Source: a virus. Taken from it: a stretch of 64,000 bases of DNA. Where the stretch lies: the IMG/VR virus record IMGVR_UViG_3300017960_000001, positions 1 through 64,000 of that record. One strand, given 5' to 3'. Each line of letters opens with the position of its first letter. Positions within the stretch are counted from its first letter, which is position 1. Under the pieces are notes generated by a model, which ran no database searches, had not been told where the DNA came from, and worked only from the letters and a program-made list of their open reading frames with translations. The translations under genes and the position numbers were made by a program. This document shows, one piece after another, positions 1-64,000 of this stretch.

Positions 1-31
1 AGCGCCGAGCCTACCAGCGAGGGGTGCGACG

Positions 32-211
32 ATGAATAGCGAGGACGTGAGGCTGCTCGTCGTGTTGCTGGTGGTGTTCCTCGTCATCCCGATCGCGGGG
101 TTGGTGTGGGCCGAGTTCGGACGGCGCCGCAAGGATCCGGGGAGCCTGACCGCCGACGACATCGAGCGAGGGCGGCGGGACATGATCGAACGTAGCCGGG
201 GCGACGGTTGA
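32..211 (+). CDS. Small membrane protein (59 aa)
   Basis: Own translation MNSEDVRLLVVLLVVFLVIPIAGLVWAEFGRRRK...: one hydrophobic segment followed by basic residues; GAGGGG upstream. Not in the ORF track. Confidence 0.6.
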   Translation: MNSEDVRLLVVLLVVFLVIPIAGLVWAEFGRRRKDPGSLTADDIERGRRDMIERSRGDG

Positions 212-235
212 CACCGACACGGAACCGGATACCAT
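208..235 (+). promoter_or_regulatory. Sigma70-like promoter
   Basis: TTGACA (208-213), 16-nt spacer, TACCAT (230-235). Confidence 0.55.
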
Positions 236-268
236 GGATCGAGTGACACAGACAACGATTCCAGTTAT

Positions 269-329
269 GGCGGCGCCCGTCTCCCCCGGGACTTCCCCCT
301 TCGTCCCAGGCGGGCGCCGCCTCTATTTT
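269..329 (+). terminator. Long hairpin followed by T-rich tail (terminator, attenuator or sRNA 3' end)
   Basis: GGCGGCGCCCGTCT...AGGCGGGCGCCGCC stem with inner GGGAC/GTCCC stem, followed by TCTATTTT. Confidence 0.6.
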
Positions 330-334
330 CGAGG

Positions 335-610
335 TTGAACGTGAGCGAGTCCCGAGCCGAGGTGATCCGACGGGTGCACGCGATCCAATCGCAGCCGGAC
401 ACGTCACTACACGACGGGCCCCGGGATCGCTACGTGCAGATCCGCTGCACCGAGGACGAGAAGCTCAGGCTCAGGCAACTAGCGAACGGCCACCGCATGA
501 CGGTATCAGACTACCTCCGGGCCCTCGCGTTTGACGATCTATTTCGTAGAGAGCACGCCCGGTTCGAGGGACCGCTGACCCAACGGCTGAGGCGGGAGGG
601 TAAGGTGTGA
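335..610 (+). CDS. Ribbon-helix-helix (MobC/CopG-like) DNA-binding protein
   Basis: RYVQIRCTEDEKLRLRQLANGHRMTVSDYLRALA matches the RHH strand-helix-helix pattern; start codon uncertain. Confidence 0.65.
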   Translation: MNVSESRAEVIRRVHAIQSQPDTSLHDGPRDRYVQIRCTEDEKLRLRQLANGHRMTVSDYLRALAFDDLFRREHARFEGPLTQRLRREGKV

Positions 611-1293
611 CTAAAGGTAAGAGTAAGTCTCACACGGGCAAGAAAAAGAAGCCCGCCAAGAAGGGCGCCAAGCGTGCCCAAGGCGGGGCCAAGAAAAAAC
701 GTAGTTCGGGGGGCGTGAGGATCAAGCCGGACACCTACAACGCTCTGCAACGGGCGTACTACGAGGATCAGGACATCACCGCGGCGGCGAAGGCGGCCGG
801 GGTCACGCGGCGGACGGCGACGAAGTATATCAAGGGGAAGGGCGACCCGGCCCGCGGCATGATGCCGATCCACGATCGCTGGCTCCGGGTGCAGGCCGAG
901 GCTCAGGACCGGGCCGACCTGACCCACGCCCGGATGGTGACGAAGGCGAAGCGCATGCTCGACGGCGCGCTGGACTCTGTCACGGCCGAGCTATACCTAT
1001 ACGGGCAGGACGTGAAACGCCGGGTGAAGGCGTATCAGGAAAACCCGCAAGAGGTGGCGCCGCTACCGGCCGCGAGCTTGAAGAACTTGATCGCGGCGTT
1101 GGACCGAGCGGCGCGGTTGTTCGACCGCCTCGAGGGGGGGCCGGATCTCCGGGTCGGGTTCCAACTGGACGACCTCATGGGGCTGACCGAGGAGGAGGCT
1201 CTCGACGCGGTGACCACCGGGGTCCTACCGGCCCAGCTCGGAGCGTTCAAGGTCGGGGGCGGGGCGCCCGCGGGGGGCGACGAACCGAACTAA
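607..1293 (+). CDS. HTH protein, probable terminase small subunit
   Basis: HTH-like ITAAAKAAGVTRRTATKYI, helical oligomerisation-like middle and Lys-rich N-tail; no other TerS candidate next to TerL. Confidence 0.5.
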   Translation: MTKGKSKSHTGKKKKPAKKGAKRAQGGAKKKRSSGGVRIKPDTYNALQRAYYEDQDITAAAKAAGVTRRTATKYIKGKGDPARGMMPIHDRWLRVQAEAQDRADLTHARMVTKAKRMLDGALDSVTAELYLYGQDVKRRVKAYQENPQEVAPLPAASLKNLIAALDRAARLFDRLEGGPDLRVGFQLDDLMGLTEEEALDAVTTGVLPAQLGAFKVGGGAPAGGDEPN

Positions 1294-1759
1294 GCCCCTG
1301 CCGAGCCAGCCTGAGCAGCCCCAACAGCTACCACCGAAGGCACTCCCGAATAGTTACGCGCACTTGCGAGGACGGGCGAGCCAGCTTCAGCCAGCGGCGA
1401 GTGAGTGAAGCAGCCAGCTGCCGAGGGGTTCGGCGGTTTCTGCCGGCGTGGGCTGCCGGTGGTGCAGCCCGGGGCTCGGTGGCTGCGTCGGCGGTGTGCG
1501 GCGCCGACACGGACACGGGGCCGCCACGCGGATCAGAGGCCGCGGGGGCGGTGGCCCGGGACGTCGGACCCCCGGGGCTGCGAGCGGGGCTCAGCGAGGG
1601 GCTGAGGGGCGGGGGAGAGAGGGCGCGGCCGGCAGGCAGTTTAAGTGTATACAAGTATAAGGGGCCTAGGCGGGGTCGGCGGCGGGGCTCGCGTGTTAGC
1701 AGCCATGGCTGGCAAGGGGCTGCCCGGAACCGCGAGGCCAACGGCGGCGCGGGTTAGAG

Positions 1760-1862
1760 AGAAAACGACAAGCACCTGTCTTATTTTGTTGACACGACCA
1801 GGCCAGCGGGTTACATTATCCTCATGATGACGCACACAACAAACACCGCGGAGGACAAAATG
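1760..1862 (+). promoter_or_regulatory. Conserved promoter/leader module, copy 1
   Basis: GAAAACGACA..TGTCTTATTTTG, TTGACA 1789, 17 nt, TACATT 1812, ATGATGAC 1824, GGAGG, ATG 1860. Confidence 0.85.
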
Positions 1863-2330
1863 ACCGACACGAAAACCCTGCACACCGTAAAGGTTACCTT
1901 CTCCAAATTCAACACCGCCCGCCGGGTGACGTTGGTCGGCCGTGACTTCGGGACGCGGGACGGGCTGTATGGTCCCTATCGGACGATCTACATGGACGGC
2001 CCCCGCGGCGCCGAGTACGGGATGCACATCTATTCGAATAACAGCTGGCGCGTCTACTCCGTCAAGTCGATGTCGATGAACGACATTGCCGGCGGCCGCG
2101 ACGCCGACACCGAGGTCGAGGTCACCGCCCGCCCCGCCACCGCGGACGAGGTCGCCGATTGCGCCCGGCTCGGATACGAGCTGAACCCCGACACGGACAC
2201 CGACACGGACGCTGACGCGGACACCACCGCCGACGCGGCGACCGACACCGACACCGACACGGACACCGGCGCCGACACCGACGCGGCGATCGTGCTGACT
2301 TGCTGGGCCGACACCGGAATGGAGGCATAG
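1824..2330 (+). CDS. Hypothetical protein with Asp-Thr repeat tail (alternative start 1860)
   Basis: ORF follows the promoter module; SD GGAGG before 1860. Confidence 0.75.
   Translation: MMTHTTNTAEDKMTDTKTLHTVKVTFSKFNTARRVTLVGRDFGTRDGLYGPYRTIYMDGPRGAEYGMHIYSNNSWRVYSVKSMSMNDIAGGRDADTEVEVTARPATADEVADCARLGYELNPDTDTDTDADADTTADAATDTDTDTDTGADTDAAIVLTCWADTGMEA
2190..2283 (+). repeat. Degenerate GACAC(C/G) hexamer tandem repeat encoding (DT)n
   Basis: gacacggacaccgacacg...gacaccgacaccgacacggacacc. Confidence 0.8.
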
Positions 2331-2334
2331 AACC

Positions 2335-2577
2335 ATGACGACGATCAACGACAAGGAAATCTACGAGCTTCGATTGGCCGAGGTTGTGGGCGACCGGGAC
2401 ACGGTCGGCAACGAGTACGAGCGGGGACAGTTCAACCCGTTTTTGTACGCCTTCGCACGCGGGGTCCCGATGGTCGAGGGGCACGCGATCCGCGACCAGC
2501 TGGAAATGCACGGGCGGTACATGGACCTCGACTTGTTCCCGGGCGTGATCCTGCTCGCCCGGGGCGGGAGGGCGTAA
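2335..2577 (+). CDS. Hypothetical protein
   Basis: GGAGG upstream, tight operon packing. Confidence 0.7.
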   Translation: MTTINDKEIYELRLAEVVGDRDTVGNEYERGQFNPFLYAFARGVPMVEGHAIRDQLEMHGRYMDLDLFPGVILLARGGRA

Positions 2578-2579
2578 CG

Positions 2580-3113
2580 ATGCCACGGAAAACCAAGGCC
2601 GAACGGTTCGGCGATCTAGCCGGATGGAAGGACGCGCGCCGGAACAAGCTGACCGGCGGTTGGACGTCCGTATACGAGTCCGCAAAGCAAGGGTTCGACG
2701 GCGAGGACAAGTACACCGTCATCTGCGAGGCGCACGGCGCGATCGTGTCGGTGCCGAGGTACAAGGACGCGCTATACATCGCCGGCGACGCGACCGAGTT
2801 CTGCGACGATTGCCGAGCGTTGGAGCGGATCGGTGCCGGCAACATGCGCCAGCTCGAGCGGACCGACGACCACGCTGAGAACGCCTACCGATCCCGGGCC
2901 GAGTACCCTTGCGCGGTGTGCGGACGGAAGGTTAAGCACCCGGCCGGGATGCTCCACTTGATCGCCGGCGGCGACACGGTTCTGCACCCCGACGCCGAGG
3001 ATCTATACGAGCCCGACGGCGGCGACCTCGGCCTGTACCCGGTCGGGAAAGACTGCGCGCGGGCGTGGGCCGGGTGGCTCCACCCGGCGACCGACGCCGA
3101 CGGCGAGGGCTGA
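2580..3113 (+). CDS. Hypothetical Zn-binding protein
   Basis: CEAH, CDDC, CAVC and VGKDC motifs; SD present. Confidence 0.7.
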   Translation: MPRKTKAERFGDLAGWKDARRNKLTGGWTSVYESAKQGFDGEDKYTVICEAHGAIVSVPRYKDALYIAGDATEFCDDCRALERIGAGNMRQLERTDDHAENAYRSRAEYPCAVCGRKVKHPAGMLHLIAGGDTVLHPDAEDLYEPDGGDLGLYPVGKDCARAWAGWLHPATDADGEG

Positions 3114-3135
3114 AGCCCAACCTTCAAGCGGGCCA

Positions 3136-3247
3136 GAAAAAAAACGACAGCGGTGTGTCTTTTTTTGTTGACGCGACGGACGCAGCATGCCAGTATTTAC
3201 TCATGATGACGCACACCAAAAACACCAACGCCGGGGAGGACAACATG
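3136..3247 (+). promoter_or_regulatory. Conserved promoter/leader module, copy 2
   Basis: TTGACG 3168, 17 nt, CAGTAT 3191, ATGATGAC 3203, GGAGG, ATG 3245. Confidence 0.85.
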
Positions 3248-3619
3248 GATAACGCGCACACCTCGAACCTCATCGACATCACCGACATGACCGCGGCCGA
3301 GCTGGACGCGCTCCTCGACACCGCCGCCGGCGACGACACCGACGACGACGACACCGACACCGACGCCGACCGCCCCGCCGGATTGACCGACCGGGTGTGG
3401 GCGGCGATCGTCGCGTCCAAGGCCGACCCGACTCTCTGCATCGAGGTCGACCACTGGTCGCGCATCGAACGAACCCAGCTGGCTAGCTACTACGGTTGGA
3501 AGCTGACCGACCCCGTAACGACCGATTGGATTTGGGGGAGCGACCGGGACACCGACACCGGCCCCGACTACGAGAAGATGATCCTCGCCCGGCAAGACCG
3601 CGAGGATTGGGGCTACTAA
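3203..3619 (+). CDS. Acidic hypothetical protein (alternative start 3245)
   Basis: Follows module 2; DDTDDDDTDTDAD tract. Confidence 0.75.
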   Translation: MMTHTKNTNAGEDNMDNAHTSNLIDITDMTAAELDALLDTAAGDDTDDDDTDTDADRPAGLTDRVWAAIVASKADPTLCIEVDHWSRIERTQLASYYGWKLTDPVTTDWIWGSDRDTDTGPDYEKMILARQDREDWGY

Positions 3620-3632
3620 AATGGAGGGCACC

Positions 3633-3956
3633 ATGACCAACGACACCAACGCATTCGAGGCCGCGATGACGATCTGGCTCGGCATCGCTCAGGAAATCAT
3701 GGAGACGGCGCACAACCGCGCGGGGTTCAGGTTCCCGTGTCCGTCCCTCTCCACGATGTACGGGAGGCGGTACGTGCGGATCGTCCGCGAGGATTCCTCG
3801 GGGAGCAGGTCCGCTCACGCCTTTGTCGACCGCACCAACGGCGACGTGATGAAGGCCGCCAGCTGGAAGGGTCCGGCTAAGAACTTCGCCCGGGGCAATA
3901 TCTACGACGCCGCCCGCCCGGGTGTCACCGAGTACGGGGCGCACACATGCTACTAA
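3633..3956 (+). CDS. Conserved phage hypothetical protein
   Basis: SAHAFVD..NGDVMKAASWKGPAK resembles a widespread phage family of unknown function; GGAGG before ATG 3633. Confidence 0.75.
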   Translation: MTNDTNAFEAAMTIWLGIAQEIMETAHNRAGFRFPCPSLSTMYGRRYVRIVREDSSGSRSAHAFVDRTNGDVMKAASWKGPAKNFARGNIYDAARPGVTEYGAHTCY

Positions 3957-3970
3957 TGGAGGGGGACAGG

Positions 3971-4381
3971 ATGCGCGTTCGAATCAGGTACAAGGTCACC
4001 GACCACGGCGAGCTTCTCGCCAACGGGTGCGAGACGGGTGTCCGGGGGTGGGCCCGCCGGGACCTCCGCGGGACGTCCGGCAACGCCAGGGTTGACGCCG
4101 CGTCGGCGGTGTTCCGCCGCGACCTGCTCCGCAAGGACGCCAGCTGCTACCCGGCGATCAAGCTCCCGCGGGGTGTCAACCCCGGCGACACGTGGGAGCA
4201 CGTGGCCGACCTCGAGGTGTTCGGGTGCGGGACGTGCCCGGGGTTGGACGGGCGCCCGGTCTACTACGAGGACCCCATCGAGGACTTCGCCGACGACGAC
4301 CCGCCCGAGACTCTGATCTGCTATCCCACGTGGGAAACGTTCCCGGTCACTCTCTCCTCGGACGACCTGCTCGATCGCTGA
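3971..4381 (+). CDS. Hypothetical protein
   Basis: GGAGGGGG SD, operon packing. Confidence 0.65.
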   Translation: MRVRIRYKVTDHGELLANGCETGVRGWARRDLRGTSGNARVDAASAVFRRDLLRKDASCYPAIKLPRGVNPGDTWEHVADLEVFGCGTCPGLDGRPVYYEDPIEDFADDDPPETLICYPTWETFPVTLSSDDLLDR

Positions 4382-4402
4382 ACCCCGCGCCGAGTATGGC
4401 GC

Positions 4403-4511
4403 AAAAAAATCAGCATACCCGGTGCTTATTTTTGTTGACGCGGCGGGCGAGGCGTGTCAGTATTATCTCATGATGACGGGCACCAACAACAACGACACGG
4501 GGCACACAATG
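4403..4511 (+). promoter_or_regulatory. Conserved promoter/leader module, copy 3
   Basis: TTGACG 4435, 17 nt, CAGTAT 4458, ATGATGAC 4470, second ATG 4509. Confidence 0.85.
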
Positions 4512-4763
4512 ACCAAAACTCAACGCAACTCTCTGGCAAGCCTCCGCGCGGTTGGTTCCGCGGACATCGTCGGGCAGGGCGGGATCTACGTTTACGACCC
4601 GGACCCCCGCGGCGACGGACCGTGCACGCCGGCCGCTACCATCGGGCACAACGTCGCCCGCGCTCTCGTCGACGCCGGGGTGGCCCACGTCGAAAAGAAC
4701 GGCCGCACCATCGAGCTTTGGAAAGTGTGCGGGGGCGGCGCGAAGCTGGTTCCGAATAACTAG
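4470..4763 (+). CDS. Hypothetical protein (alternative start 4509)
   Basis: Follows module 3. Confidence 0.7.
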   Translation: MMTGTNNNDTGHTMTKTQRNSLASLRAVGSADIVGQGGIYVYDPDPRGDGPCTPAATIGHNVARALVDAGVAHVEKNGRTIELWKVCGGGAKLVPNN

Positions 4764-4776
4764 GAGGGCGTAACCA

Positions 4777-5358
4777 ATGCCGACCACACCGAAAAAATAC
4801 CGCATCGCCACCGACCGCGCGACGGGGATCCGATACTACGTCCATTCGCTAGAGTTCCCGCGCGACGGTTCGCCGGTTCGCGCGCATCTATTCGGCCGGA
4901 CGACCCGCGCCAACGAGAACGTCAAGACCGGCGGCGCCCGCTGCTGGCACACCGGGATCTTCACGGTCGACCGGGACACCGTCGACGTGTCCGACCCGAC
5001 CCCCCGCACGTTCGAGCTTGCGTTGGAAATCTACGCCGAACAGAACGCCGACCACCACCGCCGGCGAGGGTTCGTTTTCTACCGCAAATCCAAGGACGGC
5101 GCGCGTAATATCCGGTTCGGGATCCGCCCCATGACCGAGGACGAATTGATCGACGCGGCCGCCGGCGCCGAGGATGCCGGCGACGTCGAGCTTGCCATGG
5201 ACCTGCTCGACATCGCCGACCGCCGGGCCAACGACGACGACGACGACACCACGGCCGAGGATGACGGCACGTGGACCGCCGACGGCATCACCGCCGACGA
5301 CCGGCTGAACCGGTTGTTCGACGCGGTGGCCGGTGGCAATTACGGGAAGCTTTTCTAG
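4777..5358 (+). CDS. Hypothetical protein with acidic C-terminus
   Basis: AGGAGG SD; typical codon use. Confidence 0.7.
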   Translation: MPTTPKKYRIATDRATGIRYYVHSLEFPRDGSPVRAHLFGRTTRANENVKTGGARCWHTGIFTVDRDTVDVSDPTPRTFELALEIYAEQNADHHRRRGFVFYRKSKDGARNIRFGIRPMTEDELIDAAAGAEDAGDVELAMDLLDIADRRANDDDDDTTAEDDGTWTADGITADDRLNRLFDAVAGGNYGKLF

Positions 5359-5399
5359 GACGACGGACACCGCCGACGGACGGCGGGACGGAGGGCAGC

Positions 5400-5564
5400 A
5401 TGCACGACCACGCGACGACGACGATCGAAACCTTCACCCGCGACAATCAGCTGGTGATCCGCTACGACATGACCAACCCGACCGCCACCGAGCAAGCGCA
5501 CGCGATCCTGCTCGCGGCGACGACCTCCGGCGAGTTCGGCGGGGTCGTGCTCGAGGGGGTGTAG
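5400..5564 (+). CDS. Small hypothetical protein
   Basis: GGAGG before ATG 5400. Confidence 0.55.
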   Translation: MHDHATTTIETFTRDNQLVIRYDMTNPTATEQAHAILLAATTSGEFGGVVLEGV

Positions 5565-5566
5565 CG

Positions 5567-5785
5567 GTGGGCCGATCACCACGGGCCCGGGCCGAGCACC
5601 TCGGCGGTACGAGGATCCGGTACTACTTCCCCTGCGGTCACTACCAAACGATCGACCACGGCAAGGGGCCGGTGGCGAAGCGCATCGGAGAGGCCGGGTG
5701 TCGATTCATCGTCAAGACCTGGGAGCGCGGCGGGGTGACCGCCGACTGCCCGACGTGCGAACGGAAAAGGAAGGGGGCCGCGTGA
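5567..5785 (+). CDS. Small Zn-ribbon protein
   Basis: CGH...CPTC motifs; GTG start just after the upstream stop. Confidence 0.55.
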   Translation: MGRSPRARAEHLGGTRIRYYFPCGHYQTIDHGKGPVAKRIGEAGCRFIVKTWERGGVTADCPTCERKRKGAA

Positions 5786-6561
5786 ACGACTACGAACAAC
5801 GACGGCAGGACCGGATCGATCGGTTGCGGGATCGGGTGAAGCGCAAGCGGGCCGAGTCCGCGGCGCAGCTCGACCGGGCGGGCAAGCTCGGCGACGCGAT
5901 CCCGATGGGGCAACCGATCCTCGTCGGCCACCACTCTCAACGCCGGCACGAACGGGACCTCGACCGGATCCAGAACGCGACCCGCCGCGGGGTGGACGCC
6001 GCCCGCGAGGCTGACGACCTCGAACGCCGGGCTCAGGCTGCCGAGAATAGCACCGCGATCAGTAGCGACGACCCCAACGCCCTCGTCGAGTTGCGGGCGA
6101 AGGTGGCGCGCTTGGAGGCTCGACGCGAGGACATGAAACGGACCAACCGGGAGTGGAGGCGGGGCGGGTGGGATGCCGTGTCCGGGTTGGACGACGACCA
6201 GAAAACCAAGATCAAGGAAACCCTCGCCCGGGTCGGCCGCGGCGACGGGCCGCCGTTCGCACCCTACCAGCTGACGAACCTCGGCGGGCGCATCCGACAG
6301 GCGAAAGCTCGTATCGTCCAGATGGAGACGCAACGGGCGATCCCGAGTAGCGAGTCCGAGGTCGGCGACGTGCGGATCGTGGACAACGCCGACGCGAACC
6401 GGGTGCAGCTGTTCCTGCCGGGGCGCCCGGGCCCGGACCTGAAAACGAGACTGAAGCGGAGCGGGTGGCGGTGGTCGCCGTCGCGGGGTTGCTGGCAACG
6501 CCACCGATCCACGGCCGCGCTGAACCAAGCACAAGCCCTCGCTGGCGCCTATTCCGATTGA
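5782..6561 (+). CDS. DUF3560-like protein
   Basis: IPMGQPILVGHHS, AISSDDPNA and GWRWSPSRGCWQR motifs recognised from this family. Confidence 0.8.
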   Translation: MNDYEQRRQDRIDRLRDRVKRKRAESAAQLDRAGKLGDAIPMGQPILVGHHSQRRHERDLDRIQNATRRGVDAAREADDLERRAQAAENSTAISSDDPNALVELRAKVARLEARREDMKRTNREWRRGGWDAVSGLDDDQKTKIKETLARVGRGDGPPFAPYQLTNLGGRIRQAKARIVQMETQRAIPSSESEVGDVRIVDNADANRVQLFLPGRPGPDLKTRLKRSGWRWSPSRGCWQRHRSTAALNQAQALAGAYSD

Positions 6562-6595
6562 TGGGGATGGACACACCAACCGATAGGAGGACCGG

Positions 6596-7354
6596 ATGCA
6601 GCTGGAACTGGAACGGCCGCTCGTCGTTTTCGATTTGGAAACGACCGGCGCCGACGTGAACAACGACAAGATCGTGGAGCTTGCGGCGGTGAAGCTCTCG
6701 CCGGGAGGCGGGCGGGACCAGCTTGTGCAGCGGTTCAACCCGGGCCGACGGATCCCGCCGGACGTGGTAGCGATCCACGGCATCACCAACGCCGACGTGA
6801 AGGACTGCCCTCTCTTCAGGGAGGAGGCCGCCCGGGTGCACCGGTTCTTCAAGGGGGCCGACCTCGGCGGGTTCAACGCGGACCGGTTCGACATCCCGCT
6901 CCTACAGAACGAGCTATTGCGAGCGGGCCTGAGCCTCGACCTGACCGTCTGCATTGTCGACGCATGCCGGATATACCACCAACGCGAGCCCCGGGACCTC
7001 GCGGCCGCGGTGCGGTTCTACACGGGCGGCGAGCACGTCCACCACCACGCCGCCCTCGCTGACGTCGAGGCTACGTTGGATGTGTTGCGCGGCCAGCTCG
7101 AGCAATACGCCGACCTGCCCCGCTCGGTGCAGGGGATCCACGACGCGACCCGCGACCCGGACGCGGTCGACTTCGCGGGCAAGCTGCGATGGGAGGGGGA
7201 CGCGGTGGTGCTGACCTTCGGCAAGCACAAGGGGACCCCGTTGCAACGGGTCGATCAAGGCTATCTCATCTGGGCGAAGCGTAACGGGGTGTTCGGGCCG
7301 GACGTGGTGCCGGTGATCAATTCCGCGCTCGAAGGCAGATACCCGAAACGCTAG
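6596..7354 (+). CDS. DEDDh 3'-5' exonuclease (DNA Pol III epsilon / ExoX-like)
   Basis: FDLETTG, GFNADRFD, HAALADV motifs; C-terminal FGKHKG..YLIW domain. Confidence 0.9.
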   Translation: MQLELERPLVVFDLETTGADVNNDKIVELAAVKLSPGGGRDQLVQRFNPGRRIPPDVVAIHGITNADVKDCPLFREEAARVHRFFKGADLGGFNADRFDIPLLQNELLRAGLSLDLTVCIVDACRIYHQREPRDLAAAVRFYTGGEHVHHHAALADVEATLDVLRGQLEQYADLPRSVQGIHDATRDPDAVDFAGKLRWEGDAVVLTFGKHKGTPLQRVDQGYLIWAKRNGVFGPDVVPVINSALEGRYPKR

Positions 7355-7423
7355 CCCGCGGCGCCCGCCCTCTCAAGCTCTGATCCGGCCGCCGATCGCT
7401 GCGGCCCGCTCTCCATGCGACCA

Positions 7424-7500
7424 GAAAAAATCAGCAGGACGTGTGCTTATTTTTATTGACACGGTGGGCCCCACGTGCCAGAATTTACTCATGATGACAC
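7424..7500 (+). promoter_or_regulatory. Conserved promoter module, copy 4
   Basis: TTGACA 7456, 17 nt, CAGAAT 7479, ATGATGAC 7491; no second SD-ATG follows. Confidence 0.85.
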
Positions 7501-7513
7501 GGACACAACACAC

Positions 7514-7598
7514 GGCGACGCGCACCGAAAAGGGGACCGGCTGTCCCGCCCGCACGGGTGAGTGCTGCTTCGGCAAGGGTTCGACTCCCTCGTTCGCC
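7514..7598 (+). ncRNA. Candidate tRNA-like structured ncRNA
   Basis: Closing stem GGCGA-CG/CG-T-TCGCC, T-arm AGGG-TTCGACT-CCCT, cUUCGg hairpin and two further hairpins; no canonical D or anticodon arm, no CCA. Confidence 0.55.
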
Positions 7599-7732
7599 TC
7601 TCAGTTTGTTTCGCGGTTGGTGTTGGCGGTGGCAATCACGGCCGGGGGCAATGCGGCTCTCGACCGGACGGCCGACTACCACGCCCGAACCCAGACCACG
7701 ACCCGCGACCACGTCGCGGGCGGGAGGTAGCC

Positions 7733-8170
7733 ATGCACCGGAACGGCGACGAAGTGATCATCCGAACCAAGAACCACGCCCGCGGGATCGTGGTCGACGC
7801 CAACCCCGCGATCGACCGCTACACGGTCCGCCCCTACGGTGACGGGTTGGTGTTGGTAGCCGGCCACGAGTTGGACCCGGTCGACGACGACGGTTGCCCG
7901 TGCTGCGGCGCCCCGCCGACCAAGTGGGATCCCGACGTCGACACGATGGGGACGATCGTCTATTGTTCCAAGTGCGGGGCGATGTTCACGGCCCCTGGCG
8001 AGACGATCTACCGCGGCGATTCCTACAACTACGTTTCCCCCATGATGTCGAGACGGACGGACATGGACGGGGCGAAGTATTTCGATCTGATGGTGCTGGG
8101 CTCGAACGGGGTTGAGCGGCGTCACGGGTGGTTCGACCCGGACACCAAGCTGATCCTGCAAATCGGTTAG
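7733..8170 (+). CDS. Hypothetical protein with Zn ribbon
   Basis: CPCCG...CSKCG; GGAGG SD. Confidence 0.7.
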   Translation: MHRNGDEVIIRTKNHARGIVVDANPAIDRYTVRPYGDGLVLVAGHELDPVDDDGCPCCGAPPTKWDPDVDTMGTIVYCSKCGAMFTAPGETIYRGDSYNYVSPMMSRRTDMDGAKYFDLMVLGSNGVERRHGWFDPDTKLILQIG

Positions 8171-8185
8171 AAAACGGAGGGCACG

Positions 8186-8515
8186 ATGGTAGTCTACACG
8201 GACAAGAATATCCACGACGACCCCTGCGGCGGCCGCCTCTGCGACGAATGTGAGATCGCGGGTTGCCCCGGCAACGGCGGCGACGACGCGCCCCCGGTCG
8301 ACCCGGCCCGCTCGAGGGACAACGCCCGGACGGCCGCGCGGGAGTTCGGGCGCAAGCTCGGCCTCCGCGTCACGCCCGACGACGTGTCCAAGTTCGGCGG
8401 GTGGTGGGTCTACCGCCGGGTTCAGGACGGACGGCACTTCGAGTGGTGCGCCCCCTACGGGGCGGTCAGGTTGATCAACGGCACCGGCTACCCGGACGAG
8501 GTGGGAAGCTGCTAA
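8186..8515 (+). CDS. Hypothetical protein
   Basis: GGAGG SD; Cys cluster. Confidence 0.65.
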   Translation: MVVYTDKNIHDDPCGGRLCDECEIAGCPGNGGDDAPPVDPARSRDNARTAAREFGRKLGLRVTPDDVSKFGGWWVYRRVQDGRHFEWCAPYGAVRLINGTGYPDEVGSC

Positions 8516-8534
8516 CGGCGCCAGCTGGCGCAAC

Positions 8535-9062
8535 ATGGAGGGCAAGATGCTCGAACTGAAATGGACGGACAACGGCGGATCGAGTCACACGGGGACCGCG
8601 GCGCGCGTCACGGTCGAAGCGTACAAGGATCCCGAGGGCTGGCACGCCGACGTGATCGTCACCGACGGCAGGACCGAGGACAAGTGGCCGAAATGGATCT
8701 ACGGGTTCAAGTCTCTCCGCGCGGTCAAGGATCACTGCGGCGCCGCGCTCCCGTCGACCCTCGGCGAGGACGACGTCCCGACCGACGGCGGCGTGGACGA
8801 GATGGGAGACGTTGCGAGCGGCACCTCGAACCCGCCCCCGACGTCACCGGCCGAGAACGCCGGCGGCCCGTCCGGGCTGGCTCTCACCGGCGCCGACGAG
8901 GTCACCGCCACGATGGCAGACGGGACGAAGATCCACATCGCCCTCTCTCCCAGCGGCGGCGAGCTTATCGTCGCCACCCGCCCGGGTAGCGCGACCGGCC
9001 TAGCGCTGTACCCTTCGCCGTCGTTCCGCACCCTTCGCCTGAAGCCGACGCGCGACTGCTAG
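8535..9062 (+). CDS. Hypothetical protein (likely start 8547)
   Basis: GGAGG between the two ATGs. Confidence 0.65.
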   Translation: MEGKMLELKWTDNGGSSHTGTAARVTVEAYKDPEGWHADVIVTDGRTEDKWPKWIYGFKSLRAVKDHCGAALPSTLGEDDVPTDGGVDEMGDVASGTSNPPPTSPAENAGGPSGLALTGADEVTATMADGTKIHIALSPSGGELIVATRPGSATGLALYPSPSFRTLRLKPTRDC

Positions 9063-9103
9063 CTCGCGCCGTCCTCTCTCCCCCGCGCCAAGCCCGGCCT
9101 AAA

Positions 9104-9206
9104 GAAAAAACGACAGCCACTCGCTTATTTTTGTTGACACGACCGGCGAGGCATGCAATACTGAGGCATGATGAACGGACACAACAACACAACGGAGGAC
9201 ACAATG
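9104..9206 (+). promoter_or_regulatory. Conserved promoter/leader module, copy 5
   Basis: TTGACA 9134, 17 nt, AATACT 9157, ATGATGAAC 9168, GGAGG, ATG 9204. Confidence 0.8.
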
Positions 9207-9911
9207 ACCGACGCCAATAGCAACACCAACGCCGCCGACAACAAGCTGGTAACCGCGGAACTGTACCGCTACGGATGGGGACGCAACAACATCGCCGACG
9301 AGCACCGCGACGCCGAGAAAAAGCGGAAGGCCGCCGTCGACACCATGCGGAAGCTGGCGAAGGCGGCCGACCTGCTCAAGACCATCGGCCACGACATCGA
9401 CGACGACCCCACGCCCGACGGCATGGACCACAACGAGTCGATGAAGGTTGCCCGGGCGATCGACAACCTCCGCTCCACGTTGGGCGACATGGAGAACCGT
9501 TGCGCCGGCACCGCCCCGGTCGTGGTGAAGCGCATCGACCGGAAGGTCCGTTGCCGGGTGTGGCGGAAGCGGGGCACCTACGGACGCGGCGCCGAAATCA
9601 AGGCCGCCGTGCTCGCCATCGTCGGCGACCGCGCTCTGGTCAGCTGGAACGAGTCCAACAAGCACGGCAAGGCGGACCGCTACTTCGTAGAGGTTCCGGC
9701 GCTCTACGACGTGTCCTCCTACGACGCCGACGACGCCAAATATGAGTTGTCCGTGTCCGTCACCGACAAGGATTGCGCCGCGTGGATCGAAACCGAATGG
9801 ACCTACCGCGCCAAGTCCACCCGCCGCCTCCCCGACGTGTGGCTGCACGCCGTCCCGACCCGGACCAAGAAATCGATCGCCGACCTCCGCGCCGCGTCCG
9901 ACAACAACTAG
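9168..9911 (+). CDS. Hypothetical protein (alternative start 9204)
   Basis: Follows module 5. Confidence 0.75.
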   Translation: MMNGHNNTTEDTMTDANSNTNAADNKLVTAELYRYGWGRNNIADEHRDAEKKRKAAVDTMRKLAKAADLLKTIGHDIDDDPTPDGMDHNESMKVARAIDNLRSTLGDMENRCAGTAPVVVKRIDRKVRCRVWRKRGTYGRGAEIKAAVLAIVGDRALVSWNESNKHGKADRYFVEVPALYDVSSYDADDAKYELSVSVTDKDCAAWIETEWTYRAKSTRRLPDVWLHAVPTRTKKSIADLRAASDNN

Positions 9912-9970
9912 CCCGACGCCGGCGCCCGCCGGCACCGCCCCCCCCCCGACACCGACTAACCGCACAACGT

Positions 9971-9999
9971 TTGACGCGACCGCCCGCCGGCGGTAGGAT
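9971..9999 (+). promoter_or_regulatory. Sigma70-like promoter lacking the conserved module flanks
   Basis: TTGACG, 17 nt, TAGGAT upstream of SD-ATG 10034. Confidence 0.6.
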
Positions 10000-10033
10000 G
10001 GACCAAGAAGCTGACCCCAACGTGGAGGGAACC

Positions 10034-10354
10034 ATGCCGGCAAAGAAGAAGGACGGGCCCGCCGAGGTCTACGTTTCCAAGTTCGCGCTGACCCGCGGGA
10101 TCGAGAAATACAAAGGCGAGGTCACCAACTCAGGCGAGGGTTTCAAGTTCCAACCGGACTGGGCCAACCGCGAGTTGTTCGTGCTCAAACCGGATTGGTC
10201 GACGACGAAGAAGGCCGCGGTCGCCAACGCCGAGGACCTTCGCAAAGAGGCCCTCGCCAATCTCGCCGACCAGCTGAAAAGGGTGGGCGACAACCCGGCC
10301 CGGGTAGAGATGATCAAGGCCAAGCAGAAAGAAATCAAAGGTCTGAAGTTCTAA
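10034..10354 (+). CDS. Hypothetical basic protein
   Basis: GGAGG SD before MPAKKKDG. Confidence 0.7.
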   Translation: MPAKKKDGPAEVYVSKFALTRGIEKYKGEVTNSGEGFKFQPDWANRELFVLKPDWSTTKKAAVANAEDLRKEALANLADQLKRVGDNPARVEMIKAKQKEIKGLKF

Positions 10355-10405
10355 CCGCCCGCCCCCAACCTCTCGGGGCGACGGCATCGCCAGGAAGGGG
10401 ACCCC

Positions 10406-10654
10406 ATGAAGAAGGAAAGCTGCCCGCGTTGCGGCGACGAGCTACGGGTCGAACACGCGGACAACCACCCCGGCGCAGACTACGGCAAGAAGGAATCAGT
10501 CTTTCTGCTCCGGGTCCGGTGCCGCGACCGGTCCCGCGGCCCGTCTCGGTGCTATGGGTACTTCGCCGAGGCGGTCGGTCGTAGCAGGTCGGACGCGGTC
10601 CACCGGCTGCGGCTCGGCCTCGAACGGGAACGCAAGCGGAGGGCTGCGGCGTGA
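10406..10654 (+). CDS. Small Zn-ribbon protein
   Basis: CPRCG...C...C; overlaps next start. Confidence 0.6.
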   Translation: MKKESCPRCGDELRVEHADNHPGADYGKKESVFLLRVRCRDRSRGPSRCYGYFAEAVGRSRSDAVHRLRLGLERERKRRAAA

Positions 10655-11232
10655 CCCCGGCCGACCAACGGATCGCCGACCTGCGCGACGGCATCCGGGC
10701 CGAGGCTGAGGCCCTACGGGATCGGGCGGTGAAGCTCGACGAGGCGGCCGACCACCTCGACGTCGCTCTCACGATCGCGGTCGACGATACGACCGCACAC
10801 TTACCCGAACCGAAACCGAAGCCGGAACCGACGGCCGGGGGCAAGCGAAAGCGTACCAGACGCAGCAAGAGCCCCGCCTCCCGCCGCACCTCTCCCGCGA
10901 CCGAAGCCCCGGGCAAGAAGAAGAAGCCGCAAGGCGGGCACGCTGGCGTCACTCAGCTAGCGATCCTCGCGCACCTCGGCGATTGCGTCGGAGCGTGGAG
11001 GCGGCCGGCTGACATCGGCCGGGCAATCGACCGGCCCGGGGCGCTCGTCGCCGGGGCCCTGCGCCGGATGCACAACCGGGGCGAACCGCGGTTGCAGCTG
11101 CAACGGCTCGGACCCCGGTCTTGCCAGTACCGGCTGGCCCCGGAGGGAGAGGAGTCGGACCCCGACCCGGAGCCGGAGGCGGTGCCCCCCCCATCGGGCG
11201 CCGCCGAAACGAAACCGAGGGCCACGGCCTGA
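10651..11232 (+). CDS. Putative winged-helix DNA-binding protein
   Basis: Coiled-coil N-terminus, basic linker, wHTH-like AILAHL..RPADIGRAI..VAGALRRM..YRL. Confidence 0.5.
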   Translation: MTPADQRIADLRDGIRAEAEALRDRAVKLDEAADHLDVALTIAVDDTTAHLPEPKPKPEPTAGGKRKRTRRSKSPASRRTSPATEAPGKKKKPQGGHAGVTQLAILAHLGDCVGAWRRPADIGRAIDRPGALVAGALRRMHNRGEPRLQLQRLGPRSCQYRLAPEGEESDPDPEPEAVPPPSGAAETKPRATA

Positions 11233-11305
11233 GGACGTCGACCCCGACGGCACCCGCACCACCGACGAACTCCCCAAGCCCGGCCGAACGGGACGACACC
11301 CGGCG

Positions 11306-11626
11306 GTGACGGGGTTCAGTGTGAGCGGGCCGCCAGCTGGCTCTGAGGCGAGGCGGACGCGGGGCCGGGCGCCGACACCCGACGCCGACATCGCGGCGAA
11401 ACTTGAGGATCTGGGACGTACTGTGTTGGACATGAACAAGGGGGCGTGGCACACGGCGGCGAGTCTGCTCGACGGAGCCGAGGCCCGGGGGTTGATCCCG
11501 GCGGGGTTCGCCGACGCATACCACCGCAAGCTCGAGGGGGCACTGGACGCCGCGGCCGACGCGGGTAGAATCGAACGAGAGTCAGATAACGAGGGGCACC
11601 GGATTCTATACCGGGTCCCGGCATAG
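11306..11626 (+). CDS. Hypothetical protein, possible winged helix
   Basis: ORF fills the gap on the coding strand; start uncertain. Confidence 0.45.
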   Translation: MTGFSVSGPPAGSEARRTRGRAPTPDADIAAKLEDLGRTVLDMNKGAWHTAASLLDGAEARGLIPAGFADAYHRKLEGALDAAADAGRIERESDNEGHRILYRVPA

Positions 11627-11635
11627 GAGGACACC

Positions 11636-12433
11636 GTGGCAGCTGGAAGCGGCAAGGCTAAGAGAAGCGGTAGCAAGAAACCTGCGAAGAAGAAGGTGGC
11701 GAAAAAGAAGCCGGCCGGCAAGGCGCCGGCGGCGAAGGGTGACGCCCCGATCCTCGCAGACGAGATCCCGGTGTTCTGCGCTCACGACGAGGTGGTGGCG
11801 ACGTCCTCGCTCGTCCCGAATCCTCGCAACCCGAACACACATCCCGACGTGCAGATCGACCTGCTCTCGAAGGTGATCCTGAATCAAGGCTGGCGGGCGC
11901 CGATCACGGTGTCGACCCGGTCCGGGTTCGTGGTCCGCGGACACGGCCGGCTCGCGGCCGCGATCAGGCTCAACGCCGAGTTGGTACCGATCGATCGGCA
12001 GGACTACGCCGACGAAGCGAGCGAGTGGGCCGACCTCGTCGCCGACAACCGGATCGCCGAGCTTGCCGAGATGGACGCGCCGGCGCTGAAGGATCTGCTC
12101 GTCGAGATGGACACCGGCGCCTTCGACATGGACCTGACCGGGTTCGATGCGACGGCGATGGAGGACCTCATGACCATGACCGAGCCCGGGTTCGGCGAGC
12201 CCTACGGTGGGACGTCGACGGGGCAGGACGGGCAGGGGGTCACGTCGCCGTGGGCCGCGGTCGGATCGCGGGACACCGTCGCGGTGAAGATCGGGCTGGT
12301 CGAGACGTCCCTGCCCGGGGCGTTGGTGAAACAGCTGGGCGACTACATGGAGGGCAAGCGGGCGGACGTCGGGCACCGCTACCACGAAACGCTTGAGAAC
12401 GTGGTGCGCGCCGGGCTGGAGAACGTCGAATGA
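11636..12433 (+). CDS. ParB/Srx-like N-terminal domain protein
   Basis: LVPNPRNPNTH..QI..L..GWRAPI..VRGHGRLAAA..LVADNRIAELA..LTGFD, the ParB-like domain usually fused to phage DNA methylases. Confidence 0.88.
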   Translation: MAAGSGKAKRSGSKKPAKKKVAKKKPAGKAPAAKGDAPILADEIPVFCAHDEVVATSSLVPNPRNPNTHPDVQIDLLSKVILNQGWRAPITVSTRSGFVVRGHGRLAAAIRLNAELVPIDRQDYADEASEWADLVADNRIAELAEMDAPALKDLLVEMDTGAFDMDLTGFDATAMEDLMTMTEPGFGEPYGGTSTGQDGQGVTSPWAAVGSRDTVAVKIGLVETSLPGALVKQLGDYMEGKRADVGHRYHETLENVVRAGLENVE

Positions 12434-13731
12434 AGATCGGAATCGTCGACACGAACTACCCGAAACAAGAGCACCAAGGGCTCGCGGCTACGTGGCTCAG
12501 GTGGGAACTCGATCAGGCGGTGGCCCGCGGCGCCGCCGTCGAGCTGGTCGAGCCGCAGGGCGCCGAAGTCCTGCTCCTCACGACGTCGTCACCCGAGGGG
12601 GTGGCGATGGTGCGGCGCGCGATCAAGGAACACTGGAACGAGACTGCGGTCCGTATCCTCGGCGGTGGCGGGTGCACGTCGCCGCCGGTGTTCGACGATC
12701 TGGTCGAGGCGATCTGCGTCGGCGAGGGTGCACACTTTGTCCGTACACTTTTCAACGACGGACTCGACGCCGCACTAGCTCTCCCCGAGACGTGGATCCC
12801 GGGCGACGATCGGAGGGTCGTCCCCAACCTTGACTTCCCTTGGGAACTGCCTCCGCTACGCCACCCCGACGGGACGATCCGGGTGTTCGGATCGCGGGGC
12901 TGCAAGAATCGCTGCTTGTTCTGTCAGACCGGGTGGGCCAGCACCTACCGGGTCAACCCCCGGCCGAAGATCCTGCAAGCTCAGGTCGACAAGCTGCACC
13001 GGGACGGACACCGGATCGCGGTGATCACGAACGACGGCGCCGAGGCGGGCGTGCACCTCGAGGGCCAGCAGTCTTTCGTGTCCGCGATGTTCACGCACCT
13101 CAAACGCATGATGCCGATCTCTCGGAAGCGTTTCCGGTCGGTGCGGATCGGAGTCGAGGGGGTGTCCGAGCGGATCCGGCGGGCGGTACACAAGCCGGTC
13201 GGCAACGAGGAACTCCTCCGCATGACCTGGGACTTGCTCGTCGCCGGTGTCGGTGTGCGGTGGTTCTTTGTCACCGGCCTACCCGCCGAGACTCTCGACG
13301 ACTACCTCGAATTGCAGCACGTCCTACACCAACTGCGGAAACTTCCGAAGGGCGTGGTCATGATGAACTTCCACGCCTATATTCCTTGCCCCGCCACCCC
13401 GCTCTGCATTCCCCCGCTCGACGACACCTATTTCGAGAGGTATGACGAGCTGATCAAGGATTGGTTTTTCTCCGGGCCGGGGTTCACCCGGCACGTTCAG
13501 CTGGTCGGGCCGGCTAAGTACCCGACACGCTTGAAGAAAGCACGCGAGTCCATGGCGGCGAGCGCGGCCGAACTCCGGCGCGGGTGGTGGAACCACGATC
13601 CGAAGTCGTGGCGGATCGAATTCCCGGGCCACCCGGACAATCTCCGCAGGCTGGCTGCTCGCTACCTCAAACGGATGGGGGCCCCGTACCCGCCCGGGAT
13701 CTTGAAGGATGCCAGCGACGGCGACGAATAG
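12430..13731 (+). CDS. B12-binding-domain radical SAM enzyme
   Basis: SRGCKNRCLFC (CxxxCxxC); N-terminal Rossmann-like ILGGGGCTSP..ICVGEG; GVEGVSERIR, GLPAET and PCPATPL core motifs. Confidence 0.88.
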   Translation: MKIGIVDTNYPKQEHQGLAATWLRWELDQAVARGAAVELVEPQGAEVLLLTTSSPEGVAMVRRAIKEHWNETAVRILGGGGCTSPPVFDDLVEAICVGEGAHFVRTLFNDGLDAALALPETWIPGDDRRVVPNLDFPWELPPLRHPDGTIRVFGSRGCKNRCLFCQTGWASTYRVNPRPKILQAQVDKLHRDGHRIAVITNDGAEAGVHLEGQQSFVSAMFTHLKRMMPISRKRFRSVRIGVEGVSERIRRAVHKPVGNEELLRMTWDLLVAGVGVRWFFVTGLPAETLDDYLELQHVLHQLRKLPKGVVMMNFHAYIPCPATPLCIPPLDDTYFERYDELIKDWFFSGPGFTRHVQLVGPAKYPTRLKKARESMAASAAELRRGWWNHDPKSWRIEFPGHPDNLRRLAARYLKRMGAPYPPGILKDASDGDE

Positions 13732-15277
13732 CTCGAGCGGGGCGACGCACCCCGACTACCGGGAACCCGTGCGGCATCTGCCGCAGGTCGACCCGCACCG
13801 CTACATCGTGTCCGAATCGCCGCGGCACCGAGCCCGGCGGGTCAGCCTGTACCGTTCGCTCTGTATCCGGCGGGCGCGGGAGGATTTCGCGGCGTTCTGC
13901 GAGTACGCGATGCGCGACCGCAAATCTGGCGAGCCGTTCGAGATCCAGTGGTTCCACCAAGAGTGGATCGACGCCCTCGGCGACCCCGACCACCCGCAAA
14001 CTCTGATCGTCGCTCCGCGGTCGCACGGCAAGACCGAGCTTGCGGTGGTGGCGCGGGTGGTCTGGGAGTTGGGACGCAACCCGAACCTGATAATCAAGAT
14101 CGTGTGCGAGGACGACAGCCTCTCGCACAAAAGATTAAAGGCGATCCGGCGCCACATCGAGCACAATCCGAAAGTCAAAGAGGTTTTCCCGAACCTCCGG
14201 CCGGACCGGACAGAGGCGTGGGCCTCGACGCAGCTGTTCGTCGAGCGGGAGATCATCGACAAGGATCCGTCGGTCGAGGCGAAGGGGATCTTCTCCGGGT
14301 CGACCGGCTCGCGGTGCGACCTACTGATCGCCGACGACGTGTGCGGAAAACGGAACGCGCTGCTCGTCCCGTCCAACCGGGCGAAGGTGAAGCTCAGCTT
14401 CTACGAGGATTGGCTCAACCTCTGCGATCCCGATTCCCGGGTGTGGTACATCTGCACCCTCTGGCACAAGGACGACCTGTCCCACGAACTGATGAAGTCC
14501 TCGGAGTGGAACGTCCTATTCTACGCCGTCGGCAAGAACTACGAATCGATCTGGCCGGACCGGTGGCCGGCGTGGGCCCTGCGTGCCCGGGCGGCGACCA
14601 TCGGATCGACTGCCTTCGCTCGCGGGTACCACAACGTATGCCGCGCCGACGAGGATCTAATCGTCCGCGAGGAGTGGCTCAGGTACATCGACCTCGAGGT
14701 GCTACCGCCGGCGCAGGAGTTGGTGTTCTTCACCAGCTACGACACCGCGAAATCGACACAACCCGGCGCCGACTACACGGCCGAGGTGGTGGTCGCTGTC
14801 CACGAACCGACCGAGCGGATCTACGTGGTCGACGCCCGGCACGGGAGAGTCTCGCGGGCCGAACAGTCAGAGTGGGTGTGGCGATCGTTCGGTAGGTTCA
14901 AGCCGTTCAAGATTCTGATCGAGGACATCGGCGCCGACCTCGCGGCGTGGGTCGAGCACGACCACCCGAAGCTCATAGGCAAGGTCGAGGCGATCAAACC
15001 GACCATCGGCAAGGAACACCGGCTGCTCGCGGTGACCCCTTTCCTCGAACGCGGCGAGGTGTTTTTCTCGTCGCGGCTCAACCCCGACGATCCAAGGTTC
15101 CGCGCCGGCCGCGGCTCTCTGATCGGAGAGCTGCTCGACTTCCCGGTCGGCGAGCATGACGACTTGGTCGACGCTTTCTCACAGGCTCTCGACGGCGCCC
15201 GGTTCTACTTGCTTGACCATTGGACCGGGCGGAATGCTACACTGGCTGCGTCGATCACCAACCTCGGCGAGGAGTAA
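13709..15277 (+). CDS. terL: Terminase large subunit
   Basis: Walker A APRSHGKT, Walker B LLIADD, nuclease SYDTA..DYTA and FP.GEHDDLVDA. Confidence 0.95.
   Translation: MPATATNSSSGATHPDYREPVRHLPQVDPHRYIVSESPRHRARRVSLYRSLCIRRAREDFAAFCEYAMRDRKSGEPFEIQWFHQEWIDALGDPDHPQTLIVAPRSHGKTELAVVARVVWELGRNPNLIIKIVCEDDSLSHKRLKAIRRHIEHNPKVKEVFPNLRPDRTEAWASTQLFVEREIIDKDPSVEAKGIFSGSTGSRCDLLIADDVCGKRNALLVPSNRAKVKLSFYEDWLNLCDPDSRVWYICTLWHKDDLSHELMKSSEWNVLFYAVGKNYESIWPDRWPAWALRARAATIGSTAFARGYHNVCRADEDLIVREEWLRYIDLEVLPPAQELVFFTSYDTAKSTQPGADYTAEVVVAVHEPTERIYVVDARHGRVSRAEQSEWVWRSFGRFKPFKILIEDIGADLAAWVEHDHPKLIGKVEAIKPTIGKEHRLLAVTPFLERGEVFFSSRLNPDDPRFRAGRGSLIGELLDFPVGEHDDLVDAFSQALDGARFYLLDHWTGRNATLAASITNLGEE
15213..15243 (+). 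promoter_or_regulatory. Possible extended -10 promoter for the portal operon
   Basis: TTGACC, 19 nt, TACACT preceded by TGn, inside the terL 3' end. Confidence 0.3.
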
Positions 15278-15280
15278 TCC

Positions 15281-17212
15281 ATGACCCGATCGCACAACGA
15301 CGAACCGGCGGCCGACGAGGCCCTCGACGAACTGCACAAAACCGAGGACGAGCGGGTCCTCGATCTGCTTGCGAAGGTGGACGTCGCCGGCGGTGATTCC
15401 CCCGATACGCTCACCGCCCTACGGACGATCCGGCGCCACTATGAGGTGTGGGAACAGGCGAAAGCTGAGAAGCCCCCCTACGACCCGGGCACCTTGTTGA
15501 AGCTCACCGAGGCGTCGAGCTTGCTCCGGCAGTGTTTCGACGCGATGGTGATGGGAGTCTGGGGCCACGGTTACCAAATCGTTCCGGTGATCGACACCAC
15601 CGACGAGGACATCGACGCGCAGATCGAGCGGGCGATCATCCTCGAACGTGAGGCCGAGGCCGCCGACGAGGCCGACGCCCTGCGCGATAGCGGCGAGGCC
15701 GACGAAGCAGAGAGTGCGGCGGCCGACGTGGACTACACCGTCACCGAGACAGAGATCAAGGAACGCCGCGACCAGCTGGAACGCCAGATCGCATCGCAAA
15801 CGTTCAAGGCTCAGCAATGGTTCAAGGAAGCTTCGGTCGATCAATCGTTCCTCGAGCTGTGTCAATGGATGGGGTGGGACCGCGAGGCGATCGGACACGG
15901 TGCCTGGGAGTTCGCCCGGGATTCTCGCGGTCGGTTGCGGGTGGTCGGGTACGTGCCCGGGCACACGGTCTACCCGTTGGCCGACGCGAGCCACTACGTC
16001 GACGTCGAGGGACAGCAGAGAGTCTCTCCGATCAAGTCCCGGCCCTACACCTACCGCCGCAAGTTCAGCCGCTACGTTCAGGTGATTGGCACCCGCAAGC
16101 TCTACTTCAAGGAGTTGGGCGATCCGCGGATCGTGTCGGGGCAAACCGGCAAGGTATACGCGGACGTCCTGACCCCGAAGGGCAAGGTCAAGATCACCGC
16201 CGAGGAACTGTTCCAGAAGAAGGAACCGGAGGCGCCGCGGGCGAACGAGATGATCTACTTCCCGATCCACTCTCCGCGATCGACCGCGGGGATCCCTCGG
16301 TACGTCGGCAACCTGCCGAACATCCTCGGCCAACGCGCCGCGGAGGAAACAACCTGGCTCTACTTCGATAACAAGTCGGTGCCGGTCGGGGCGTGGGTTA
16401 TCCTCGGCGGGACGTTGCACGACAACGTGAAGAAGCAGATCCGCGACGTCACCCGCGACCAGCTGAAAGGGGTGAAGGGATTCCACCGCGCGATGATTAT
16501 CGAGGTGGCCGCGCCCCCGACCCGCGGCGGTTCTGGCTCGGCCGAGAAGCCCGAGGTGAAGTGGATCGACCTCATGGGGGCGAACCGGTCCGAGGCGGGC
16601 TGGATCAAGTACGGCAAGGACAACCGGGACAAGGTCGGCGCGTCGTTCAGGCTCCCGCCGTTGCTACGGGGAGAGGCGCCGCAGGATCTGACCCGGGCGA
16701 ATAGCTACGCCTCGATGGAGATGGCGGACACGCAGGTTTTCTCTGCCGAGCGTATGGCGTTCGATTGGACCATGACCCGGCGCGTGCTGGCCGACCTCGG
16801 CTGCGACCTCGTCGAGTTCAAGCTGAACAGCCCGGTCACCACCGACCCGGAGGTCCAAGCGAAAGCAACCGACGTGTTCGCCAAGCACGGCGGCATGCTA
16901 CCGAACGACGTCAGGAAGATCGCCGCCCGGACTCTCAACCTCGAACTGGACAGCGTCGACGCCGATTGGGCGACGGTGCCTCTGTCCATGGCGCTGGCCG
17001 GGTTCGCCGCGCCGGCCGATGGCGAGCCGCAGGACCCGGACGAAACCACGGTGAAGCTCGCGTGGATCGAGGACATCCTCGGCGACCTGCTCGAACAACG
17101 CGGGTTGCAGGTGGTGGCCGTCGAATCGGTCGAGTCCCAGCCCGAGCAGGTCGACGGCGTGACCCTGCCCCACGACGCACCGATCAACGGCGACGAGCGA
17201 GACGAGGACTAG
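15281..17212 (+). CDS. Portal protein (PBSX/HK97-like)
   Basis: Follows terL; IGHGAWEFARD, ANEMIYF, GIPRY, YFDNKSVP and FRLPPLLRG motifs. Confidence 0.9.
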   Translation: MTRSHNDEPAADEALDELHKTEDERVLDLLAKVDVAGGDSPDTLTALRTIRRHYEVWEQAKAEKPPYDPGTLLKLTEASSLLRQCFDAMVMGVWGHGYQIVPVIDTTDEDIDAQIERAIILEREAEAADEADALRDSGEADEAESAAADVDYTVTETEIKERRDQLERQIASQTFKAQQWFKEASVDQSFLELCQWMGWDREAIGHGAWEFARDSRGRLRVVGYVPGHTVYPLADASHYVDVEGQQRVSPIKSRPYTYRRKFSRYVQVIGTRKLYFKELGDPRIVSGQTGKVYADVLTPKGKVKITAEELFQKKEPEAPRANEMIYFPIHSPRSTAGIPRYVGNLPNILGQRAAEETTWLYFDNKSVPVGAWVILGGTLHDNVKKQIRDVTRDQLKGVKGFHRAMIIEVAAPPTRGGSGSAEKPEVKWIDLMGANRSEAGWIKYGKDNRDKVGASFRLPPLLRGEAPQDLTRANSYASMEMADTQVFSAERMAFDWTMTRRVLADLGCDLVEFKLNSPVTTDPEVQAKATDVFAKHGGMLPNDVRKIAARTLNLELDSVDADWATVPLSMALAGFAAPADGEPQDPDETTVKLAWIEDILGDLLEQRGLQVVAVESVESQPEQVDGVTLPHDAPINGDERDED

Positions 17213-17217
17213 CACAG

Positions 17218-17613
17218 ATGTCATGGTATGAGGGGCCGTTCGAGCTTGTGCCCGGCGACCATCGCCGGCGCCGACCGCGACGCGGAGAGATATTCCAACA
17301 CCACCGACGGACCAACGGCCCAAACGGGCCGGGGTTGGTACCTACCGAGCACTACAGGATGAGGTGTCCGGTGTGCGGGGTGACGAGCTTGGTGACCGGC
17401 AAGCTGACCGGCCCACCGGAGTCTCCCTCGTTCACTGAGCCGGTCGCCTGCGGCTGCAAAGCTCGGTGCGGTGTGCGGTTCCGAATCACCCGCGGCAAGG
17501 CAGAGCGAGCCGATGGGGGCGGGCTGACACCGGTTGACATCCCGGCCGCCCTGCGCGATCGCGGGGTGCGCCCGCCGCCGGCCGTCGGTATACCCGAGGA
17601 CGACGACGAATGA
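17218..17613 (+). CDS. Cys-rich Zn-binding protein
   Basis: CPVCG...PSF...CGCKARC..F.ITRG. Confidence 0.55.
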   Translation: MSWYEGPFELVPGDHRRRRPRRGEIFQHHRRTNGPNGPGLVPTEHYRMRCPVCGVTSLVTGKLTGPPESPSFTEPVACGCKARCGVRFRITRGKAERADGGGLTPVDIPAALRDRGVRPPPAVGIPEDDDE

Positions 17614-17846
17614 GGAACCTTTGGAAAGAACTTGCCCCCGCCCTGCTGTTCATGTTTCTGGCGTTGGGGGTGCTATCGATCGCGGGCGGTTGGTGCGCGG
17701 CGTGCACAACGCAGCTTGAAGATCACGTCCGGGCTCGGTACCCGGACTGTCAGGTTGAGGTGGTGAACGAAACCGGCGACACGCTCGAGGTGTTGCTGCA
17801 TTGCCCGGGGAGCAATCCGACCCGGCGGACATTCACACGACAATGA
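17610..17846 (+). CDS. Small membrane-anchored protein
   Basis: N-terminal hydrophobic segment; ATGA overlaps at both ends. Confidence 0.6.
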   Translation: MRNLWKELAPALLFMFLALGVLSIAGGWCAACTTQLEDHVRARYPDCQVEVVNETGDTLEVLLHCPGSNPTRRTFTRQ

Positions 17847-18004
17847 GCAAGCGCGACGACGAGAAACGCGGCCGGCGCCGCGGCAAACCAAAGCCCCGCC
17901 CCCCCCGGACCCTCGGGACGCTCGGTGATCTACCGGCGTTCGACTCTCTGAAGGGCCTACGCAAGACGCTGCCCGACCGGCCGCCGACGACCGACAAGGG
18001 TTAG
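17843..18004 (+). CDS. Small basic protein
   Basis: ATGA overlap with upstream gene; ends just before MuF. Confidence 0.45.
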   Translation: MSKRDDEKRGRRRGKPKPRPPRTLGTLGDLPAFDSLKGLRKTLPDRPPTTDKG

Positions 18005-18006
18005 CC

Positions 18007-20310
18007 ATGTGCGGGGTGTGCGAGAGGGAGCGCGCCACGGCGGCCCCAACGTGGGCCAGCCTCTGGCCGGTCCGCGACCTCGGCACTCACCGCGAGGCGG
18101 CGTTGGCGAAGGCGGGCGTGTCCCGGTTGCGGCCGCGGGCGGCGTCCGGGTTCGCGGTGCTAGTCCGGGGCAAGCCTCAGAGGTTGAGGGCCACCGCCCG
18201 GCCGGACGCGATCTTCGAGGTGGTCGCTCGGATGCCGGCGCACCCCGGCGCCGTCGCCGATCTGTACGAGGCCGAGGCGGTCGGACGCGGTGACCGGATC
18301 GTGTGGCGCTGGATCGAGCGGGTGACCCTACCCGCCGAGACGCAGCTGGTGAAGGCAGCGCAAGCTCCACAGCAGCTTCTGGACATTATCTCGACACAGC
18401 TGGCCGGGCAATTGAAACGGGTCGACCGAGGGTGGAGCAAGCCTCTCCTCCGGCGGTACCTGCAAAACCTCGACATCAATTGGGGACAGGCCACGGGCGC
18501 CGACATCGACCGCGCCTTCGCCTCGGCCGATCGGGTGTTCCGTCGGGCCAAGGTCGTGCGGTTGGCGACCCCGTGGGTCAGGCGGGTCGAGGCTCGGGCT
18601 GGCGAGATCGGTCGCCGCTCTCGGGAGTTCGTCCGCGAATCCTTCTCGCCGAGGATCGCACCGGGGTTCAGCCAACCCGACCGCCGGGCGATCGGACAGA
18701 TCGGCCAGCAACAAGGCTGGTGGCTACGAGACGAGGTCGGGCGCCGGGCCGACGGGCTCACTACCCGCGGCCGACGCATCGTGGAGGAAGGGCTCAAGCG
18801 AGGCGAAGGACGGTACGCGATCGGGCGCCAGCTGCGCGAACAATTGCCCGGCATGTACCAGATCCGATCGGGTAATTACGCGGTGGTGTCAGCCTCGGTG
18901 GCGATGCAACGCGCCCGGAACTTCTCGCACGTGTCCGGCTACCGGGATGCCGGGTTCGAGTTCATGGAGGTTTCGAACCCCGTCGACGAGCGGACCACCG
19001 AAATCTGCCGGTTCATGGACGGACAGATCATCAACGTGAATCAGGCTTACGATCTATCGATGGACGCCTCGATGGTCGCAACTCCCGAGGACATTAAGAA
19101 GGTCAATCCCTTTATGCGGACGGTGAACGAGCGGGGCCGCCGGTACATCGAGACTGCGCGCGGTACCCGGATGGCAGAGATCACCCGATCCGGCATGGGG
19201 ACGAGGGACGACGCCGGGCAACACCGACAGATGCTCTCCTCGAAGCAGTTCCCGCAGGTCGCCGCGGTCGGGCCGCCACCGTACCACCACCTTTGCAGAT
19301 CGATCACCGTGCCGGTGTCCGGGTTGATGCAGGTTCCGCGGGGCACCATGCCGATCGCGTTGCCGATGCGTCCACCGACGCCACCGAAACCACCACCGGC
19401 CGCGCCGGGCAAGCCGGTCGCCGGTCTACCTCGAGCGGCGGTCGACCGGACCCTCATGGAGCCGGCGACGCCGAGGGCTCGCGGTGTGGTGCAGTTGAAC
19501 CGGCCGATCGACTTCGTCCGCGAACCGACCCCGGGGCACCCGACCGCGATCGGCTGGGATCCAGACATGGCTCCACCGTTCCGAGACATGGGGGTCGTTC
19601 GCAACGTCCCGCTGAAAACACAGGTCCTCGACCGGGCGAAGTACGAGGTGCGGGTGGTGAACGAGGCGATCGCCAAAGCGCAGGAGGCCAACGGCGGGCG
19701 CGTGCTCTCTCCCAAGGCCCTCGGCGAAACGATTCAGGGTGTGGTCCGAGGGTACGCGGCACCGAAGGCGCCGACCGCCCGCTCGATCAAGGTCGCCCGC
19801 CAGAAAGGGCTGACCGGGCAGCTGGGCCGGCGCGAAGCTCAGCGTCGGTATAGCCGGGCCATGACGTCGCTATCGAGCAGGTTCCAGACCGAGGCCCTCA
19901 AGCGAGACTTCCCGACGATCGCCGTGCGCCCCGGCGCGGGGGAATACACCCCGGCTGCGATTTTCCTACCGGTCGGCGGTTCGGCTGCTCAGGAACGGAT
20001 GCTGATCCGATTGATGACGCACCACCTTGACGGCATCGGTAGCAACGCCGACGCCGCGGCCGCCGTCCGCGAGGCGTTCAAGCTCACGGGCCAGCTGGGC
20101 CGGACGGACGACTACACGATCATCCGGGGGCGGTGGGGGGACGTGACCGCTGGCAAGGTGTACCACGACGACCCGACCCGGACCGACATCACCGCCACGG
20201 CACACGCGGCGACGGTGCCGGCCCTCGCAACGAAGCTCGCGCACCTCTGGGGAGCGAACCCTACTCACATCGGGTTCCTCTTGTCGTGGCTACGGGGGGC
20301 GTTCTTCTAA
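18007..20310 (+). CDS. MuF/SPP1 gp7-like head morphogenesis protein with long C-terminal extension
   Basis: VDERTTEICRFMDG...PPPYHHLCRS; position after portal. Confidence 0.85.
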   Translation: MCGVCERERATAAPTWASLWPVRDLGTHREAALAKAGVSRLRPRAASGFAVLVRGKPQRLRATARPDAIFEVVARMPAHPGAVADLYEAEAVGRGDRIVWRWIERVTLPAETQLVKAAQAPQQLLDIISTQLAGQLKRVDRGWSKPLLRRYLQNLDINWGQATGADIDRAFASADRVFRRAKVVRLATPWVRRVEARAGEIGRRSREFVRESFSPRIAPGFSQPDRRAIGQIGQQQGWWLRDEVGRRADGLTTRGRRIVEEGLKRGEGRYAIGRQLREQLPGMYQIRSGNYAVVSASVAMQRARNFSHVSGYRDAGFEFMEVSNPVDERTTEICRFMDGQIINVNQAYDLSMDASMVATPEDIKKVNPFMRTVNERGRRYIETARGTRMAEITRSGMGTRDDAGQHRQMLSSKQFPQVAAVGPPPYHHLCRSITVPVSGLMQVPRGTMPIALPMRPPTPPKPPPAAPGKPVAGLPRAAVDRTLMEPATPRARGVVQLNRPIDFVREPTPGHPTAIGWDPDMAPPFRDMGVVRNVPLKTQVLDRAKYEVRVVNEAIAKAQEANGGRVLSPKALGETIQGVVRGYAAPKAPTARSIKVARQKGLTGQLGRREAQRRYSRAMTSLSSRFQTEALKRDFPTIAVRPGAGEYTPAAIFLPVGGSAAQERMLIRLMTHHLDGIGSNADAAAAVREAFKLTGQLGRTDDYTIIRGRWGDVTAGKVYHDDPTRTDITATAHAATVPALATKLAHLWGANPTHIGFLLSWLRGAFF

Positions 20311-20609
20311 TGGGAGCAATCTACATCGAGCGCGACGGAATCTCGCTCGCCAAGATGCTATGGAACGGCGGTCGGTACAGCGGGAGCGGCCGGGTGATTG
20401 CGATCGACGGACACCGGGCCGAGGCGAAGCAAATCCGCGACGCAATCTCAGCACGTGATGATCTGCGGCGCGTGCGGTTCGACACACCGCGGGGAGATAC
20501 TCCTGGGTGGAGGGGGTTCGACGGAAATCTCAACGCTCTGATCTATGTGGTGCCGACGCTCGGCTTCGAGATTGGGCTTGTGGAATGGCCGCCGGACCGG
20601 CTAAAGTAG
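20310..20609 (+). CDS. Small protein coupled to MuF (immunity-gene position)
   Basis: TAATG stop/start overlap. Confidence 0.6.
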   Translation: MGAIYIERDGISLAKMLWNGGRYSGSGRVIAIDGHRAEAKQIRDAISARDDLRRVRFDTPRGDTPGWRGFDGNLNALIYVVPTLGFEIGLVEWPPDRLK

Positions 20610-20619
20610 GGAGGAGAAC

Positions 20620-20976
20620 ATGCCGAATATCATAATCAAAGACCGCCCGGTCGACGACGTTTTAGAGGACCTGGGACTTGACACCGACCAGCGTCGCCGT
20701 GCTACAGAGATGATCAGAGATTTGGTGGAGGAGTCTTTTGGTGAACGGCGCGATGCGTACCCGCGGACCGAAGTATTGCACCGGATCAGAATCTTGGTCC
20801 GGTGGTTCTGCGTCATGTACGCGGACCTTGAATACACGATCGAACGGTGTCGCAACTCCCTACCATCGGCGCTCGCTTGCGAGCTTGCAGGAATGCAGTA
20901 CGTCCCGGCCGAGCACGTAGCCGGCCAGGGGTACAAGAAACACAAACGAGGAGCAATTCCATGGACACGGCTTTGA
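20620..20976 (+). CDS. Hypothetical protein
   Basis: GGGAGG SD; slightly AT-richer than flanks. Confidence 0.65.
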   Translation: MPNIIIKDRPVDDVLEDLGLDTDQRRRATEMIRDLVEESFGERRDAYPRTEVLHRIRILVRWFCVMYADLEYTIERCRNSLPSALACELAGMQYVPAEHVAGQGYKKHKRGAIPWTRL

Positions 20977-21875
20977 GGATCACGGAGCTAAGCAAGCGAG
21001 TGCTGGACGGCGAGGCCAACGACGACGAACGCGCCGAGCTGGACGGACTCCTGAAGGACGCGGGCAACCGCCCCGCCACCGTCGAGCGCACCATGCCCCT
21101 GCGCGACTTCATGAAGTTCGCCGCGGCCGAGGCCGCCGCGCTCGAAGCGAAGCCGGACGCGCACCGCGCCGCCCTGCTGAAAGCCGCCACCGCGAAGGCC
21201 GCCGGCGTCGAGTCGCTCGACGACGAGGTCACGGTCGAGGTGGTGAAGGAACCCGACACCGCCGACACGATCGCCAACCTGCTCTCCGCGATCGAGGACC
21301 TCGGCAAGAAGGTCGACGCGATCACGGCCCCGGCCGACGACGCGCCGACCGCCGACGACCTCGCGGCCGCCGTGGCGAAGGCCGAGGACGGGATGCTCGC
21401 GGTTCAGCTGGCGTCCGAGGTTCTCGCCGCCTACGCCGACCGACTGCTCTCTCTCAAGGGGATGCTCGACGGCGGGTCCGAGATCGATCCCGACGACGTC
21501 CGCAAGACCTTCGACTCGATGTGGGACGTCCGCAACGCGGTCGACTTGGCGATCGCCGCCATGGGCAAGCGCGACGACGCGCCCGACGCCGAGGCTCTGA
21601 AGAGAGCCGGCGCCCTGATCGTCAAGTCCGACGACGCCGACACCGGTGACGAGGGCGAGGGCGAGGGGGACGACGCCGCCGACGCCGGCGACGACGCTGG
21701 CGACGACACCGGCAACGACGACGGCGCCGGGCCGGACGACACCGGCGAGGGCGAGCCCGCCGCGGGCGACGACGCGGACGACGCGGTCGAGAAGCACGCC
21801 GAGCACCCGACCGATTACGCCGAGTTCGCAAAGCGACTCGAAGCCGAGGCCGCCGAGGGCGGGGACGCCGAGTAG
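20961..21875 (+). CDS. Acidic helical protein, scaffold-like
   Basis: GAGGAG SD; helical with D/G-rich tail; located in the head module. Confidence 0.55.
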   Translation: MDTALRITELSKRVLDGEANDDERAELDGLLKDAGNRPATVERTMPLRDFMKFAAAEAAALEAKPDAHRAALLKAATAKAAGVESLDDEVTVEVVKEPDTADTIANLLSAIEDLGKKVDAITAPADDAPTADDLAAAVAKAEDGMLAVQLASEVLAAYADRLLSLKGMLDGGSEIDPDDVRKTFDSMWDVRNAVDLAIAAMGKRDDAPDAEALKRAGALIVKSDDADTGDEGEGEGDDAADAGDDAGDDTGNDDGAGPDDTGEGEPAAGDDADDAVEKHAEHPTDYAEFAKRLEAEAAEGGDAE

Positions 21876-22601
21876 TTGAAGCTGCTCCGGGGAATAGGCG
21901 CAGACTCCCGCGCCGTTGTATTCCTGGCCGACGCCGACTCTCCTCTGAGCAAGCAGCTCGAGGCGTGGGCCGGCGACCCGGTCGGCGCACCGTCGCCGGG
22001 GACCATCGCCCGGGAGATCGCCGACGTCCGCCTCGCGTTCGACCCGATCGACGACGGCGCCGAACTGCTACTCCAACAGGACCCGACCCCACCCGAGCCC
22101 GCCGACGTACCCGAATCGGTACGGCTGTTCAACAAGGCTCTGATCGAGCGCAAGCCTCGACACTTCATCATGAAGTCCGAGGACGGCGACGACGACGATC
22201 AAGGTCTATCGACCATGATCGTTATGGAGCCGAACGACGGCGCCGACGGTGCCGACCTGAACCCCGACACGCAGGGCGACGTGTTCTCGAAGCAAGATGT
22301 CGAGGATGCTTGCTACTACTGGTTGGAGAACGGCGGGCAGGTCGATTTCATGCACAACTTCGAGCCGCTCGAAAGGAACGTGGTCAAGGTCGCGGCGTCC
22401 GACGTGACGCGCGGCCCGGTCACTCTGGGCGAGGGCGAGGAGGCTTACGAGTGTGCGGTCGGTACGTGGCTGGTAACCCTCCGGTGGGACACCGATTCGG
22501 TCTACTGGAAAGGGTTGAAGGAGGGGGCGTTCAAGGCGGTGAGCCCGGGCGGGCTGGCGCAACGGGTCCCGCTCGAGGAAGGCGCGGCCGATGGATCCTG
22601 A
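21876..22601 (+). CDS. XkdF-like prohead serine protease
   Basis: IVMEP..PDTQGD..DVEDAC..DFMH..GTWLV..WKGLKEG.FKAVSPGG. Confidence 0.8.
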   Translation: MKLLRGIGADSRAVVFLADADSPLSKQLEAWAGDPVGAPSPGTIAREIADVRLAFDPIDDGAELLLQQDPTPPEPADVPESVRLFNKALIERKPRHFIMKSEDGDDDDQGLSTMIVMEPNDGADGADLNPDTQGDVFSKQDVEDACYYWLENGGQVDFMHNFEPLERNVVKVAASDVTRGPVTLGEGEEAYECAVGTWLVTLRWDTDSVYWKGLKEGAFKAVSPGGLAQRVPLEEGAADGS

Positions 22602-23817
22602 GATCCGCAAAACCGACGACGACGCCCCGACCCGGCTGGTCAACATCCGGCCATTGATGCTGAGCCTCGTAGACTACGGGGCGAATTGGGGAGGACAGAA
22701 TCACTTCCCGGTGCTGAAGGCCGCCGACCTGAGCAAGCGGGTGCCGGGTCCCGACGCCGGCGACGACGAAAGGCTCGCGGCTCAGGCGTCCCGTGCGGGG
22801 CAATACGGAATCGAGCAGCTGGCCGACGGCGGCAACCTCTCGTACCCGGACGACGGACCGACGGCCGAGGCACTCTACGCCGACCCGGTCAACCTGCTAT
22901 TCCCGATCGGCAAGTCCGACGACGAACCCGACACCGACGCGATCACCGCGGCCCTCGGGAGCCGGGGCACCGTCGCCGACCTGTACGAGAAGGACGCGAG
23001 CAAAACGAAGGTGCTCGACCGGATCGTCCGGGCCGCGCTTGCGAAGGGGATCGACATCGGCGAGGCCGACCCGGTCGACGCCCTGCTACCCGGTGATCTG
23101 AGGGACCGGCTGGCGAAGGCGGTGGGCGACATCACGATCACCAAGCCGAAGGTCGACCGGGCACCGCCCGCCGACGCCGCCGGCGAGATGGTGACGCAGT
23201 CCGTGGTAATGCCGAAGGATTCCTTCACGTTGGAAGAGGCTCGCGCCTGGGTCGGAGGACACGACGGCGTCGGGGACTACGGGCACGAAGAAACCGATTC
23301 GAGCTTTCGTTTCCGTCAATACGATCCCGAGCATTTCGAGGCCGGGTCGTTCAAGAATCTCAAGCTGGACAACGGCGTGACGCTGGTCCGGGGCAAGGTG
23401 AAGGACGGCGGCACCGATACCGACACCGACGCCGACACCGACACGGACGCGAAGAAGATCGCCGACGAGCTTGCCCGGTTGCATGTCCGAGCGGAGCTAG
23501 CCGAGCTTGCTGCCCGGGCCGACGCGGTTCTATCCACGCTGAGCAAGCGTGAGCCGCCAGCCTGTCCACGTCCGGCACCTGACGCGACACCTGACCCGTG
23601 CGATCAGAACCCCGCCCCAGAGGGGGCGCTGGACGCCTTGGAGAAGAAACACCTTGCGGCCGAGGAAGAGTCCCGTAGACTCCGGGCCGAGCTTCGGAAG
23701 GCGCGGGCGGAATCCGCTCGCAGGAATACCCAGATCGACACGCCGACCGGGATGACCCCGAGCGGTGCGGGCGGACAAACGGCCAACGCTGCCTATCCGC
23801 TGGATTACAATCCGTAA
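22591..23817 (+). CDS. Multi-domain protease-associated/scaffold protein
   Basis: N-terminal LSLVDYGAN motif, YADPVN..FPI domain, FRFRQYDP domain, C-terminal coiled coil directly before the capsid gene. Confidence 0.65.
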   Translation: MDPEIRKTDDDAPTRLVNIRPLMLSLVDYGANWGGQNHFPVLKAADLSKRVPGPDAGDDERLAAQASRAGQYGIEQLADGGNLSYPDDGPTAEALYADPVNLLFPIGKSDDEPDTDAITAALGSRGTVADLYEKDASKTKVLDRIVRAALAKGIDIGEADPVDALLPGDLRDRLAKAVGDITITKPKVDRAPPADAAGEMVTQSVVMPKDSFTLEEARAWVGGHDGVGDYGHEETDSSFRFRQYDPEHFEAGSFKNLKLDNGVTLVRGKVKDGGTDTDTDADTDTDAKKIADELARLHVRAELAELAARADAVLSTLSKREPPACPRPAPDATPDPCDQNPAPEGALDALEKKHLAAEEESRRLRAELRKARAESARRNTQIDTPTGMTPSGAGGQTANAAYPLDYNP

Positions 23818-23829
23818 AAGGAGGAGAAG

Positions 23830-24765
23830 ATGCCCCTCGGTAACGACGAAATCATGGCGAAAGCGGAGATGCAGCTGAGTGACCTCCGCACCAACGGCGG
23901 CGAGTTGGCCCCGCACAAGTTCGACGAGTTCATCGCCCGGGCCACGGTCGCAACCCCGTTGCTCTCTCTGGCGCGGACCACCTCGCAGCAGTCCACCGTG
24001 GACGTGATCCCGAAGCTCCGCTTCACGGGTCGCGTGGCGCACCGGGCGACCGACGGCGTGGCCCTCTCTGAGGCGCAGCGCACGGCTCCGATCACGTCCG
24101 AAGTCGAGATCGAAACGACCGAGTTCGTGGCCGAGCTTCCGCTGACCGACTCGATCCTCGAGGACAACGTGATGCGCGGCAACCTGCTCAACCTCGTCGA
24201 GCAGGAAATGCCGAAGCGGATCGGCCGCGACACGCAGGAGAACATGATCCTCGGCGACACCGGCTCGGCCGACTACGACCTCGCCGGGTTCGACGGGATG
24301 CGCGCACTGGCGACGACCAACAACGTCGACGCCTCGGGGACCAAGCTCTCCCTCGCGCACATCGCATCCTCGCGGTTGGCGATGCCGGAGGAGTTCCGGT
24401 CGGACCTGACCATGCTCAGGCTGCTCATGGCCGACAACGTCGAGGTGCGCTACCGGCAAGACCTCGCCGCTCGCATGGGTGCTCTCGGTGACGCGATCCT
24501 CCAGGGGAACGACCCGATCAAGCAGCTGTCGATCGCGTTCGAGGTGATCACCGAGTGGCCGATCACCCTGACCCCGGGCAACTACTCCGATGCGTTGCTG
24601 CTCGACCCCAAGAACTTCATCATTTCGTACTGGCGGAAGATCACGATGGAGTCCGAGCGGTCGGCACGCGCCCGCAAGACCACCCTCATCTGGTCGTACC
24701 GGGTCGGATGCAACTACGAGGAGGAAGAGGCCGTGGTCACGATCGACAACCTGCTCGTCAGCTAG
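23830..24765 (+). CDS. Major capsid protein (HK97 fold)
   Basis: 311 aa; GGELAP..FDEFI, LTDSILEDNV, MILGDT, LLLDPKNFI and EEEEAVV motifs; AGGAGG SD; synteny. Confidence 0.9.
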   Translation: MPLGNDEIMAKAEMQLSDLRTNGGELAPHKFDEFIARATVATPLLSLARTTSQQSTVDVIPKLRFTGRVAHRATDGVALSEAQRTAPITSEVEIETTEFVAELPLTDSILEDNVMRGNLLNLVEQEMPKRIGRDTQENMILGDTGSADYDLAGFDGMRALATTNNVDASGTKLSLAHIASSRLAMPEEFRSDLTMLRLLMADNVEVRYRQDLAARMGALGDAILQGNDPIKQLSIAFEVITEWPITLTPGNYSDALLLDPKNFIISYWRKITMESERSARARKTTLIWSYRVGCNYEEEEAVVTIDNLLVS

Positions 24766-24864
24766 TCGATCGACCAACGGTAGGACCGCCACGGGGGGCA
24801 CCGCCCCCCGCGGCCTGAACGACACGACGAACCCGGGGCAACCGGGAAGAACAGGAGTGAGCAA

Positions 24865-25197
24865 ATGACTCTCGGAACCATCACCGTGAACACCCGCGGC
24901 GGCGACGACCCCGCGGCACCGATCCGCCAGGACGCGATGTCGATCCAAGGCGACGACTCGTACCCGACGGGCGGCACGCCCGCGGCCGAGATCACGCCGT
25001 TGCTCGAGGCTCAGCTGGGCGTCGACCCGACGATCCTCGACATTTCCGGCATGGACACCACCGGGCGCTACGCGCTCGACTGGGACTCCGGCAATCAGGC
25101 GTTGAAGGTGATCGACCTGAACCCGACGCCGCCGGCCGAGGTGAGCCCGGGCGACATCAGCTCGCTGGAATTCAACGCGCTTGTCGTGAGCAAGTAG
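24865..25197 (+). CDS. Putative head decoration protein
   Basis: Small beta-rich protein with DSYPTGG directly after the capsid gene. Confidence 0.55.
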   Translation: MTLGTITVNTRGGDDPAAPIRQDAMSIQGDDSYPTGGTPAAEITPLLEAQLGVDPTILDISGMDTTGRYALDWDSGNQALKVIDLNPTPPAEVSPGDISSLEFNALVVSK

Positions 25198-25303
25198 GGG
25201 CACCGCCGGGCGCGATCCTGGGGCTGATCCGTCGCCGCCCCTCAAGATGCCGGGCGACGGTGAAGCCCCTTCTTCACTGAGGGGCTGAAGAAAGGAACGA
25301 CCG

Positions 25304-26125
25304 ATGATCCATGCAGTACGAATGATTCCACACAACCCGACCGCCGGTTACAGACGCCGACGGTACGTCTCGCCGAGCGGACAGCTGTTCGAGGCCGGCG
25401 AGGCTGCACCGGGCCGCGTTCCGACGCCGTCGCCGGTGTACCGGGTGACGGCCGCCGAGGCGAAGCGGCTGACCGAACGGCACCCCGACGACCCGGGGAT
25501 CTTCCGGGTGGCGCAACCTCGCAACCATCACCTCCCGGTGTTCGAGCTAATCGAATTCAAGACCGAGGAGGAGTTCGCCGCGTTCCTGCAAACGGACATG
25601 GAGCGGCGGGCGCACAAGGGCTTGCCCGCGGTCAAGGCTGCGGTGAAGGAACCCGCGAAGGGGATGTCGGTCGAGGGGCCGCCGTCCGCACCACGGGGGG
25701 GCGAGGCCCTCGCGGAGTTGGGGGCCGAGAACGCGGCGCTACAAACCCGGCTCGCTGAGTCGGAGGCGGCGCGCGAACAGCAGGCGAACGTGATCGCCCG
25801 GCTCGAAGCAAGGCTCGACGATGTCGAGTCTGAGCTACGCGACACCCGGACAAAGGCACCGCCGTCCGAGGCGGGCCCGTCCGGGTCGGTGGCCGACCTC
25901 GTCGACCCCGACGGCGGCGGTGAGGATGACGGCGGGGAGGACGGCGAGGAGGACGGCACTGGCAGCGACGAGGAACCGACAACGGAACCCGCCGCACCCG
26001 AGGACCCGCCCCCGTCGAAGCAGGGCAAGAAACCGCGAAGGGCGGCCAAGAAGAAGGCGGGCAAGAAGAAGCCCGCCGCCAAGAAAAAGCGCGGCGGCCG
26101 CAAGGCTACTGACAAAAAGAAATAG
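25304..26125 (+). CDS. Hypothetical protein with coiled coil, acidic tract and Lys-rich tail
   Basis: AAGGA SD; composition. Confidence 0.7.
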   Translation: MIHAVRMIPHNPTAGYRRRRYVSPSGQLFEAGEAAPGRVPTPSPVYRVTAAEAKRLTERHPDDPGIFRVAQPRNHHLPVFELIEFKTEEEFAAFLQTDMERRAHKGLPAVKAAVKEPAKGMSVEGPPSAPRGGEALAELGAENAALQTRLAESEAAREQQANVIARLEARLDDVESELRDTRTKAPPSEAGPSGSVADLVDPDGGGEDDGGEDGEEDGTGSDEEPTTEPAAPEDPPPSKQGKKPRRAAKKKAGKKKPAAKKKRGGRKATDKKK

Positions 26126-26186
26126 GACGGGGCCGGGGGCGTGATCGAACACTGAACCGACGGCCCCCGGACCGATGGAGGTTACC

Positions 26187-26627
26187 ATGGGGCAGAGGTT
26201 CAACGACTCGGCCGACGTCGACGACAGGCGGATCGCCGATCTCGCATTCCGCGCCACCGGCGGGGCACCCGCAGTACCACCGACAACAGAGGACCAAGGC
26301 GGCGATTGTCGCCGCTACGCTCAGGTCACTTTCTGGATCACGAACGACGACGCGACGAAGGCCGGGTTGTGCGACGTGACGCCGTGGCTGAGGATCCCGG
26401 TCGAGGAGGATCCTCTCGGCGGCGCGCTCACCTACTTCTGGCTCCCGCTGGACATGGTGCAAATCGACATGACCGCGATCGGTTCGGACCGGCGCATCGA
26501 CATCAACTGCGAGATGGGGGATCGGTTGTTCGTGCAGCTGGACCCCGCGGCGGCAGGGCTGGCGTGGGTCCGTGCTGACGGGTTCGTCCGGCACGAACGG
26601 GCCGAGGCTCAGGTCGTTTCGTCGTAG
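26187..26627 (+). CDS. Hypothetical virion-module protein
   Basis: GGAGGT SD before ATG 26187. Confidence 0.65.
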   Translation: MGQRFNDSADVDDRRIADLAFRATGGAPAVPPTTEDQGGDCRRYAQVTFWITNDDATKAGLCDVTPWLRIPVEEDPLGGALTYFWLPLDMVQIDMTAIGSDRRIDINCEMGDRLFVQLDPAAAGLAWVRADGFVRHERAEAQVVSS

Positions 26628-26656
26628 GCCGCGGTGCACGGGGCAGATGAACGACC

Positions 26657-27085
26657 ATGAAGCGACGCAACGCCCTCTCGGGTGCCCGCGCAGAATACCT
26701 GTTTGCACCACGGGTGGTCGACGTCGCTTGCCTCATTTCGGACGCGGTCGGCGATTGCATGTGCATCCGGGGCGATCGCATCGGCGACCGGTGGCGAGTC
26801 ACAGAGGCGGACCCGTTCGACGAGGCGAAGATGCCGGCCGTCGGGATCCTTCTCTCGAAGCTCACACCGACCACCGGCGAGATGCAGATCCTGGGGCCGT
26901 GCGACTTGTTCACCGGGTTGGATTGGGCGAGCCCGGGCTACTTCGTCGGCGCGTCTGGTATCACGGACACCGCCCCGGCTCCGGCCCCGGGCGGTTGGGT
27001 TTTGGTGCAGCACATCGGCAAGCCGGTCGCCGATGATCTGCTGTTGTTGACCGGCGAAAACATTCTAGTGAAGCGGAGGGGTTAA
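26657..27085 (+). CDS. Putative capsid-cement-like structural protein
   Basis: MPAVGI...YFVG.SG.TDTAP...VQHIG pattern, similar to the C-terminal domain of 27497-28927. Confidence 0.5.
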   Translation: MKRRNALSGARAEYLFAPRVVDVACLISDAVGDCMCIRGDRIGDRWRVTEADPFDEAKMPAVGILLSKLTPTTGEMQILGPCDLFTGLDWASPGYFVGASGITDTAPAPAPGGWVLVQHIGKPVADDLLLLTGENILVKRRG

Positions 27086-27477
27086 TGGCACGCGACACGG
27101 GAAAGAAAAAGACGGCAGGGAAGAAGAAGCCAGCAAAAAAACGACCGGCCCGCAAGCCGGCGACGACGCCGGAGCCGGAGCAGACTCTGGCCCTCACCGG
27201 CGACGAGCTTAACGCGCTGAACTTGCACGAAGCCCGCGCCCGGATGCAGGCGACGGTGCTGACGAATCTGACCCTGCGACAAGAGATTTTGAACCGCGAT
27301 TACAAAGAGCAGAAAGCGGGGCTGGACGCCAAGCAGCGGGCGACCAAGCTAAGCCTCGCCGAAGCGCAGAACAACTATAACGAAACGGTGGCGGCGATCG
27401 AAATCCGTCTCGGGATCAAGCTAGCCGACCACCGACTAGAGGACGACGGGACGCTAGTTTTCCAACCCGTCGACTAA
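27085..27477 (+). CDS. Coiled-coil protein with Lys-rich N-tail
   Basis: TAATG overlap; heptad pattern. Confidence 0.65.
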   Translation: MARDTGKKKTAGKKKPAKKRPARKPATTPEPEQTLALTGDELNALNLHEARARMQATVLTNLTLRQEILNRDYKEQKAGLDAKQRATKLSLAEAQNNYNETVAAIEIRLGIKLADHRLEDDGTLVFQPVD

Positions 27478-27496
27478 CAGCACAGGAGGCCCCAGA

Positions 27497-28927
27497 ATGA
27501 CCGAGCGACGTGTAGTCTACATGGACGACAACTACCACTATCCCGAGGAACAGGATCTAACCAGCGACACCTTCACGTTGTTCGGTCTGACTATCGGGGC
27601 CGGCAACCTCGACGTTAACGGCAACCGCATCACGCAGGTGCCGGACGTGCCGTCCGACGGGCAGGACGCGGTCAATCAGAACTACGTCGACTCGGTCGCC
27701 ACCGGGTTGCAGTGGCGCGAGCCGGTGACCGTGCACAACCTGATCGGCAACGCCACCGTGGCGACGCTGAACGGGCTCGGTGCGAGCGCGGGGGCCGCCT
27801 ACGTCGTGACCGACGCCGGCACGCTGACCCGCGGGTCGGTGGCCGTCGCCGCCGGAGACTTGGTGCAGGACGACGGATCGAACTGGGTTCTCGTCGTGAC
27901 CAACTCCGGCGGGTTCGTCCCGTCCGGCACGCGGGCAACGCTGTCCACCTCCACGGCTCTGATCTCTCCGTACACCGACGGATCCGACGACGGCAAGATC
28001 GTCGACTTCGACGGGGCGAGCAACACCGGCTCGGACACGTCCGAGGCCACCGACGGATCGGCCTTCATCGTGAACGGTGACGGGGGCTACTACGAGAATA
28101 ACGGTTACGTTTTCGACGGCACCGTCCCTACCGGCACGTGGATCCAGTTCACCGGCGCCGGACAGATCAACGCCGGGGCCGGACTCACCAAGGACGGCAA
28201 CACGATCGACGTCGGCAACGGCGACGGGATCAAGGTCAACGCCGACTCCATCGAGGTCGAGTTGTCGTCCTCGAACCCCGGCCTCGAATTGGTCGGGACG
28301 TCGCCGAACAAGACGCTCCAAGCTCTCGCCGGTGGCGCGAACGGAATCGTGATCGGGGCGACCGGCATCGAGGTGGAGATCGACGACAGCCCGGACACCC
28401 TCGACGTCGACGCCGACGGCCTAAAGGTGGTCGGCCTGCCGTCGCTGTTCAAGGTGAACGACGTCGCCGTCGGCGCCACCGTCACCGCGGCGAATCTCGA
28501 CGACCTGACCGACGGGTCCAACGCCGACGCGCTGCACACGCACGCCGGGTCCGCGGCGACCGAAGCTCCGAAGGTCGAGGACACGCACACGTGCAACACG
28601 GCTGTCACCACCGGCCGCGCGGTGTGCTGGTCGTCCACCGCCGAGGAGATCGAGCACGCCGACAACGGTGCGGACCTCACCGCTCAGGCGATCGGTGTGG
28701 CGCGTGTTGGGGCCGGCGCCGGGTCCGACGCCGAGGTGGTCAAGCACGGAATCTGCGACGGGCTCTCTGGGTTGACGGTGCAGACCGCGTACTACCTCGG
28801 AGGATCGGGGCAGCTGGTCGTCGCCGGCTCGATCCCGCGACCGGGGCGCGTGGTCCGCATGGGATACGCTCCCGCTGCGACCAAGCTCGACGTGCAGATC
28901 ATGGACTTCGGTCGACGGGCTGCCTAG
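27497..28927 (+). CDS. Head/collar fibre-like structural protein
   Basis: DAVNQNYVD..GLQWREPV and WIQFTGAGQINAGAGLTKDGNTIDV fibre motifs. Confidence 0.7.
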   Translation: MTERRVVYMDDNYHYPEEQDLTSDTFTLFGLTIGAGNLDVNGNRITQVPDVPSDGQDAVNQNYVDSVATGLQWREPVTVHNLIGNATVATLNGLGASAGAAYVVTDAGTLTRGSVAVAAGDLVQDDGSNWVLVVTNSGGFVPSGTRATLSTSTALISPYTDGSDDGKIVDFDGASNTGSDTSEATDGSAFIVNGDGGYYENNGYVFDGTVPTGTWIQFTGAGQINAGAGLTKDGNTIDVGNGDGIKVNADSIEVELSSSNPGLELVGTSPNKTLQALAGGANGIVIGATGIEVEIDDSPDTLDVDADGLKVVGLPSLFKVNDVAVGATVTAANLDDLTDGSNADALHTHAGSAATEAPKVEDTHTCNTAVTTGRAVCWSSTAEEIEHADNGADLTAQAIGVARVGAGAGSDAEVVKHGICDGLSGLTVQTAYYLGGSGQLVVAGSIPRPGRVVRMGYAPAATKLDVQIMDFGRRAA

Positions 28928-28946
28928 CAGCTGAAAGGGGTTAGAC

Positions 28947-29510
28947 TTGGCACGGGATCGCGTTCGACCGCTGAAGCTCGAGGATCCCGCCACCGGCGGG
29001 ACGCAGCTCGACCCGTTCCCGTCCGAGGCTGACCCTACCGAGGACTACCTCGACACCCGCGGCGTCACGCTCCAAGAGGGCGGCTCGGACGACGAGCAGG
29101 TCTACATCGAGCGCGACGCCAGCGGGAACATGGTGTTCGAGGATCCGATCGTCGGCGCACCGTACACGCTCGCCAACCTGCTAGCCGGCGCTGGCGGCCT
29201 GACCGAGAACGCGCACAAGGTGCTGCGCCAGCTGATTCACTTCATCGACGACGGCCCGGCCGAGGGGTTCACTACCGGCGCGTTCCGTGAAACGTCGGGC
29301 GGGATCTTCCCGACAGCGATCATCTGGTACGAGGACGCGACCAAGGCGAAAAAGATAGTGGAGCGTTCGCTGACGTGGACCGGGATCCTCGTCACGACTG
29401 ACGAGTGGAAGGTCTACGACACCGACGGCTCGACGGTGCTTGCGACGGTGACGGATACGATTTCTTACACCGGGATTTTCGAAACGAGCAGAACGAGGGC
29501 GATCGCATGA
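28947..29510 (+). CDS. Hypothetical structural protein
   Basis: TTG start; beta-rich; operon packing. Confidence 0.6.
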   Translation: MARDRVRPLKLEDPATGGTQLDPFPSEADPTEDYLDTRGVTLQEGGSDDEQVYIERDASGNMVFEDPIVGAPYTLANLLAGAGGLTENAHKVLRQLIHFIDDGPAEGFTTGAFRETSGGIFPTAIIWYEDATKAKKIVERSLTWTGILVTTDEWKVYDTDGSTVLATVTDTISYTGIFETSRTRAIA

Positions 29511-30211
29511 CACTGTCACCGGCTGCTATTCTGTACGATGCCGACGGCCACGCGGTCGGGGTGGTGCAGGACGACACGCTCTACCGCCTTCAAGCTGACG
29601 CCAAGATCGCGGTAAAACAGACGTCCGGCGATCTGGCCCACCTGACCGTCCTCGACGATACGGGGGCGGCGAAAACTACGATCTACACCGCGGCCGGAGA
29701 CTTGGTTAATTTTCCGGTTGCCCCCGGCGATGCGAGCGGGCTCGTTAGAGAGTTCTTGCGTCAGTCCGGGTCCGTGCCGGACACGGCTGATCTGAGGGTG
29801 GACGGAAGCTCCTCACCGGTCGATTTCGTGCTGGCAGCTGACCCCGCGGACGACATCGTGATCAACGAAATTTCTGTGGTGATGGTCGCCAACTCAATCA
29901 CGTCGGGGGCAGAGAAATTCGCGGGGTTGTCCGCCCTGACCAACGGGTTGAACGTGTATTTCTACGACGGGTCAAGTGAGGTGTTCCTCGGCGGACTACA
30001 CCAGAATGAGGATTTCATGCACTTCTCCTCGCCCGGTGGCTATGGGTTCTGGGCACTTAGCAAGGATCAGGTGCTCGCTTCGCAGTACGTGAACGGGGCG
30101 GTCGTGCTCGCCGGTGGGACGTCGGAGGAATTGCGGTTACGGGTCGCCGATGATCTGGGCAGCGGGATCGACTATCTTAAGTGCAGGATCAAGGCAGTGA
30201 AGCGAGGATAA
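29507..30211 (+). CDS. Hypothetical structural protein
   Basis: ATGA overlap. Confidence 0.65.
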   Translation: MTLSPAAILYDADGHAVGVVQDDTLYRLQADAKIAVKQTSGDLAHLTVLDDTGAAKTTIYTAAGDLVNFPVAPGDASGLVREFLRQSGSVPDTADLRVDGSSSPVDFVLAADPADDIVINEISVVMVANSITSGAEKFAGLSALTNGLNVYFYDGSSEVFLGGLHQNEDFMHFSSPGGYGFWALSKDQVLASQYVNGAVVLAGGTSEELRLRVADDLGSGIDYLKCRIKAVKRG

Positions 30212-30212
30212 A

Positions 30213-31313
30213 ATGCCAACACGTGTAGAGGGGAACATCGATCTTGCCGTTGCGATTTCCACCGGTCGCGTCACAATGGCGGGGTTGCTAACGGTCGACG
30301 TCGGCGGGTTCGGCTACAACCTCGGCGGTGTCTATAAGGAATTCGTTGGCGCCGCCGGTCAGGCCGTGACGCCGTCCGAGGTCAACTACGTTTACGTCGA
30401 CGACGCTAACGAGCTGCAAGCCAATACGACCGGCTACCCTGCGGGAGAGCACATCCGGCTCGCTCGAGTGGTGGCTGACGCGAGCGTCATCACCGCGATC
30501 GTCGACGACCGCGCGTTCTTGAGTTGCACCGCCGAGGACGGTTCGGCCGACATCTACAAGCTCGACCCGTACCAAGTGACCGACGACTACGCGCCGACCT
30601 ACGCTCAGCTGATGTCGAACGGCCCGGTGATCATCGTCGACTCGACGGCGGGCGACGTGACCGTGACGCTCCCCGCGGCGGACACGGCGCCGGCCGATAG
30701 CAAGATTCACCGAGCCTGGGTCCACCACCTCGGGGGTGGGAACTTGTGTCAGGTCGAGGTCGCCGGTTCAGAAAACTTCTTCGACGGGCTGGTGGAGCTT
30801 CATCTGCCGGTCGGCAAAACGGCGCAGCTTGGCGTGATGAACATGGGGGACGACGCGCCGGGGTGGCTGAGAATCAGCGACATCGATACGGTGTGCGCGG
30901 CGCGCCGTCAGGCGACGTGGGCCGCGGCTAACTTTTCGTCGTGGACCTCGATCCCGTTCGACCAACAGACGGCTGAGGACAACCCGCACGTAATCGAGTG
31001 GGCGCCGGGACAACCGACCCGGATCACGGCGAAGCTCACCGCACGATACTGGGTTCAATACGTGTGTTCACTGGACAGCACCGGAGGCGGCGGGGCGTGG
31101 TCGATTCTATCCCGAATCCTGCTCAACGGATCCGACATCCCGCAACCCGGCAAGCTGAGGAGCGGAAACTACTCGAACGAGGACGCTAGCATCTCGCACC
31201 CCGGGTTCCCGTTGGACCTCAACGCCGGCGATTACATCGAGCTTCAGCTAAACCACAACGGGCTCGTCGGCAACATGAACAGCGCGCTTTTGTCGGTGCG
31301 GATCGAGGTGTAG
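30213..31313 (+). CDS. Fibre-like protein with C1q/TNF-like C-terminal beta-sandwich
   Basis: VDSTAGDVTVTLPAA shaft motif; C-terminal IPFD..RITA..Y.V..LDLNAGDYIEL. Confidence 0.65.
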   Translation: MPTRVEGNIDLAVAISTGRVTMAGLLTVDVGGFGYNLGGVYKEFVGAAGQAVTPSEVNYVYVDDANELQANTTGYPAGEHIRLARVVADASVITAIVDDRAFLSCTAEDGSADIYKLDPYQVTDDYAPTYAQLMSNGPVIIVDSTAGDVTVTLPAADTAPADSKIHRAWVHHLGGGNLCQVEVAGSENFFDGLVELHLPVGKTAQLGVMNMGDDAPGWLRISDIDTVCAARRQATWAAANFSSWTSIPFDQQTAEDNPHVIEWAPGQPTRITAKLTARYWVQYVCSLDSTGGGGAWSILSRILLNGSDIPQPGKLRSGNYSNEDASISHPGFPLDLNAGDYIELQLNHNGLVGNMNSALLSVRIEV

Positions 31314-31314
31314 C

Positions 31315-31794
31315 ATGGCGGAATATCTGAAGGAAAACCTGAGCGGCGAACTGGACCTCGCCAAGTTCGAGCACGACATCGCCGCGGCAGGGTTCGGCGC
31401 GACCATGACCGACCATAGCTACGACCCCGTCGAGCACTGGATCAGGACGTCGTGGTCAGGCGACCTCACCGCCGGAGAGCAGACGCAGCTTGACGGGTTG
31501 ATCGACGGGGCGATCGACCTGCCGGTCAAGTTCGAGCGGGACGCCGGTTCGGAATACTTCGAGCTAACGATCCGGCAGGGGCGGCGATGGCATCGGCATC
31601 GCCAGCGGGTCCGGTTTCACTCGCCGTTCAGCGGTGTGCCGACGGTAGCAATCGGCGCGCATTCCTTCGACGGCGCCGCCGACCTCTCGATCCGGGCAAT
31701 TACGCCGACGTCGTTCGATTTCGTAATCCAAGCCCGCGGCCGCAACGGCGGTTTGTCCGTGGTATCCTTCGATTGGGAGGCAACATATGTCTAA
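31315..31794 (+). CDS. Hypothetical protein, H-type-lectin-like C-terminus
   Basis: VRFHSPFSGVPTV...ITPTSF...FDWEA. Confidence 0.5.
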   Translation: MAEYLKENLSGELDLAKFEHDIAAAGFGATMTDHSYDPVEHWIRTSWSGDLTAGEQTQLDGLIDGAIDLPVKFERDAGSEYFELTIRQGRRWHRHRQRVRFHSPFSGVPTVAIGAHSFDGAADLSIRAITPTSFDFVIQARGRNGGLSVVSFDWEATYV

Positions 31795-32332
31795 GCAACT
31801 CAGCGATCTGCCGGCCGAGGCCGACAGCTGGGAATCGATCCCGACGCACGAATTCACCGACCCGGACACGTGGCAACGCAAGCCGGAGGGGGGCTGGGTC
31901 GATCCGCCGAACGACTACGATAGCACGTTCGAGCTTGAGCCTCCCGAGGGGAAAGCCTACGCGATCCATTCGGTGCGGATCAGGTACAGCGCGCACGCAA
32001 AACTCCACGCCGCGTTGATCGTGGAGTATTGGGCCGGCGAGTTGAAGGTGGGCGAGACGGTCTACGCAAGCAAGGCTGACTTCATCGACCGGTGTCCCGA
32101 TTTCGAGGTGCTCGACGTCACCGGCAACGGCGACTACACCTCGCCGATCTGGGCGCACTCCTACGAGTTCCAAGAGCCCCTCGTCCTGTGGTCGACGCCG
32201 GGCCCCGGCCGGCTCACCAAGATGGTGCTTAAGATCGAGGACCACCAACCCTTCAAGCAGGAAGGCGGGGCCGACGCCGAGGCGGTCAAGGTCCGCTACC
32301 CGGACATCGCGGTTTATACGGAGCCGAGCTAG
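31787..32332 (+). CDS. Hypothetical protein
   Basis: GGAGG SD, operon packing. Confidence 0.65.
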   Translation: MSKQLSDLPAEADSWESIPTHEFTDPDTWQRKPEGGWVDPPNDYDSTFELEPPEGKAYAIHSVRIRYSAHAKLHAALIVEYWAGELKVGETVYASKADFIDRCPDFEVLDVTGNGDYTSPIWAHSYEFQEPLVLWSTPGPGRLTKMVLKIEDHQPFKQEGGADAEAVKVRYPDIAVYTEPS

Positions 32333-32865
32333 TGATCGACGATCCGAAAGTCCTGATCTGCCTGTCCGCCTCCGATGCGTGGTACGGGCGGATCATCCGG
32401 TGGGCCTCGCGGTCGAGGGTCAATCACACCTTCTTGCTCTACCGGTCCGACGTGTGGGGTTGGTTCGCTGTCGAGATCAACGAGAACGGCGTGCAATTGA
32501 TCCCGCCCTCCCGGCTGACCCGGGTCGATTACCTCGAGTGTTGGAGGTGCGACGAGGACCTCCTCCACGGGCTCGCTGGCATGCGCCGATGGATTGGGGC
32601 GGGCTACGATTGGCGGGGACTCTTGAGCGGTCTGGTGCGTCTGGTGGTGCGTCGACTGTTCGGCATGTCGATCGACGGCGCGTCACACTCTGCCAAGCGG
32701 CTGTTCTGCTCTGAGGCAGCTGCGGTGGTCCTCCGTAACGCCGCGGCGCCGGGGTCCGATAGCATCGACCCGCCGAACACTTCACCCGGCGACCTACGCC
32801 GGCTGTTCCGGGCGCACCCGGCCTACCACAAGGTCAGCTGCCCGGTCACCCGATACGGGGGCTGA
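32332..32865 (+). CDS. Permuted papain-like (YiiX/YaeF, NlpC/P60) enzyme
   Basis: SRVNH...GAGYDW...RLFCSE...SPGDL: His before Cys, the permuted order. Confidence 0.8.
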   Translation: MIDDPKVLICLSASDAWYGRIIRWASRSRVNHTFLLYRSDVWGWFAVEINENGVQLIPPSRLTRVDYLECWRCDEDLLHGLAGMRRWIGAGYDWRGLLSGLVRLVVRRLFGMSIDGASHSAKRLFCSEAAAVVLRNAAAPGSDSIDPPNTSPGDLRRLFRAHPAYHKVSCPVTRYGG

Positions 32866-32868
32866 GTC

Positions 32869-33471
32869 GTGAGCCTGAGCGTCGCATACGGGGCCGGGGT
32901 CGTCGACCAATTCCCGGCCTACGAAACCGACGGATACACCAAGCGGTCGGGGCTGACAGTCGGTGGCGGCGACCTCTCCGTGACGGTGTGGCACGACGGC
33001 GTCGAGCAATCCGGGTACCCGGTGACGATCACCGAGGACGGGACGTCAGGCGAGTACGCGGTGACCTACACCCCGAGCGACGTGGGGCTTTGGTTGGTCG
33101 AGGTTCTGATCGATTTCAGCAAGGACGTGTGGGCCGGTGAGCACGTCGTCCGCCGGACCTTCACCAAGGTCGACGCCTCGCTCTCTGACAACGCCACGAA
33201 CTGTCGGTTCGCGGTCTGGTTCGAGGACGAGGGCCAACCGCGGACCGACCTCGATCAGGTGGCGGCGAAAGTCTACGAACCGGACGGCACCGAGAAGAAG
33301 GACCTCGGGATCAAGCTCGCCGCGGCGATGTCGCCGCAGGGTGTGTTCGAGTTCGTCGAGCCTAGCGGGGACTTCGATCCACACGTGCCCTATATGCTCG
33401 AGGTGGTGGCGACCAAGGGATCTTTCACGTGGACCTCGCAAACCGGATTCGTGAAGGTGCCCGATGCTTAA
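32869..33471 (+). CDS. Ig-like structural protein
   Basis: GEYAVTYTPSDVGLWLVEV filamin/Ig-like pattern. Confidence 0.55.
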   Translation: MSLSVAYGAGVVDQFPAYETDGYTKRSGLTVGGGDLSVTVWHDGVEQSGYPVTITEDGTSGEYAVTYTPSDVGLWLVEVLIDFSKDVWAGEHVVRRTFTKVDASLSDNATNCRFAVWFEDEGQPRTDLDQVAAKVYEPDGTEKKDLGIKLAAAMSPQGVFEFVEPSGDFDPHVPYMLEVVATKGSFTWTSQTGFVKVPDA

Positions 33472-33946
33472 CGCCCGCCGGCTCAGAGTGATCGGTGGCG
33501 GGCTGGCGAACCGGGTCCGGGCGGTCACGTTCTGGCGTGTGCCGCTCGGCTTCGGCGCGCAACTGGAAGGACTGCCCCCGGTGATGACCCGGGTCCGCGA
33601 CTTGATCCCGGCGGTACGGCATGCAATCGAGCCGAGGCCGCGGGTTCAGAGGTTGCGGGCGGACCTCGCGGCGGCGATGAGAGCTGCGTCCTGTCCTGCG
33701 CCGCAGCTGGCCTCTGCTTCTGCCCGGCTACGCCCGGCGGTGGTGTCGGTCGGATCGGCGGTGGTCCGTATGCAGTCCGCGTCGGCGCCCGCTGAACCCG
33801 AGCCCACGTCCGCGAAGCAGCTGCGCCCCAAAGCTTCGAGCGCAGCTGTGGTAGGATCGGTCGAGATGCAGAGCGGCAAGGCGCCGCGACCGAAGGCGCC
33901 GCGGCGGCCGGTGCCCCTGCGGCCCCGCATGACAAAGGTGAGGTGA
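33464..33946 (+). CDS. Basic low-complexity hypothetical protein
   Basis: Fills the gap in the operon. Confidence 0.5.
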   Translation: MLNARRLRVIGGGLANRVRAVTFWRVPLGFGAQLEGLPPVMTRVRDLIPAVRHAIEPRPRVQRLRADLAAAMRAASCPAPQLASASARLRPAVVSVGSAVVRMQSASAPAEPEPTSAKQLRPKASSAAVVGSVEMQSGKAPRPKAPRRPVPLRPRMTKVR

Positions 33947-33950
33947 CCCG

Positions 33951-35246
33951 ATGGCGACCGTAATCAAGCTCCGGTGGGAAGTCCCAGAGCTAGAAAACAT
34001 GCTGACTCTCTACAACACGCAGAAGGTGTACCGGTCCACCACCGGGCCCGGCGGGGCGTGGACGGAGATCACGACGCCGGCGACGCGGATCCCTCTCGTC
34101 GAGGGGCAGGAGAGCTACCTATACGACGACACCGCGGGCGACCTGACCTATTGGTACTGCGTTGCGTTGTTCAACACCGACACCCTCGCCGAAGGGGAGA
34201 AGGCAGAGCCGATCCAAGGCGAGGCGGTGGTGACCCCGCTCAGGCTGGCGTGGGAGGTCGAGAACCTCACCACGATCTACGACGCCGGGTACACCGAACA
34301 ACGCATCGAGCGCAGCACCGACAACGGCACAAGCTGGACGGAGATCAGCCGGTCGACCACGCGGATCCCGTTGGTGACCGAGGTCGAGCGGTACGTGTAC
34401 GCTGACCCCCGCGGACATCGCTCGTACCTGTACCGGGTCCAGTTCTACGACGCCGACGGGAACGACAACGGCTCGCCGCAGACCATCGCAGAGATCGACC
34501 TCGACGGCTACTGCTCTCTCGGTGAGATCCGGGCCGAGGGGTTGACGCCGGACGACGCGGACAGCGACGCAGTCGAGCGCGCGATCACCGCGGCGAACGC
34601 CTATATCGATCGGTACACTCGCAGGTACTTCACGCCGCGGTTCGCTCGGAAACGGTTCGACGGTGTCGGCCGGGGCGACATGCTGCTCCTCGGCGACGTG
34701 CCCCTCATCGCTCTGATCGGAGTGTACGTCGACGGAACCGAGGTCCCGCGGACTTCGCTGGTGGTCTACAACCGCCACCTTCGCGCCGAGCAGATCGACG
34801 ACCGGGCGTCACCGAAGATCATGATTTCGGACGACATCCTCTATGACGACGAAGGAGAGCGGCGGGTCACGTGGAGCTACTTCGAAAAGGGGACACAGAA
34901 TATCGAGGTGGTGGGGATCTGGGGCTACACCGAGCTACCGCCGGGCGCCGTCGCCGGCGACACCGACACCGACTCGCAGACCCCGATCGAGTACGGTGAG
35001 ACGCCGGACCTGATCCGGTGGGCCGCTCGCAAGTTGGTGGTCGACCGTGCGGCCGGCATGGCGTCCGCCGAGGCAGAGGAGGCGGTGGCGTCGTCCCGGT
35101 TGAAACGGCTCAAGACCAGGGACCAAGAGGTCGAGTATTTCGAGTCGGGATCGGCCACCGCGGCGGGCGGGTCGTTCGCTATCGATCCCGCTGTCCATGA
35201 GGTACTCGAAGGGTTCCGGCTGACGTTCGGAGTGGAGGCGATCTAA
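33951..35246 (+). CDS. Head-tail adaptor with two N-terminal FN3-like repeats
   Basis: C-terminal YCSLGEIRAEG..AITAANAYIDRYT..NIEVVGIWGY..PDLIRWAA; duplicated WEV..RST..WTEI..TRIPLV..Y.Y.D. Confidence 0.75.
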   Translation: MATVIKLRWEVPELENMLTLYNTQKVYRSTTGPGGAWTEITTPATRIPLVEGQESYLYDDTAGDLTYWYCVALFNTDTLAEGEKAEPIQGEAVVTPLRLAWEVENLTTIYDAGYTEQRIERSTDNGTSWTEISRSTTRIPLVTEVERYVYADPRGHRSYLYRVQFYDADGNDNGSPQTIAEIDLDGYCSLGEIRAEGLTPDDADSDAVERAITAANAYIDRYTRRYFTPRFARKRFDGVGRGDMLLLGDVPLIALIGVYVDGTEVPRTSLVVYNRHLRAEQIDDRASPKIMISDDILYDDEGERRVTWSYFEKGTQNIEVVGIWGYTELPPGAVAGDTDTDSQTPIEYGETPDLIRWAARKLVVDRAAGMASAEAEEAVASSRLKRLKTRDQEVEYFESGSATAAGGSFAIDPAVHEVLEGFRLTFGVEAI

Positions 35247-36046
35247 TGGTGGCATCCTGGCTGATCGAGCGGTTCACGGTCGAGATCCGGCGCCTCGCGT
35301 CGTCCCTCTCCGCGGCGGCGTCGGTCGCGTCGGACGCCACCGCACCCTTCGACTTCTCCGGGGGCGACGTCGACCTCGAGCTTGAGGTGGACGGCGGGGC
35401 TCAGACTGTCACGATCGCGGTCGCCGGCATGGCCGCCCCGTCGAACGCCACCGCCGACGAGGTTGCAGCTGCGATCATCGCCGGGGGGCTGACCGGGGGC
35501 ACCGCCTACGTCACCGAGTCCGGGGCGGTGATCGTTAGCACCAACACGGTGGAGGGGGGCAGCATAGAGATCACCGGCGGGGCGGCGAACGCGATCCTAG
35601 ACTTCCCTGAGACGCTCGCAGAGGACCCCTACGACGACGTTTTCGGAGGGTTGCGGCGGGTACCCGGCAACACGCAGGAAGGGCAAAGCGCGAGGCGTGA
35701 GCACCCGCTGGTGACCCTCCCCTGCCAGGTTGACCGGGGGAACTGGGGCCAGATCAGTTTGAACGCCGCCGGCGGGCAGACTGTCGTCGAGCTTGTGCTG
35801 ACGTTGGACCGGCGCAACGTGGTCGCCGCGGGGCTGGTCAGGGGGGACGGAACGCCGATGCTGAAACGCGGCGATCGGATCGTTCGGATCCGCAACCGCG
35901 AGGGCGAAATCGAGGAGGAGTTCTCGGTCGACGATCCGGTGTTCGTCGAACGGGTCGAGCGGTCGGGCCACGGGCTCAGCCTCCGGCGGCCGAGGTTCAA
36001 CCTGTTCTACCTGCACTGCGCCCGACCGGACAAGGGGCCGGCGTGA
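35246..36046 (+). CDS. Head-closure (stopper)-like protein with inserted domain
   Basis: Synteny; YDDVF..VTLPCQV..LKRGDRIVRI. Confidence 0.6.
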   Translation: MVASWLIERFTVEIRRLASSLSAAASVASDATAPFDFSGGDVDLELEVDGGAQTVTIAVAGMAAPSNATADEVAAAIIAGGLTGGTAYVTESGAVIVSTNTVEGGSIEITGGAANAILDFPETLAEDPYDDVFGGLRRVPGNTQEGQSARREHPLVTLPCQVDRGNWGQISLNAAGGQTVVELVLTLDRRNVVAAGLVRGDGTPMLKRGDRIVRIRNREGEIEEEFSVDDPVFVERVERSGHGLSLRRPRFNLFYLHCARPDKGPA

Positions 36047-36687
36047 CGCAGATCATGATCAGGCCGCGCGGTCTACTGGCCGGCGCGATGGCTCTCCAAC
36101 GATGGAAGCTGAAGGTAAAGAACGGCGTCCGGCGGGCGGTCGAACGTGAAGCCAATTTGTGCAGACGAACCATGGTTGAGGGGTTGAAGATGCAAGCCCC
36201 GGGCGGGAACCAGATCCGCCCGTTGTCCGCTATGACGATGCAGCTGCGCCGGCTCGGCAAGGGGGGCGACTCCGGCAAGCGGCGCGGGCGGTTGGGGACC
36301 GGATCCTCCAAGGCCCTGATCGATTCCGGGGACCTGCTCGCTTCGATCAACGTACAGGACGCAGGTCAGGACGGCATGGCGTACACCGTCGGAGTCCACC
36401 GCGGCACGCGGGGCAACCGCGGCGGAAAGGACATGGTCGACCTCGCTCGGGTCCATGAGTACGGGACCGGAAAGTACACCGTCCGCGTCACTCGAAAAAT
36501 GCACAAGTTCTCGAAATTCTTGGTGCACATGGGGATCCTCAGAGTGCCGTGGCGCGAGGGGCAGATCCTGCGCCGCGAGGTCCCGGCGCGTCCGTTCCTG
36601 CGACCGGGCTATGAGTTGTGGCGCGAGGAGGCGGACGAACGCTTCGACCGAGAGATCCAGCGGGTGCTATCGACGGGAGGCTTCTAG
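36043..36687 (+). CDS. Neck/tail completion protein (Mu gpG / HK97 gp10-like)
   Basis: LIDSGDLLASI, ARVHEYGT, VPARPFLRP. Confidence 0.8.
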   Translation: MTQIMIRPRGLLAGAMALQRWKLKVKNGVRRAVEREANLCRRTMVEGLKMQAPGGNQIRPLSAMTMQLRRLGKGGDSGKRRGRLGTGSSKALIDSGDLLASINVQDAGQDGMAYTVGVHRGTRGNRGGKDMVDLARVHEYGTGKYTVRVTRKMHKFSKFLVHMGILRVPWREGQILRREVPARPFLRPGYELWREEADERFDREIQRVLSTGGF

Positions 36688-36688
36688 C

Positions 36689-37687
36689 ATGGCGACACCG
36701 ACAGTGAGCAGCGCCACGCCGGACGGCGGGCTGACCCGCGGCGGCGAAGTGATTGAGATCGCGGGCACGAACTTCCGCACGGTGCCGACCCCGCCGGACG
36801 GATACCTCGGCGGCGAGGAGCAGCAAACGGTGGCGGTCTACTTCGGGGACGACCGGGCGCCGTTCGCCGCCACCGTCACCGACTCTCTGATCCACGCGAA
36901 AGCTCCGACCTACACCGGCGACTACCAGACTAAGCAGACGGTGGACGGCGAGCAGAAAGTGGTCGACGCGCTCCCGGCCGCGGTCGATCTGCGGGTGGTG
37001 AACCTCGACGACAACGGCGATCCGATCGTGGGCGAGGAGGCGACGCTCGCCGGCGGGTACGAGTTCCGCCGGGTGGATCTCCAACAGACGGGCCAAGCCG
37101 AGCAGGTAATCCGCGAGTTTATCGAGATGCTCCGGCGCCATATCCACCGAAATACTTGGTGGACCATGCACCGGGATTATGACTCGACCCCGGAGGACTT
37201 GCTCGAATACCTGCAAGCGAAGGGGCTGCCGTTGGTGCGGTTGCAGGGGCCGACGTGGGAGGAGGACCGCGACCGGTGGATCCAAGAGGCCACCCCGGAG
37301 GACCACCCCACCGAGGCTGACCAGTACATCCGAAACCAGCGCGAGCGGTGCGTGATTTTCGAGTTCGTGCTGGACGTGTGGTCGAACGCCGAACACCCGG
37401 CCGAGCTACTGAACCTCTCGACGGCGGTTGTGCAGATGTTCCACGATCTGCCGTGGGTCACGCTCGAGGTGAACGGAGAGCCCTGGCAATGGGAGCTTGA
37501 TATGCCCCCCGACGGACACCCCGTTTTCGACATCGGGCCGAACCTCGACGGGCTCACGAACTTCAGGTGCACGGCGATGATCAAGGGGATCGACATCTCC
37601 GGCGCGGAGCTTGCTATCATCGAGCGCGGGTGGACGGTGTCCGATCCTGATTCACCAAAGGTCGAGGACGAGGGGCTATCGCTATAG
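36689..37687 (+). CDS. IPT/TIG-domain tail terminator-like protein
   Basis: PTVSSATPDGG..GGEVIEIAGTNF IPT/TIG start; lies directly before the sheath gene. Confidence 0.6.
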   Translation: MATPTVSSATPDGGLTRGGEVIEIAGTNFRTVPTPPDGYLGGEEQQTVAVYFGDDRAPFAATVTDSLIHAKAPTYTGDYQTKQTVDGEQKVVDALPAAVDLRVVNLDDNGDPIVGEEATLAGGYEFRRVDLQQTGQAEQVIREFIEMLRRHIHRNTWWTMHRDYDSTPEDLLEYLQAKGLPLVRLQGPTWEEDRDRWIQEATPEDHPTEADQYIRNQRERCVIFEFVLDVWSNAEHPAELLNLSTAVVQMFHDLPWVTLEVNGEPWQWELDMPPDGHPVFDIGPNLDGLTNFRCTAMIKGIDISGAELAIIERGWTVSDPDSPKVEDEGLSL

Positions 37688-37766
37688 AGATCAAAGACTA
37701 GACGCGGGGGCTTGGTTCCTGCTAGGGTCGAAGAAAGCGGCCCCCTGACGGGCAACGGAGGAGAGC

Positions 37767-40046
37767 ATGGCAACCGGACGATCAAGAGTCACTTCGAAAT
37801 TCCGGCAGGGTACGCGCAACGTTACCGGCCTGCCGACGAGTCAAGGCGGGGTGGTGGCGATTACCGAGCGGGGCCCGGTCGGGCAGCGGACCGCGGTCAC
37901 CTCGGCGGAATCTTTCAAACGGACATTCGGCGGCATCACCGAGGAGGGCACGCTGGCCCACCTCATGGAGGCGTTCTACGCCCTCGCACCCGGCGCCGAG
38001 CTTTACGTGACGCGGACCTGTCACTACACCGACATCACCGACCCGAACAGCTTCACCGCGGTCGCGGCGACGCTCATGCTCGACACCGCAGGGGCGTTCG
38101 CGTCTGCCGCGTCGGTCGACGGTACGATCGCCGGGCCATGGAACCTGCTTCCCGCGGCGCCGGACATGGACATCACGACCAACCTCGGCGGTCCGAACAG
38201 CGCGCAGATTACCTACGCCCCGGCCGCGTTCTCGAGCTTCGTCGTGTTCCCGATCGCCCCACTAGCCGGTGGCGAGAACATGACGATCGACACCGGCGAC
38301 GGCAACGGGCCGCAGACGATCACCGCGGCCGGCGGCGAGGTGTCGTTGCTGGACATGATAAACCTGATCAACGGACAGCTGCTCGGCGGTGCCGCGAAGG
38401 ACGTTGGCGGGCAGCTGACCGTCGAAACCGATCAGCACGGTTCCGGCGCCACGCTGACCTTCGCCGCGGGGGCCCCCGACCTCGCCGTGCTGCTGGGGTT
38501 GGCACCGGCGGTGCACAGCGGAACGGGCAACGTCGTCGACGCATCGGCCGCCACCCCGGCCGAGTTGGAGACGATCATCGAGGCCGCTGACGGCAACGTC
38601 GCTGTGACCGTGAACGGGGACGACACGATCACGATCGCCACCGTGGCAACCGGCGCCACCGCGACCTTGCAGATCGGCGCCGGGTCGCCGGATCTGTCAA
38701 CCATCCTCGGGATCGACAACGTGCTGCACTCCGGCTCGGACGCCGCGGCGCAGAACACCCTCAAGGTCGACGGCAAAACCCCCGGCACCTATGCGCACGA
38801 TTTGGAGATCCTGATCGCCACCGCGAGCAACGGCAACGCCGATTACTTCGACCTGTCGGTGATGAAGGACAGCGTCGCGCAGGAGGTGTTCAAGAACGTC
38901 ACGATGGACACCTCGGCTTTGCGCTACGTCGAGACGGTGATCAACGCGGCCGGGATCGGGTCGGACCTGATCGCGGTCACCGATCAGGGAGTCGGTGCGC
39001 CATGGTCGGACGCCAAGCCCGCGAGCGGGACGACCGGTCCTCTCGCCGGAGGCGACGACGGCCTCACCTCGCTGGACGATAACGACTTCATCGGAAGCTC
39101 GGCCGGCGCAACGGGGCTCTACTCGTTCGACACCCTCGAAACCCTCAGGCTGTACGCGATCCCGTACCGGGCGAGCACGGCGGTCCACGCGGCGATCAAC
39201 ACCTACACCGAGTCGAGGGGGAATGACTGCTACGGGTTGCACCCGACGCCGGACTCTCCGAACGACTCCGTAAACACCGCCGACCTCATGGTCACGTGGG
39301 CGCAGTCGAACACGTTCGGGCTCACCGAGTTCGCGGCGCCGCCGTGCTGGCCGTGGCCGGCGATCGCCAACCCGGACGCCGCGATCTACACCCCCTCGAA
39401 TCAGTACGTCGACGCCGACGACGACAGCTTGCTGTACGTCGAGCCGAGCATGTTGAAGATGGCGAGGTTCATCGGCAACGACCGCCAACACCCCGACGGC
39501 CTATACACCTCGGCGGCGGGCCTGGACAACGACCAGGGGATCCTGCCGATGGTCGTGGGGTTGCAGTTCTTCGACGAGGTCATGGACGCCGGCAAGCGCG
39601 ACCGGCTGGCAGACGTGAACGTCGAGCCGATCGTGAAGTTCGAGGGGACCCCGTACCATTTCGACGGCGGCGACAACTGCAAGACCACCGGCGACTGGCC
39701 GCGGCAGTGGCATACCCGCGCATCGATTCACATCGTCGAATCGATCAAGGCTGCGTGGATCGTTTACAAGCACGTGAAGAACACCACGACGATGCGACGC
39801 GAGGCTGCTCGCAACGCGGAGAAGTGGGTCAACGCAGAGGTTCCCGAGGACGCCTGGGAGACGAACGACGACGGGGCGATCGCGTACCTCGAAGAGGACG
39901 CGCCGCTGTTCTACGTCGACACGTCCGACGAGCTGAACCCGTCCGAGGTTCGGGCGCTCGGGGAGTTCCGAGCGCGGATCGGGCTCGGGTGGGCCTACGA
40001 CGCGAAGTTCATCGAGATCGAAGTCTCGCGCCCGGCGCTGCCGTAG
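37767..40046 (+). CDS. Tail sheath protein
   Basis: TERGPVG..VTS..FKRTFG, KTPGTYA, LAGGDDG..GLYSFD, C-terminal FYVD..ELNP..IGL..AKFIEI. Confidence 0.93.
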   Translation: MATGRSRVTSKFRQGTRNVTGLPTSQGGVVAITERGPVGQRTAVTSAESFKRTFGGITEEGTLAHLMEAFYALAPGAELYVTRTCHYTDITDPNSFTAVAATLMLDTAGAFASAASVDGTIAGPWNLLPAAPDMDITTNLGGPNSAQITYAPAAFSSFVVFPIAPLAGGENMTIDTGDGNGPQTITAAGGEVSLLDMINLINGQLLGGAAKDVGGQLTVETDQHGSGATLTFAAGAPDLAVLLGLAPAVHSGTGNVVDASAATPAELETIIEAADGNVAVTVNGDDTITIATVATGATATLQIGAGSPDLSTILGIDNVLHSGSDAAAQNTLKVDGKTPGTYAHDLEILIATASNGNADYFDLSVMKDSVAQEVFKNVTMDTSALRYVETVINAAGIGSDLIAVTDQGVGAPWSDAKPASGTTGPLAGGDDGLTSLDDNDFIGSSAGATGLYSFDTLETLRLYAIPYRASTAVHAAINTYTESRGNDCYGLHPTPDSPNDSVNTADLMVTWAQSNTFGLTEFAAPPCWPWPAIANPDAAIYTPSNQYVDADDDSLLYVEPSMLKMARFIGNDRQHPDGLYTSAAGLDNDQGILPMVVGLQFFDEVMDAGKRDRLADVNVEPIVKFEGTPYHFDGGDNCKTTGDWPRQWHTRASIHIVESIKAAWIVYKHVKNTTTMRREAARNAEKWVNAEVPEDAWETNDDGAIAYLEEDAPLFYVDTSDELNPSEVRALGEFRARIGLGWAYDAKFIEIEVSRPALP

Positions 40047-40069
40047 CGTAAAAGAGGAGGCAACCAACC

Positions 40070-40525
40070 ATGGCGAAGCCGAGGACCTATTACGACGCAT
40101 TCCGCTTCCGGGCGGAGATCGCGGGCGTGACCGCCGGACACTTCTGGAATGTCGGCCCGTTCAAAATGACCGTGAGCGGGGTCGAGGTTCCGGTGCCGCA
40201 CGGCGCCGTGCTCGAGGACCTTCCCGGTCAGGCGAAAATGCAGCCGTTCACCATCGAGGGACCGTTGTCCGAGTTGGTGGATCTCTACAATCTCTTCAAG
40301 CAGACGGTCGACGTGGCGACCGGCCTCGGAGAGACGGAGCCGAACCTGTATCAGGACATCGACTTCGTGCAGCTGGACCGCGACGGATCCGACCTCGAAA
40401 TCGTCCGGGTTTTCAAAGCCTGGGGTATCGATTACGAGATGACGAAGTTCGACAAAAAGGAGAACGACAAGCGACGGGAACTGCTCGAAATGCGGGGGCA
40501 GTATTTCCAGCGGCTACCCGTCTAA
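40070..40525 (+). CDS. Tail tube protein (T4 gp19-like)
   Basis: 151 aa after sheath; FRFRAEIAG..PGQAK..VQLDRDG..FKAW. Confidence 0.88.
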   Translation: MAKPRTYYDAFRFRAEIAGVTAGHFWNVGPFKMTVSGVEVPVPHGAVLEDLPGQAKMQPFTIEGPLSELVDLYNLFKQTVDVATGLGETEPNLYQDIDFVQLDRDGSDLEIVRVFKAWGIDYEMTKFDKKENDKRRELLEMRGQYFQRLPV

Positions 40526-40576
40526 CCAACGTCCACCAACTCCCAACGAGGGGCAATCGGCAGAGGGAGGTAACCC

Positions 40577-41380
40577 ATGACCCAAGGCACACTTGCCAGC
40601 GGGCTCGTCGTCGAGTTCCGCGGCACCAAAAACCGCGAGCTTGCAGCGTTCCGCAAAACCCTGGAGGAAAAGGGGCACGCGGTCGCGCTCACCGAGATGC
40701 TGAACGCTTGCACCGAGCAGGTAGTCGACCCCGGGCCGACGAACATTCTCGACGAGGACGGCAAACCAGACTGGTCGAAGGCGTTGTCCGGCGACCGGCT
40801 ACAAGCTGCGATCCTCTTGCGGATCGCGTCGTTCCCAGAGGGGCACAAGTACAAGCTGGACCTGAAGTGTCCGCGGTGTCCCGCGTCGCGTCCGTCGTTC
40901 CCGAAGGTGCTCGACCTGCGCGCGATCCCGAACGGCGATCTTCTGTGGTATCCGATGCCGGAGGAGGCGATCGAGTCGGTGCGGAAAGAGCAGCCGTTCG
41001 TGTGCACCGTCGACGGCAAGATGGTGAGCTTCCTGCTATCCGACGGGCGCATGGAGGCCCAGCTGGAAGAAGTCTCTCGGGGCGACCGGGTCGAGGACGC
41101 GGCGATCGCTCAGGCCCGGCTACGGATCACCGAGGTGGAGGACGTGCACGCGAACGACGTGCACCGGTGGCTCGGTGATCTGACCGTGGCCGAGTACGAG
41201 GTGCTCGAGGATGCAATGGACGCGGTCGAGGGAGGCGTCGACATTGCGATCGAGGCGGTGTGTCCCGAGGGTCACGAATTCCAGGCCGCGGTCCCTTTCG
41301 ACGTGTCGTTCTGGCGGCCGCAAGAGGGGATGCGGAATCGGCGGAAGGAGAGGCTGGCCGCAGCGCGATCTGGGGTGTGA
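40577..41380 (+). CDS. Tail assembly chaperone (T4 gp26-like, Cys motifs)
   Basis: LSGDR..LRIASF..CPRC..CPEGH..VPFD.SFW; lies between tube and tape measure. Confidence 0.7.
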   Translation: MTQGTLASGLVVEFRGTKNRELAAFRKTLEEKGHAVALTEMLNACTEQVVDPGPTNILDEDGKPDWSKALSGDRLQAAILLRIASFPEGHKYKLDLKCPRCPASRPSFPKVLDLRAIPNGDLLWYPMPEEAIESVRKEQPFVCTVDGKMVSFLLSDGRMEAQLEEVSRGDRVEDAAIAQARLRITEVEDVHANDVHRWLGDLTVAEYEVLEDAMDAVEGGVDIAIEAVCPEGHEFQAAVPFDVSFWRPQEGMRNRRKERLAAARSGV

Positions 41381-41676
41381 ACGAAGCGATCCGGGTCAGC
41401 TGGACCCGGGCCCTAGCGACCGTCGTCGGCGCCGAGCCTCTGTTCGAGTTGTTCGACGAGATGGAGGTCGCAAAGTTGCAGCTGGAACTGTCCTACACCT
41501 CGCCGCTCGGCGGTGGCGGGATCATGAGCTACGCCGAGGCGGGCGAGCTTTCAACGCGGGAGAGTTTCGTAATCCTCGACGTGCTCGCCGACCGGCGGGA
41601 GGCCGAGGCTGACCTGTCCGTGCGACCGTTCGAGTACGTGGTGAAATCGATCGCCAAGATGTTCGGAGGTCGGTAG
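41377..41676 (+). CDS. Second tail chaperone (possibly expressed by -1 frameshift)
   Basis: -1 frame is open from 41260; GTGA overlap; slippery C CCT TTC at 41293-41299. Confidence 0.6.
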   Translation: MNEAIRVSWTRALATVVGAEPLFELFDEMEVAKLQLELSYTSPLGGGGIMSYAEAGELSTRESFVILDVLADRREAEADLSVRPFEYVVKSIAKMFGGR

Positions 41677-44226
41677 GTGGCTAGCTCGTTCAAGACTTTC
41701 TTCGACGTAATCGGCCGCGACCTTGCGACTCCGGTTTTCGCCAAGGTCGGCGCCGGCCTCCGCGCTCTCCAAGGACAATCGGCCGCGGCCCAAAAGACTG
41801 CGATGGGGGCCGGGGCGGCGACGGCCAAAGCTCATAACATGATGGCAAAATCGTTCTCGACCATGGCGGTCGGGGGCGGTTTCCTCAGTGTCGGCCGCGG
41901 GCTGATCGACGCCCTAGGCAGGACCACCGAGATCGCGGGCGAGTTCGGGCTCGGACTCGCGGCCGTCGGTGCCGTCACCCGGGCCACCGCCGACGAGATG
42001 AGGCAGCTCGAGGACGCCGCGATCCAAGCCGGTATCAAAACGCAGTTCTCGCCGGTCGAGGCGATCCAAGGGTTGCAGGACTTGGCGACCGCGGGGCAGG
42101 TTTCCGCCGACGCTATCACGTCCCTGGATCACGTCCTGAACCTCGCGGCTGGGTCGTTGGGGCAAATGACCGTGTCCGAATCGGCGCAGGCTGTGGTGGG
42201 CTCTCTGAACGCCTACGGGATGGGGGCGGAAAAGGCCCGGGTGGTCACCGACAAGCTGCTAAGGATCACGCAGCTGACGAACTTCCAAGCGCGTGACTTT
42301 GCGGTCGGTCTGTCCAAGGCGGCGGCCGCCGGTGCGACGTTCGATCAGAAGATGGACGACGTCCTGATCACGATGGGTCTGATCAGAAACAGGAACATCG
42401 ACGCCTCGGTGGCGGCGACCGCCTACCGAGCTTCGCTACGCCGGCTCGGTGCCCACCAGGGAGCGCAACAAGCTCTCCAAAAGAAGGGCATCGAGGTGTT
42501 CGAGGGCGAGGAGCGGCAGATGCGATCCGCGGTCGACATCATGCTCGACCTCGCCGAGAAAACAAAGACGTGGACCGACGAGGAACGAAACCGGATTGTG
42601 GTGCAGTCCTTCGGCGCTCGCGGGTTGTTCGCGTTCAACGCGATCCAGAAGGCAACCTATACCCGGATGATCCACGGGACCAAGGTCACCCTCGAAGGAC
42701 GCGAGGCGATCGCCGCTCTCCGCGAGGAAATGGAGAACGCCGGGGGCACCGCGGTCGCGTTCAAGAAGAAGCTGCTCGAAACCTACGCCGGCCAGAAAAC
42801 TCTCCTCCGCGGGACACTCGAAACGATTCAGGTCGTGGTCGGCAAGCCGCTCACCAAGTTGCTCGGACCTGTCGTCGGGTTCGTCACCGAGATGCTGAAC
42901 AAGTTCATCAAAGCTTGGCAGGGTCTACCCGAGCCTGTGCAGAAAGCGGTGATCGGTTTCGTGGGGATCGTCGGTGTCGTGTCCGCGATCGCCGGCGGGT
43001 TCCTCATCCTCCACGGCATCATGAACCTGCTCGGGATTTCGTTCACCGGGTTGGCGATCACGATCGGCAAGGTGCTGCTACTCGCGGGCCCGTTGGTGCT
43101 GGCGATCTCGGCCCTCGGCCTCGGCGCCGGCGGCATCATTCGAACGCTACAAAAGAACCTCGGCGGGTTGGGGGAATCCTGGGATTCAATGGCGGACAAG
43201 GCGAAGCTCGGAATGCAGGGAGTGATCGAGCTATTGCGGACCGGCGCGCTCGCAGAGGACACCTTGAAGAAGCTCGGCGAGGACCGCAACAAGGGGGTGG
43301 CGAAGTTCCTCGAAATGATGACCGGTGTAATAGGGAAAGCGAAGGCGTTTTTCAAAGGAGTTAAGGAGGGTTACGACTCCGCTCTCGCCGGACTACAGGA
43401 ACCGTGGAACCGACTGAAACAGGCGATCGAAAGTGTGTTCGGCCGGTGGTTCGACCTCACCGGTCAAGGCACCAAGTCGGTGGACGGCTGGGCGGCGAAG
43501 GGGCGCAAATTCGGAGGGGTGATCGCCGGTGCAACCGAGGGCGTGCTCGAACTGGCTACGCACATGATCGAGCTTGGCGGGCAGATTCAGGAGGCAATGG
43601 CCGACGTCACGATGGAGGACATCATAGCCGGCGCGCAGGAGTTGTTCGAACTACTGAAGCAGATCGCGTCCGCGTTGGGGACGATCGCCTCTGGTGTGAA
43701 CAAAACCGCCTCGGTGCTCGGCGGCGGCGGTGGCGAACTACGATCCGCGTTGCTCGGCGACGCCTCGGAGATGTCGCTTCAGCAGATGCACCAAGCGATC
43801 GATTTCGCGGCGACGCAGGGCGACGCGCCGCAGGTCCGCGAGGCGTGGCGGACGCAGGTCAAGGCCCTCGAATTGATGAAGCAAACCCGGGGGTTCGGCG
43901 CCGGCGAAGCTGGCGAACAGCGATACCGCAAGGCCCTCGAATCTGTGTTCCGACGTCAGGCCGCGGCGGGCTACATGATCGCCACCGGCGACGTGGAGAA
44001 AGGCACCCGGGCGCAGGACACGGTGACGCAGCTTGTCGACATGATGCTCGCCCGCCAGGCTCAGTTCTACGCGCAGCAATTGAAACGCCCTCTGAAAATC
44101 GATTTGAAGGTGGGCACCCGCGAGCTTGGAAACATCGTCACCGACCTGCAAGAGGAGGTGATCGAGGAAGGGCTCGCCGGCGGTGCGGCCGGGACGCCAG
44201 CACCGGCGCCGGCGGGAGGTCAGTAG
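41677..44226 (+). CDS. Tape measure protein (TP901 family)
   Basis: [19 protein letters not shown] core; hydrophobic middle segment. Confidence 0.92.
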
Positions 44227-44229
44227 GCT

Positions 44230-44787
44230 ATGCCGGACCCCAAATTTTATAAGCGATACAAGACCGGCGACGAGGCTTGGCTGGTCGATACCGAGGGGCT
44301 GTCCGGGGTGCGGTTCCCGTGGCCGCCGAAGGTGTCAGGGCAGACGGGAGCGAACTACGAAGAGGCGGCGCCGATCGGGGGGGCCTCGGCGCACCTCGAC
44401 TTCGGCCACACCGGCAATCGGGTGGTGAACCTCGAGGCGACCTACAACCGGATCCACCTCGCACACGCTCGGCCGAACGGCAAACCCCTGACCCCGACCG
44501 AGGCGACGCAGGTTATCCTCGACCATTGGTCATATTTCGAGGCGGTGATGGTGCCCTACGAGTTGCCCGACGGATTCACCGGGGGCGAGGCGCCGTTGCT
44601 GGTGTTGACCGTTCCCGGTGTCGTCGAGATGTACTGCCGGCTCGTTTCTCTCAGCTGGGACGTGATTCGAAAAGATCCGCGGGGGCGGATCGTGCACATG
44701 GTTTTTCGGCTGCAATTCAAGGAGGATCCGCAGGTGAGGTTCACCACGCAGAGCATCCTCGAACGCGGCATCGTGAGCAGGGCGTAG
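44230..44787 (+). CDS. Tube initiator / baseplate-tube junction protein
   Basis: Position after tape measure; tube-like beta pattern ending LQFKE. Confidence 0.65.
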   Translation: MPDPKFYKRYKTGDEAWLVDTEGLSGVRFPWPPKVSGQTGANYEEAAPIGGASAHLDFGHTGNRVVNLEATYNRIHLAHARPNGKPLTPTEATQVILDHWSYFEAVMVPYELPDGFTGGEAPLLVLTVPGVVEMYCRLVSLSWDVIRKDPRGRIVHMVFRLQFKEDPQVRFTTQSILERGIVSRA

Positions 44788-44790
44788 GCG

Positions 44791-45165
44791 ATGGCATTCC
44801 GAACGGACAGCAGGTTTCGCAATAGCTACGAGACGATCGACGACGACGGGCTCACGTTCGTCGCGGAGGCGGACCCGTTCGAGTACGAGGACCTCCCCGA
44901 CAACGCGGTGCACCAAGTCGCAGAGGGCGAGACGTGGCACTCGATCGCGGGCGACCGGTTCGCGGCGTTGCTGCGTCAGCCGGAGGCGGCCCGGTTCAGC
45001 CAGCGGTTGAAACCCTCCGGGTTGTTCTGGATCATCATGGACTTCCAACCGGTGCCCTACCTCGACCCGTACACCCCGCCGGCACCCGGCACCGAGCTTT
45101 TCGTGCCGTCGGTCCGCACGGTGATCGAGCGCATCTTTGATTCCGACCGACAAAGGCTGGCGTAA
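44791..45165 (+). CDS. LysM-like baseplate wedge protein (P2 gpX / T4 gp53-like)
   Basis: HQVAEGETWHSIA..LFWIIMDF..PGTELFVPS. Confidence 0.8.
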   Translation: MAFRTDSRFRNSYETIDDDGLTFVAEADPFEYEDLPDNAVHQVAEGETWHSIAGDRFAALLRQPEAARFSQRLKPSGLFWIIMDFQPVPYLDPYTPPAPGTELFVPSVRTVIERIFDSDRQRLA

Positions 45166-46544
45166 TGGGTAGCGGCCCCGTCATCTGGCTGTCGTTGATC
45201 CAATCCGACGAGGGCGGGGACGAAACGCTCGAGCTGGTACAGGACCGGCTCGAATCCTTCACCTTCATCGACCGCGACCGGGGCAAGGATGTGTGCGAGC
45301 TTCGGTTCCGCGATCGGGACATGGCGCTGCTCGACAACCCCGCTTTCCGCAAGGGACAGAAGCTCGCGGTGACGTGGGGTTGGCCGGACAACATCGCCAC
45401 CCCGCGACGGATGATCGTGAAGCGCACAAAGGAAGTGAACCTCGTCAAGCTGCTCGACGAGTCCGTGCTGCTCGACCGCTCTCGGAAGTCCCGGGTGTGG
45501 CACGATGTCTACGACTCTGATGTGGTCTACCAGATTGCCGAGGAGAACGGCTACGAGGGGATTCTGGCGGACGTACTCCAAACGTTTGTCATCCGTCACG
45601 CGATCACGCAGGAGGGCACAGACGCCGCCCTGCTCAACCAGCTGGCGCGTCGCAACGGGTTCGTCTGGTACATCGACGCAGCCGGGCTCCATTTCCACCC
45701 TCGGCGGTGGGGCGTCGAACCGACTCACTTCTTCACCTACGTGAACGCGCCCGGGCTCGGCGACGTGCTCTCGCCGCCGGTGATTCAGGGGAATGTGCAG
45801 GACGTCTCGAAGATCCGGGTGGTCGCGCGGGACCCGATCACCAAGGAAACCGTCGAGGCCGAGGTCGGCGCCACCACCGACGACGAAACCCTCGGCGACT
45901 ACCTCGAACACTACTACTCGCTCGGCGACGACGAGGAGATCGGCGACCCCGACAACCCGGACGGGCGACGGCAAGCGAGGGCGTCGTCGAAGGAAACGAT
46001 CAACATCGGCCTCGCCACGCAGGAGGAGGTGTCGAACGAGGCCGCGGCCCGGTATTTCGAGACGGCTCAGGGACGGTACAAAATGGAGGTGACGCTGCGC
46101 GGTAACCCGCAGGTCGGGGCGAAGCAGCTGCACTATTTCAAGCTTCCGTCCGAGGCTTTCACCGGGCTATACTACTGCACCGAGGCGCGCACCGAAATCA
46201 CTCCCGGTAGCTACAAAATCATGGGGAAATACAGGAAGGACGCGCTCGGAAAGTTGGCGGCGAAGAAGGTCCTCTCGGTCGGCCGGAAGAAGAACAAGAA
46301 ACCGGCCGACGTTCCGCTCGACGAGAACGGTCAACCGGCGGACACGTCGTCCCTCGAAAAGATGCTGACGTGGGGAGAGGAGAACGGGCAACCTGTGCCG
46401 AAGTGGCAATACAAAGACAAGTCGGGGACGTCGGTCGGTAGCAGTACAGCGGTCACCGCGGCCGAATGGTCGGCGCTACCGGCGAACCAACGCGACGACC
46501 TGATCAGCAAGTCCGCGGGCGGGCTCGTCCTGCCGGGAGAATAG
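45165..46544 (+). CDS. Baseplate hub (P2 gpD / late control D-like)
   Basis: VTWGW, SDVVYQIAEENG, TDAALLNQLARRNGF..LHF, LRGNP. Confidence 0.85.
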   Translation: MGSGPVIWLSLIQSDEGGDETLELVQDRLESFTFIDRDRGKDVCELRFRDRDMALLDNPAFRKGQKLAVTWGWPDNIATPRRMIVKRTKEVNLVKLLDESVLLDRSRKSRVWHDVYDSDVVYQIAEENGYEGILADVLQTFVIRHAITQEGTDAALLNQLARRNGFVWYIDAAGLHFHPRRWGVEPTHFFTYVNAPGLGDVLSPPVIQGNVQDVSKIRVVARDPITKETVEAEVGATTDDETLGDYLEHYYSLGDDEEIGDPDNPDGRRQARASSKETINIGLATQEEVSNEAAARYFETAQGRYKMEVTLRGNPQVGAKQLHYFKLPSEAFTGLYYCTEARTEITPGSYKIMGKYRKDALGKLAAKKVLSVGRKKNKKPADVPLDENGQPADTSSLEKMLTWGEENGQPVPKWQYKDKSGTSVGSSTAVTAAEWSALPANQRDDLISKSAGGLVLPGE

Positions 46545-46547
46545 GCG

Positions 46548-47135
46548 ATGGAGCTTCCTCACTGGGGCCCCTACATGGGGACGATCCTGAAGCGGGAGAA
46601 TGACCCGGACGACGACCCGGCGACCACCTTCGCCGAGGACGATTTGATCGGCCGGATCAAGGTCAGCATCCCGGGGTGGATCGAGGAGACAGCCTGGGCC
46701 CAGCCGCTCGGATGGGGCGGGTCTGCACAATTCGGGATCAACGCGGTTCCGCCGATCGGTGCAGACGTGGCGGTGTTCTTCCCGAACGGCAAGATCGACC
46801 GGCCGCTTTGGATCGCCGGGCCGCCCGGACGGGGCGAGGTGTTTCCTGAGTTCGTCCACCCGGACGTGATGGTGATGGGGACCGAGAGCTTCCGGTTCGT
46901 GCACGACCAACGCGAGGGCCAGCGGTTCGCCGCGTTGCGGGTAATCAAAACGATCGGCGACGCCGAGGAGGCCGTCGTCGAGGTGCTGTTCAATATTGAG
47001 GAAAACGGTCTACGGGTGTTCTGCGAGTCGGCGCTCGGGCTCGAAAGTGGGAGCCTGATCAACGCCGACGCCAACGGCGGGGACATCCAGATTCGAGGTC
47101 GGAAAGTGCTGCCGAGCAGCAAGCCGATCCAATGA
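46548..47135 (+). CDS. Baseplate spike (gpV/VgrG OB-fold)
   Basis: IGRIKVSIP..WAQP..VPPIGADVAVFFPNGKIDRPLW. Confidence 0.85.
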   Translation: MELPHWGPYMGTILKRENDPDDDPATTFAEDDLIGRIKVSIPGWIEETAWAQPLGWGGSAQFGINAVPPIGADVAVFFPNGKIDRPLWIAGPPGRGEVFPEFVHPDVMVMGTESFRFVHDQREGQRFAALRVIKTIGDAEEAVVEVLFNIEENGLRVFCESALGLESGSLINADANGGDIQIRGRKVLPSSKPIQ

Positions 47136-47144
47136 GGTAGCGAC

Positions 47145-47924
47145 GTGCCAGTGTGGGCCCCCAGCGGTGACGTGATCTGCTTCCCGGTGCCGGACATCCC
47201 GAGCACCGACGACCTCTGCTTCCCGGGCGGGTTCTGCCTGTCCCACGTGTGGAACGGGATCAATCAGATTCCGAGCGCGGCCGACGTGTGGCTGCAATTC
47301 TACTCGCAGATCGGGCCGGCGATGTCATTCCTGGCTCCGTTCTTCAACGTGCTCGACACGTGCCTCGCAATCTTCCGCTGCGTGCAGGCGGTGCCCGACG
47401 CGATCACGAATCTCGACCCCACCGAGTTGTTCCAGTGTGTCCCCGAGCTTGTCGAAAAAATCAACGATCTGCTCGGGTTGATTCCCCAACTCTCGATCCC
47501 GCGAATGGTGAAACGGATCCTCGAAGGGTTGGCGACTCTGCTCCGGGCGGTCGCGTCGGACCTGCAATACATCCAACAGCAACTAGCCAGAATCGCAGAC
47601 CAAATCGATCGGGCCGCGGACCTCAACGACGTGACTATGTCGGGGTTCCTCAGCTGCGCCGAGTCGACGGTGAACGACACCACGTTGAGCACCGCCGAGG
47701 CGTTGAAGGGGATCGGCCGGATCATCCTCCTCTGCAACCTGCTAATTTCTCTGTTCGGCGGCCCAGAGATCCCGTGCTTCTCGTCGTTGTTGGAGGACCT
47801 CGACGTGCTCGACACGGTGATCGATGCGTTGCTATTGCTGGCGAATTTGATCGACGAGATCGCCGACATGATACCGGACCCGCAGCTGGCGATCACGTTG
47901 CTGCTCGAAAGTCAGGAGTGCTAG
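47145..47924 (+). CDS. Acidic, hydrophobic all-helical baseplate-module protein
   Basis: GAGGT SD; lies between spike and gp25. Confidence 0.6.
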   Translation: MPVWAPSGDVICFPVPDIPSTDDLCFPGGFCLSHVWNGINQIPSAADVWLQFYSQIGPAMSFLAPFFNVLDTCLAIFRCVQAVPDAITNLDPTELFQCVPELVEKINDLLGLIPQLSIPRMVKRILEGLATLLRAVASDLQYIQQQLARIADQIDRAADLNDVTMSGFLSCAESTVNDTTLSTAEALKGIGRIILLCNLLISLFGGPEIPCFSSLLEDLDVLDTVIDALLLLANLIDEIADMIPDPQLAITLLLESQEC

Positions 47925-48302
47925 ATGTCAAGTGACCGACACGGATTCGGGATCGCGGTTCCGCTGACCGTCGGGTCGACCGACCTGATCCTCGTCCGCG
48001 GCAACGACCTGCTCGCGTCGGCGGTGCTCATGTCGCTGTCGATCCACCGGGGCGAGCTACGCTACGACACCACAAAGGGATCGCGGCTCCGCGAGTTGAA
48101 GCACAGGCACTTCCCGGGGACCACCGGCGACGCCGTGGCGACCTCGCTTGTGTCCGAGGTGCTGACCCGCGAGGAACCGGCGATCCAAGTGTCGCCGGCC
48201 GAGGTCGACCGGGACAAGGACGAGTTCAAGGTCTTGGTGTCCTACACCGAAAAAAGCTATGATGGGGCAGACTCGCGTCGCACCGTAACCTTGGAGGTTT
48301 AG
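47925..48302 (+). CDS. gp25/GPW sheath initiator
   Basis: GIAVPL..GELRY..GSRL..L.REEP.I. Confidence 0.8.
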   Translation: MSSDRHGFGIAVPLTVGSTDLILVRGNDLLASAVLMSLSIHRGELRYDTTKGSRLRELKHRHFPGTTGDAVATSLVSEVLTREEPAIQVSPAEVDRDKDEFKVLVSYTEKSYDGADSRRTVTLEV

Positions 48303-48303
48303 C

Positions 48304-49815
48304 ATGGCCGCACCCGCGATCGACTACGACCGCACCGCCCGGGACTTCGACAGTCTCGACGATCGGCTGTGGGATCTCATGTTGTCGGTGTTTCCCAACC
48401 TGACCGACCGCGACCGCAACAACACTCTCAACCTGCTACGGTGGGCCTTCTCGGACGCCGGCAACAACAACGACTATTACATGAGCAGGTTGTTCCGTCA
48501 GGCATTCGTGCCGACCTGCACCGAGCGAAAATGGATGCAGATCCTGGGTCGCCGGACCGGGTACGAGTTGGGCGGCGTCGGGGCGGCGTCGGTGGACCTC
48601 ACCATAACGCTTCAGAATGGCCCCCTCGCCGGCGATGTGACGATCCCGGCCGGTACATTGATCCGAACGAAGGACGCGACTGCGCCGGTGATAGGAGAGC
48701 TTCAGGCGGACGTGGTGATCACCGCGGGCTCGACCTCGGCGACCGGCAGCTGGCGCCACGCGCAGAGCCGAACGTACACCGCGACGTCGAACGGGCTCGC
48801 CGATCAGGAGTTCTACCTGCCGGAGGGATCCTACATCGACGGGTCGGCCGCTTTCTCGACGGTGCTCGGCGCATGGGAGGAGCAGGACACGCTGGCCTTC
48901 TCGTCCGGCATCGATCGGGACTTCACGATCCGGGTCGACCAGAACGATCGCGCCACCGTCCGCACCGGCGACGGGGTTAACGGGGCGATCCCTCAGGCTG
49001 GCAGCTTCACCATCTCCTACGAGATTGGAGGGGGCGAGGCCGGCAACGTCGACCCGGGCTCGCTCGAGCGCATGCCGTCCGGGTTCACCGATTCCTTCGG
49101 GACGACCGCGGTGCTGACCGTCACCAACGCCGAGGCGGCCGACGGCGGGACGGCGCGCGAGACTGTGAACGCGGCGCGGATCCAGATTCCGCTGACCAAC
49201 ACGGCGGCGAGAACGTCGACCACCCGCGAGGACTTCGAGGTTCACGCGCTGGAAATCGTCGGGGTCGCCCGGGCGCTCATGTTGACCGCCGACGAGGCGA
49301 GCTTCGTCCCCGAAAACGAGGGCCGGCTGTACGTCGTCCCGACCGGCGGCGGCACCCCGTCCTCTGACCTACTCGCTCTGGTCGAAACGGCGGTGACGGA
49401 AACCTACCCACCGCCCCCGACGTTCGAGACTCTCGTCGTCGCTCCGACCTACCTCGACATCGACGTGGTCGCGTGGATCTGGCTGGCCGAGGGCTACTCC
49501 GCGGCGGCGGTCAAGGCATCGATCGAGGCGAACCTCGAGGCGTGGTTCTCTCCGCTCGACACCGACGGATCGCCAAACGCCAACGTCGACTTCGGCTACA
49601 ACTTCAAGGACGCCGACGGGGCGCCCTCCGGCGAGGTTCCGTGGTCGGACATCTTCAACGAGGTGCGCGATACGACCGGGGTGAGGAAGGTGGGCGCCGG
49701 CGCCGACGACTTCACCCTCAACGGCGCGCGAGCGGACGTGTCGATCGCAAACCATGAGTTCCCGCGGCTCGGCACGGTGACGATCTACAACGGGGAAACC
49801 GGGACGGTGATCTAA
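48304..49815 (+). CDS. Baseplate J / gp6-like wedge protein
   Basis: DRTARDFDS, GDGVNGAIP, GGGEAGNV, GGTARET, TREDFE..GVARA. Confidence 0.9.
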   Translation: MAAPAIDYDRTARDFDSLDDRLWDLMLSVFPNLTDRDRNNTLNLLRWAFSDAGNNNDYYMSRLFRQAFVPTCTERKWMQILGRRTGYELGGVGAASVDLTITLQNGPLAGDVTIPAGTLIRTKDATAPVIGELQADVVITAGSTSATGSWRHAQSRTYTATSNGLADQEFYLPEGSYIDGSAAFSTVLGAWEEQDTLAFSSGIDRDFTIRVDQNDRATVRTGDGVNGAIPQAGSFTISYEIGGGEAGNVDPGSLERMPSGFTDSFGTTAVLTVTNAEAADGGTARETVNAARIQIPLTNTAARTSTTREDFEVHALEIVGVARALMLTADEASFVPENEGRLYVVPTGGGTPSSDLLALVETAVTETYPPPPTFETLVVAPTYLDIDVVAWIWLAEGYSAAAVKASIEANLEAWFSPLDTDGSPNANVDFGYNFKDADGAPSGEVPWSDIFNEVRDTTGVRKVGAGADDFTLNGARADVSIANHEFPRLGTVTIYNGETGTVI

Positions 49816-52800
49816 TGAGGCGACCGTATATCGACTGGGACCCCGCCGAGAACCGCGAGCTTGTGCTGGCGCGGGACGGCGGGCCCTACGTGTTCACGGC
49901 CGACGACCACCAAACTCTGAGGAAGCTCGTCACGTTCAACGGCGGGCCCCGATCGATCAACTACGACTCGCCTGTCCACGCGATCCAGAGGTTGCGGTTC
50001 GCCGCCGGTTCGCCCGGCGGGGTGATCGTTGATCAGTGGCCGGTGATGCCGAACAAGTGGGGCTACGCCGGGCACCCGTCCGGCGAGCCTGAGCCTCAGT
50101 TCCTCTGCAACAACTACGGCTCTCCCTACACCCGATCTGGGGCGCGACTTCCCCTGCGTGGCTACCTCGCCACGGGGCTCGGCGGGATCGAAACATCGAT
50201 CGCGGCGAAGTGGACCGACGCGCTCCTGCGCGACGCACCCGAGACTCCGGTCCGCGGGGCGTGGACCGGGGTGGTGCTGTCCGCGCTGAACCTGACCTCG
50301 ATTTTCCCGGGGTCGCACGTCGACTTCTATTCGGTCCACGGCAAGCGCGCCGGCGACACCGGATGGAAGCACAGGGGCGGCGACACGTTCACCACCGCGG
50401 AGTCGATCGCGGTGGCGAACGACATCTTTTCGAGCGGCAACAAGGTGGTGGTCGACCCCGGTCCTCTGGACGACATCACAGTCCGCGCCCTGTACGAGTC
50501 CGGGGGATGGCAACCCCTCCACACCACCGCCAACGGGGACGCGACTCAGGGGGGCGCTCACGCGGCCGAGGACATCGCCGCGGTGGCGGCGTTGGTGCAA
50601 GGTGGAGCGGCGGTTTACGGGGGCTATCCTCCCGCGGATCCGCAGACCCGCTATTACTTCACCGAGCTTGAGCTGGCGCAGTTCGAGCCGTTCGTGATGA
50701 ACAAGGCGGTGTGGGAATATCGAGACTTCCTCGACGCATTCAATCACCTCTACTTGTTCCCGTTTCCTCCTCCGTATGCGGCATTTGGGAGCACGGTCTA
50801 CTCGTACCCGGACCTGATCCACCCGCCGCTCGGATCGACGCACGCCCCGCTGAACCTGCGGGTCAACGACCCCGACCTCGGGTGGTGCGTCGAGATGGGG
50901 CAGGACTCCTACTTGTTGGGCTACGGTGCCGACGAATTCTGGCCGGTGGACACGCAGTCTCCGACCGAGCTTTGCACGTCTGACCCGTGGACGTTTACCG
51001 ACGATGCACCGTTCGCTTTCGCTATCAGGCTGAAGCTCGAAGGGGCGTCGTTCGAGTACCCGGAAAAGAACATCTTCAGCTTCGGCGACGTGTACCAACG
51101 GGGCAGCAATTTCAGCAACGGGATCGGCATTGCGATCCAAGTCGGTTTTATCAACGTCCGCTATTGGGACAACGGTTTCTGGAATCTGCTACAGGCGCAG
51201 GTCTCTCCCGAGGTGCTCTCGTCGGCGCCGCTCGACCTCGCGGTGGCGTGGACCGGGGCCGATGGTGATCGGTCCGGCTACGGTCCGAGGATCCTGCGGT
51301 TGCTGGTGAACGGGCGCACGGTCGCCGCCGTCGAGACGTCCGGTGTAAATCAATACTTCGCCGGGACGGCTCGCGCCTTCATCGGGCACTCGCCTGAGTC
51401 TGGACCGTACCCGGGTTTCGAGGGCAAGTTCCGCCGGGCCCGGGTGTGGTGCTACGACCTGTCCGACGACGAGCTTCGCCGGGCGTTCGACGACGCTGAG
51501 TCTCCGGTGGTGACGTCGGGGAACTTCGACGAGCCGGCGGCCGACGGCGCACCGGGAGAGGCCGAGGGGTGGACGTGGTCCGAGCACGGATCGGAGAACC
51601 CGCTCGCCGCGTTCCGTAGCAGCCCGTGGGCGACGCCGGAGGAGGAGTTCGGGTGGGGAGACGAGGCTCCGTCGGTCACGTTCGAGGGGCCGACATGGGA
51701 TCTGAGGATCGCGGTTCAGCATTCGGTGGGGGCGGTGACCCCGGCGCCCTCGAATCGGATCATCCTCTACAACAACGACTATCGACAATACCTCAGGACC
51801 GGGTGCGGGATCAGGATCCAAGGGTCGACCGGGCTCGACGGATACTGGACCGTTTCGTCTTTCTGGTATGCCGGTTCGCACACCTACATCGAGACGGTCG
51901 AGGACATCCTGACCACGACGGCCGACGGGCTCTGTGAGATCCCGCGGGTGGCCGATTTCTCGTCGCACGTGTTCACCGGGCAGTGGGCTCAGTTCTGGGA
52001 TATTTGGTTCGACGACCCGGCCGCGGTCACCGCCGACGAGCTTGCCCTCGTCCTGAACTCCTACTTGCAGCACACCACCGCCCGGGCGCGTGGCGACAAC
52101 GTGACCCTGCGATCGAACTACGCCGGGTCGACGGTCCTACTGCAATGGGATTTCGAGGGGAACACTGGCTCGGATTGGGGGGTGGACGACGTCGGGATCG
52201 CCGACACCTGGGACGACGTGTCCGCGATCGCAGCTGTGTTCGCCGAGGGGTCGGACATCGCCGGCACCGCCGAGACGTTTTTCTGGTTCGAGCAATACGA
52301 CGATTTCGAGAGCGCGGGCCCCGTCGAGGCCGAGTTCCTCTCCTACTACGAGGTGCTCAACGGTGTCGGTGTGCCGCGGGTCCTGCCCCGCGACGCGGAC
52401 ACGTTCGGCGAGGGGTGGAACGACGACCCGCTCTCGCTACCGGTGGGGGACTGGTACTCGCCGCAGCAACGCAACGGCAGGATCTACGGGGACCCGGTCA
52501 GCTTCCCGTTGCAGATCAAGGCGAACCGCGATCAACTCTGGGCCTGGGACTACTCCGATCCGACCAACCTGTACGAGGTGGCGGTGACGTCGGGGATCTA
52601 CGACACACCGGCCGCGCTGCTCACCGACCTGCAAACTCTGTGGGCGGCGCAATTCCCTCTGTCGCCGAACACCTTCGGCGCCGAGGAGCAGCCCGACGGG
52701 ACCTACCGGATCTGGCTCGGGTGGGACGGGGTGACCGCGGTTCCGACGGTCGCCGCGGCGCAGCTTTACGCGGGGCCGAATCTGTCCTACGAGGAGGGAG

Positions 52801-53177
52801 CCCGCGAAGCTCTCGGGTTCAACGGCACCGGACCGAACGACACCACCGGAGAGATCCGGGCACCAGAGGAGGCGATCGAGGGGACGTCGCCGCCGTGGGA
52901 CGAGAGCGAGCTATACGGATCGGACAAGTGGACCCTCGCCTCGTACTCGCTATATGCGATCGGAGGCGGACATCAGGACGACCCGATCTGGCCGGGGCTA
53001 CAACCGGCGATCTTCGACGTGTCGATCGGTTCACCTCAGGGCGTCGAGCTGATCGACCCGGCGGGGTGGGGCGGCGCGTTGATCGATCCGCTGACCTACG
53101 TGTGGACAGATGACTGCTTGTTCGATACCGACGTCGGGCCGGGCGAGTTGTTCGAGGACTTCGAGGAAGGATGGTAA
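49815..53177 (+). CDS. Large baseplate/receptor-binding protein with LamG/ConA-like domain
   Basis: LAVAW..LRLLVNG..FIG..FEGK..VW..LSDDEL LamG pattern; 1120 aa. Confidence 0.65.
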   Translation: MRRPYIDWDPAENRELVLARDGGPYVFTADDHQTLRKLVTFNGGPRSINYDSPVHAIQRLRFAAGSPGGVIVDQWPVMPNKWGYAGHPSGEPEPQFLCNNYGSPYTRSGARLPLRGYLATGLGGIETSIAAKWTDALLRDAPETPVRGAWTGVVLSALNLTSIFPGSHVDFYSVHGKRAGDTGWKHRGGDTFTTAESIAVANDIFSSGNKVVVDPGPLDDITVRALYESGGWQPLHTTANGDATQGGAHAAEDIAAVAALVQGGAAVYGGYPPADPQTRYYFTELELAQFEPFVMNKAVWEYRDFLDAFNHLYLFPFPPPYAAFGSTVYSYPDLIHPPLGSTHAPLNLRVNDPDLGWCVEMGQDSYLLGYGADEFWPVDTQSPTELCTSDPWTFTDDAPFAFAIRLKLEGASFEYPEKNIFSFGDVYQRGSNFSNGIGIAIQVGFINVRYWDNGFWNLLQAQVSPEVLSSAPLDLAVAWTGADGDRSGYGPRILRLLVNGRTVAAVETSGVNQYFAGTARAFIGHSPESGPYPGFEGKFRRARVWCYDLSDDELRRAFDDAESPVVTSGNFDEPAADGAPGEAEGWTWSEHGSENPLAAFRSSPWATPEEEFGWGDEAPSVTFEGPTWDLRIAVQHSVGAVTPAPSNRIILYNNDYRQYLRTGCGIRIQGSTGLDGYWTVSSFWYAGSHTYIETVEDILTTTADGLCEIPRVADFSSHVFTGQWAQFWDIWFDDPAAVTADELALVLNSYLQHTTARARGDNVTLRSNYAGSTVLLQWDFEGNTGSDWGVDDVGIADTWDDVSAIAAVFAEGSDIAGTAETFFWFEQYDDFESAGPVEAEFLSYYEVLNGVGVPRVLPRDADTFGEGWNDDPLSLPVGDWYSPQQRNGRIYGDPVSFPLQIKANRDQLWAWDYSDPTNLYEVAVTSGIYDTPAALLTDLQTLWAAQFPLSPNTFGAEEQPDGTYRIWLGWDGVTAVPTVAAAQLYAGPNLSYEEGAREALGFNGTGPNDTTGEIRAPEEAIEGTSPPWDESELYGSDKWTLASYSLYAIGGGHQDDPIWPGLQPAIFDVSIGSPQGVELIDPAGWGGALIDPLTYVWTDDCLFDTDVGPGELFEDFEEGW

Positions 53178-53180
53178 CTC

Positions 53181-53885
53181 ATGAGCAGTGTTGATTGGAC
53201 GGAGCAAGGAAACTCACTCTCGGCCGGCATCGTGGCCCGCGGGGCGACCGGCGGGATCACGCCGCCGAACGGTGGAGGCTCCGCGGTGTACGCGATGAAC
53301 TGTCTGGACGGGACGGTGATCGGCGGCGTCGCTCTCCGCGTCGCGCTGTCGGACTACAACCCGACCGCGAAAGGTGCGTCGGTCCGGGGCACGGTGAAGA
53401 AGCTTTCGAGCGCGTCCAACACAGGCTTCACCCCGTTCCTATTCTGCATGTGCGGGGGCACGGACATCGACGACAACGCCTATATTCTCGGCCTCGAAAA
53501 CCGGCACCCGTACCGGATCGTTTTGGTGAAGGGATCGCTGCTCGCCGGTGTTCCCGAGGCGGTCGACGGTGCCTACCTGCGACGGTCCTCCGACGAGTAC
53601 CAGATCACCGAGGACAAGCACCACCACCTCAGGCTCGACGCGATCGCACAACCCTCCGGGGACGTGTACTTGCAGGTCTACGAAAACGACCTCGACGTCA
53701 ACCCTGTCACCGCCCCGGTGTGGACGGCGATCCCGGGAATGGCTCAGTTCGTGGACGACGTCGCGGGGATCAACTCTGGCTCGGTACCGTACACCGCCGG
53801 TTACCTGGGGTTCGGGTCGATCTTCCAAGAGGCGGTGTCAACCCGTGTAGCGTTCGACCACTTCCAAGCTCTGAGGCAGACCTAG
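53181..53885 (+). CDS. Beta-sandwich structural protein
   Basis: Lectin-like pattern; operon position. Confidence 0.6.
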   Translation: MSSVDWTEQGNSLSAGIVARGATGGITPPNGGGSAVYAMNCLDGTVIGGVALRVALSDYNPTAKGASVRGTVKKLSSASNTGFTPFLFCMCGGTDIDDNAYILGLENRHPYRIVLVKGSLLAGVPEAVDGAYLRRSSDEYQITEDKHHHLRLDAIAQPSGDVYLQVYENDLDVNPVTAPVWTAIPGMAQFVDDVAGINSGSVPYTAGYLGFGSIFQEAVSTRVAFDHFQALRQT

Positions 53886-53887
53886 CG

Positions 53888-54358
53888 ATGGGGATCACTC
53901 CACCACTCCCGGGGACGCCGTCCGACGGGCAGCTGCCCCCGATGCCGGACCCGCCGAAGGGTGACCCGACGGTGTACCGCGGAGACGGTACCTTCTTCAA
54001 AGCGAGCCGGGCAATTCTGACCGGTCGCCGCGAGGACGCGGATGGGGTTTATCGGTTCATCCTCGGCGCCGACGATCCGAACGAGGTTGTCGAGCTTTCC
54101 GAGGGCGGATCGGAGGTGTCGGCGGTGATCGACTTGACCGACGCCGACCTGATCAGCTTCAACGCCGAGGCGGTGGTGCCTGCGGTGCCGGCCGGGGCGA
54201 GTGAGGCGTGGGTTGTCAGCATCCTGATCGACGGGGTTCTGCTCGCCCGGCACGACCTCGCCGCCGAGCAAACCACCGATCTCTCTGACCTCGGCGCGCC
54301 GGTTCGTCGGTACACCGGCGAGCACGAAGTAACGCTCCGCTTTTGGTGGCAGGTGTAG
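53888..54358 (+). CDS. Hypothetical structural protein
   Basis: ATG 53888 just after the upstream stop. Confidence 0.6.
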   Translation: MGITPPLPGTPSDGQLPPMPDPPKGDPTVYRGDGTFFKASRAILTGRREDADGVYRFILGADDPNEVVELSEGGSEVSAVIDLTDADLISFNAEAVVPAVPAGASEAWVVSILIDGVLLARHDLAAEQTTDLSDLGAPVRRYTGEHEVTLRFWWQV

Positions 54359-54361
54359 ACC

Positions 54362-56650
54362 ATGGGAATCACGACCGGACAGCTGCTCGCAATGCTCTCC
54401 TCGGAGGAGGCGAGCGTCGCAACGATCGTCGGGGACTTCGCGCTCGTCATGCGGGCCCCGTTGCCCGACGAAGTGCAGGTCCCGCTCGGGTCGACGGTGG
54501 CGCTCAGGGTGGTCGCGCTCGAGGGGGATCCGGTCGTCGCCGGCGAGGGGGTTTCCGAACTGGAAATCCGGGTCGACGGGACTCTCGTTTTCGACCTCAC
54601 CGGAGGGTTGTTCGTCGACGTGGATTGGCAGGGGGCCGGGAACGCTCAGGCTCCGCACACCGCAACCGATCCGTACACCTTTCATGAGGTGACGCTGGAC
54701 CCGACGTCGCCGCCTCAATGGACCACCGAGCAGGTCGTGACCGTCGAGGTGTCCGGCGAGGATCACCTGTCGAACACGTTCTCGGAGAGCTACAGTTTCA
54801 CCGCGCTGGACGTCACACCGCCGCAGGTTGTGTCGGCCGAGGCGATCGATCGACAGCAGGTCCGGGTCACGTTCTCGGAAGCAATGGCGACGACCCCGCA
54901 GAACGGCGCCGCGGAGGTGACGTCGACGAACGCCGGCCCGTTCAACCTCTCTGGCGGTGAGACTCTCATCGTGGCGATCGGGGGCGAGCAGCAAACGCTA
55001 ACCTTCGATGCGCCGATGTTCCTCGCTCCGGGGGCGGCGACCGACGCCGAGGTCGCGTTCGCTATCTCAGCCTTGCTGGACGGCGCCGCTGGCTCAGAGG
55101 CCGCGGGCGGGGGTGTCACCATCGCCACCGACGACCGCGGCGACTCAGTCTCGCTTCAGGTCCTCGGAGGGACGGCGAATGCAGTGCTCGGGTTTCCGGT
55201 CGCGGCGGCCTACGGATCCTCGGCCTACGTGCTCGCGGCCGAGAACTTCACGTTCACCCGGCACAACGTCTTTCCAGAGGTGGCGGTCAGCCTGACGGCC
55301 GAATCGGTGCAGCTGGTCGACGGGTCCGGCGATACTCAGGTGGACGTCTCGACGCAGTGGGCCATGACCCCGGGCGCACCCTACCGCGTGACGGTCGACG
55401 ACGACGTCGAGGACGCGCATTCTGTGCCGATCGACCCCGACTACCTATCGGCCGAGTTCGACGGTTGGAGCCCGCCGTGGCCGGCGAGGCGGGACGCGAG
55501 CCTCGAGGTCCCGGCTGACCTGTACGAAAAGGACGCCACCGGGCACGCGACCGCGATCATCAATTGCTTCCAAGAGGTCGAGGACCTGATCCTCTACGAC
55601 ATCGACACGCTGATCGATCCGATCGACCCGGACCTTGCGTCGGACGCGGAGATCGACCTGCACCTGACCGAGTTGGGGAACCCGTTCGATTGGGCCGACC
55701 TCGACCTGACCGCGGCGCAACGACGCAAGCTCGCCGAGTTGTTGCCGACCCTGTACCAGTACCGCGGGACGGCGCAGGGGATAGAGGCTGCGATCCGGTT
55801 GCTACTGGAAATCGAGGTCGAGGTGGTGCCGCATTGGGCCGAGGTCTGGGTGCTCGGCGAGGACCTCCTCGGAGATTACTACCCGGCGCAAGTATTGTCG
55901 GCCAACCCGCAGACCTACAATCTTTCGGCGGCGTCGCTCGACCTTTGGATTGCGGTGGACGGGGGGCACACGATCCAGGGAGTCGACACCGGCGCGCCGA
56001 GCTTCACGGTCCCGGGGCCGGTGGCCTCCCTGTTCACCGCCGGCACGATCTTCCGGGTGGTCGACTCTACTGGCAACGACGCGACCTATGAGGTCGACGC
56101 GGCCGGCTCGACCGACACCGGCGACGAGACGATCATCCCGCTGACCACCACCCCGCCGAGCGCGCTGGCGGACGGGCGCATCGTCGACCGGATCGAGTTC
56201 TCGAACGTGGCGGGGATCGACTTCGCCACCCCGACCGCGGCGACGGCCGACGAGGTCGCCACGGCGATCGCGGCCCGCACGGAAGCAGGCGCAGCTGCGC
56301 TCGATCCCGGGGGCGGTACGGTGGTCGCTGTGATCTCGACCAACCCGACGGGAACGATCCAAGTAGTAGGGGGCACCGCCAACGCGGTGCTCGGTTTCGA
56401 TACGAGTCTGCACAGTTCGACGGGCGGTTGTGTCCTCGGTCCGACAGACTCTCGCGGGATTCGAACCTTTGACATCGTGACGAACGAAACGCTATCGTCT
56501 TTGGAGGAGTCGTTGATCGAACGGATCGCGGTTCGCTTCAAGATGGTCAACGAACACTTCGGCAGGATCCGCACCGGCTACGTGGTTTCCGACGACGGAA
56601 TCTGGCGGCTCGGATCAAGCCGGCTAGGGGACGACACGGTCCTCGGCTGA
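54362..56650 (+). CDS. Tail protein with P2 gpI-like domain and Ig-like inserts
   Basis: IDPDLA..L..LG..RRKL..LYQYRGTAQGIEAAIRLLL. Confidence 0.75.
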   Translation: MGITTGQLLAMLSSEEASVATIVGDFALVMRAPLPDEVQVPLGSTVALRVVALEGDPVVAGEGVSELEIRVDGTLVFDLTGGLFVDVDWQGAGNAQAPHTATDPYTFHEVTLDPTSPPQWTTEQVVTVEVSGEDHLSNTFSESYSFTALDVTPPQVVSAEAIDRQQVRVTFSEAMATTPQNGAAEVTSTNAGPFNLSGGETLIVAIGGEQQTLTFDAPMFLAPGAATDAEVAFAISALLDGAAGSEAAGGGVTIATDDRGDSVSLQVLGGTANAVLGFPVAAAYGSSAYVLAAENFTFTRHNVFPEVAVSLTAESVQLVDGSGDTQVDVSTQWAMTPGAPYRVTVDDDVEDAHSVPIDPDYLSAEFDGWSPPWPARRDASLEVPADLYEKDATGHATAIINCFQEVEDLILYDIDTLIDPIDPDLASDAEIDLHLTELGNPFDWADLDLTAAQRRKLAELLPTLYQYRGTAQGIEAAIRLLLEIEVEVVPHWAEVWVLGEDLLGDYYPAQVLSANPQTYNLSAASLDLWIAVDGGHTIQGVDTGAPSFTVPGPVASLFTAGTIFRVVDSTGNDATYEVDAAGSTDTGDETIIPLTTTPPSALADGRIVDRIEFSNVAGIDFATPTAATADEVATAIAARTEAGAAALDPGGGTVVAVISTNPTGTIQVVGGTANAVLGFDTSLHSSTGGCVLGPTDSRGIRTFDIVTNETLSSLEESLIERIAVRFKMVNEHFGRIRTGYVVSDDGIWRLGSSRLGDDTVLG

Positions 56651-56663
56651 GGGAGAGCACGGC

Positions 56664-59099
56664 ATGGACAAACGAGATTTCTATTACCTCGAGCGGGTTT
56701 TGGAGAGCGACTTGGATCAGGTCCAAGCGTTCGTCGAGACTGCGATCAAGGCGTCGCGCTCGGACCTCGGCGAGTTCGGGATCCACGACGGCGGCGACGT
56801 GGTGCAGAACGCCCCGCCGGATCTCAATGTGTTGGTCGGCGGACCGGCGCAGCTGTCCGACGCCGAGGGCAACCGGATCGCGTGGTCGACTCAGCAAACC
56901 GTCGACTGCTCGCAGGACTACCTCGGGTCGCCGACGACGGTCACCAACCCCGCCAACGAGAGATGGATCGCGGTGGTCGCCGAGTACGATCAGACGTTGT
57001 CCGATCCCGAGACGGACGGCAACGGAGTGATCGTCTATACGAGGGTTTACGATAGCTTCAATATCTACGTGGTGATGGCAACCGAGCAAGCTCTGGGCAC
57101 GGGGCTGAAGGCGTCGGTCCCGTCCGACGCGGTGCTGCTCGCCGACATCCTTTTGGTGAATGCCCAGACTCAGATCCTCAACGCCGACATCGACGAGGAC
57201 CGCCGCGAGGACTACACCCGGGAGACGGGCACCACGATCGCGGACCTCGTCGCCGGCACCCCGGCGGCCGCTATCACATGGCTCTACGGAGTGCTCGACG
57301 GCGTCGCGTCCGCGTCGGGGATCGTGTTCACCCCATCCGGCACCTGGCACGACGGCTCCGCTCTGGTGGCGACCAACGTCGAGGACGCGATCAACGAGGT
57401 GGTGGCCGACCTCGCCAGCGACACCGCGGCCGACGCCGGCGCTGACCGCGTCGGCGCCGAGGCACACACCACCGCCGGGGGCTACGCCGACCTCGCGCAG
57501 GGATCGGTCGAGGACCAGCTGCAATCGGTGGCCGACGACGTCGACGGACACATCGGAGGCGGGGCACCCCAGCACGCCGCGTCGGTGATCACGTTCTCGC
57601 CGGTGGGGATCATCGCGGCGACCGACGTTCAGGCTGCGATCGCCGAGTTGCTGACCGACCTCGCGGCGCAATCGGCGCCGACCGGAGCAGCTCAGGTCGG
57701 GTACCTCTCGCCGTGGGCCGTCGGGATGACGGTCAACTCCGCGCTGAACCTCAGGCCGGAACGTGACAAGCGCGAAGCACTGACCGGCGATTGGATCTCA
57801 CACGCCGACCACCCGCTCGACAAGACCCGCCTCGGCGGTACCGTCCCGCCGGGGCTCGGACTCTCCGAGGAGCTACCGCGTCAAGGGTTCTGGAATGAGA
57901 ACTGGTCCAATCCTTTCTCGGGTCGGAACAGCTACCAGCTGACCGCCTTCAATCACCCGGACGTGTGCATGCTCTGGCACTCGGAGGAAGGGCTGACCGG
58001 TTCCGGCTCGACGGTGCTCCGGCCGTTCATCGCTGTACTACAGCAGATCGACGGCGGCGGCGCCGGCAACTATCCGCACATCCTGATCTTCGATCCCGAG
58101 GACATCGCCGGCGGAACGATCGCCGACTTCACTCTGTCCGGTTTCACCGGGCACACCACCGGCCCGCTCTACGGTGAGGCGATGTGCTCGAACGGCGGCG
58201 AGCTTCTCGTCTGCATCAACGACGGCGCGGCGGACTTCGTCGGCAAGTTCACGATCGCCTCCGGCGTGGGCACACACGGCTGGGTGTTCAACTTCGGAGC
58301 GAACGTGTACGGGGCCTATCCGTCCAACCGGATCAGGATCGTGAACGACAACGGCGACATGGTGATCGCGCTCGGAGGAGTCGCCACCGGTGGCGCGGGC
58401 GTGCTCCAATGCCTCGACAAAAACGGGGCGTCGAACTGGCGAGCGGACGGTGACGCCGGCGCGGCGCAGGGCAACCCGTCCGGCGGGCTCTGTTCCGACG
58501 GGACGAACGTCTATTTCACCACCGACGCCACCGGCACCGCGACGCAATACTCGCTCTGCTCGGCGACCATCGCCGCGGGTGCCGACCCGGGGATCGTCCT
58601 GCCGCAGAACATGGCGAACAGTCGAACCCTCCTCGATTGCTGTTTTGATGGTCGGTTCGTGTGGTTCGTCACCGGCGCCGACACGATTGGACCGGGGGCG
58701 GCCTACATCGGCTGGTATGACCCGACCACCGACGCGGTGCAGCTGCCGGCGCACACGATCGGAGCGGCCGGCGCCGCGGCGATCGATCAACGTCATTCGG
58801 GGATGTGCTGCACCGACGGGCTGAACCTTTGGTTCCACGACTTCAACGAGCTTGCCGCAGTGGCGAACGCGATCTCGCGGTTGTCGGCGGTGCCGCTCGG
58901 CAATATCTACGACCGGCTGCAACCGGGCGACGACCCCGGCGGTTCGTGCCAGTACCTGAAGCTCCCGGGCAACGGGATCGGAGCGAAGGCGAGGCTCGGC
59001 CGGTTGGCCTTCGACGGCGACGCGATGTATGCGATCGTCGACAACGGAACGAACACGAACATCTTGCAGAGAGTACCGCGGGCCGGCTCGCGGAATTAG
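56664..59099 (+). CDS. Tail fibre protein
   Basis: N-terminal DFYYLERVLESDLD baseplate-docking pattern; ATNVEDAINEV/ATDVQAAIAEL repeats; propeller-like C-terminus. Confidence 0.75.
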   Translation: MDKRDFYYLERVLESDLDQVQAFVETAIKASRSDLGEFGIHDGGDVVQNAPPDLNVLVGGPAQLSDAEGNRIAWSTQQTVDCSQDYLGSPTTVTNPANERWIAVVAEYDQTLSDPETDGNGVIVYTRVYDSFNIYVVMATEQALGTGLKASVPSDAVLLADILLVNAQTQILNADIDEDRREDYTRETGTTIADLVAGTPAAAITWLYGVLDGVASASGIVFTPSGTWHDGSALVATNVEDAINEVVADLASDTAADAGADRVGAEAHTTAGGYADLAQGSVEDQLQSVADDVDGHIGGGAPQHAASVITFSPVGIIAATDVQAAIAELLTDLAAQSAPTGAAQVGYLSPWAVGMTVNSALNLRPERDKREALTGDWISHADHPLDKTRLGGTVPPGLGLSEELPRQGFWNENWSNPFSGRNSYQLTAFNHPDVCMLWHSEEGLTGSGSTVLRPFIAVLQQIDGGGAGNYPHILIFDPEDIAGGTIADFTLSGFTGHTTGPLYGEAMCSNGGELLVCINDGAADFVGKFTIASGVGTHGWVFNFGANVYGAYPSNRIRIVNDNGDMVIALGGVATGGAGVLQCLDKNGASNWRADGDAGAAQGNPSGGLCSDGTNVYFTTDATGTATQYSLCSATIAAGADPGIVLPQNMANSRTLLDCCFDGRFVWFVTGADTIGPGAAYIGWYDPTTDAVQLPAHTIGAAGAAAIDQRHSGMCCTDGLNLWFHDFNELAAVANAISRLSAVPLGNIYDRLQPGDDPGGSCQYLKLPGNGIGAKARLGRLAFDGDAMYAIVDNGTNTNILQRVPRAGSRN

Positions 59100-59114
59100 C
59101 GGAGGAACGGCGAC

Positions 59115-59660
59115 GTGACAGGGGGAGCGGAGGACGGATTGAACGGTGACGCCAAAGCTGTAATTGACCACGTCGACACCTTGTTCGAGGGGTTCGACAA
59201 GCGCATGCTCGAACTGCAAAAGCTCACCGGCGAGGGGGCCACGGCGATCGCAGGGATCTCAAGGGATGTCAAGAACCAAGGACGAGAGATCGGCGAATTG
59301 AAAACGGCGACGAACGACCTCCGGCGCAAGACCGAGGCGTTCCCGGGGATGATCGCTCAGGCGATCCGCGAGCACAAGCACGATTGCCCGGTGGTGGTCG
59401 CGCCGACGGTGGCGCCTCGCGGCGACGAACCGAGCCAGGTTGTCCCGGTTCCAGTTGGACCGGTCCGGCCGGACGTGGTGCCGACGGCAAGCTCGTCGTT
59501 CTTGCCATCGTCGACCGCGGTGAGGTATGTGATCCTCGTCGGGCTGTTCGTCGGGACCATGATCGCCGGCATCGTGATCGGCTCGGTAGTAAAAGCGAAC
59601 GCCCCTGAGTTGGGGCCAACACCGCCGGCCGCAGGAACGGCCGCGCGAGCAGAGGAGTAA
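59115..59660 (+). CDS. Coiled-coil membrane protein (holin-like candidate)
   Basis: GGAGG SD; one C-terminal TM segment YVILVGLFVGTMIAGIVIG. Confidence 0.5.
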   Translation: MTGGAEDGLNGDAKAVIDHVDTLFEGFDKRMLELQKLTGEGATAIAGISRDVKNQGREIGELKTATNDLRRKTEAFPGMIAQAIREHKHDCPVVVAPTVAPRGDEPSQVVPVPVGPVRPDVVPTASSSFLPSSTAVRYVILVGLFVGTMIAGIVIGSVVKANAPELGPTPPAAGTAARAEE

Positions 59661-59665
59661 GGGAT

Positions 59666-60055
59666 ATGACGATCGAGAATTTGACCAACGAGCAGGCCGC
59701 CGGCACTGGCTTCTCGGAAGCACACGGCGCGATCGAGGGCGGGCACCTCGCCAAAATCAACGAGATCATCGACACGATCAACGGGTTGGACACCCCGAGC
59801 GAGTTCCCGTACACCCCGACCACCGAGGCCGATTGGCCCGACCCCGACCCGACCACGTTGCAGGAGGGGCTCGACCAGCTGGCCGCTCGCCTCGAGACGA
59901 CCACGACCGCGCTCGAAGCGATCGACACCGCGGCCGAGTATCCGTTCGTCGAGGGGACCCCGGGAGATTGGGCGGTGCCGAACACCAACTTGCAGCAAGC
60001 GATCGACCGGATCGCGGCGCAAGTGGCGATCCTGCTCGGCGTTCCGATTCCGTAG
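59666..60055 (+). CDS. Short fibre-like protein with duplicated motif
   Basis: ADW..PTTLQEGLDQLA and GDW..TNLQQAIDRIA. Confidence 0.65.
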   Translation: MTIENLTNEQAAGTGFSEAHGAIEGGHLAKINEIIDTINGLDTPSEFPYTPTTEADWPDPDPTTLQEGLDQLAARLETTTTALEAIDTAAEYPFVEGTPGDWAVPNTNLQQAIDRIAAQVAILLGVPIP

Positions 60056-60235
60056 GACTCTCCGCGGGCCCGGCGACCGGGTCCACTTCTCCACCCCCGC
60101 ACGGCAACGCCACGGGGACGCACACCGGCTCGGTAGGGTCGACCCGCGTCCTTGCCCCCGTCACAGAGAACGGCCCTCAGATTGGCGTACAGGCTGCCTC
60201 AGAGCGAGGTGGCCGGCACCCCGCCACACGCCCAG

Positions 60236-60336
60236 GAAAAACGACAGGCACCTGCTTATTTTTGTTGACACGGCCGGCGGACCGCGTTACATTCCTACAC
60301 ATGATGACGCACACACAAACCCCGGAGGATGCCATG
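60236..60336 (+). promoter_or_regulatory. Conserved promoter/leader module, copy 6
   Basis: TTGACA 60265, 17 nt, TACATT 60288, ATGATGAC 60301, GGAGG, ATG 60334. Confidence 0.85.
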
Positions 60337-60534
60337 GCCGACGACATCAATCACGTTGAGCTGGAAATGAAAGCCCGCAACTGCACCGACGCCGAACTGA
60401 TATTCATGCGGGACGACGCCGGCGCCGCGTGGCGCGCGATGCCGGACAATCCCAAGGCCAAATTCTACCGGTGGGAAATGTGCTACGCCTGCAACGAAAT
60501 CGCCCGCCGCGGGTTGTCCGCGGACGGTTGCTAG
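60301..60534 (+). CDS. Small hypothetical protein (alternative start 60334)
   Basis: Follows module 6. Confidence 0.7.
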   Translation: MMTHTQTPEDAMADDINHVELEMKARNCTDAELIFMRDDAGAAWRAMPDNPKAKFYRWEMCYACNEIARRGLSADGC

Positions 60535-60546
60535 AAAGGGGGCGCC

Positions 60547-60852
60547 ATGCGCGCACCGATCGATTCCGTCGCCCGTTTCTGTAACGCCCTGCTGGACCGC
60601 GTCGTTTCCGCGGTCCTAATCGCCGGGCCCGACACCCGGATCGGCCGGGCGCGCGTCGCGCTCGGCAACGACCAGCTGGCAGCGATCACGTCGGACGTGA
60701 TGCGCCCGCTGCTCAAGGACGCGCTCCACGGCGACCGCTACGCCGAGGACCGGGCCGCCGTGGTCGACGGGATCTACGGGGCCGAGGCTGCGTTCGCCGC
60801 GGCGATCATCGCCGACGCGGTCAAGGGGATCGGCGACCGCTGCCCCGCGTAG
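60547..60852 (+). CDS. Hypothetical protein
   Basis: AAGGGGG SD. Confidence 0.65.
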   Translation: MRAPIDSVARFCNALLDRVVSAVLIAGPDTRIGRARVALGNDQLAAITSDVMRPLLKDALHGDRYAEDRAAVVDGIYGAEAAFAAAIIADAVKGIGDRCPA

Positions 60853-60865
60853 AGCCTACCCTTCA

Positions 60866-60972
60866 GAAAAAACGACAGGCACCGTATTCTTTTTGTTGAC
60901 ACGGCGGGCGGGGCGTGCAATGATGTTCTCATGATGACGGACACACAAACCAACGCAACGGAGGAAAAAATG
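60866..60972 (+). promoter_or_regulatory. Conserved promoter/leader module, copy 7
   Basis: TTGACA 60896, 17 nt, AATGAT 60919, ATGATGAC 60931, GGAGG, ATG 60970. Confidence 0.85.
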
Positions 60973-61488
60973 CCGACCCTGACCAACGACGAAGCCGCCC
61001 TGGCAATCACCGCGATCGAGCACTACATCAACACGCTTCACCACATGGCGGGGGACACCAACCCCGACCACGCCAAGGCGTTGCACGCCCGCGCCGACGA
61101 GTTGCGGGGGGTCCACCGCTCGCTGCTGAAGTCCGACGAGCCGGGGACCGACGCGGACACCGACGCCGACACGAACACCGCCCCCGACGAGGACGCGATG
61201 AAGGACGCCGCCGCGGCCGAGTTCGGGATCACCCGGACCAGCCTCGATGTGCTGCTCGACTACGCCGGCGACGCCGGAAATTGGAGCGGGTCGCCGTTGG
61301 TCGGTGGCAACGTCGGCGGGACGAAAGAAGAACGGGGCAACCTGACCCAACTGAAAAAGGCCGGGCTGATTTCGACGTGGGTGGAGGAGGGGAATTCGTG
61401 GGTGGACTTCACCCCGAAGGCCGCCGACGCGATCCGCGCCGCCGGCGACACCAAGCTGGCCGACTACATCGCCACCGTTGCCCGCTAG
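60931..61488 (+). CDS. Hypothetical protein with DT linker and winged-helix-like C-terminus (alternative start 60970)
   Basis: ERGNLTQLKKAGLI..WVDFTPK. Confidence 0.7.
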   Translation: MMTDTQTNATEEKMPTLTNDEAALAITAIEHYINTLHHMAGDTNPDHAKALHARADELRGVHRSLLKSDEPGTDADTDADTNTAPDEDAMKDAAAAEFGITRTSLDVLLDYAGDAGNWSGSPLVGGNVGGTKEERGNLTQLKKAGLISTWVEEGNSWVDFTPKAADAIRAAGDTKLADYIATVAR

Positions 61489-61497
61489 GAGGACACG

Positions 61498-62151
61498 ATG
61501 CGAAACGCAATAGGGAACAAGTACGAAGCGACCAAGGACGAACCCGCCACGGCGATCGCCAAGCGGATCCGCACGGACATCCGAGCCGCGGTCCGCGCCG
61601 GCGATCTCCCGGCCGAGCTTCGCGTGTCGGTCCGCACCGACCGGAGCACCTACCACGAATCGATCAGGATGGAGGTCACCGCCTACGACGGGCCGATCTG
61701 CAACCGGGTGTGGTTCGCCCGCAAGATGACCGGCGAGCACTTGCTGCTCAACGATTGCAACCGGCACGGGGTCGAGGCCGACGCGCTCCTCGCCAAGCTC
61801 ACCGCGATCGGCGACGCCTACAACTACGACAAGTCCGAGCCGGAAACGGACTACTGGAACACGCGCTTTTTCCAGACGGTGGATTACGCCCTCGCGCTCA
61901 CCGAGGACGACTACATCGCCGCCGCTCACGACGTCGCCGGGTGGACGTTGGGGGTGGAGAAAACGGCGCCCCGTTACGACGACGACGACCTGCTCTGGAC
62001 GGTGTTCGCCGAGCTACCCGGGGAGGTGATCCCGGGCAAGCCGGCGCCGGTCAAGCTGGCACTGGCGACGACCCCCGAGGCGGCCGACGAAACCGCCGAC
62101 TCGCTGGCCCGTCTGCCCCAGCTTGCGCTCGAGGGGGACCTGCCATGGTAA
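61498..62151 (+). CDS. Large-polyvalent-protein domain (LPD29-like) protein
   Basis: AKRIR..I..SVRT..SI..AYNYDKS.PETDYWNTRF. Confidence 0.6.
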   Translation: MRNAIGNKYEATKDEPATAIAKRIRTDIRAAVRAGDLPAELRVSVRTDRSTYHESIRMEVTAYDGPICNRVWFARKMTGEHLLLNDCNRHGVEADALLAKLTAIGDAYNYDKSEPETDYWNTRFFQTVDYALALTEDDYIAAAHDVAGWTLGVEKTAPRYDDDDLLWTVFAELPGEVIPGKPAPVKLALATTPEAADETADSLARLPQLALEGDLPW

Positions 62152-62363
62152 CCGGTGATTGGATCGTCGAACGGGTCGATCGGACGGACGACATTCGCTA
62201 CCCGTTCAGGGTGATCGGCAGGTTGCGCGAAACCGGCGAGCTGTTCCGGTGGTGCGTCCCGTCGGTCGCCTCGAAACGCTACGACCTAAGGCTCGCTGAG
62301 ATGGACCAGAAAACGAGGGCGGCGGTGGACGTCGCCCGCTATCAACCGGAGGCTCAACAATGA
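62145..62363 (+). CDS. Small hypothetical protein
   Basis: GAGGGGG SD; overlaps both neighbours. Confidence 0.55.
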   Translation: MVTGDWIVERVDRTDDIRYPFRVIGRLRETGELFRWCVPSVASKRYDLRLAEMDQKTRAAVDVARYQPEAQQ

Positions 62364-62731
62364 AGCGGATTCTCTTGGTGGACGACAACGACCTCGTCCG
62401 GCGGTCCCTAGCCCGGGTGCTGTCCAGCACCGGCGTCGAGGTCGACACGGCGGACGACCTCACGAAAGCGGTGCTGCTCATGTGCGTCGCCGCCGACCTC
62501 TCTCCCTACGACGCAGTGATCTCCGACATGGACCTCGGCAACGGCCACGACGCCGGCGGGCTCGCCGTGCTCGAGGTGGCGCGTCGGATCCTGCCCGGCG
62601 CCCGCCGGGTGCTGGTTTCCGGGTCGACCTTCGAGGAGGGGCCGGTGCGGGAGGCGATCGACACCGGCGCCTGTGATCGGTTCCTCCCCAAACCATGCCG
62701 GGCGGACGACTTGCTGAAGGCCCTACTCTAA
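62360..62731 (+). CDS. Stand-alone response regulator receiver (CheY-like)
   Basis: ILLVDD, DAVISD (phosphoacceptor), VLVSG, FLPKP. Confidence 0.9.
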   Translation: MKRILLVDDNDLVRRSLARVLSSTGVEVDTADDLTKAVLLMCVAADLSPYDAVISDMDLGNGHDAGGLAVLEVARRILPGARRVLVSGSTFEEGPVREAIDTGACDRFLPKPCRADDLLKALL

Positions 62732-62748
62732 GCGGCCCACCGACCTCG

Positions 62749-62846
62749 CAAAATTTATTGCTTATTTTTGTTGACACGGCCGGTGCTGCGTGCCAAGATT
62801 TACTCATGATGACGGACACACACACAACGGAGGGCAACTAACCATG
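62749..62846 (+). promoter_or_regulatory. Conserved promoter/leader module, copy 8
   Basis: TTGACA 62771, 17 nt, CAAGAT 62794, ATGATGAC 62806; leader ORF stops at TAA 62839-62841; ATG 62844. Confidence 0.85.
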
Positions 62847-62942
62847 GCGCTGAAAAAGAACGACCGCTCCCGCAAGACCCGCAAGTCTCACCACAAGAAG
62901 CTGCGCCGCCGCGCCGACCGCGCCGCGTGCGCCGGCCGCTAG
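62844..62942 (+). CDS. 32-aa highly basic peptide
   Basis: MALKKNDRSRKTRKSHHKKLRRRADRAACAGR; GGAGG upstream. Confidence 0.5.
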   Translation: MALKKNDRSRKTRKSHHKKLRRRADRAACAGR

Positions 62943-62952
62943 GGAGGGCACC

Positions 62953-64000
62953 ATGTACGCCGACACCAACGACACCAACACCGACCCCGCCGCCGACGCC
63001 GCGGCGGTGGTCGCCACCCCGGAAGCTCCCCCGACGTTTTGGTTCACCGCGGGCGAGCTAGATCACATCGACGACCTGCTGAAGCTGACCACGACGGGCA
63101 CCCCGTTCGCCGGGGCCAGCTGGCGCCGCACCGGGGAAAAGACCCACGTCGACCGGTACGGATACGAGGTCACGGTGTACGCGGTCGAGCTAATCGCCGA
63201 CGTGACCAGCTACCTTGAGATTCCAGACCACACGTTGATCGCCACCGCCAAGGCCGCGGCCGAGGGGGAATGGTTTGTGAACCTGCTCGGCGAGACGACC
63301 TACGCCGACATCGCCGAGGATTTGGACCCGCGGCGGTGCGATGTGTGCGGCATCCGGCACAACCGGACCAAGCTCTACATCATGGTCGAGGACGCCACCG
63401 GGGATCACGTTGTCACCGGCGGAACGTGCGCGCGGAAGTTCCGCAACGTCGACCTGCTCTCCGCGGTCGATGCGTGGTTCCGGCTCCGGTCCGAGGTCGC
63501 CGGCGACATCGACGAGAAAATGGACAAGCTCCGCGGGGCCCGCGACTTCTGGATCGAGCTTGCTGCGGCGGAACACATCGTCACCGAGCGCGGCTACGTT
63601 TCGGCCGCCGACGCCGAGGAAAAACGGACCACGTCGACCACCTCTGAATTGGTCTACTGGTGTGACCGCGGGTGGAAAGAAATGGACGCGAAAACCGCCC
63701 GCGGGATCTACACCCGGGCGACCGAGCTTATGGACGGCGGCGCCGCTGAACTGCTCGCTTGGATCGACGCCCGGAACGCCGATCGCCCGTCGTCGTTCTG
63801 GCACAATTGCGGGGTGGCACTCCGCACCGGCGACCCCGGCCGCGGCCGCGGGTTGGTAGCGTTCCTCGGTAGCGTCAAAATGAGGATCGCCGAGGACGCG
63901 ATCCGGGCCGCCCGCCCGCCGGCGAAAAACTACGCCGACGCCCCGCTCAAAAAGATGATCGACCTCGACGGGTGGTGGACGGTGCTCCGCTCCAAATGGT
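62953..64000 (+). CDS. Hypothetical Zn-finger protein, runs off the window end
   Basis: Own translation MYADTNDTNTD...RCDVCGIRHNRTKLYI...GGTCA; GGAGG SD; no stop seen. Confidence 0.7.
   Translation, partial: MYADTNDTNTDPAADAAAVVATPEAPPTFWFTAGELDHIDDLLKLTTTGTPFAGASWRRTGEKTHVDRYGYEVTVYAVELIADVTSYLEIPDHTLIATAKAAAEGEWFVNLLGETTYADIAEDLDPRRCDVCGIRHNRTKLYIMVEDATGDHVVTGGTCARKFRNVDLLSAVDAWFRLRSEVAGDIDEKMDKLRGARDFWIELAAAEHIVTERGYVSAADAEEKRTTSTTSELVYWCDRGWKEMDAKTARGIYTRATELMDGGAAELLAWIDARNADRPSSFWHNCGVALRTGDPGRGRGLVAFLGSVKMRIAEDAIRAARPPAKNYADAPLKKMIDLDGWWTVLRSKW

Follow-up and report, generated by a model that had tools for sequence, protein, structure and literature searches.

Phages of the T4, T5 and SPO1 types possess multiple near-consensus early promoters for the host sigma factor, with conservation that reaches upstream into phased A/T tracts (UP-like or curved DNA) and with small early genes under their control, and repeated early promoters together with cassettes of the promoter-early stem-loop (PeSL) type are known mainly from T4-like phages of Gram-negative hosts. 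The lambda cI mRNA is leaderless. PeSLs themselves have been described as elements of T4-type phages (Arbiol et al. 2010, PMC2839356; Comeau et al. 2014, PMC4122927). Leaderless mRNAs reach a high share in actinobacteria and Deinococcus (PMC9031893), and in the Deinococcus-Thermus group the -10 box adjoins the ORF and expression is leaderless (PMC12340547). In E. coli, 70S ribosomes attach to uAUGs at the 5' end of mRNAs and can translate from them (Beck, Fleming and Janssen 2016, PMC4965119).

The repeated module that we describe here resembles PeSLs in being a conserved intergenic composite of ~100 bp with a sigma-70 promoter that is probably early, AT-rich sequence upstream and, at its end, an SD with a start codon, in occurring in many same-sense copies beside ORFans in a plastic part of the genome, and in providing homology that has been proposed to serve cassette shuffling. 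It differs from PeSLs in that the phage is unrelated and of high GC, with a TerL no more than 28% identical to that of any cultured phage; in that the hairpin is weak and extended by A/T pairing, without a stable GC-rich terminator stem-loop; and in that a conserved ATGATG, predicted to be 5'-terminal, lies in frame with the SD-led start, which is absent from the PeSL description. Repeat-bounded indels and mini-circles are further features by which PeSLs are recognised. Unlike in the T4-, T5- and SPO1-type promoters, conservation here also continues past +1 to cover a CA-rich stretch of coding-like character, and within each genome the whole unit is homogenised. The E. coli uAUG mRNAs likewise combine an AUG at the 5' end with a leader and SD, but they are scattered single cases with 5' ORFs of variable length, whereas here the arrangement is hard-wired into a repeated module, keeps systematically to the frame of the main start and is retained in different phage lineages. 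Deinococcus-Thermus promoters share a -10 element placed for transcription to start at the start codon; they differ in that the -35 box is often weak or absent and in that there is no second SD-led start.

The window analysed here is the first 64 kb (64,000 nucleotides) of a 94,119-bp viral genome (G000). The phage is lytic-type, uncultured and high in GC, and belongs to a lineage unrelated to the T4-type phages; a bacterial host is indicated by an Amidase_2 endolysin and a DnaB helicase. No recognisable sigma factor is encoded in the genome. An earlier note on this DNA had reported eight copies of the module in the window, and all eight are present, all on the + strand. It had also proposed scanning a motif model over the full genome. 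The pattern TTGACRCG-N20-32-CATGATGA gives 12 forward matches and no reverse match in the 94,119-bp genome, and none when the genome is read backwards as a control. An nhmmer profile of the module returns the same twelve copies and no others, with E values of 7e-32 to 5e-25 for 11 of them and 7e-14 for the copy at 76738. Both methods thus place four copies beyond the window, at 65358, 76738, 86251 and 88197, also on the + strand. The module unit is ~110-150 bp in length, and all twelve copies have the same orientation. They are spread along one continuous non-structural arm of ~43 kb, which runs from 60.2 kb through the end of the assembly to 9.2 kb, while the 48-kb packaging and structural block contains none. 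The two clusters that the earlier note saw flanking the structural module are therefore an artefact of where the assembly was cut; the assembly ends overlap by 22 bp only.

Seven of the eight copies in the window end at an ATG that follows ATGATG at a short distance. Copy 1 (1760..1862) has its -35 hexamer at 1789, the -10 hexamer TACATT, ATGATG at 1824 and an SD-led ATG at 1860, an in-frame offset of 36 nt. Copy 2 (3136..3247), whose closest paralogue is the copy at 86251 (75%), has the -35 hexamer at 3168, the -10 hexamer CAGTAT, ATGATG at 3203 and an SD-led ATG at 3245, in frame at an offset of 42 nt. In copy 3 (4403..4511), the -35 hexamer is at 4435, ATGATG is at 4470, and the weak SD GGGGC precedes an in-frame ATG at 4509 (offset 39 nt). 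Copy 5 (9104..9206) has the -35 hexamer at 9134, the -10 hexamer AATACT, ATGATGA at 9168 and an SD-led ATG at 9204, again in frame at 36 nt. The offsets are 33 nt in copy 6 (60236..60336; -35 hexamer 60265, ATGATG 60301, SD-led ATG 60334) and 39 nt in copy 7 (60866..60972; -35 hexamer 60896, ATGATG 60931, SD-led ATG 60970), both in frame. Copy 8 (62749..62846; -35 hexamer 62771, ATGATG 62806, ATG 62844) has an offset of 38 nt and is the sole out-of-frame case; its ATGATG opens an 11-codon uORF whose TAA stop lies 2 nt before the ATG at 62844. Copy 4 (7424..7513) has the -35 hexamer at 7456, the -10 hexamer CAGAAT with TG and ATGATG at 7491, and has no SD-led ATG. Its first-gene slot is filled by a tRNA-like RNA (7514..7598, + strand) with an acceptor stem, two internal hairpins and a T-arm (GGTTCGACTCC); this RNA is conserved in the relative G001 (see below), and ARAGORN called no tRNA in this region. 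The ORF from the ATGATG of copy 4 stays open until a TAG at 7728-7730; 2 nt then separate this stop from the next gene's ATG (7733).

The order of elements in the module is an A-tract, a weak stem, a T-tract, TTGAC(A/G), a 17-nt spacer ending in TGn, the -10 box, 5-7 nt and the invariant ATGATGA, followed by a T-free CA-rich stretch and usually an SD and ATG. The -35 box is TTGACA or TTGACG in 12/12 copies, the -10 hexamer has the form NANNNT, i.e., A-11/T-7, in 12/12, and TG stands one base upstream of the hexamer in 10/12 (extended -10). Counted to ATGATG, the distance is 35 nt from the -35 box in ten of the twelve copies, two copies having 34 or 36 nt, and 6 nt from the -10 box in ten, two having 5 or 7 nt. 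Phased A/T tracts at about -65 to -36 resemble an UP element or curved DNA, and in several copies another ~30 nt on the upstream side are similar as well, taking in the sequence around the stop codon of the gene before (GCTGAAGCCC). A consensus promoter scan of positions 1-12000 finds 7 sites versus 1.0 expected from shuffles. By its sequence, the module is a sigma-70-type (housekeeping-sigma) promoter family, and the copies are probably early promoters transcribed by unmodified host RNA polymerase. The A of ATGATGA coincides with the predicted +1, with a C at -1, and transcription probably starts at this A. These data bear out the proposal of a co-regulated promoter family with a -35 box, 17-nt spacer, A-11/T-7 and shared orientation, each member heading a block of genes, and likewise the remark that conservation extends beyond the hexamers, into A/T tracts upstream and ATGATGA and the CA-rich stretch downstream. 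The consensus given in the earlier note describes an anatomy that is common to all copies, except that copy 4 has no GGAGG-ATG and copy 3 has only GGGGC as its SD.

A co-regulated family could also be a regulon under a phage repressor or activator, with candidate operators in a dyad over the -35 box and spacer or in TCATGA at +1. The -10 box frequently opens with C in place of T, which creates TGACA...TG(T/C)CA arms that are perfect in 7/8 G001 copies; the discriminator is genome-specific, and a weak HTH protein is encoded at 607-1293. However, the longest inverted arms are no better than those of shuffled spacers (mean 4.45 vs 4.06), and the symmetric arms overlap bases that the promoter itself needs, and we consider such a regulon improbable. 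The upstream hairpin has a core stem of only 3-4 bp, lengthened by A/T-tract pairing, and RNAfold z-scores of the G000 hairpins range from -1.9 to +2.4. While 82% of cells are paired, versus 52-60% with the partner slid, the covariation is matched by 113 of 500 shuffles. A consensus scan finds no terminator-like site on the + strand at any of the five modules in positions 1-12000. In comparisons with shuffled sequences, statistical support is lacking for both the terminator hairpin and the operator dyads.

ATGATG and the SD-led ATG are in frame in 9/10 copies of G000, 6/6 of G001 and 1/1 of the contig L085, or 16/17 in all, and the offsets of 33, 36, 39, 42 and 60 nt indicate that length changes came in multiples of three. 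The chance of at least 16/17 in frame at p = 1/3 is 2.7e-7, a significance that is overstated since the copies are paralogous. GC by codon position in the interval from ATGATG to ATG is 0.37/0.52/0.75, which is coding-like. The absence of stop codons from the CA-rich stretch is uninformative because T is nearly absent there. The two exceptions to the shared frame, copies 4 and 8, both end in stop-CC-ATG. In the G001 copy at 45469, the SD and ATG have both been lost, and the homologues P0004 and P0005 of its protein align from 'LGVSDEV..C..CGKKNLKRTV', a region that lies upstream of TTG25, the sole alternative start in this gene; ATGATG is therefore its only canonical in-frame start. Gene callers have shortened at least one protein, as comparison of P0003 with the full ORF indicates. 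In E. coli, 70S ribosomes bind 5'-terminal AUGs of SD-leadered mRNAs (PMC4965119), and CA repeats downstream of the start codon enhance both leaderless and leadered translation (Martin-Farmer and Janssen 1999, cited in PMC9031893). Taken together, the position of ATGATG at the predicted +1, the shared frame, the coding-like periodicity and the start of the G001 45469 gene suggest that what the earlier note called a CA-rich leader is probably translated, with a leaderless start plus an SD-led start. The description as a leader is thus probably wrong, as ATGATG has the properties of a 5'-terminal start codon whose frame is that of the SD-led ATG.

The alternative is a plain promoter with an untranslated leader, in which transcription begins at ATGATG or close to it but translation only at the SD-led ATG. 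The CA-rich tract would then be a 5' UTR free of structure that aids 30S loading, and ATGATGAC would be kept as an initially transcribed sequence or a regulator-binding site. GGAGG lies 5-8 nt ahead of most main ATGs, so that canonical initiation alone could suffice, and gene callers start the 66-aa protein behind copy 6 at the SD-led ATG. ATGATGA is also retained in copy 4, which appears to drive an RNA gene, and this points to at least some transcription-level role. Furthermore, the frame relation may have been inherited from one ancestor and kept by slippage in threes, since the CA-rich stretch holds triplet-like repeats (AAC, ACA), which makes the frame statistics weaker. An untranslated leader does not, however, account for 16/17 copies in frame at five different lengths in three lineages, for the coding-like GC3, for the stop-CC-ATG arrangement of the exceptions, or for the conserved N-terminal region of the G001 45469 protein with no SD-led start upstream. 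We therefore regard it as unlikely.

The relative G001 (TerL 49% identical) has 8 module copies with the same geometry, and two short metagenome contigs have one copy each, again with the same geometry; in all three, a C precedes ATGATGA, which falls near the 7th base downstream of the -10 box. Module identity averages 0.55 within G000 and 0.75 within G001, versus 0.48 between them. For the modules that head four orthologous units, identity is only 44-50%, which places them 2nd to 8th of 8 when cross-genome pairs are ranked, and the discriminator differs by genome (TTACTC in G000, GTAACC in G001). Some pairs of G001 copies reach 98-99% identity along ~115-120 bp, where the similarity stops sharply and the flanks are unrelated, and the G000 copy at 86251 is a chimera with its junction inside the hairpin loop. 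The modules thus evolve in concert within each genome, which fits recombination between copies.

Most cassette genes are ORFans without a Pfam match, and comparison confirmed that they are mutually unrelated, as the earlier note had stated; the host-takeover or anti-defence role that the note put forward for them is hypothetical. Only ~13 genes of the non-structural arm have a G001 homologue. Copy 6 heads a 66-aa protein that shares 70% identity with the product of a G001 gene likewise headed by a module; 8 contigs, one of them 95,107 bp long, encode this 66-aa protein in identical form. The module could act in the manner of a PeSL as a mobile regulatory cassette, its chief role in evolution being to offer ~100 bp of homology at which the phage's recombination system would delete, insert and swap ORFan cassettes. 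This is compatible with the translational reading above, and it draws on the concerted evolution, the near-identical copies with sharp boundaries and the chimeric copy, as well as on the reordering of four homologous module-headed units between G000 and G001, one of them displaced by ~35 kb. ORFans abound in the surroundings, an SbcC/Rad50-like ATPase and an RNase_T exonuclease are among the phage's products, and there is precedent in T4-type phages (PMC2839356, PMC4122927). Against it, the genes conserved between G000 and G001 are isolated singles with unrelated neighbours within the same module-headed unit, and a factor particular to each genome could, through selection, give rise to some of the same concerted pattern. 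Because homology between the two genomes is confined to single genes, many breakpoints lie between genes and not at modules. The mobile-cassette reading is accordingly possible but somewhat doubtful to us. The earlier proposal of recombination joints has indirect support from the concerted evolution, the near-identical copies and the reordered units, but breakpoints between these two genomes are not restricted to the modules. The same repeated, sharply bounded ~115-bp unit between unrelated genes might instead be a site-specific recombination site or a miniature transposable element (integron attC- or MITE-like). This is highly improbable given that the genome has no match to a tyrosine or serine recombinase (PF00589, PF00239), in agreement with the 'without an integrase' of the earlier note, that terminal inverted repeats and target duplications were not noticed in pairwise alignments of copies and flanks, that the orientation is strictly single, and that a textbook promoter, set at a constant distance from start codons, makes up the conserved core.

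We consider it likely, from the sequence, that the module is a family of strong sigma-70 promoters with a leaderless AUGAUG plus an in-frame SD-led start, whose units are homogenised within the genome. Each copy would start transcription of 1-6 genes, mostly ORFans, in the non-structural arm. The mRNA would open with AUGAUG and be translated in leaderless mode, with the T-free CA-rich stretch serving as a downstream enhancer. An SD and second AUG would follow in the same frame 11-20 codons later; since the frame is shared, either initiation mode would be usable, and the products would differ only in whether they carry a short T/N/D/E-rich extension at the N-terminus. In copies without a shared frame, the end of the 5' ORF 2 nt before the next ATG suggests translational coupling, and copy 4 would drive the tRNA-like RNA and no protein. 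The unit, of ~115-150 bp, would be kept uniform by copying or gene conversion between copies, and copies so alike could plausibly undergo homologous recombination and thereby reshuffle cassettes, as described for the T4-type PeSLs.

The novelty suggested by the sequence is a predicted 5'-terminal start codon that is systematically in frame with an SD-led start, a twist on the repeated promoters of T4-like phages, and an architecture comparable to PeSLs is now found in an unrelated uncultured phage family. We tentatively suggest that an uncultured clade of high-GC phages has placed such a dual-mode start (leaderless AUGAUG, CA-rich enhancer and in-frame SD-led AUG) inside a concertedly evolving, copyable promoter cassette that would also supply homology for ORFan shuffling. 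If so, any early ORFan behind the cassette could be expressed even with the host's canonical initiation impaired, and the module would be a model for phages securing early expression via two initiation routes, a natural compact promoter-plus-translation part for high-GC hosts and a marker with which to correct annotated gene starts in genomes of this kind. Through their concerted evolution, the modules also bear on the turnover of ORFan-rich phage regions. Lastly, unrelated low-GC phage contigs carry repeated promoters with CATGATGA at the same position, which hints that the arrangement may occur more widely.

The earlier note described eight copies of a promoter module in the window, and all eight are present on the plus strand, with -35 hexamers that start at positions 1789, 3168, 4435, 7456, 9134, 60265, 60896, and 62771. 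When we scanned the full 94,119-bp genome (G000) with the pattern TTGACRCG-N20-32-CATGATGA, we obtained 12 matches on the forward strand, none on the reverse strand, and none in the control. A nhmmer profile search of the whole genome likewise recovered 12 copies and no others. This viral record is rated complete. With a 'terminal repeat' of just 22 bp, its assembly is in effect a circular or permuted one. The plus strand carries all of the real genes, among them the packaging and structural genes that occupy approximately 11.6-60 kb and include TerL (13709-15277), portal, capsid (23830-24765), and tape measure (41677-44226) genes. Since this block fills that interval, the copies do not form two clusters flanking it, as had been proposed. 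Instead, the 12 copies are spread along one continuous non-structural arm that runs from 60.2 kb through the end of the genome to 9.2 kb.

With position +1 assigned to the A of ATGATG, every copy has, in order, an A-tract (about -65 to -57), a short stem of 3-4 bp whose sequence varies, and a T-tract (-45 to -36). TTGAC(A/G) follows at -35, then a 17-nt spacer with TGn at its end, a -10 box of the form NANNNT (12 of 12 copies), 5-7 nt that usually read TTACTC, and ATGATGA. Columns of the alignment that do not vary are those of the T-tract and TTGAC, the G in an upstream TG, the A at position -11, CATGATGA, and two G's in the Shine-Dalgarno (SD) sequence. The repeat is real and, judged by this architecture, is a family of strong, sigma-70-type promoters for the housekeeping sigma factor of the host. 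No sigma factor was found encoded in the genome. An archaeal promoter, with a TATA box at about -27, was ruled out by inspection because the region around -27 is GC-rich and because the genome encodes an Amidase_2 endolysin and a DnaB helicase, which indicate a bacterial host. A reading of the upstream hairpin as a terminator has no statistical support: pairing in it comes mostly from the A-tract lying opposite the T-tract, the covariation falls short of significance, the stability in G000 is unremarkable, and no canonical terminator was called at the five modules in positions 1-12000. A dyad that spans the -35 box and the spacer, considered as an operator, is no better than those obtained with shuffled spacers. 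The closest described system to this sigma-70-type family is the promoter-early stem-loop (PeSL) of T4-type phages, from which the repeat differs in having no convincing terminator stem-loop, in belonging to an unrelated, uncultured phage family, and in having a conserved ATGATG at the predicted 5' end that shares its frame with an SD-led start.

The CA-rich stretch that the earlier note called a leader is coding-like, and the SD-led ATG, the second start downstream of ATGATG, is mostly in frame with the 5' ATGATG. The leader therefore appears to be translated from the 5' ATGATG. This ATGATG starts approximately 7 nt past the -10 box, which is the textbook position for a start site, and directly follows a C. 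The SD-led ATG is in frame with it in nine of 10 G000 copies, at offsets of 33, 36, 39, and 42, and in six of six cases in the relative genome G001, counts that rest on paralogous copies and on which the AAC/ACA repeats of the stretch, which may slip in threes, also bear. A third module variant, found on two short metagenome contigs, is in frame at an offset of 60. Across 16 in-frame intervals, GC content by codon position is 0.37/0.52/0.75, like that of the coding DNA of this genome, and T is nearly absent. There are two exceptions to the shared frame: at copy 62806, an 11-codon ORF ends with a TAA 2 nt ahead of the next ATG, and at copy 7491, the ORF that begins at ATGATG stops at a TAG 2 nt upstream of the ATG at 7733. 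At copy 62806, the uORF is followed by a small, extremely basic (K/R-rich) ORF of 33 aa (window 62844-62945) and then by a 436-aa gene starting at 62953.

The strongest single case for a putative start at ATGATG is the G001 copy at 45469, which has lost its SD sequence as well as its SD-led ATG. Two homologues from other assemblies (P0004 and P0005; 38-39% identical) align with the protein behind this copy from LGVSDEV..C..CGKKNLKRTV. This conserved region lies upstream of TTG25, the sole alternative start, and thus the 5' ATGATG would be the only canonical start of this protein, which a gene caller had shortened to 83 aa. CA repeats right after the start codon boost both leaderless and leadered translation (PMC9031893), and 70S ribosomes bind the 5'-terminal AUGs of SD-leadered mRNAs (PMC4965119). 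The reading of ATGATG as a probable leaderless, in-frame start is supported indirectly.

Behind copy 7456/7491, which has no SD-led ATG, lies an 85-nt tRNA-like RNA (window 7514-7598) with an acceptor-like stem, two internal hairpins, and a canonical T-arm. A homologue in the 85-90-nt range is found in G001 behind copy 39980 (L056:1556-1644). The two RNAs are approximately 85% identical, although the surrounding proteins are far more diverged and the TerL proteins of the two genomes are 49% identical. An RNAalifold alignment of just these two sequences contains three compensatory pairs. The Rfam tmRNA model fits no more than the acceptor stem and T-arm, with a below-threshold score of 18.8 bits; Rfam at gathering thresholds and ARAGORN returned nothing within the window, and ARAGORN called no tRNA at 7514-7598. 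The prediction of a tRNA-like RNA is supported. Given that one copy heads an RNA and not a protein, the module would be first of all the head of a transcription unit. Elsewhere, a 19-codon ORF and a structured leader of approximately 100 nt come after copy 76738 (L010:1536-1690; G000 76773-76927). This leader is very stable (-67 kcal/mol, z -3.8), and the 5' AUGAUGACGG has an exact complement approximately 90 nt downstream; the arrangement may be an attenuator or riboregulator.

As the earlier note held, the cassette genes are mutually unrelated. Most are ORFans; the others are DUF3560, an RNase_T exonuclease, a receiver domain, an AAA_33/zeta-like kinase, and DUF7717. The receiver domain is a stand-alone response-regulator domain (window 62360-62731; Pfam Response_reg, 2e-13) whose G001 homologue is 32% identical. 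Structural genes are syntenic among five related genomes, and only about 13 genes are common to G000 and G001 in the non-structural arm. Four module-headed units are homologous between G000 and G001 (copies 1789 and 37200, 60265 and 38759, 7456 and 39980, and 3168 and 42925, respectively), and their order differs, with one unit shifted by approximately 35 kb. The modules of these units share just 44-50% identity and are no more alike than modules paired at random across the two genomes, and each G000 module has a paralogue in the same genome at 66-75% identity. Pairs of G001 copies reach 98-99% identity over approximately 115-120 bp that end sharply against unrelated flanks, and in G000, copy 86251 is a chimera in which two subtypes join inside the hairpin loop. 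By these identities, the modules show concerted evolution, for which copying or conversion between modules would be the simplest cause.

Concerted evolution makes PeSL-type shuffling of cassettes via the modules (PMC2839356, PMC4122927) plausible. The genes conserved between G000 and G001 are isolated singles with unrelated neighbours in the same module-headed unit, which suggests many breakpoints between genes and counts against an exclusive role for the modules. No tyrosine or serine recombinase was found encoded in the genome, in agreement with the proposed absence of an integrase. An SbcC/Rad50-like ATPase (AAA_23/SMC_N; L088:13865-15439, G000 77865-79439) and the RNase_T-family exonuclease (window 6596-7354) could act on the repeats and are candidates for a recombination function. 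In several copies, the similarity continues upstream as far as the stop-codon context of the gene before, GCTGAAGCCC (window 3108-3117 and 4376-4385; G000 86191-86200 and about 88140), so the 3' end of the upstream cassette may be part of the joint. Two of these occurrences of GCTGAAGCCC follow a GATC, which gives a C-terminal Asp-Arg.

Megablast against GenBank phages returned no close relative, and matches of capsid, TerL, and DnaB to cultured phages are at most 33% identical. G001 (98 kb) has eight module copies with the geometry seen in G000 and different filler sequence. No comparable module was found in the further relatives G002-G004 or in the other TerL relatives examined, which suggests that the family is specific to one lineage. 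The only match to the exact module pattern in IMG/VR (L013) is by chance; among metagenome contigs, two short matches (L085 and L087) are true and a third (L086) is by chance. In IMG/VR, protein P0002 is carried by G001 only; four other contigs with P0002 are also on record. The 66-aa protein P0001 (window 60334-60534) occurs in identical form on eight contigs, the longest of 95,107 bp, indicating that public assemblies contain near-identical strains of this phage. Placement of the host through bacterial genomes was not reliable, with matches only to phage contigs binned in a Sphingomonadales MAG and a Thermotogota MAG. Many proteins contain acidic Asp-Thr/Asp-Ala tracts (window 2180-2290, 3300-3380, 21600-21800, 23400-23470, and 61130-61190), and several related contigs seemingly come from one cluster of sample numbers; the host may therefore be halophilic. 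Most matches to a generic probe, TTGAC-N15-TG-N12-CATGATGA, are single and by chance. The same probe identified unrelated low-GC phage contigs in IMG/VR (L132, L174, and L110/L133; GC 35-42%) with two to three copies each of a sigma-70-type promoter, in which CATGATGA stands at the same fixed spacing after the extended -10 TG. Several of these promoters run directly into ORFs or in-frame SD-led ATGs.

Follow-up and report, generated by a model that had tools for sequence, protein, structure and literature searches.

The genome of an uncultured phage (94 kb, G000) carries 12 copies of a promoter cassette in which an invariant ATGATGA occupies the predicted transcription start and is usually followed, a short distance downstream, by a second, SD-led ATG. 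The two ATGs share one reading frame far more often than expected by chance, a bias confined to promoters that carry ATG at +1, and dozens of other uncultured phages show this design as well. The best explanation, which we consider probable, is that the 5'-terminal AUG is translated leaderlessly and a second, SD-led start is offered on an unstructured CA-rich spacer. The TSS position, initiation at both AUGs, and the advantage thereby gained are inferred.

Architecture of the promoter cassettes

Eight of the copies reside within the window (the whole 64-kb stretch of DNA analyzed), with ATGATG at positions 1824, 3203, 4470, 7491, 9168, 60301, 60931, and 62806; in the same genome past the window, it recurs at 65393, 76773, 86286, and 88232. 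The preliminary description of this DNA counted eight copies, which holds for the window, the entire genome harboring 12. The cassette consists of TTGACA, a 17-bp spacer, and a TG-extended −10 box, followed after a discriminator of 5–7 nt by ATGATGA on the predicted +1. All 12 copies feature a sigma-70-type arrangement of a −35 TTGAC(A/G), a 17-bp spacer, and a −10 of the form nAnnAT/TAnnnT, and, when the sequences were read by eye, TG was located one base 5' of the −10 in 10 of the 12. Over 12 kb, seven promoter-like sites were found vs. 1.0 expected in shuffles. The last base of the −10 hexamer lies 7 nt before the A of ATG in ten copies and 6 or 8 nt before it in the other two; the assignment of +1 to this A is a prediction from promoter geometry (canonical 6-nt spacing, +1 as the seventh position, purine). 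Ten additional IMG/VR matches, retrieved with a pattern leaving the −10 unspecified, all displayed a TAnnnT-like box 5–7 nt before the ATG. The heptamer ATGATGA, i.e., including the second ATG and the following A, is present in every cassette of G000 (12) and of its relative G001 (8), although the scan was for ATGATG only.

Upstream of the first ATG, the cassettes contain neither an SD signal nor space for one. The ORF starting from the 5' ATG stays open into the gene in 9/12 cassettes of G000, and an SD (GGAGG, or GGGG/GGGAG) lies at a fixed 5 nt from the downstream ATG in 9/12 cassettes of G000 and 6/8 of G001, without this having been imposed. Clearly paralogous modules, the cassettes are best explained as putative sigma-70-type promoters with a TG-extended −10, read by the RNA polymerase of the host; they serve regions of small genes in the phage, presumably early ones.

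All cassettes of the window are located on the plus strand. Cassette 1 (1789..1862) comprises the −35 TTGACA (1789), the −10 TACATT (1812–1817), ATGATGA at 1824, GGAGG, and ATG at 1860; its ATGs are 36 nt apart, in frame, and joined by an open, T-free, CA-rich leader preceding a 156-aa ORFan. Cassette 2 (3168..3247; −35 TTGACG, TG-extended −10 CAGTAT, ATGATGA 3203, ATG 3245) keeps its ATGs in frame at 42 nt ahead of an acidic ORFan of 124 aa, and cassette 3 (4435..4511; ATGATGA 4470, a weaker SD, GGGG, and ATG 4509) does so at 39 nt ahead of an 84-aa ORFan. Cassette 5 (9134..9206; −10 AATACT, 5-nt discriminator, ATGATGA 9168, GGAGG, ATG 9204) is in frame at 36 nt and drives a gene of 235 aa. 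Cassette 6 (60265..60336; −10 TACATT, 7-nt discriminator, ATGATGA 60301, GGAGG, ATG 60334) is in frame at 33 nt and precedes a gene of 66 aa, the G001 ortholog of which (73% aa identity) is preceded by a leader of 36 nt encoding an unrelated leader peptide. In cassette 7 (60896..60972; ATGATGA 60931, GGAGG, ATG 60970), the in-frame distance is 39 nt and the gene is a 172-aa ORFan.

The remaining two cassettes of the window depart from this pattern. Cassette 8 (62771..62846; ATGATGA 62806, an (AC)n run, GGAGG, ATG 62844) has an 11-aa leader ORF ending at a TAA (62839–62841) in the position taken by ATG in other copies; its ATG lies 2 nt past the TAA, at a distance of 38 nt, and opens just a 32-aa basic ORF. 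Cassette 4 (7456..7598), passed over in the preliminary description, has the same promoter and ATGATGA at 7491, lacks the SD-led ATG, and leads not into a gene but into a tRNA-like structured RNA of ~85 nt (7514–7598), which is kept at the DNA level in G001. ATGATGA is likewise retained ahead of a long structured leader at 76773. In the transcript of the latter, an exposed hairpin loop bears an inverted copy of a leader that might base-pair with the 5' ends common to the cassette mRNAs.

Leader composition and conservation of the reading frame

The leaders are devoid of T in 12/12 copies of the genome, so a stop codon is impossible in any frame; hence, the lack of stops pointed out in the preliminary description is true but carries no information. 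Each leader contains at least 68% A+C (~83% pooled) along with ACA motifs, i.e., the composition of CA/ACA translation enhancers. In this genome of 66% GC, the 5' ends appear accessible: over their first 45 nt, cassette transcripts have a mean MFE of −3.3 kcal/mol vs. −13.0 ± 4.4 for the genome, and only 1% of background windows are as open. The leader peptides are conserved in composition, which stems from the RNA being CA-rich and T-free, but not in sequence; in relatives of lower GC they turn Ile/Glu/Lys/Asn-rich. The shared Thr/Asn-rich N-terminal tag proposed earlier is, therefore, disfavored, orthologous genes carrying unrelated leader peptides. Protein conservation and Pfam domains begin directly after the second ATG (e.g., position 1 of the AAA_33 profile corresponds to residue 5).

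Among the ten G000 copies with an SD-led ATG, nine are in frame and open, the ATGs being 33–42 nt apart (P = 3.6e-4); they include three past the window, with distances of 36, 42, and 36. The six in-frame distances listed in the preliminary description (36, 42, 39, 36, 33, and 39 nt) were reproduced together with the leader peptides, as was the TAA-closed 38-nt leader of copy 8, and its chance estimate of 15/2187 is arithmetically sound. That description also proposed frame statistics in relatives as a check, and the bias holds there. In genomes not pre-selected for SD, the in-frame counts were 9/10 (G000), 6/6 (G001), 1/1 (L140), 3/3 (G006), and 2/2 (G009), or 21/22 when pooled (P = 1.4e-9). 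An unbiased metagenome scan returned 51/71 cassettes and 37/55 clusters in frame (P = 2e-9 and 5e-6, respectively, under a null in-frame rate of 0.37); for T-poor leaders, the figure was 35/37. Leader lengths vary from 30 to 51 nt, with a further one of 78 nt, over >50 distinct clusters, and in orthologous gene pairs they are 3 nt apart (33 vs. 36 and 48 vs. 51).

As a control, the same promoter geometry was scanned for ACA instead of ATG at +1. No frame bias was detected in this set (23/85 in frame; 9/38 for T-poor leaders), so ATG and ACA at +1 differ at Fisher p = 2.8e-8 for all leaders and 1.2e-10 for T-poor ones. A related family of CA-rich leaders without the 5' ATG likewise yielded 0/7 in frame. 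In the 20 out-of-frame cases from the metagenome, the uORF stop overlaps the second start as ATGA in six and comes earlier in three, and one 48-nt leader also occurs as a 46-nt variant, the frame of which is closed by TAG.

Certain genes possess the 5' ATG only. In relatives, four cassettes of the same promoter type sit directly on genes without a second start: one codes for an HNH endonuclease (Pfam HNH_5, E = 5e-11), ahead of whose domain no alternative in-frame start occurs, and the remaining three for proteins of 159 and 127 aa and a membrane-like peptide of 45 aa. The G001 cassette at 45469 has lost its second ATG and the SD to decay (GAGTAC...ATC) with the frame still open.

Possible translation from two start codons

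Initiation at both ATGs is supported by the conservation of the frame over many independent cassettes and the loss of the bias when +1 is not ATG, as well as by the existence of 5'-ATG-only genes and by the stops found at or ahead of the second ATG in out-of-frame cases. The layout of a dual in-frame start, i.e., ATG on the predicted +1, then GGAGG, 5 nt, and a second ATG in frame, is indeed present. The dual initiation at the 5' ATG and the SD-led ATG put forward in the preliminary description thus gains comparative support and can be regarded as partly supported overall; stress and anti-phage translation shut-off, which it names as possible reasons for the design, are hypothetical. According to the suggested mechanism, transcripts would begin on the A of AUGAUGA, and the 5'-terminal AUG would take leaderless (70S-type) initiation. 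Next to it, a T-free, A/C-rich, essentially unstructured spacer of 20–35 nt, resembling known CA/ACA translation enhancers, would hold the canonical GGAGG, 5 nt, and second AUG usable by 30S subunits. With ribosomes truly initiating at the first AUG, there would be selection either for retaining both AUGs in one frame, giving the same protein plus a harmless hydrophilic extension of 10–16 residues, or for ending the leader ORF at the second AUG or immediately ahead of it, resulting in stop–start coupling. The likely benefit is fast, context-independent expression of any gene behind the cassette via two ribosome entry routes. Ribosomes translating the leader would prevent the ribosome-binding site from folding, the genome being GC-rich, and on read-through transcripts, where the first AUG lies internally, the SD-led start would still function.

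Leaderless initiation alone does not explain the invariant second ATG and the A after it. Against the best explanation also stands the share of out-of-frame cassettes in the metagenomes, about a quarter. Since ATGATGA is kept before the tRNA-like RNA and the structured leader as well, its conservation may partly reflect a need of the promoter or initial transcript, or a regulator site. One might go further and ascribe everything to constraint: ATGATGA would be kept as initial transcribed sequence or as a shut-off operator for a protein or RNA, the frame would be kept or the uORF closed to avoid harm, any 5' AUG being translated in the host, and only the SD-led ATG would matter. This is also compatible with the non-conserved leader peptides and the possible pairing of the 76773 hairpin loop with the shared 5' ends, but seems unlikely, because the HNH endonuclease and the other 5'-ATG-only genes make the ATG productive at least there, and an ATG that did nothing but harm could be lost; there are related leaders that carry ACA at +1. 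Moreover, it still needs translation from the first AUG and differs from the best explanation just in which route matters. Conversely, the first ATG could be the sole real start, with GGAGG-N5-ATG representing an internal Met preceded by an SD-like sequence (e.g., a pause site) and the extension being the protein N-terminus. Leaderless-only genes behind the same promoter and the decayed G001 cassette agree with this; nevertheless, it is improbable in view of the fixed SD-to-ATG distance and of ortholog similarity and Pfam domains beginning right behind the second ATG, and copy 8 and the ATGA overlaps only make sense with the second ATG as a start.

Two further possibilities dispense with the 5'-terminal start. 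If the TSS were off the ATG, ATGATGA would be internal or untranscribed, and the frame link would come from an SD-independent internal uORF or something else. The choice of TSS, here predicted, can shift by 1–2 nt, and the discriminator varies between 5 and 7 nt; at the same time, the canonical −10-to-ATG spacing in 10/12 copies and in all independently found cassettes, the missing room and signal for an SD 5' of the first ATG, and the tolerance of the doubled ATG to a 1–3-nt TSS shift within the same frame make this very improbable. Even less credible is the absence of leader translation, with multiples of 3 arising from AAC/ACA triplet slippage or from copying of whole modules including the second ATG. 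Triplet runs such as AACAACAAC do occur in the leaders, the sole out-of-frame copy of the window has a dinucleotide (AC)n run, and the cassettes are paralogous. However, the lengths are diverse across clusters and differ by 3 between orthologs, and the T-poor, CA-rich leaders of the same length range with ACA at +1, as well as the related family, display no frame bias, so slippage and module copying are largely refuted.

Relation to known systems and significance

Demonstrations of leaderless initiation usually proceed one gene at a time, using TSS mapping and Ribo-seq in hosts that can be cultured. In the present case, the comparative signal alone, i.e., the frame conserved only when +1 is ATG plus the stop–start overlap in out-of-frame cases, provides population-scale evidence for translated 5'-terminal AUGs in uncultured phage–host systems, and it represents strong indirect evidence for two-route ribosome entry on these mRNAs. 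Phages seem to combine the leaderless and SD-led modes of initiation in a single promoter-leader module that can be reused. If this is confirmed, the module would parallel in nature the bicistronic insulators of synthetic biology and offer a compact part, driven by host RNAP, for expressing genes independently of context in high-GC bacteria. It would also supply a rule by which start-codon calls in phage annotation could be corrected, and would permit a direct test of whether two routes buffer early phage expression against host state or translation-targeting defenses. More tentatively, and with some doubt, the module may be an undescribed, widespread dual-entry cassette of uncultured phages, in which a translated CA-rich spacer free of structure joins a 70S-entry AUGAUGA to an in-frame 30S-entry AUG, and a portable insulator for arbitrary early genes maintaining translation when one route is blocked by host physiology or by defenses or toxins hitting SD-dependent initiation; its AUGAUGA 5' end, being shared, could double as a handle for shutting off early mRNAs globally.

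Leaderless mRNAs include lambda cI from PRM and about 1/4 of mycobacterial transcripts, among them leaderless small ORFs as well as upstream starts that are in frame (PMC4633059, PMC9031893). In mycobacteria, leaderless initiation takes a 5' ATG or GTG, which is both necessary and sufficient (PMC4633059). Leaderless initiation is governed by the accessibility of the start codon (PMC8459731). The cassettes resemble these mRNAs in the start codon at the predicted +1, no upstream SD, the unstructured 5' end, and the CA-rich sequence after the AUG. They differ in that the AUG is doubled (AUGAUGA) and belongs to a reused promoter module, and in that an in-frame SD and AUG are added within 33–51 nt, both initiation modes thus meeting on one transcript. 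In the literature searched, no description of a leaderless and an in-frame SD start on one phage early-promoter transcript was found.

Translated leader peptides are known to insulate downstream start sites (PMC6302717; bioRxiv 10.1101/2023.02.09.527918). As in bicistronic-design (BCD) insulators and translational coupling (ibid.; PMC12548453), the short translated leader of the cassettes would contain the downstream SD, and in copy 8 and six metagenomic ATGA overlaps the leader ORF ends at the gene start. By analogy, ribosome helicase activity would likely hold the start site open whatever gene follows. Unlike in BCD, the leader ORF would start leaderlessly, not from a first SD, and is mostly fused in frame rather than terminated: the SD is inside the leader ORF everywhere, but the ORF is fused in 9/10 cassettes of G000, so the fit is limited to copy 8 (TAA 2 nt before ATG) and 6/71 metagenomic cassettes. 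The cassette may, therefore, work in part like a BCD, yet is not one.

Dual-start motifs are exemplified by the lambda S105/S107 holin/antiholin and by IF2 alpha/beta, where each of the two starts depends on an SD and the isoforms of one specific protein have different functions. N-terminal proteoforms arising from dual starts have been reviewed (PMC13515050). The cassette mRNA would similarly have two in-frame starts yielding a long and a short form, but its extension is generic, non-conserved, of low complexity, and attached to many unrelated genes; hence, the isoforms are probably equivalent.

As cited in PMC9031893, Martin-Farmer and Janssen (1999) found that CA repeats raise translation of leaderless and leadered mRNAs; translation enhancers also include ACA motifs (PMC3879156). 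The A/C-rich, ACA-containing unstructured tract between the 5' AUG and the SD is similar to the enhancers so described and, by analogy, may act as one. Unlike them, it would also be coding, hence its length in multiples of 3.

Cassette architecture and genomic context

The phage genome whose first 64 kb make up the window (G000, a 94,119-bp IMG/VR record with direct terminal repeats; the window is 66% GC) carries all genes identified here, cassette genes included, on the + strand, with the terminase, portal, head, and tape-measure genes at 13.7–59 kb. The motif ATGATGAC, found eight times in the window vs. 1.06 expected, is preceded by the same promoter at seven of the eight sites, and this promoter also precedes ATGATGAA at 9168. 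A genome-wide search revealed 12 cassettes, all on the + strand, whose 5'-terminal ATG (ATG1) is located at 1824, 3203, 4470, 7491, 9168, 60301, 60931, and 62806 (copies 1–8, in the window) and at 65393, 76773, 86286, and 88232 beyond it.

The cassettes are organized in the order A-run, short dyad, T-run; TTGAC(A/G); a 17-bp spacer; the -10 hexamer; the discriminator; and ATGATGA. The -10 hexamer conforms to nAnnAT or TAnnnT, mostly with TG just before it, and the discriminator, which ends in C, is 6 nt long (5 nt in one copy and 7 nt in another). By promoter geometry, ATG1 occupies the predicted canonical +1 position: the consensus scan put the end of the -10 hexamer 7 nt ahead of the A of ATG1 (copies 1 and 4) or 6 nt ahead of it (copy 5). 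Upstream of the -35 lies an A-run, a 4–5-bp dyad, and a T-run (1760–1788, 3140–3167, 60235–60264, with equivalents elsewhere), missing at 76773 and variant at 62806 and 88232; its equivalent in the relative G001 is made of phased A/T tracts. This element is more likely a UP element or an operator than an intrinsic terminator, since its stems look too weak for the latter.

The downstream Shine–Dalgarno (SD)-led ATG (ATG2) is preceded at a fixed 5 nt by GGAGG or a weaker G-run. The leaders downstream of ATG1 lack T in 12/12 copies (vs. 15% T in the genome) and, apart from the SD, are poor in G. Predicted transcripts are nearly structure-free over their first 45 nt (mean -3.3 kcal/mol vs. -13.0 ± 4.4 on average in random 45-nt windows of G000, just 1% of which are equally open). 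The first genes are nearly all small ORFans, and the cassettes flank the structural module, which fits early genes. The sole first gene with a clear family, that of the 86286 cassette (G000 86328–86798 = L189:2328–2798), encodes an AAA_33/zeta-toxin-like P-loop kinase (Pfam E = 3e-14 and 4e-11).

Among cultured phages, neither the window nor a single cassette found a DNA match (megablast and blastn), and tblastn with the terminase and portal gave only identities ≤31%, hence no cultured relative and no host; the receiver-domain protein of G000, used for host inference, likewise indicated none. The MAG labels encountered (Nitrospirales, Lentisphaeria, and Nitrospira) are too weak for host assignment. 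An archaeal (haloviral) reading of the promoter was dropped as improbable because the T-rich element, at roughly -44 to -36, is away from the TATA position, the -35/-10 geometry appears bacterial, and strong SDs are in use. Terminase-based retrieval yielded four complete relatives of 94–102 kb. G001 (IMGVR_UViG_3300029258_001506; terminase 49% identical to that of G000) possesses the cassette, which is missing in G002–G005 (terminase 43–47% identical); a search for related loci with the 66-aa first-gene protein, alone or as a two-sequence alignment, recovered G001 only. The sediment sample series that is the apparent source of many relatives is presumably hypersaline lake sediment, which is what prompted the archaeal reading.

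Leader length and reading frame

The preliminary description held that ATG1 is kept in frame with ATG2 without an intervening stop, and its distances and leader peptides proved correct on recheck. Three further copies beyond the window have ATG1-to-ATG2 distances (d) of 36, 42, and 36 nt, all in frame, so that an open, in-frame leader is found in 9/10 G000 cassettes possessing an SD-led ATG (P = 3.6e-4). The frame relationship stands; the lack of stops adds nothing as evidence, since a T-free leader cannot hold a stop in any frame, and the informative signal is leader length modulo 3.

The same regularity is seen in copies from relatives. G001 harbors eight cassettes with the same ATGATGA and a different -10 and discriminator (TGTCACACTGTAACC); its SD-led cassettes, with d of 33, 36, 42, 36, 33, and 42 nt, are in frame in 6/6 cases. 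In the more distant contig L140, whose terminase is 35% identical, one cassette is in frame, with a d of 36 nt. Wider, unbiased scans relied on a pattern comprising the fixed promoter, CATGATGA, and GGAGG-N5-ATG with a free spacer of 13–31 nt; as d was thereby allowed to span 30–48 nt, a multiple of 3 is expected by chance in 7/19 of cases. Applied to IMG/VR, the pattern retrieved 10 distinct cassettes outside G001 on contigs of 32–58% GC, 10/10 with a proper -10 at the right distance, which the pattern did not require; d was a multiple of 3 in 8/10, and more cassettes on those contigs (39 and 51 nt) were in frame too. Addition of the -10 to the pattern gave 71 distinct cassettes in the metagenome collection, 51 of them in frame (46 open fusions and 5 interrupted by a stop within the leader). 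After clustering by leader plus gene start, 37/55 were in frame (P = 4.5e-6), as were 14/14 of the T-free and 35/37 of the T-poor leaders.

Such a signal could arise from triplet slippage or module copying, irrespective of translation from ATG1. A control that kept the promoter geometry and length range, with ACA in place of ATGATGA at +1 (IMG/VR), comprised 85 distinct sites with d a multiple of 3 in 23 (27%), including 9/38 of those with T-poor leaders; the ATGATGA set differs from it overall (Fisher p = 2.8e-8) and in the T-poor leaders (p = 1.2e-10). A natural control is provided by a G001-like CA-rich family starting with ACA (..GAGGGACAAACCAAC..GGAGG) and sharing the promoter geometry (L367, L403, L408, L418, L420, L428, and L443), where d is 34, 31, 35, 35, 35, 32, and 34 nt, i.e., 0/7 in frame. 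Because ACA-start leaders show no bias in either set, slippage and module copying do not explain the signal, and the frame constraint, as judged from these sequence comparisons, is present only with ATG at +1.

A loose IMG/VR pattern (TTGTTGAC...CATGATGAC) returned single chance matches only. The genome_contigs scan without the -10 constraint (27/55 in frame, duplicates counted) is no clean null, as its matches are mostly chance ones in coding DNA, and stop-codon counts by frame within the leaders are uninformative since the leaders are T-poor and a motif of one lineage, ATTGAG, sets TGA in one frame. Regarding length, two matches with d = 21, both in frame, and 12 with d = 30–48 lend weak support to the need for a leader of at least ~30 nt to fit two ribosomes. 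A 78-nt in-frame leader (MMIEQQSQRSASPT...) precedes three unrelated genes (L284, +750; L317, -7743; L328, +6182); whereas the leaders of the window are structure-free, this one contains a GC-rich dyad.

The two ATGs as probable start codons

The contig L281 (Ga0272442_10008319) has one normal dual cassette and two genes with ATG1 only. In the first (L281:10649-11008:-), ATGATG opens a 120-aa HNH endonuclease (Pfam HNH_5, E = 5e-11) with no further in-frame ATG, GTG, or TTG ahead of the domain; in the second (L281:6344-6820:-), the same promoter type stands directly on a 159-aa DUF488-like gene without an SD-led second start. Both appear to be natural leaderless-only versions of the cassette. 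Likewise, one G001 cassette that has lost both the SD and ATG2 (GAGTAC...ATC) still reads without interruption from ATG1 through a 127-aa protein, and in the second L140 cassette the frame begun by ATGATG is directly that of a 45-aa membrane-like peptide. The frame constraint, together with the occurrence of this promoter type on genes without a second start, argues that ATG1 is a real start.

For ATG2, the same is argued by an SD that the search did not impose (at the fixed 5-nt spacing in 15/20 cassettes of G000 and G001), by ortholog similarity, and by the 86286 kinase, whose ATG2 protein aligns at its residue 5 with position 1 of the AAA_33 profile. In the single clear orthologous first gene of G000 and G001 (73% protein identity; leaders of 33 and 36 nt), the similarity begins just past ATG2 and the leader peptides are unrelated. 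The peptides follow nucleotide composition, being Thr/Asn/His-rich in G000 and Ile/Glu/Lys/Asn-rich at lower GC, so the shared Thr/Asn-rich tag proposed earlier seems unlikely. Sustained translation under stress or against phage defence, proposed alongside it, is a hypothetical purpose.

The out-of-frame cases bear on ATG2 as well. In copy 8 (62806), which has an (AC)n run and d = 38, the leader ORF is closed by a TAA occupying the ATG position of the other copies, 2 nt ahead of the actual ATG2. Among the 20 out-of-frame metagenome cases, 6 close the leader ORF in an ATGA overlap with the second start, 3 close it before ATG2, and 6 within 10 codons past it; the remaining 5 run long, two of them being one 308-aa ORF found also in two bacterial MAG contigs. 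Copy 8 and the ATGA overlaps make sense only if ATG2 is a start. One leader family includes a 48-nt leader and a 46-nt variant of it; the latter carries an in-frame TAG before the SD. The ATG2 of copy 8 itself opens a 32-aa, very basic ORF (62844–62942; MALKKNDRSRKTRKSHHKKLRRR...), a putative micro-protein, and the next gene begins at 62953.

Host RNA polymerase would initiate on the A of AUGAUGA, and ribosomes would bind the 5'-terminal AUG directly, with 30S subunits additionally binding the SD and the second AUG; the shared frame would make each initiating ribosome productive. In mycobacteria, a 5' ATG or GTG is necessary and sufficient for leaderless initiation (PMC4633059), the other main determinant being start-codon accessibility (PMC8459731). 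CA-rich enhancers are described in PMC9031893, which cites Martin-Farmer and Janssen (1999), as acting on leaderless and leadered translation alike, and ACA motifs are translation enhancers (PMC3879156); the CA-rich, ACA-containing tract of the cassette matches them in composition. Like those in synthetic bicistronic designs (PMC6302717; bioRxiv 10.1101/2023.02.09.527918), ribosomes translating the leader may prevent the start site from closing, and the SD-led start could serve read-through transcripts where ATG1 is internal. Each ingredient has precedent, namely leaderless mRNAs, alternative starts in one frame, CA enhancers, and coupled leader ORFs; a phage promoter module that is reused, begins with an invariantly doubled 5' AUG, and unites all four did not turn up in our literature search.

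Cassettes preceding structured RNA

The second ATG of ATGATGA and the next A are invariant in all G000 and G001 cassettes, possibly reflecting tolerance of transcription start wobble or a preference for A at +4 of each AUG. Since ATGATGA is kept even before an RNA gene, its conservation may in part be a promoter or regulator requirement. This RNA gene follows copy 4 (7491), which, without a second ATG, leads into a tRNA-like RNA of ~85 nt (7514–7598) filling the first-gene slot, with an acceptor-like stem, the T-arm GGGTTCGACTCCC, and two more hairpins. It was recognized by neither ARAGORN nor Rfam. One G001 cassette opens onto the same RNA (L161 ~1556–1640; ~85% DNA identity), three base pairs of which show compensatory changes.

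The 76773 cassette comprises a 19-codon ORF followed by a 145-nt structured leader with a long hairpin (G000 76790–76915 = L188:12790-12915; -67 kcal/mol, z = -3.9). An inverted leader copy in its loop, the reverse complement of ATGATGACGGACAC...ACGGAGGG, was not found in G001. This inverted copy is a 14/14 match to the 60931 and 62806 transcripts at their 5' ends, and a model can be envisaged where it could pair with the common 5' ends and SDs of other early mRNAs.

Follow-up and report, generated by a model that had tools for sequence, protein, structure and literature searches.

Overlapping genes at the terminase locus

The window analysed here, a stretch of 64,000 nucleotides, is part of the complete 94-kb genome of an uncultivated phage that originates from sediment and seawater metagenomes. 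We identified three overlapping genes on the plus strand, encoding a ParB-like protein, a radical SAM (rSAM) enzyme and the terminase large subunit (TerL), with a ribosome-binding site ahead of the first (Table 1). The GC3 of the three genes is 0.83-0.88 vs 0.65-0.67 in the antisense ORFs, and thus all three are real coding genes. An ATGA at 12430-12433 joins the stop codon of the ParB-like gene to the start codon of the rSAM gene, and the rSAM stop codon (TAG, 13729-13731) lies 23 nt inside terL, whose ATG at 13709 is supported by the alignments of TerL relatives, which begin at residue 1-11. This arrangement agrees throughout with the earlier note on this DNA, which had described the three overlapping ORFs, the ATGA and the overlap of the rSAM gene with the terL start. 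The third gene product matches phrog_38 over residues 42-497, as well as NF033889 and TIGR01630, and is assigned as TerL on the basis of its ATPase and RNaseH-like nuclease domains and the portal gene downstream.

The earlier note had also held that no Rossmann methyltransferase accompanies these genes, and Pfam profile searches of the complete 94-kb genome indeed detected neither PF01555 nor PF00145 methyltransferases. ThyA, TAGT and Tet_JBP likewise had no match in the phage genome, although for Tet_JBP the control genomes gave no match either. The low-oxygen habitat suggested for the host is compatible with the sediment metagenome origin of the phage, but that origin is not evidence for it.

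Table 1. Positions of genes and features in the window, with the basis of each assignment
Feature	Position	Strand	Basis
AGGAGG ribosome-binding site	11625..11630	+	Sequence reading; 5 nt before GTG start 11636 of the ParB-like gene
ParB-like adaptor gene, 265 aa	11636..12433	+	ORF; GC3 0.88; PHROG 1.9e-36 to 1e-15; AF2 pLDDT 84
ParB/CTPase-fold nucleotide-binding domain (NBD), residues 40-145	11753..12070	+	pLDDT >95; Foldseek
Acidic helical linker, residues 148-180	12077..12175	+	AF2 secondary structure; phrog_498 profile
Conserved flexible loop, residues 186-206	12191..12253	+	Family alignments; pLDDT <50 at 190-203
Small alpha/beta C-terminal domain of the ParB-like protein	12254..12430	+	AF2 model; profile search; co-variation
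Radical SAM enzyme gene, 433 aa	12430..13731	+	ORF; PF04055; AF2 pLDDT 92; MgmA Z 23.1
rSAM N-terminal Rossmann-like domain of predicted B12-binding type, residues 1-116	12430..12777	+	Alignment; structural alignments; PF02310/PF19864 in homologues
C-K-N-R-C-L-F-C (CxxxCxxC), [4Fe-4S]-binding (C158, C162, C165)	12901..12924	+	27/27 sequences
Terminase large subunit gene	13709..15277	+	phrog_38 1.7e-81; NF033889 1.4e-25; 23-nt overlap with the rSAM gene
Portal protein gene (context)	15281..17212	+	phrog_12 2.5e-17; syntenic in relatives

The radical SAM enzyme and its ParB-like partner

Motif, profile and partial TIM-barrel fold place the enzyme in the radical SAM superfamily, an assignment that rests on a PF04055 match above the gathering cut-off (36.7 vs 29.5 bits), found in all 27 family members, and on the invariant C158-x3-C162-x2-C165 motif. 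All Foldseek and VIA-align matches of the structural model are radical SAM enzymes. Ahead of the rSAM core, the model predicts a Rossmann-like domain of the B12-binding type, that is, a class-B architecture. In this domain, the motifs GG (78-79) and GEG (98-100) are invariant in the family alignment, TIGR04013 matches residues 30-184 (2.1e-9), and the structural alignments to MgmA, TsrM, CysS, OxsB, TokK and AprD4 begin at residue 1-2. PF19864 matches 10 of the 27 family members and PF02310 eight (best 5.6e-6), the latter with no match in the studied protein. The B12-binding-type domain followed by CxxxCxxC, as well as the class-B architecture, had been read from the sequence in the earlier note, and both now find support at the level of the fold. 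Such a fold does not, however, imply cobalamin binding, because AprD4 (Z 17.6 to the studied enzyme) adopts it too but has no cobalamin.

Among solved structures, MgmA (PDB 9ccb; Z 23.1, rmsd 3.5 Å, 347 residues, 17% identity) is the closest, followed by matches with Z about 18. Membership in the MgmA family (TIGR04014) was rejected at 24.8 bits vs a cut-off of 360 and 17% identity in the structural alignment, and assignment to the methylthiotransferases (MiaB/RimO/MtaB) was rejected on the absence of the three N-terminal auxiliary-cluster cysteines. C96 is the sole nearly invariant cysteine apart from those of CxxxCxxC; TIGR01125 and TIGR00089 yield 13-15 bits vs cut-offs of 251-357, and the scores fall far under the cut-off of every NCBIfam family.

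In principle, the substrate of the enzyme could be RNA (tRNA or rRNA), or its gene could be an auxiliary metabolic one whose product acts on a small molecule, with the ParB-fold partner supplying or sensing a nucleotide. Structural similarity to MiaB, MtaB, RimO, AprD4, OxsB, CysS and TokK (Z 12-18) would fit such a role, as would the basic character of the enzyme (pI 8.8; family median 9.4, uniformly basic; 4.65 for the ParB-like partner) and the fact that the ParB/Srx fold includes small-molecule kinases. Nevertheless, we consider this quite unlikely given the missing methylthiotransferase cysteines, the low NCBIfam scores, the absence of conserved biosynthetic neighbours among the rSAM loci and the essentially viral distribution of the family (84-100% viral clusters).

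The partner protein is acidic except for a Lys-rich N-terminal tail (residues 1-35). It was assigned as ParB-like from its PHROG matches, to the ParB part of ParB-methyltransferases (phrog_498, 1.9e-36) and to ParB-like proteins (3.6e-29), and from its fold, for which Foldseek retrieved the N-domains of ParB, Noc and KorB (best E 1.9e-5, ~139 columns, rmsd 3-4 Å) and, further, PadC, SerK and Srx. The phrog_498 match spans profile positions 25-168 and reaches residue 183, so that it covers the acidic linker too; the domain is thus of the type found in fusions with phage DNA methyltransferases, as had been proposed from the sequence. PF02195 (ParB_N) gave no match, either with the protein at E 0.1 or with the genome at E 0.01, and relatives with 54-60% identical NBDs score only 17-19 bits vs a cut-off of 26.3. 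A Box II-like G-H-G-R is present at residues 102-105 (family consensus D-G-H-x-R), with G102 invariant. The AF2 model comprises the NBD, the helical linker, the loop and a small alpha/beta domain made of a beta-hairpin and two helices, with no recognisable DNA-binding HTH. A canonical partition ParB (TIGR00180) was rejected on this lack of an HTH and on a score of 14.2 bits vs a cut-off of 58.45.

The conserved loop, TSTDRDGQGVSSTW, has the family consensus G-D-T-S-T-D-R-D-G-Q-G-V-S-S-T-W and reads Y-G-G-T-S-T-G-Q-D-G-Q-G-V-T-S-P-W in the studied phage; in the alignments, W206 is nearly invariant. Its residues 190-203 are disordered in the AF2 model (pLDDT <50). Synonymous sites of the loop vary freely between loci, and thus it is the peptide that is under selection. 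A profile search with the C-terminal domain retrieved 81 representative clusters, nearly all of 85-265 aa with the domain at the C-terminal end; the C-terminal part with its loop forms a separate small family. The identity of this part tracks that of the rSAM enzyme (Spearman rho 0.79, Mantel p 0.0005), and that of the NBD does not (rho -0.05).

Distribution of the pair and the variable slot in relatives

We found 165 rSAM homologues, nearly all metagenomic; among 185,579 species genomes, the family occurs only on short MAG contigs. In each of the 17 homologous loci that include DNA upstream of the rSAM gene, the end of the ParB-like gene meets or overlaps the rSAM start, and these two genes are the only ones common to all rSAM loci. 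The gene-neighbourhood survey put forward in the earlier note thus upholds the linkage to ParB. The pair precedes TerL genes of at least three PHROG families (phrog_2, phrog_9 and phrog_38) and is therefore a conserved mobile unit that crosses between unrelated phages.

The closest TerL relatives share the ParB NBD at 54-63% identity but lack the studied rSAM. No enzyme follows the ParB-like gene in L027, L028 and L046, and in L028 this gene lies directly before TerL. In the others, the slot is occupied by a TET-associated DNA glycosyltransferase (L035; PF20691 1.7e-43, phrog_842), by another rSAM (L032) or by a distant B12-type rSAM (L030; hhalign 98.5%) with an ATGA overlap with the ParB-like gene. 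Because the closest relatives keep the gene without an adjoining enzyme, the ParB-like protein must also have an rSAM-independent function. Together with a ParB-methyltransferase fusion directly after the ParB-rSAM pair in L010, the glycosyltransferase bears out the expectation that ParB/terminase-linked loci often encode base-modifying enzymes.

One possible substrate of the enzyme is protein. It could modify the flexible loop of its partner (T-S-T-D-R-D-G-Q-G-V-S-S-T-W), for instance by C-methylating the Gln, Asp or Trp, or else act on a virion or packaging protein, much as MgmA and RimO each alter one residue in a loop of their protein target. MgmA, by far the closest structure and of similar size, is a B12-dependent rSAM with a large peptide cleft that C-methylates a glutamine of McrA (PMC11796369). 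Furthermore, the loop is strongly conserved yet disordered, as enzyme substrates often are, the selection falls on its peptide, and the part of the protein that bears it co-varies with the rSAM. However, the loop motif also occurs in a ParB-DUF4417 fusion on a contig without rSAM (L067), the ParB-like partner of the distant rSAM subfamily in L030 has no such motif, the Gln is missing in the divergent members L016 and L018, and the co-variation might follow simply from the C-terminal part being encoded next to the rSAM gene. The basic enzyme fits nucleic acid, although an acidic protein would also be attracted. We consider protein modification unlikely, and resemblance to MgmA is all that speaks for the virion-protein substrate that had been entertained for this enzyme.

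The usual site of phage DNA-modification cassettes is just upstream of terS/terL, and the position of the pair there does not demonstrate a mechanical link to packaging. The pair could nonetheless serve in packaging, with the ParB-like protein as a TerS-like or nuclease accessory that recognises or cuts the packaging site and the rSAM as a regulatory or redox-sensing terminase accessory. In every locus of sufficient length the pair directly precedes terL or terS, in the studied phage its rSAM gene runs into terL, no recognisable TerS adjoins terL within the window, and the closest relatives (L028) keep the ParB-like gene directly before TerL with no enzyme. The overlap with terL, however, is peculiar to the studied phage; elsewhere an exonuclease (L007), unknown genes or, in L017, a bona fide TerS (PF05119 1.3e-29) intervene between rSAM and TerL. 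In addition, the pair remains constant while the TerL families differ, whereas specificity factors normally co-evolve with TerL, the slot of the relatives carries DNA glycosyltransferase and methyltransferase genes, and a purely structural role is improbable for an Fe-S enzyme of 433 aa whose catalytic motif is invariant. A packaging role is accordingly very unlikely in our assessment, and the coupling to packaging postulated in the earlier note finds no support across the family.

A candidate DNA-modifying module and known systems

We put at about one half the probability that the ParB-like adaptor and the rSAM constitute a ParB-activated radical SAM DNA-modifying enzyme, whose modification would be one not yet described. 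It would be analogous to the ParB-dependent phage thymine dioxygenases, which provide an experimental precedent. Also in favour of this reading are the constant linkage of the two genes across loci with different TerL families, the co-variation of the C-terminal part with the rSAM, the homology of the NBD to the ParB-DNA methyltransferase fusions, the DNA-modifying enzymes in the slot of related phages, and the pairing of a basic enzyme with an acidic partner. Under the DNA-modification reading, a self-contained, horizontally mobile two-gene module would modify DNA after replication. The ParB-like protein would be the cognate activator or DNA-loading partner, and the reaction itself would fall to the basic B12-domain-type rSAM; C-alkylation (methylation) is the most plausible reaction, with some other radical conversion of a carbon in the base or sugar as the alternative. 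Given that the genome yields no PF01555/PF00145, ThyA or TAGT matches, the module would act alone on canonical DNA. Against a DNA substrate stand the nature of MgmA, the closest solved structure, as a protein methylase, the lack of an evident DNA-binding domain in the ParB-like protein and the retention of the ParB-like gene without a neighbouring enzyme in the closest relatives. We found no report in the literature of a cobalamin-type rSAM acting on DNA. More tentatively, a ParB-loaded, cobalamin-dependent rSAM might install a new C-alkyl group (e.g. C-methyl) on an unactivated carbon of dsDNA; if so, DNA would for the first time be the substrate of a class-B radical SAM enzyme, and a second enzyme superfamily would need a ParB-type activator.

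Modified DNA is a driving force in the arms race between phages and restriction or CRISPR systems, and such modifications have yielded tools for biotechnology. Activation by a ParB-like protein was demonstrated only recently, for the T-dioxygenases among the phage DNA-modifying enzymes. If an unrelated second class of enzyme were as strictly tied to such a partner, ParB activation would become a general principle, and a B12-type rSAM could alkylate an unactivated carbon in DNA, a chemistry of no known DNA-modifying enzyme. New in this work are the strict ParB-rSAM pairing, its occurrence ahead of different TerL families, the private C-terminal part that tracks the rSAM, the variable slot in the relatives and the identification of MgmA as the nearest solved structure. 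Because the module consists of only two genes, it is directly testable by co-expression.

Among known systems, bacterial rSAMs of the TIGR03960 type share the common N-domain type (Radical_SAM_N2, PF19864) with the studied family, and an Atlas comparison gave a structural TM of 0.80 to a bacterial TIGR03960 cluster, with viral rSAMs as the nearest feature-space clusters. However, the studied enzyme scores only 27.9 bits vs the TIGR03960 cut-off of 462 and has no DUF2344 fusion. With MgmA/QCMT, the cobalamin-dependent MCR glutamine C-methyltransferase, it shares a Rossmann-like domain, a partial TIM barrel, a C-terminal domain and a similar length, but MgmA is an archaeal enzyme with McrA as its substrate, and the studied family is viral and ParB-linked. 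Another phage-encoded radical SAM enzyme, gp53 of phage M6, is the one phage rSAM for which installation of a DNA modification has been demonstrated; it is a spore photoproduct lyase-like isomerase of thymidine hypermodification (Lee et al., NAR 2021, PMC8989533). It acts on DNA post-replication, showing that rSAM chemistry on phage DNA occurs. Unlike the studied enzyme, gp53 has no B12-type domain and works in a multi-enzyme 5-hmdU pathway, whereas the module described here consists of two genes in a genome with no ThyA-like or TAGT match.

The phage ParB-DNA methyltransferase fusions (PHROG 498) are homologous to the ParB-like protein in the N-terminal ParB domain and linker and share its genomic position before the terminase; L010 carries both side by side. 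In place of a methyltransferase domain, however, the ParB-like protein has the ~80-residue loop plus small domain, and the enzyme is encoded by a separate, translationally coupled rSAM gene. A phage survey described the ParB-CTPase fold fused to N6_N4_MTase and makes no mention of a radical SAM partner (bioRxiv 10.1101/2025.10.10.680097). Finally, the phage thymine dioxygenases (5mYOX) require for dsDNA a cognate ParB-like activator composed of an NBD and a CTD, with no DNA-binding domain, and are found alongside terminases in 19% of contigs (O'Toole et al., PNAS 2026, PMC13229309). Like these activators, the studied partner is a stand-alone phage NBD plus CTD protein without an obvious DNA-binding domain, encoded beside its enzyme. 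It differs in that its C-terminal part with the conserved loop forms a separate small family and that its partner is a radical SAM enzyme instead of an Fe(II)/2-oxoglutarate dioxygenase. The 5mYOX pairs are cognate-specific and often lie near terminase genes, and in the pair described here the C-terminal part of the ParB-like protein co-varies with the enzyme.

Conservation and organization of the ParB-like and radical SAM gene pair

In a survey of gene neighborhoods in IMG/VR and GTDB (18 loci from IMG/VR and four MAG contigs), the ParB-like gene (ORF1 in the window) ends at or overlaps the start of the radical SAM (rSAM) gene (ORF2) in all 17 loci for which upstream DNA is available. The ParB-like and rSAM genes are the only ones common to the surveyed loci and form the conserved unit. 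Zero to three genes downstream of the rSAM gene comes terL, whose products fall into at least three PHROG families across the loci (phrog_2, phrog_9 and phrog_38), and after it the portal gene. The rSAM/terL overlap is a local feature, because other genes intervene elsewhere: a true TerS in L017 (PF05119, 1.3e-29), an exonuclease in L007 and a canonical ParB-methyltransferase fusion in L010. Thus, of the coupling proposed in an earlier note, which read the three genes as a candidate packaging-coupled DNA modification locus, the ParB linkage extends to the homologs, whereas the terL overlap does not. That the pair is a packaging accessory appears quite improbable; its position ahead of the packaging genes would be the usual place of DNA-modification cassettes. 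A simple replacement of TerS by the ParB-like protein was rejected, given that L017 carries a true TerS after the pair. In the window, no recognizable TerS adjoining terL was found, and a candidate TerS-like ORF (607-1293) yielded no match in PHROG and, for HTH_3, only one below threshold (E 0.007).

The record is a complete viral genome of 94,119 bp with direct terminal repeats, of which the window spans bases 1-64000, with a GC content of about 66% and nearly every gene on the plus strand. The three ORFs (table) are coding frames, as indicated by GC3 values of 0.83-0.88 compared to 0.65-0.67 in the antisense ORFs. The sequence itself bears out the overlaps described in the earlier note, namely, the ATGA shared by ORF1 and ORF2 at 12430-12433 and the overlap of the rSAM gene with the start of terL, which measures 23 nt. 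An AGGAGG site precedes the start codon of ORF1, and the portal gene lies downstream of ORF3. A repeat search at 9000-16000 returned high-GC noise only, with no parS- or pac-like array.

Features of the three-gene region and contents of the slot between the ParB-like gene and TerL in TerL relatives
Feature	Position	Strand	Description
ORF1, ParB-like	11636-12433	+	GTG start, 265 aa
ORF2, rSAM	12430-13731	+	433 aa
ORF3, TerL	13709-15277	+	522 aa; phrog_38 match 1.7e-81
ParB/CTPase-fold domain	ORF1 residues 40-145		confident in AF2 model
Linker	ORF1 residues 148-180		acidic, helical (AF2 model)
Loop	ORF1 residues 190-203		low confidence (AF2 model)
C-terminal domain	end of ORF1		small alpha/beta (AF2 model)
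L027, L028, L046 slot			no gene
L035 slot			TET-associated DNA glycosyltransferase (PF20691 1.7e-43, phrog_842)
L030 slot			distant rSAM homolog with its own ATGA overlap (hhalign 98.5%, E 2e-15)
L032 slot			different rSAM with N-terminal CxxxCxxC, and gene of unknown function
L029 slot			AAA/ABC-like ATPase
L042 slot			several ParB paralogs

About 5 kb upstream, window:5698-7354 contains a primase-like gene (phrog_6744, phrog_19458) and a gene for a DNA polymerase exonuclease subunit (phrog_192, 3.7e-45); this exonuclease family sits between rSAM and TerL in L007, L008 and L014. In the same three loci, homologs of the 767-aa protein encoded at window:18007-20310 (phrog_13868, 2e-40), which weakly matches head-morphogenesis and minor-head (MuF-like) families, come after the portal gene.

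Variable genes between the ParB-like gene and TerL

Among TerL relatives 42-49% identical to the TerL of the window, the gene order is ParB-like, variable gene(s), TerL (table). In L035:2290-4961, the ParB-like protein has a nucleotide-binding domain (NBD) 54% identical to that of ORF1, and the glycosyltransferase is followed by an ORF that matches no family and could encode a divergent dioxygenase, with TerL next. Two further ParB-like/rSAM pairs occupy L030:2517-4993 and L032:2057-4996, ahead of TerL. The rSAM of L030 is of the B12 type, with 23% identity and CRFRCPFC at residue 178, whereas that of L032 carries CGYQCAYC at residue 34 and is followed by a 317-aa protein without known function. 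Both enzymes are basic (pI 9.5 and 9.2, respectively). Because phmmer searches with the two rSAMs against the PDB returned nothing usable, we do not call the L032 enzyme SPL-like. The TerL ORFs of L042:3564-6341, L043, L048:4445-7279 and L049 encode 925-944 aa and are split by tblastn into two blocks about 1.1-1.2 kb apart, a gap that, judging from these alignments, suggests an intein or some other in-frame insertion.

As the earlier note stated, no methyltransferase adjoins the ParB-like gene, and searches of the complete 94-kb genome gave no match to the methyltransferase families PF01555 and PF00145, to ThyA or to TAGT, and no rSAM besides ORF2.

The ParB-like protein and the rSAM enzyme

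ORF1 has no match in Pfam but matches PHROG ParB-like families, with residues 41-183 corresponding to the ParB part of ParB-methyltransferase fusions (phrog_498, 1.9e-36). Its AF2 model (pLDDT 84) consists of four parts, and Foldseek matches include the N-domains of ParB, Noc and KorB. Within the flexible loop, G-D-T-S-T-D-R-D-G-Q-G-V-S-S-T-W is strongly conserved as a motif, its Trp being almost invariant, and a beta-hairpin and two helices come next. Synonymous sites of the motif vary freely, so it is the peptide that is conserved. A profile search was needed to trace the C-terminal region, because a word-based search with this region of ORF1 returned only the query; the profile recovered 81 representative clusters among 1.84 billion proteins, nearly all with the region at the C-terminal end of proteins of 85-265 aa. 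The N-terminus (window:11636-11740) is a Lys/Ala/Pro-rich, histone H1-like tail of about 35 residues, common to L007 and L028 and missing in most family members, which may confer a capacity for non-specific DNA binding not provided by the rest of the protein.

Pairwise rSAM identities correlate with those of the ParB-like C-terminal part (Spearman 0.79, Mantel p 0.0005) but not with those of the NBD (rho -0.05). From this difference, the C-terminal part and the rSAM appear to move as one, with exchange of the NBD. Physical adjacency contributes to the correlation; however, neither the C-terminal part nor the rSAM occurs in the relatives nearest to the NBD (63% identity, residues 17-185).

The rSAM could instead modify a protein, either the loop of its partner or a virion protein, but we consider this unlikely. 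The minus-strand gene L067:813-1934 (IMGVR_UViG_3300010340_000903) encodes a 373-aa fusion of a ParB NBD, an identical loop motif (T-S-T-D-R-D-G-Q-G-V-S-S..W) and DUF4417 (PF14386, 5e-29), and the 4.5-kb contig contains no rSAM; this single such occurrence argues against the loop being merely the substrate of the enzyme. An assignment of the motif to DUF4417 was rejected, as Mycobacterium phage DirkDirk has a DUF4417 protein that stands alone and lacks the motif. In L067, a second ParB-like gene lies upstream of the fusion and an HTH (TerS-like) gene downstream.

ORF2 scores above the PF04055 cut-off, with C158-x3-C162-x2-C165 invariant in the alignment, and its NCBIfam matches, all far below the cut-offs, are exclusively to families combining a B12-binding and a radical SAM domain. 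The best structural match of the AF2 model (pLDDT 92) is MgmA, which C-methylates a glutamine of MCR in a B12-dependent manner (Z 23.1, 347 residues), followed at Z 12-18 by CysS, MtaB, MiaB, RimO, AprD4, TsrM, OxsB and TokK. PF02310 matches 8 of the 27 family members and PF19864 matches 10; together with the predicted fold, this is consistent with the cobalamin-type architecture that the earlier note had assigned. The family is basic (median pI 9.4). An RNA or small-molecule target likewise appears unlikely. A predicted complex of the rSAM with ParB-like residues 170-265 scored 0.01, which is evidence neither of binding nor of its absence.

Searches with the rSAM recovered 165 relatives at 42-60% identity, almost all of them from metagenomes, and the nearest Atlas clusters are 84-100% viral. 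No tblastn match was obtained in 50,697 deposited phage genomes, and the sole blastn match of the region was to the ParB part of a methyltransferase from a Faecalibacterium phage. Among prokaryotes (one genome per species), there are four close relatives, three on MAG contigs of 2.5-2.7 kb and one on a MAG contig of 30 kb, and one distant match. Seven studies contributed the sediment and seawater metagenome runs in which the region is present, with no RNA run among those listed.

A putative two-gene DNA-modification module

Taken together, we give about even odds (roughly 0.5) that the pair constitutes a DNA-modification module of two genes, in which the ParB-like protein would be the cognate activator or loader of the rSAM. 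We infer the substrate, reaction type and cobalamin use of the enzyme: a basic rSAM of the B12-domain type would act on DNA after replication.

ParB-partnered nucleic acid-modifying enzymes of phages are already known. One subclass of phage thymine dioxygenases (5mYOX) requires a cognate ParB-like activator for action on dsDNA; this activator consists of an NBD and a C-terminal domain, with no obvious DNA-binding domain, and terminases rank among the commonest neighbors (PNAS 2026, PMC13229309). The phage partners named in a 2025 survey of ParB-CTPase fusions are DUF3850, DUF4417 and methyltransferases, with no mention of radical SAM (bioRxiv 10.1101/2025.10.10.680097), and our literature search found no paper combining ParB, CTPase and radical SAM. 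Installation of a DNA modification has been shown for only one phage rSAM, the SPL-like M6 gp53 (PMC8989533). Compared with these systems, the elements not described so far are rSAM as a class of ParB partner enzyme, the private C-terminal adaptor that bears the loop motif and the resulting chemistry, if any.
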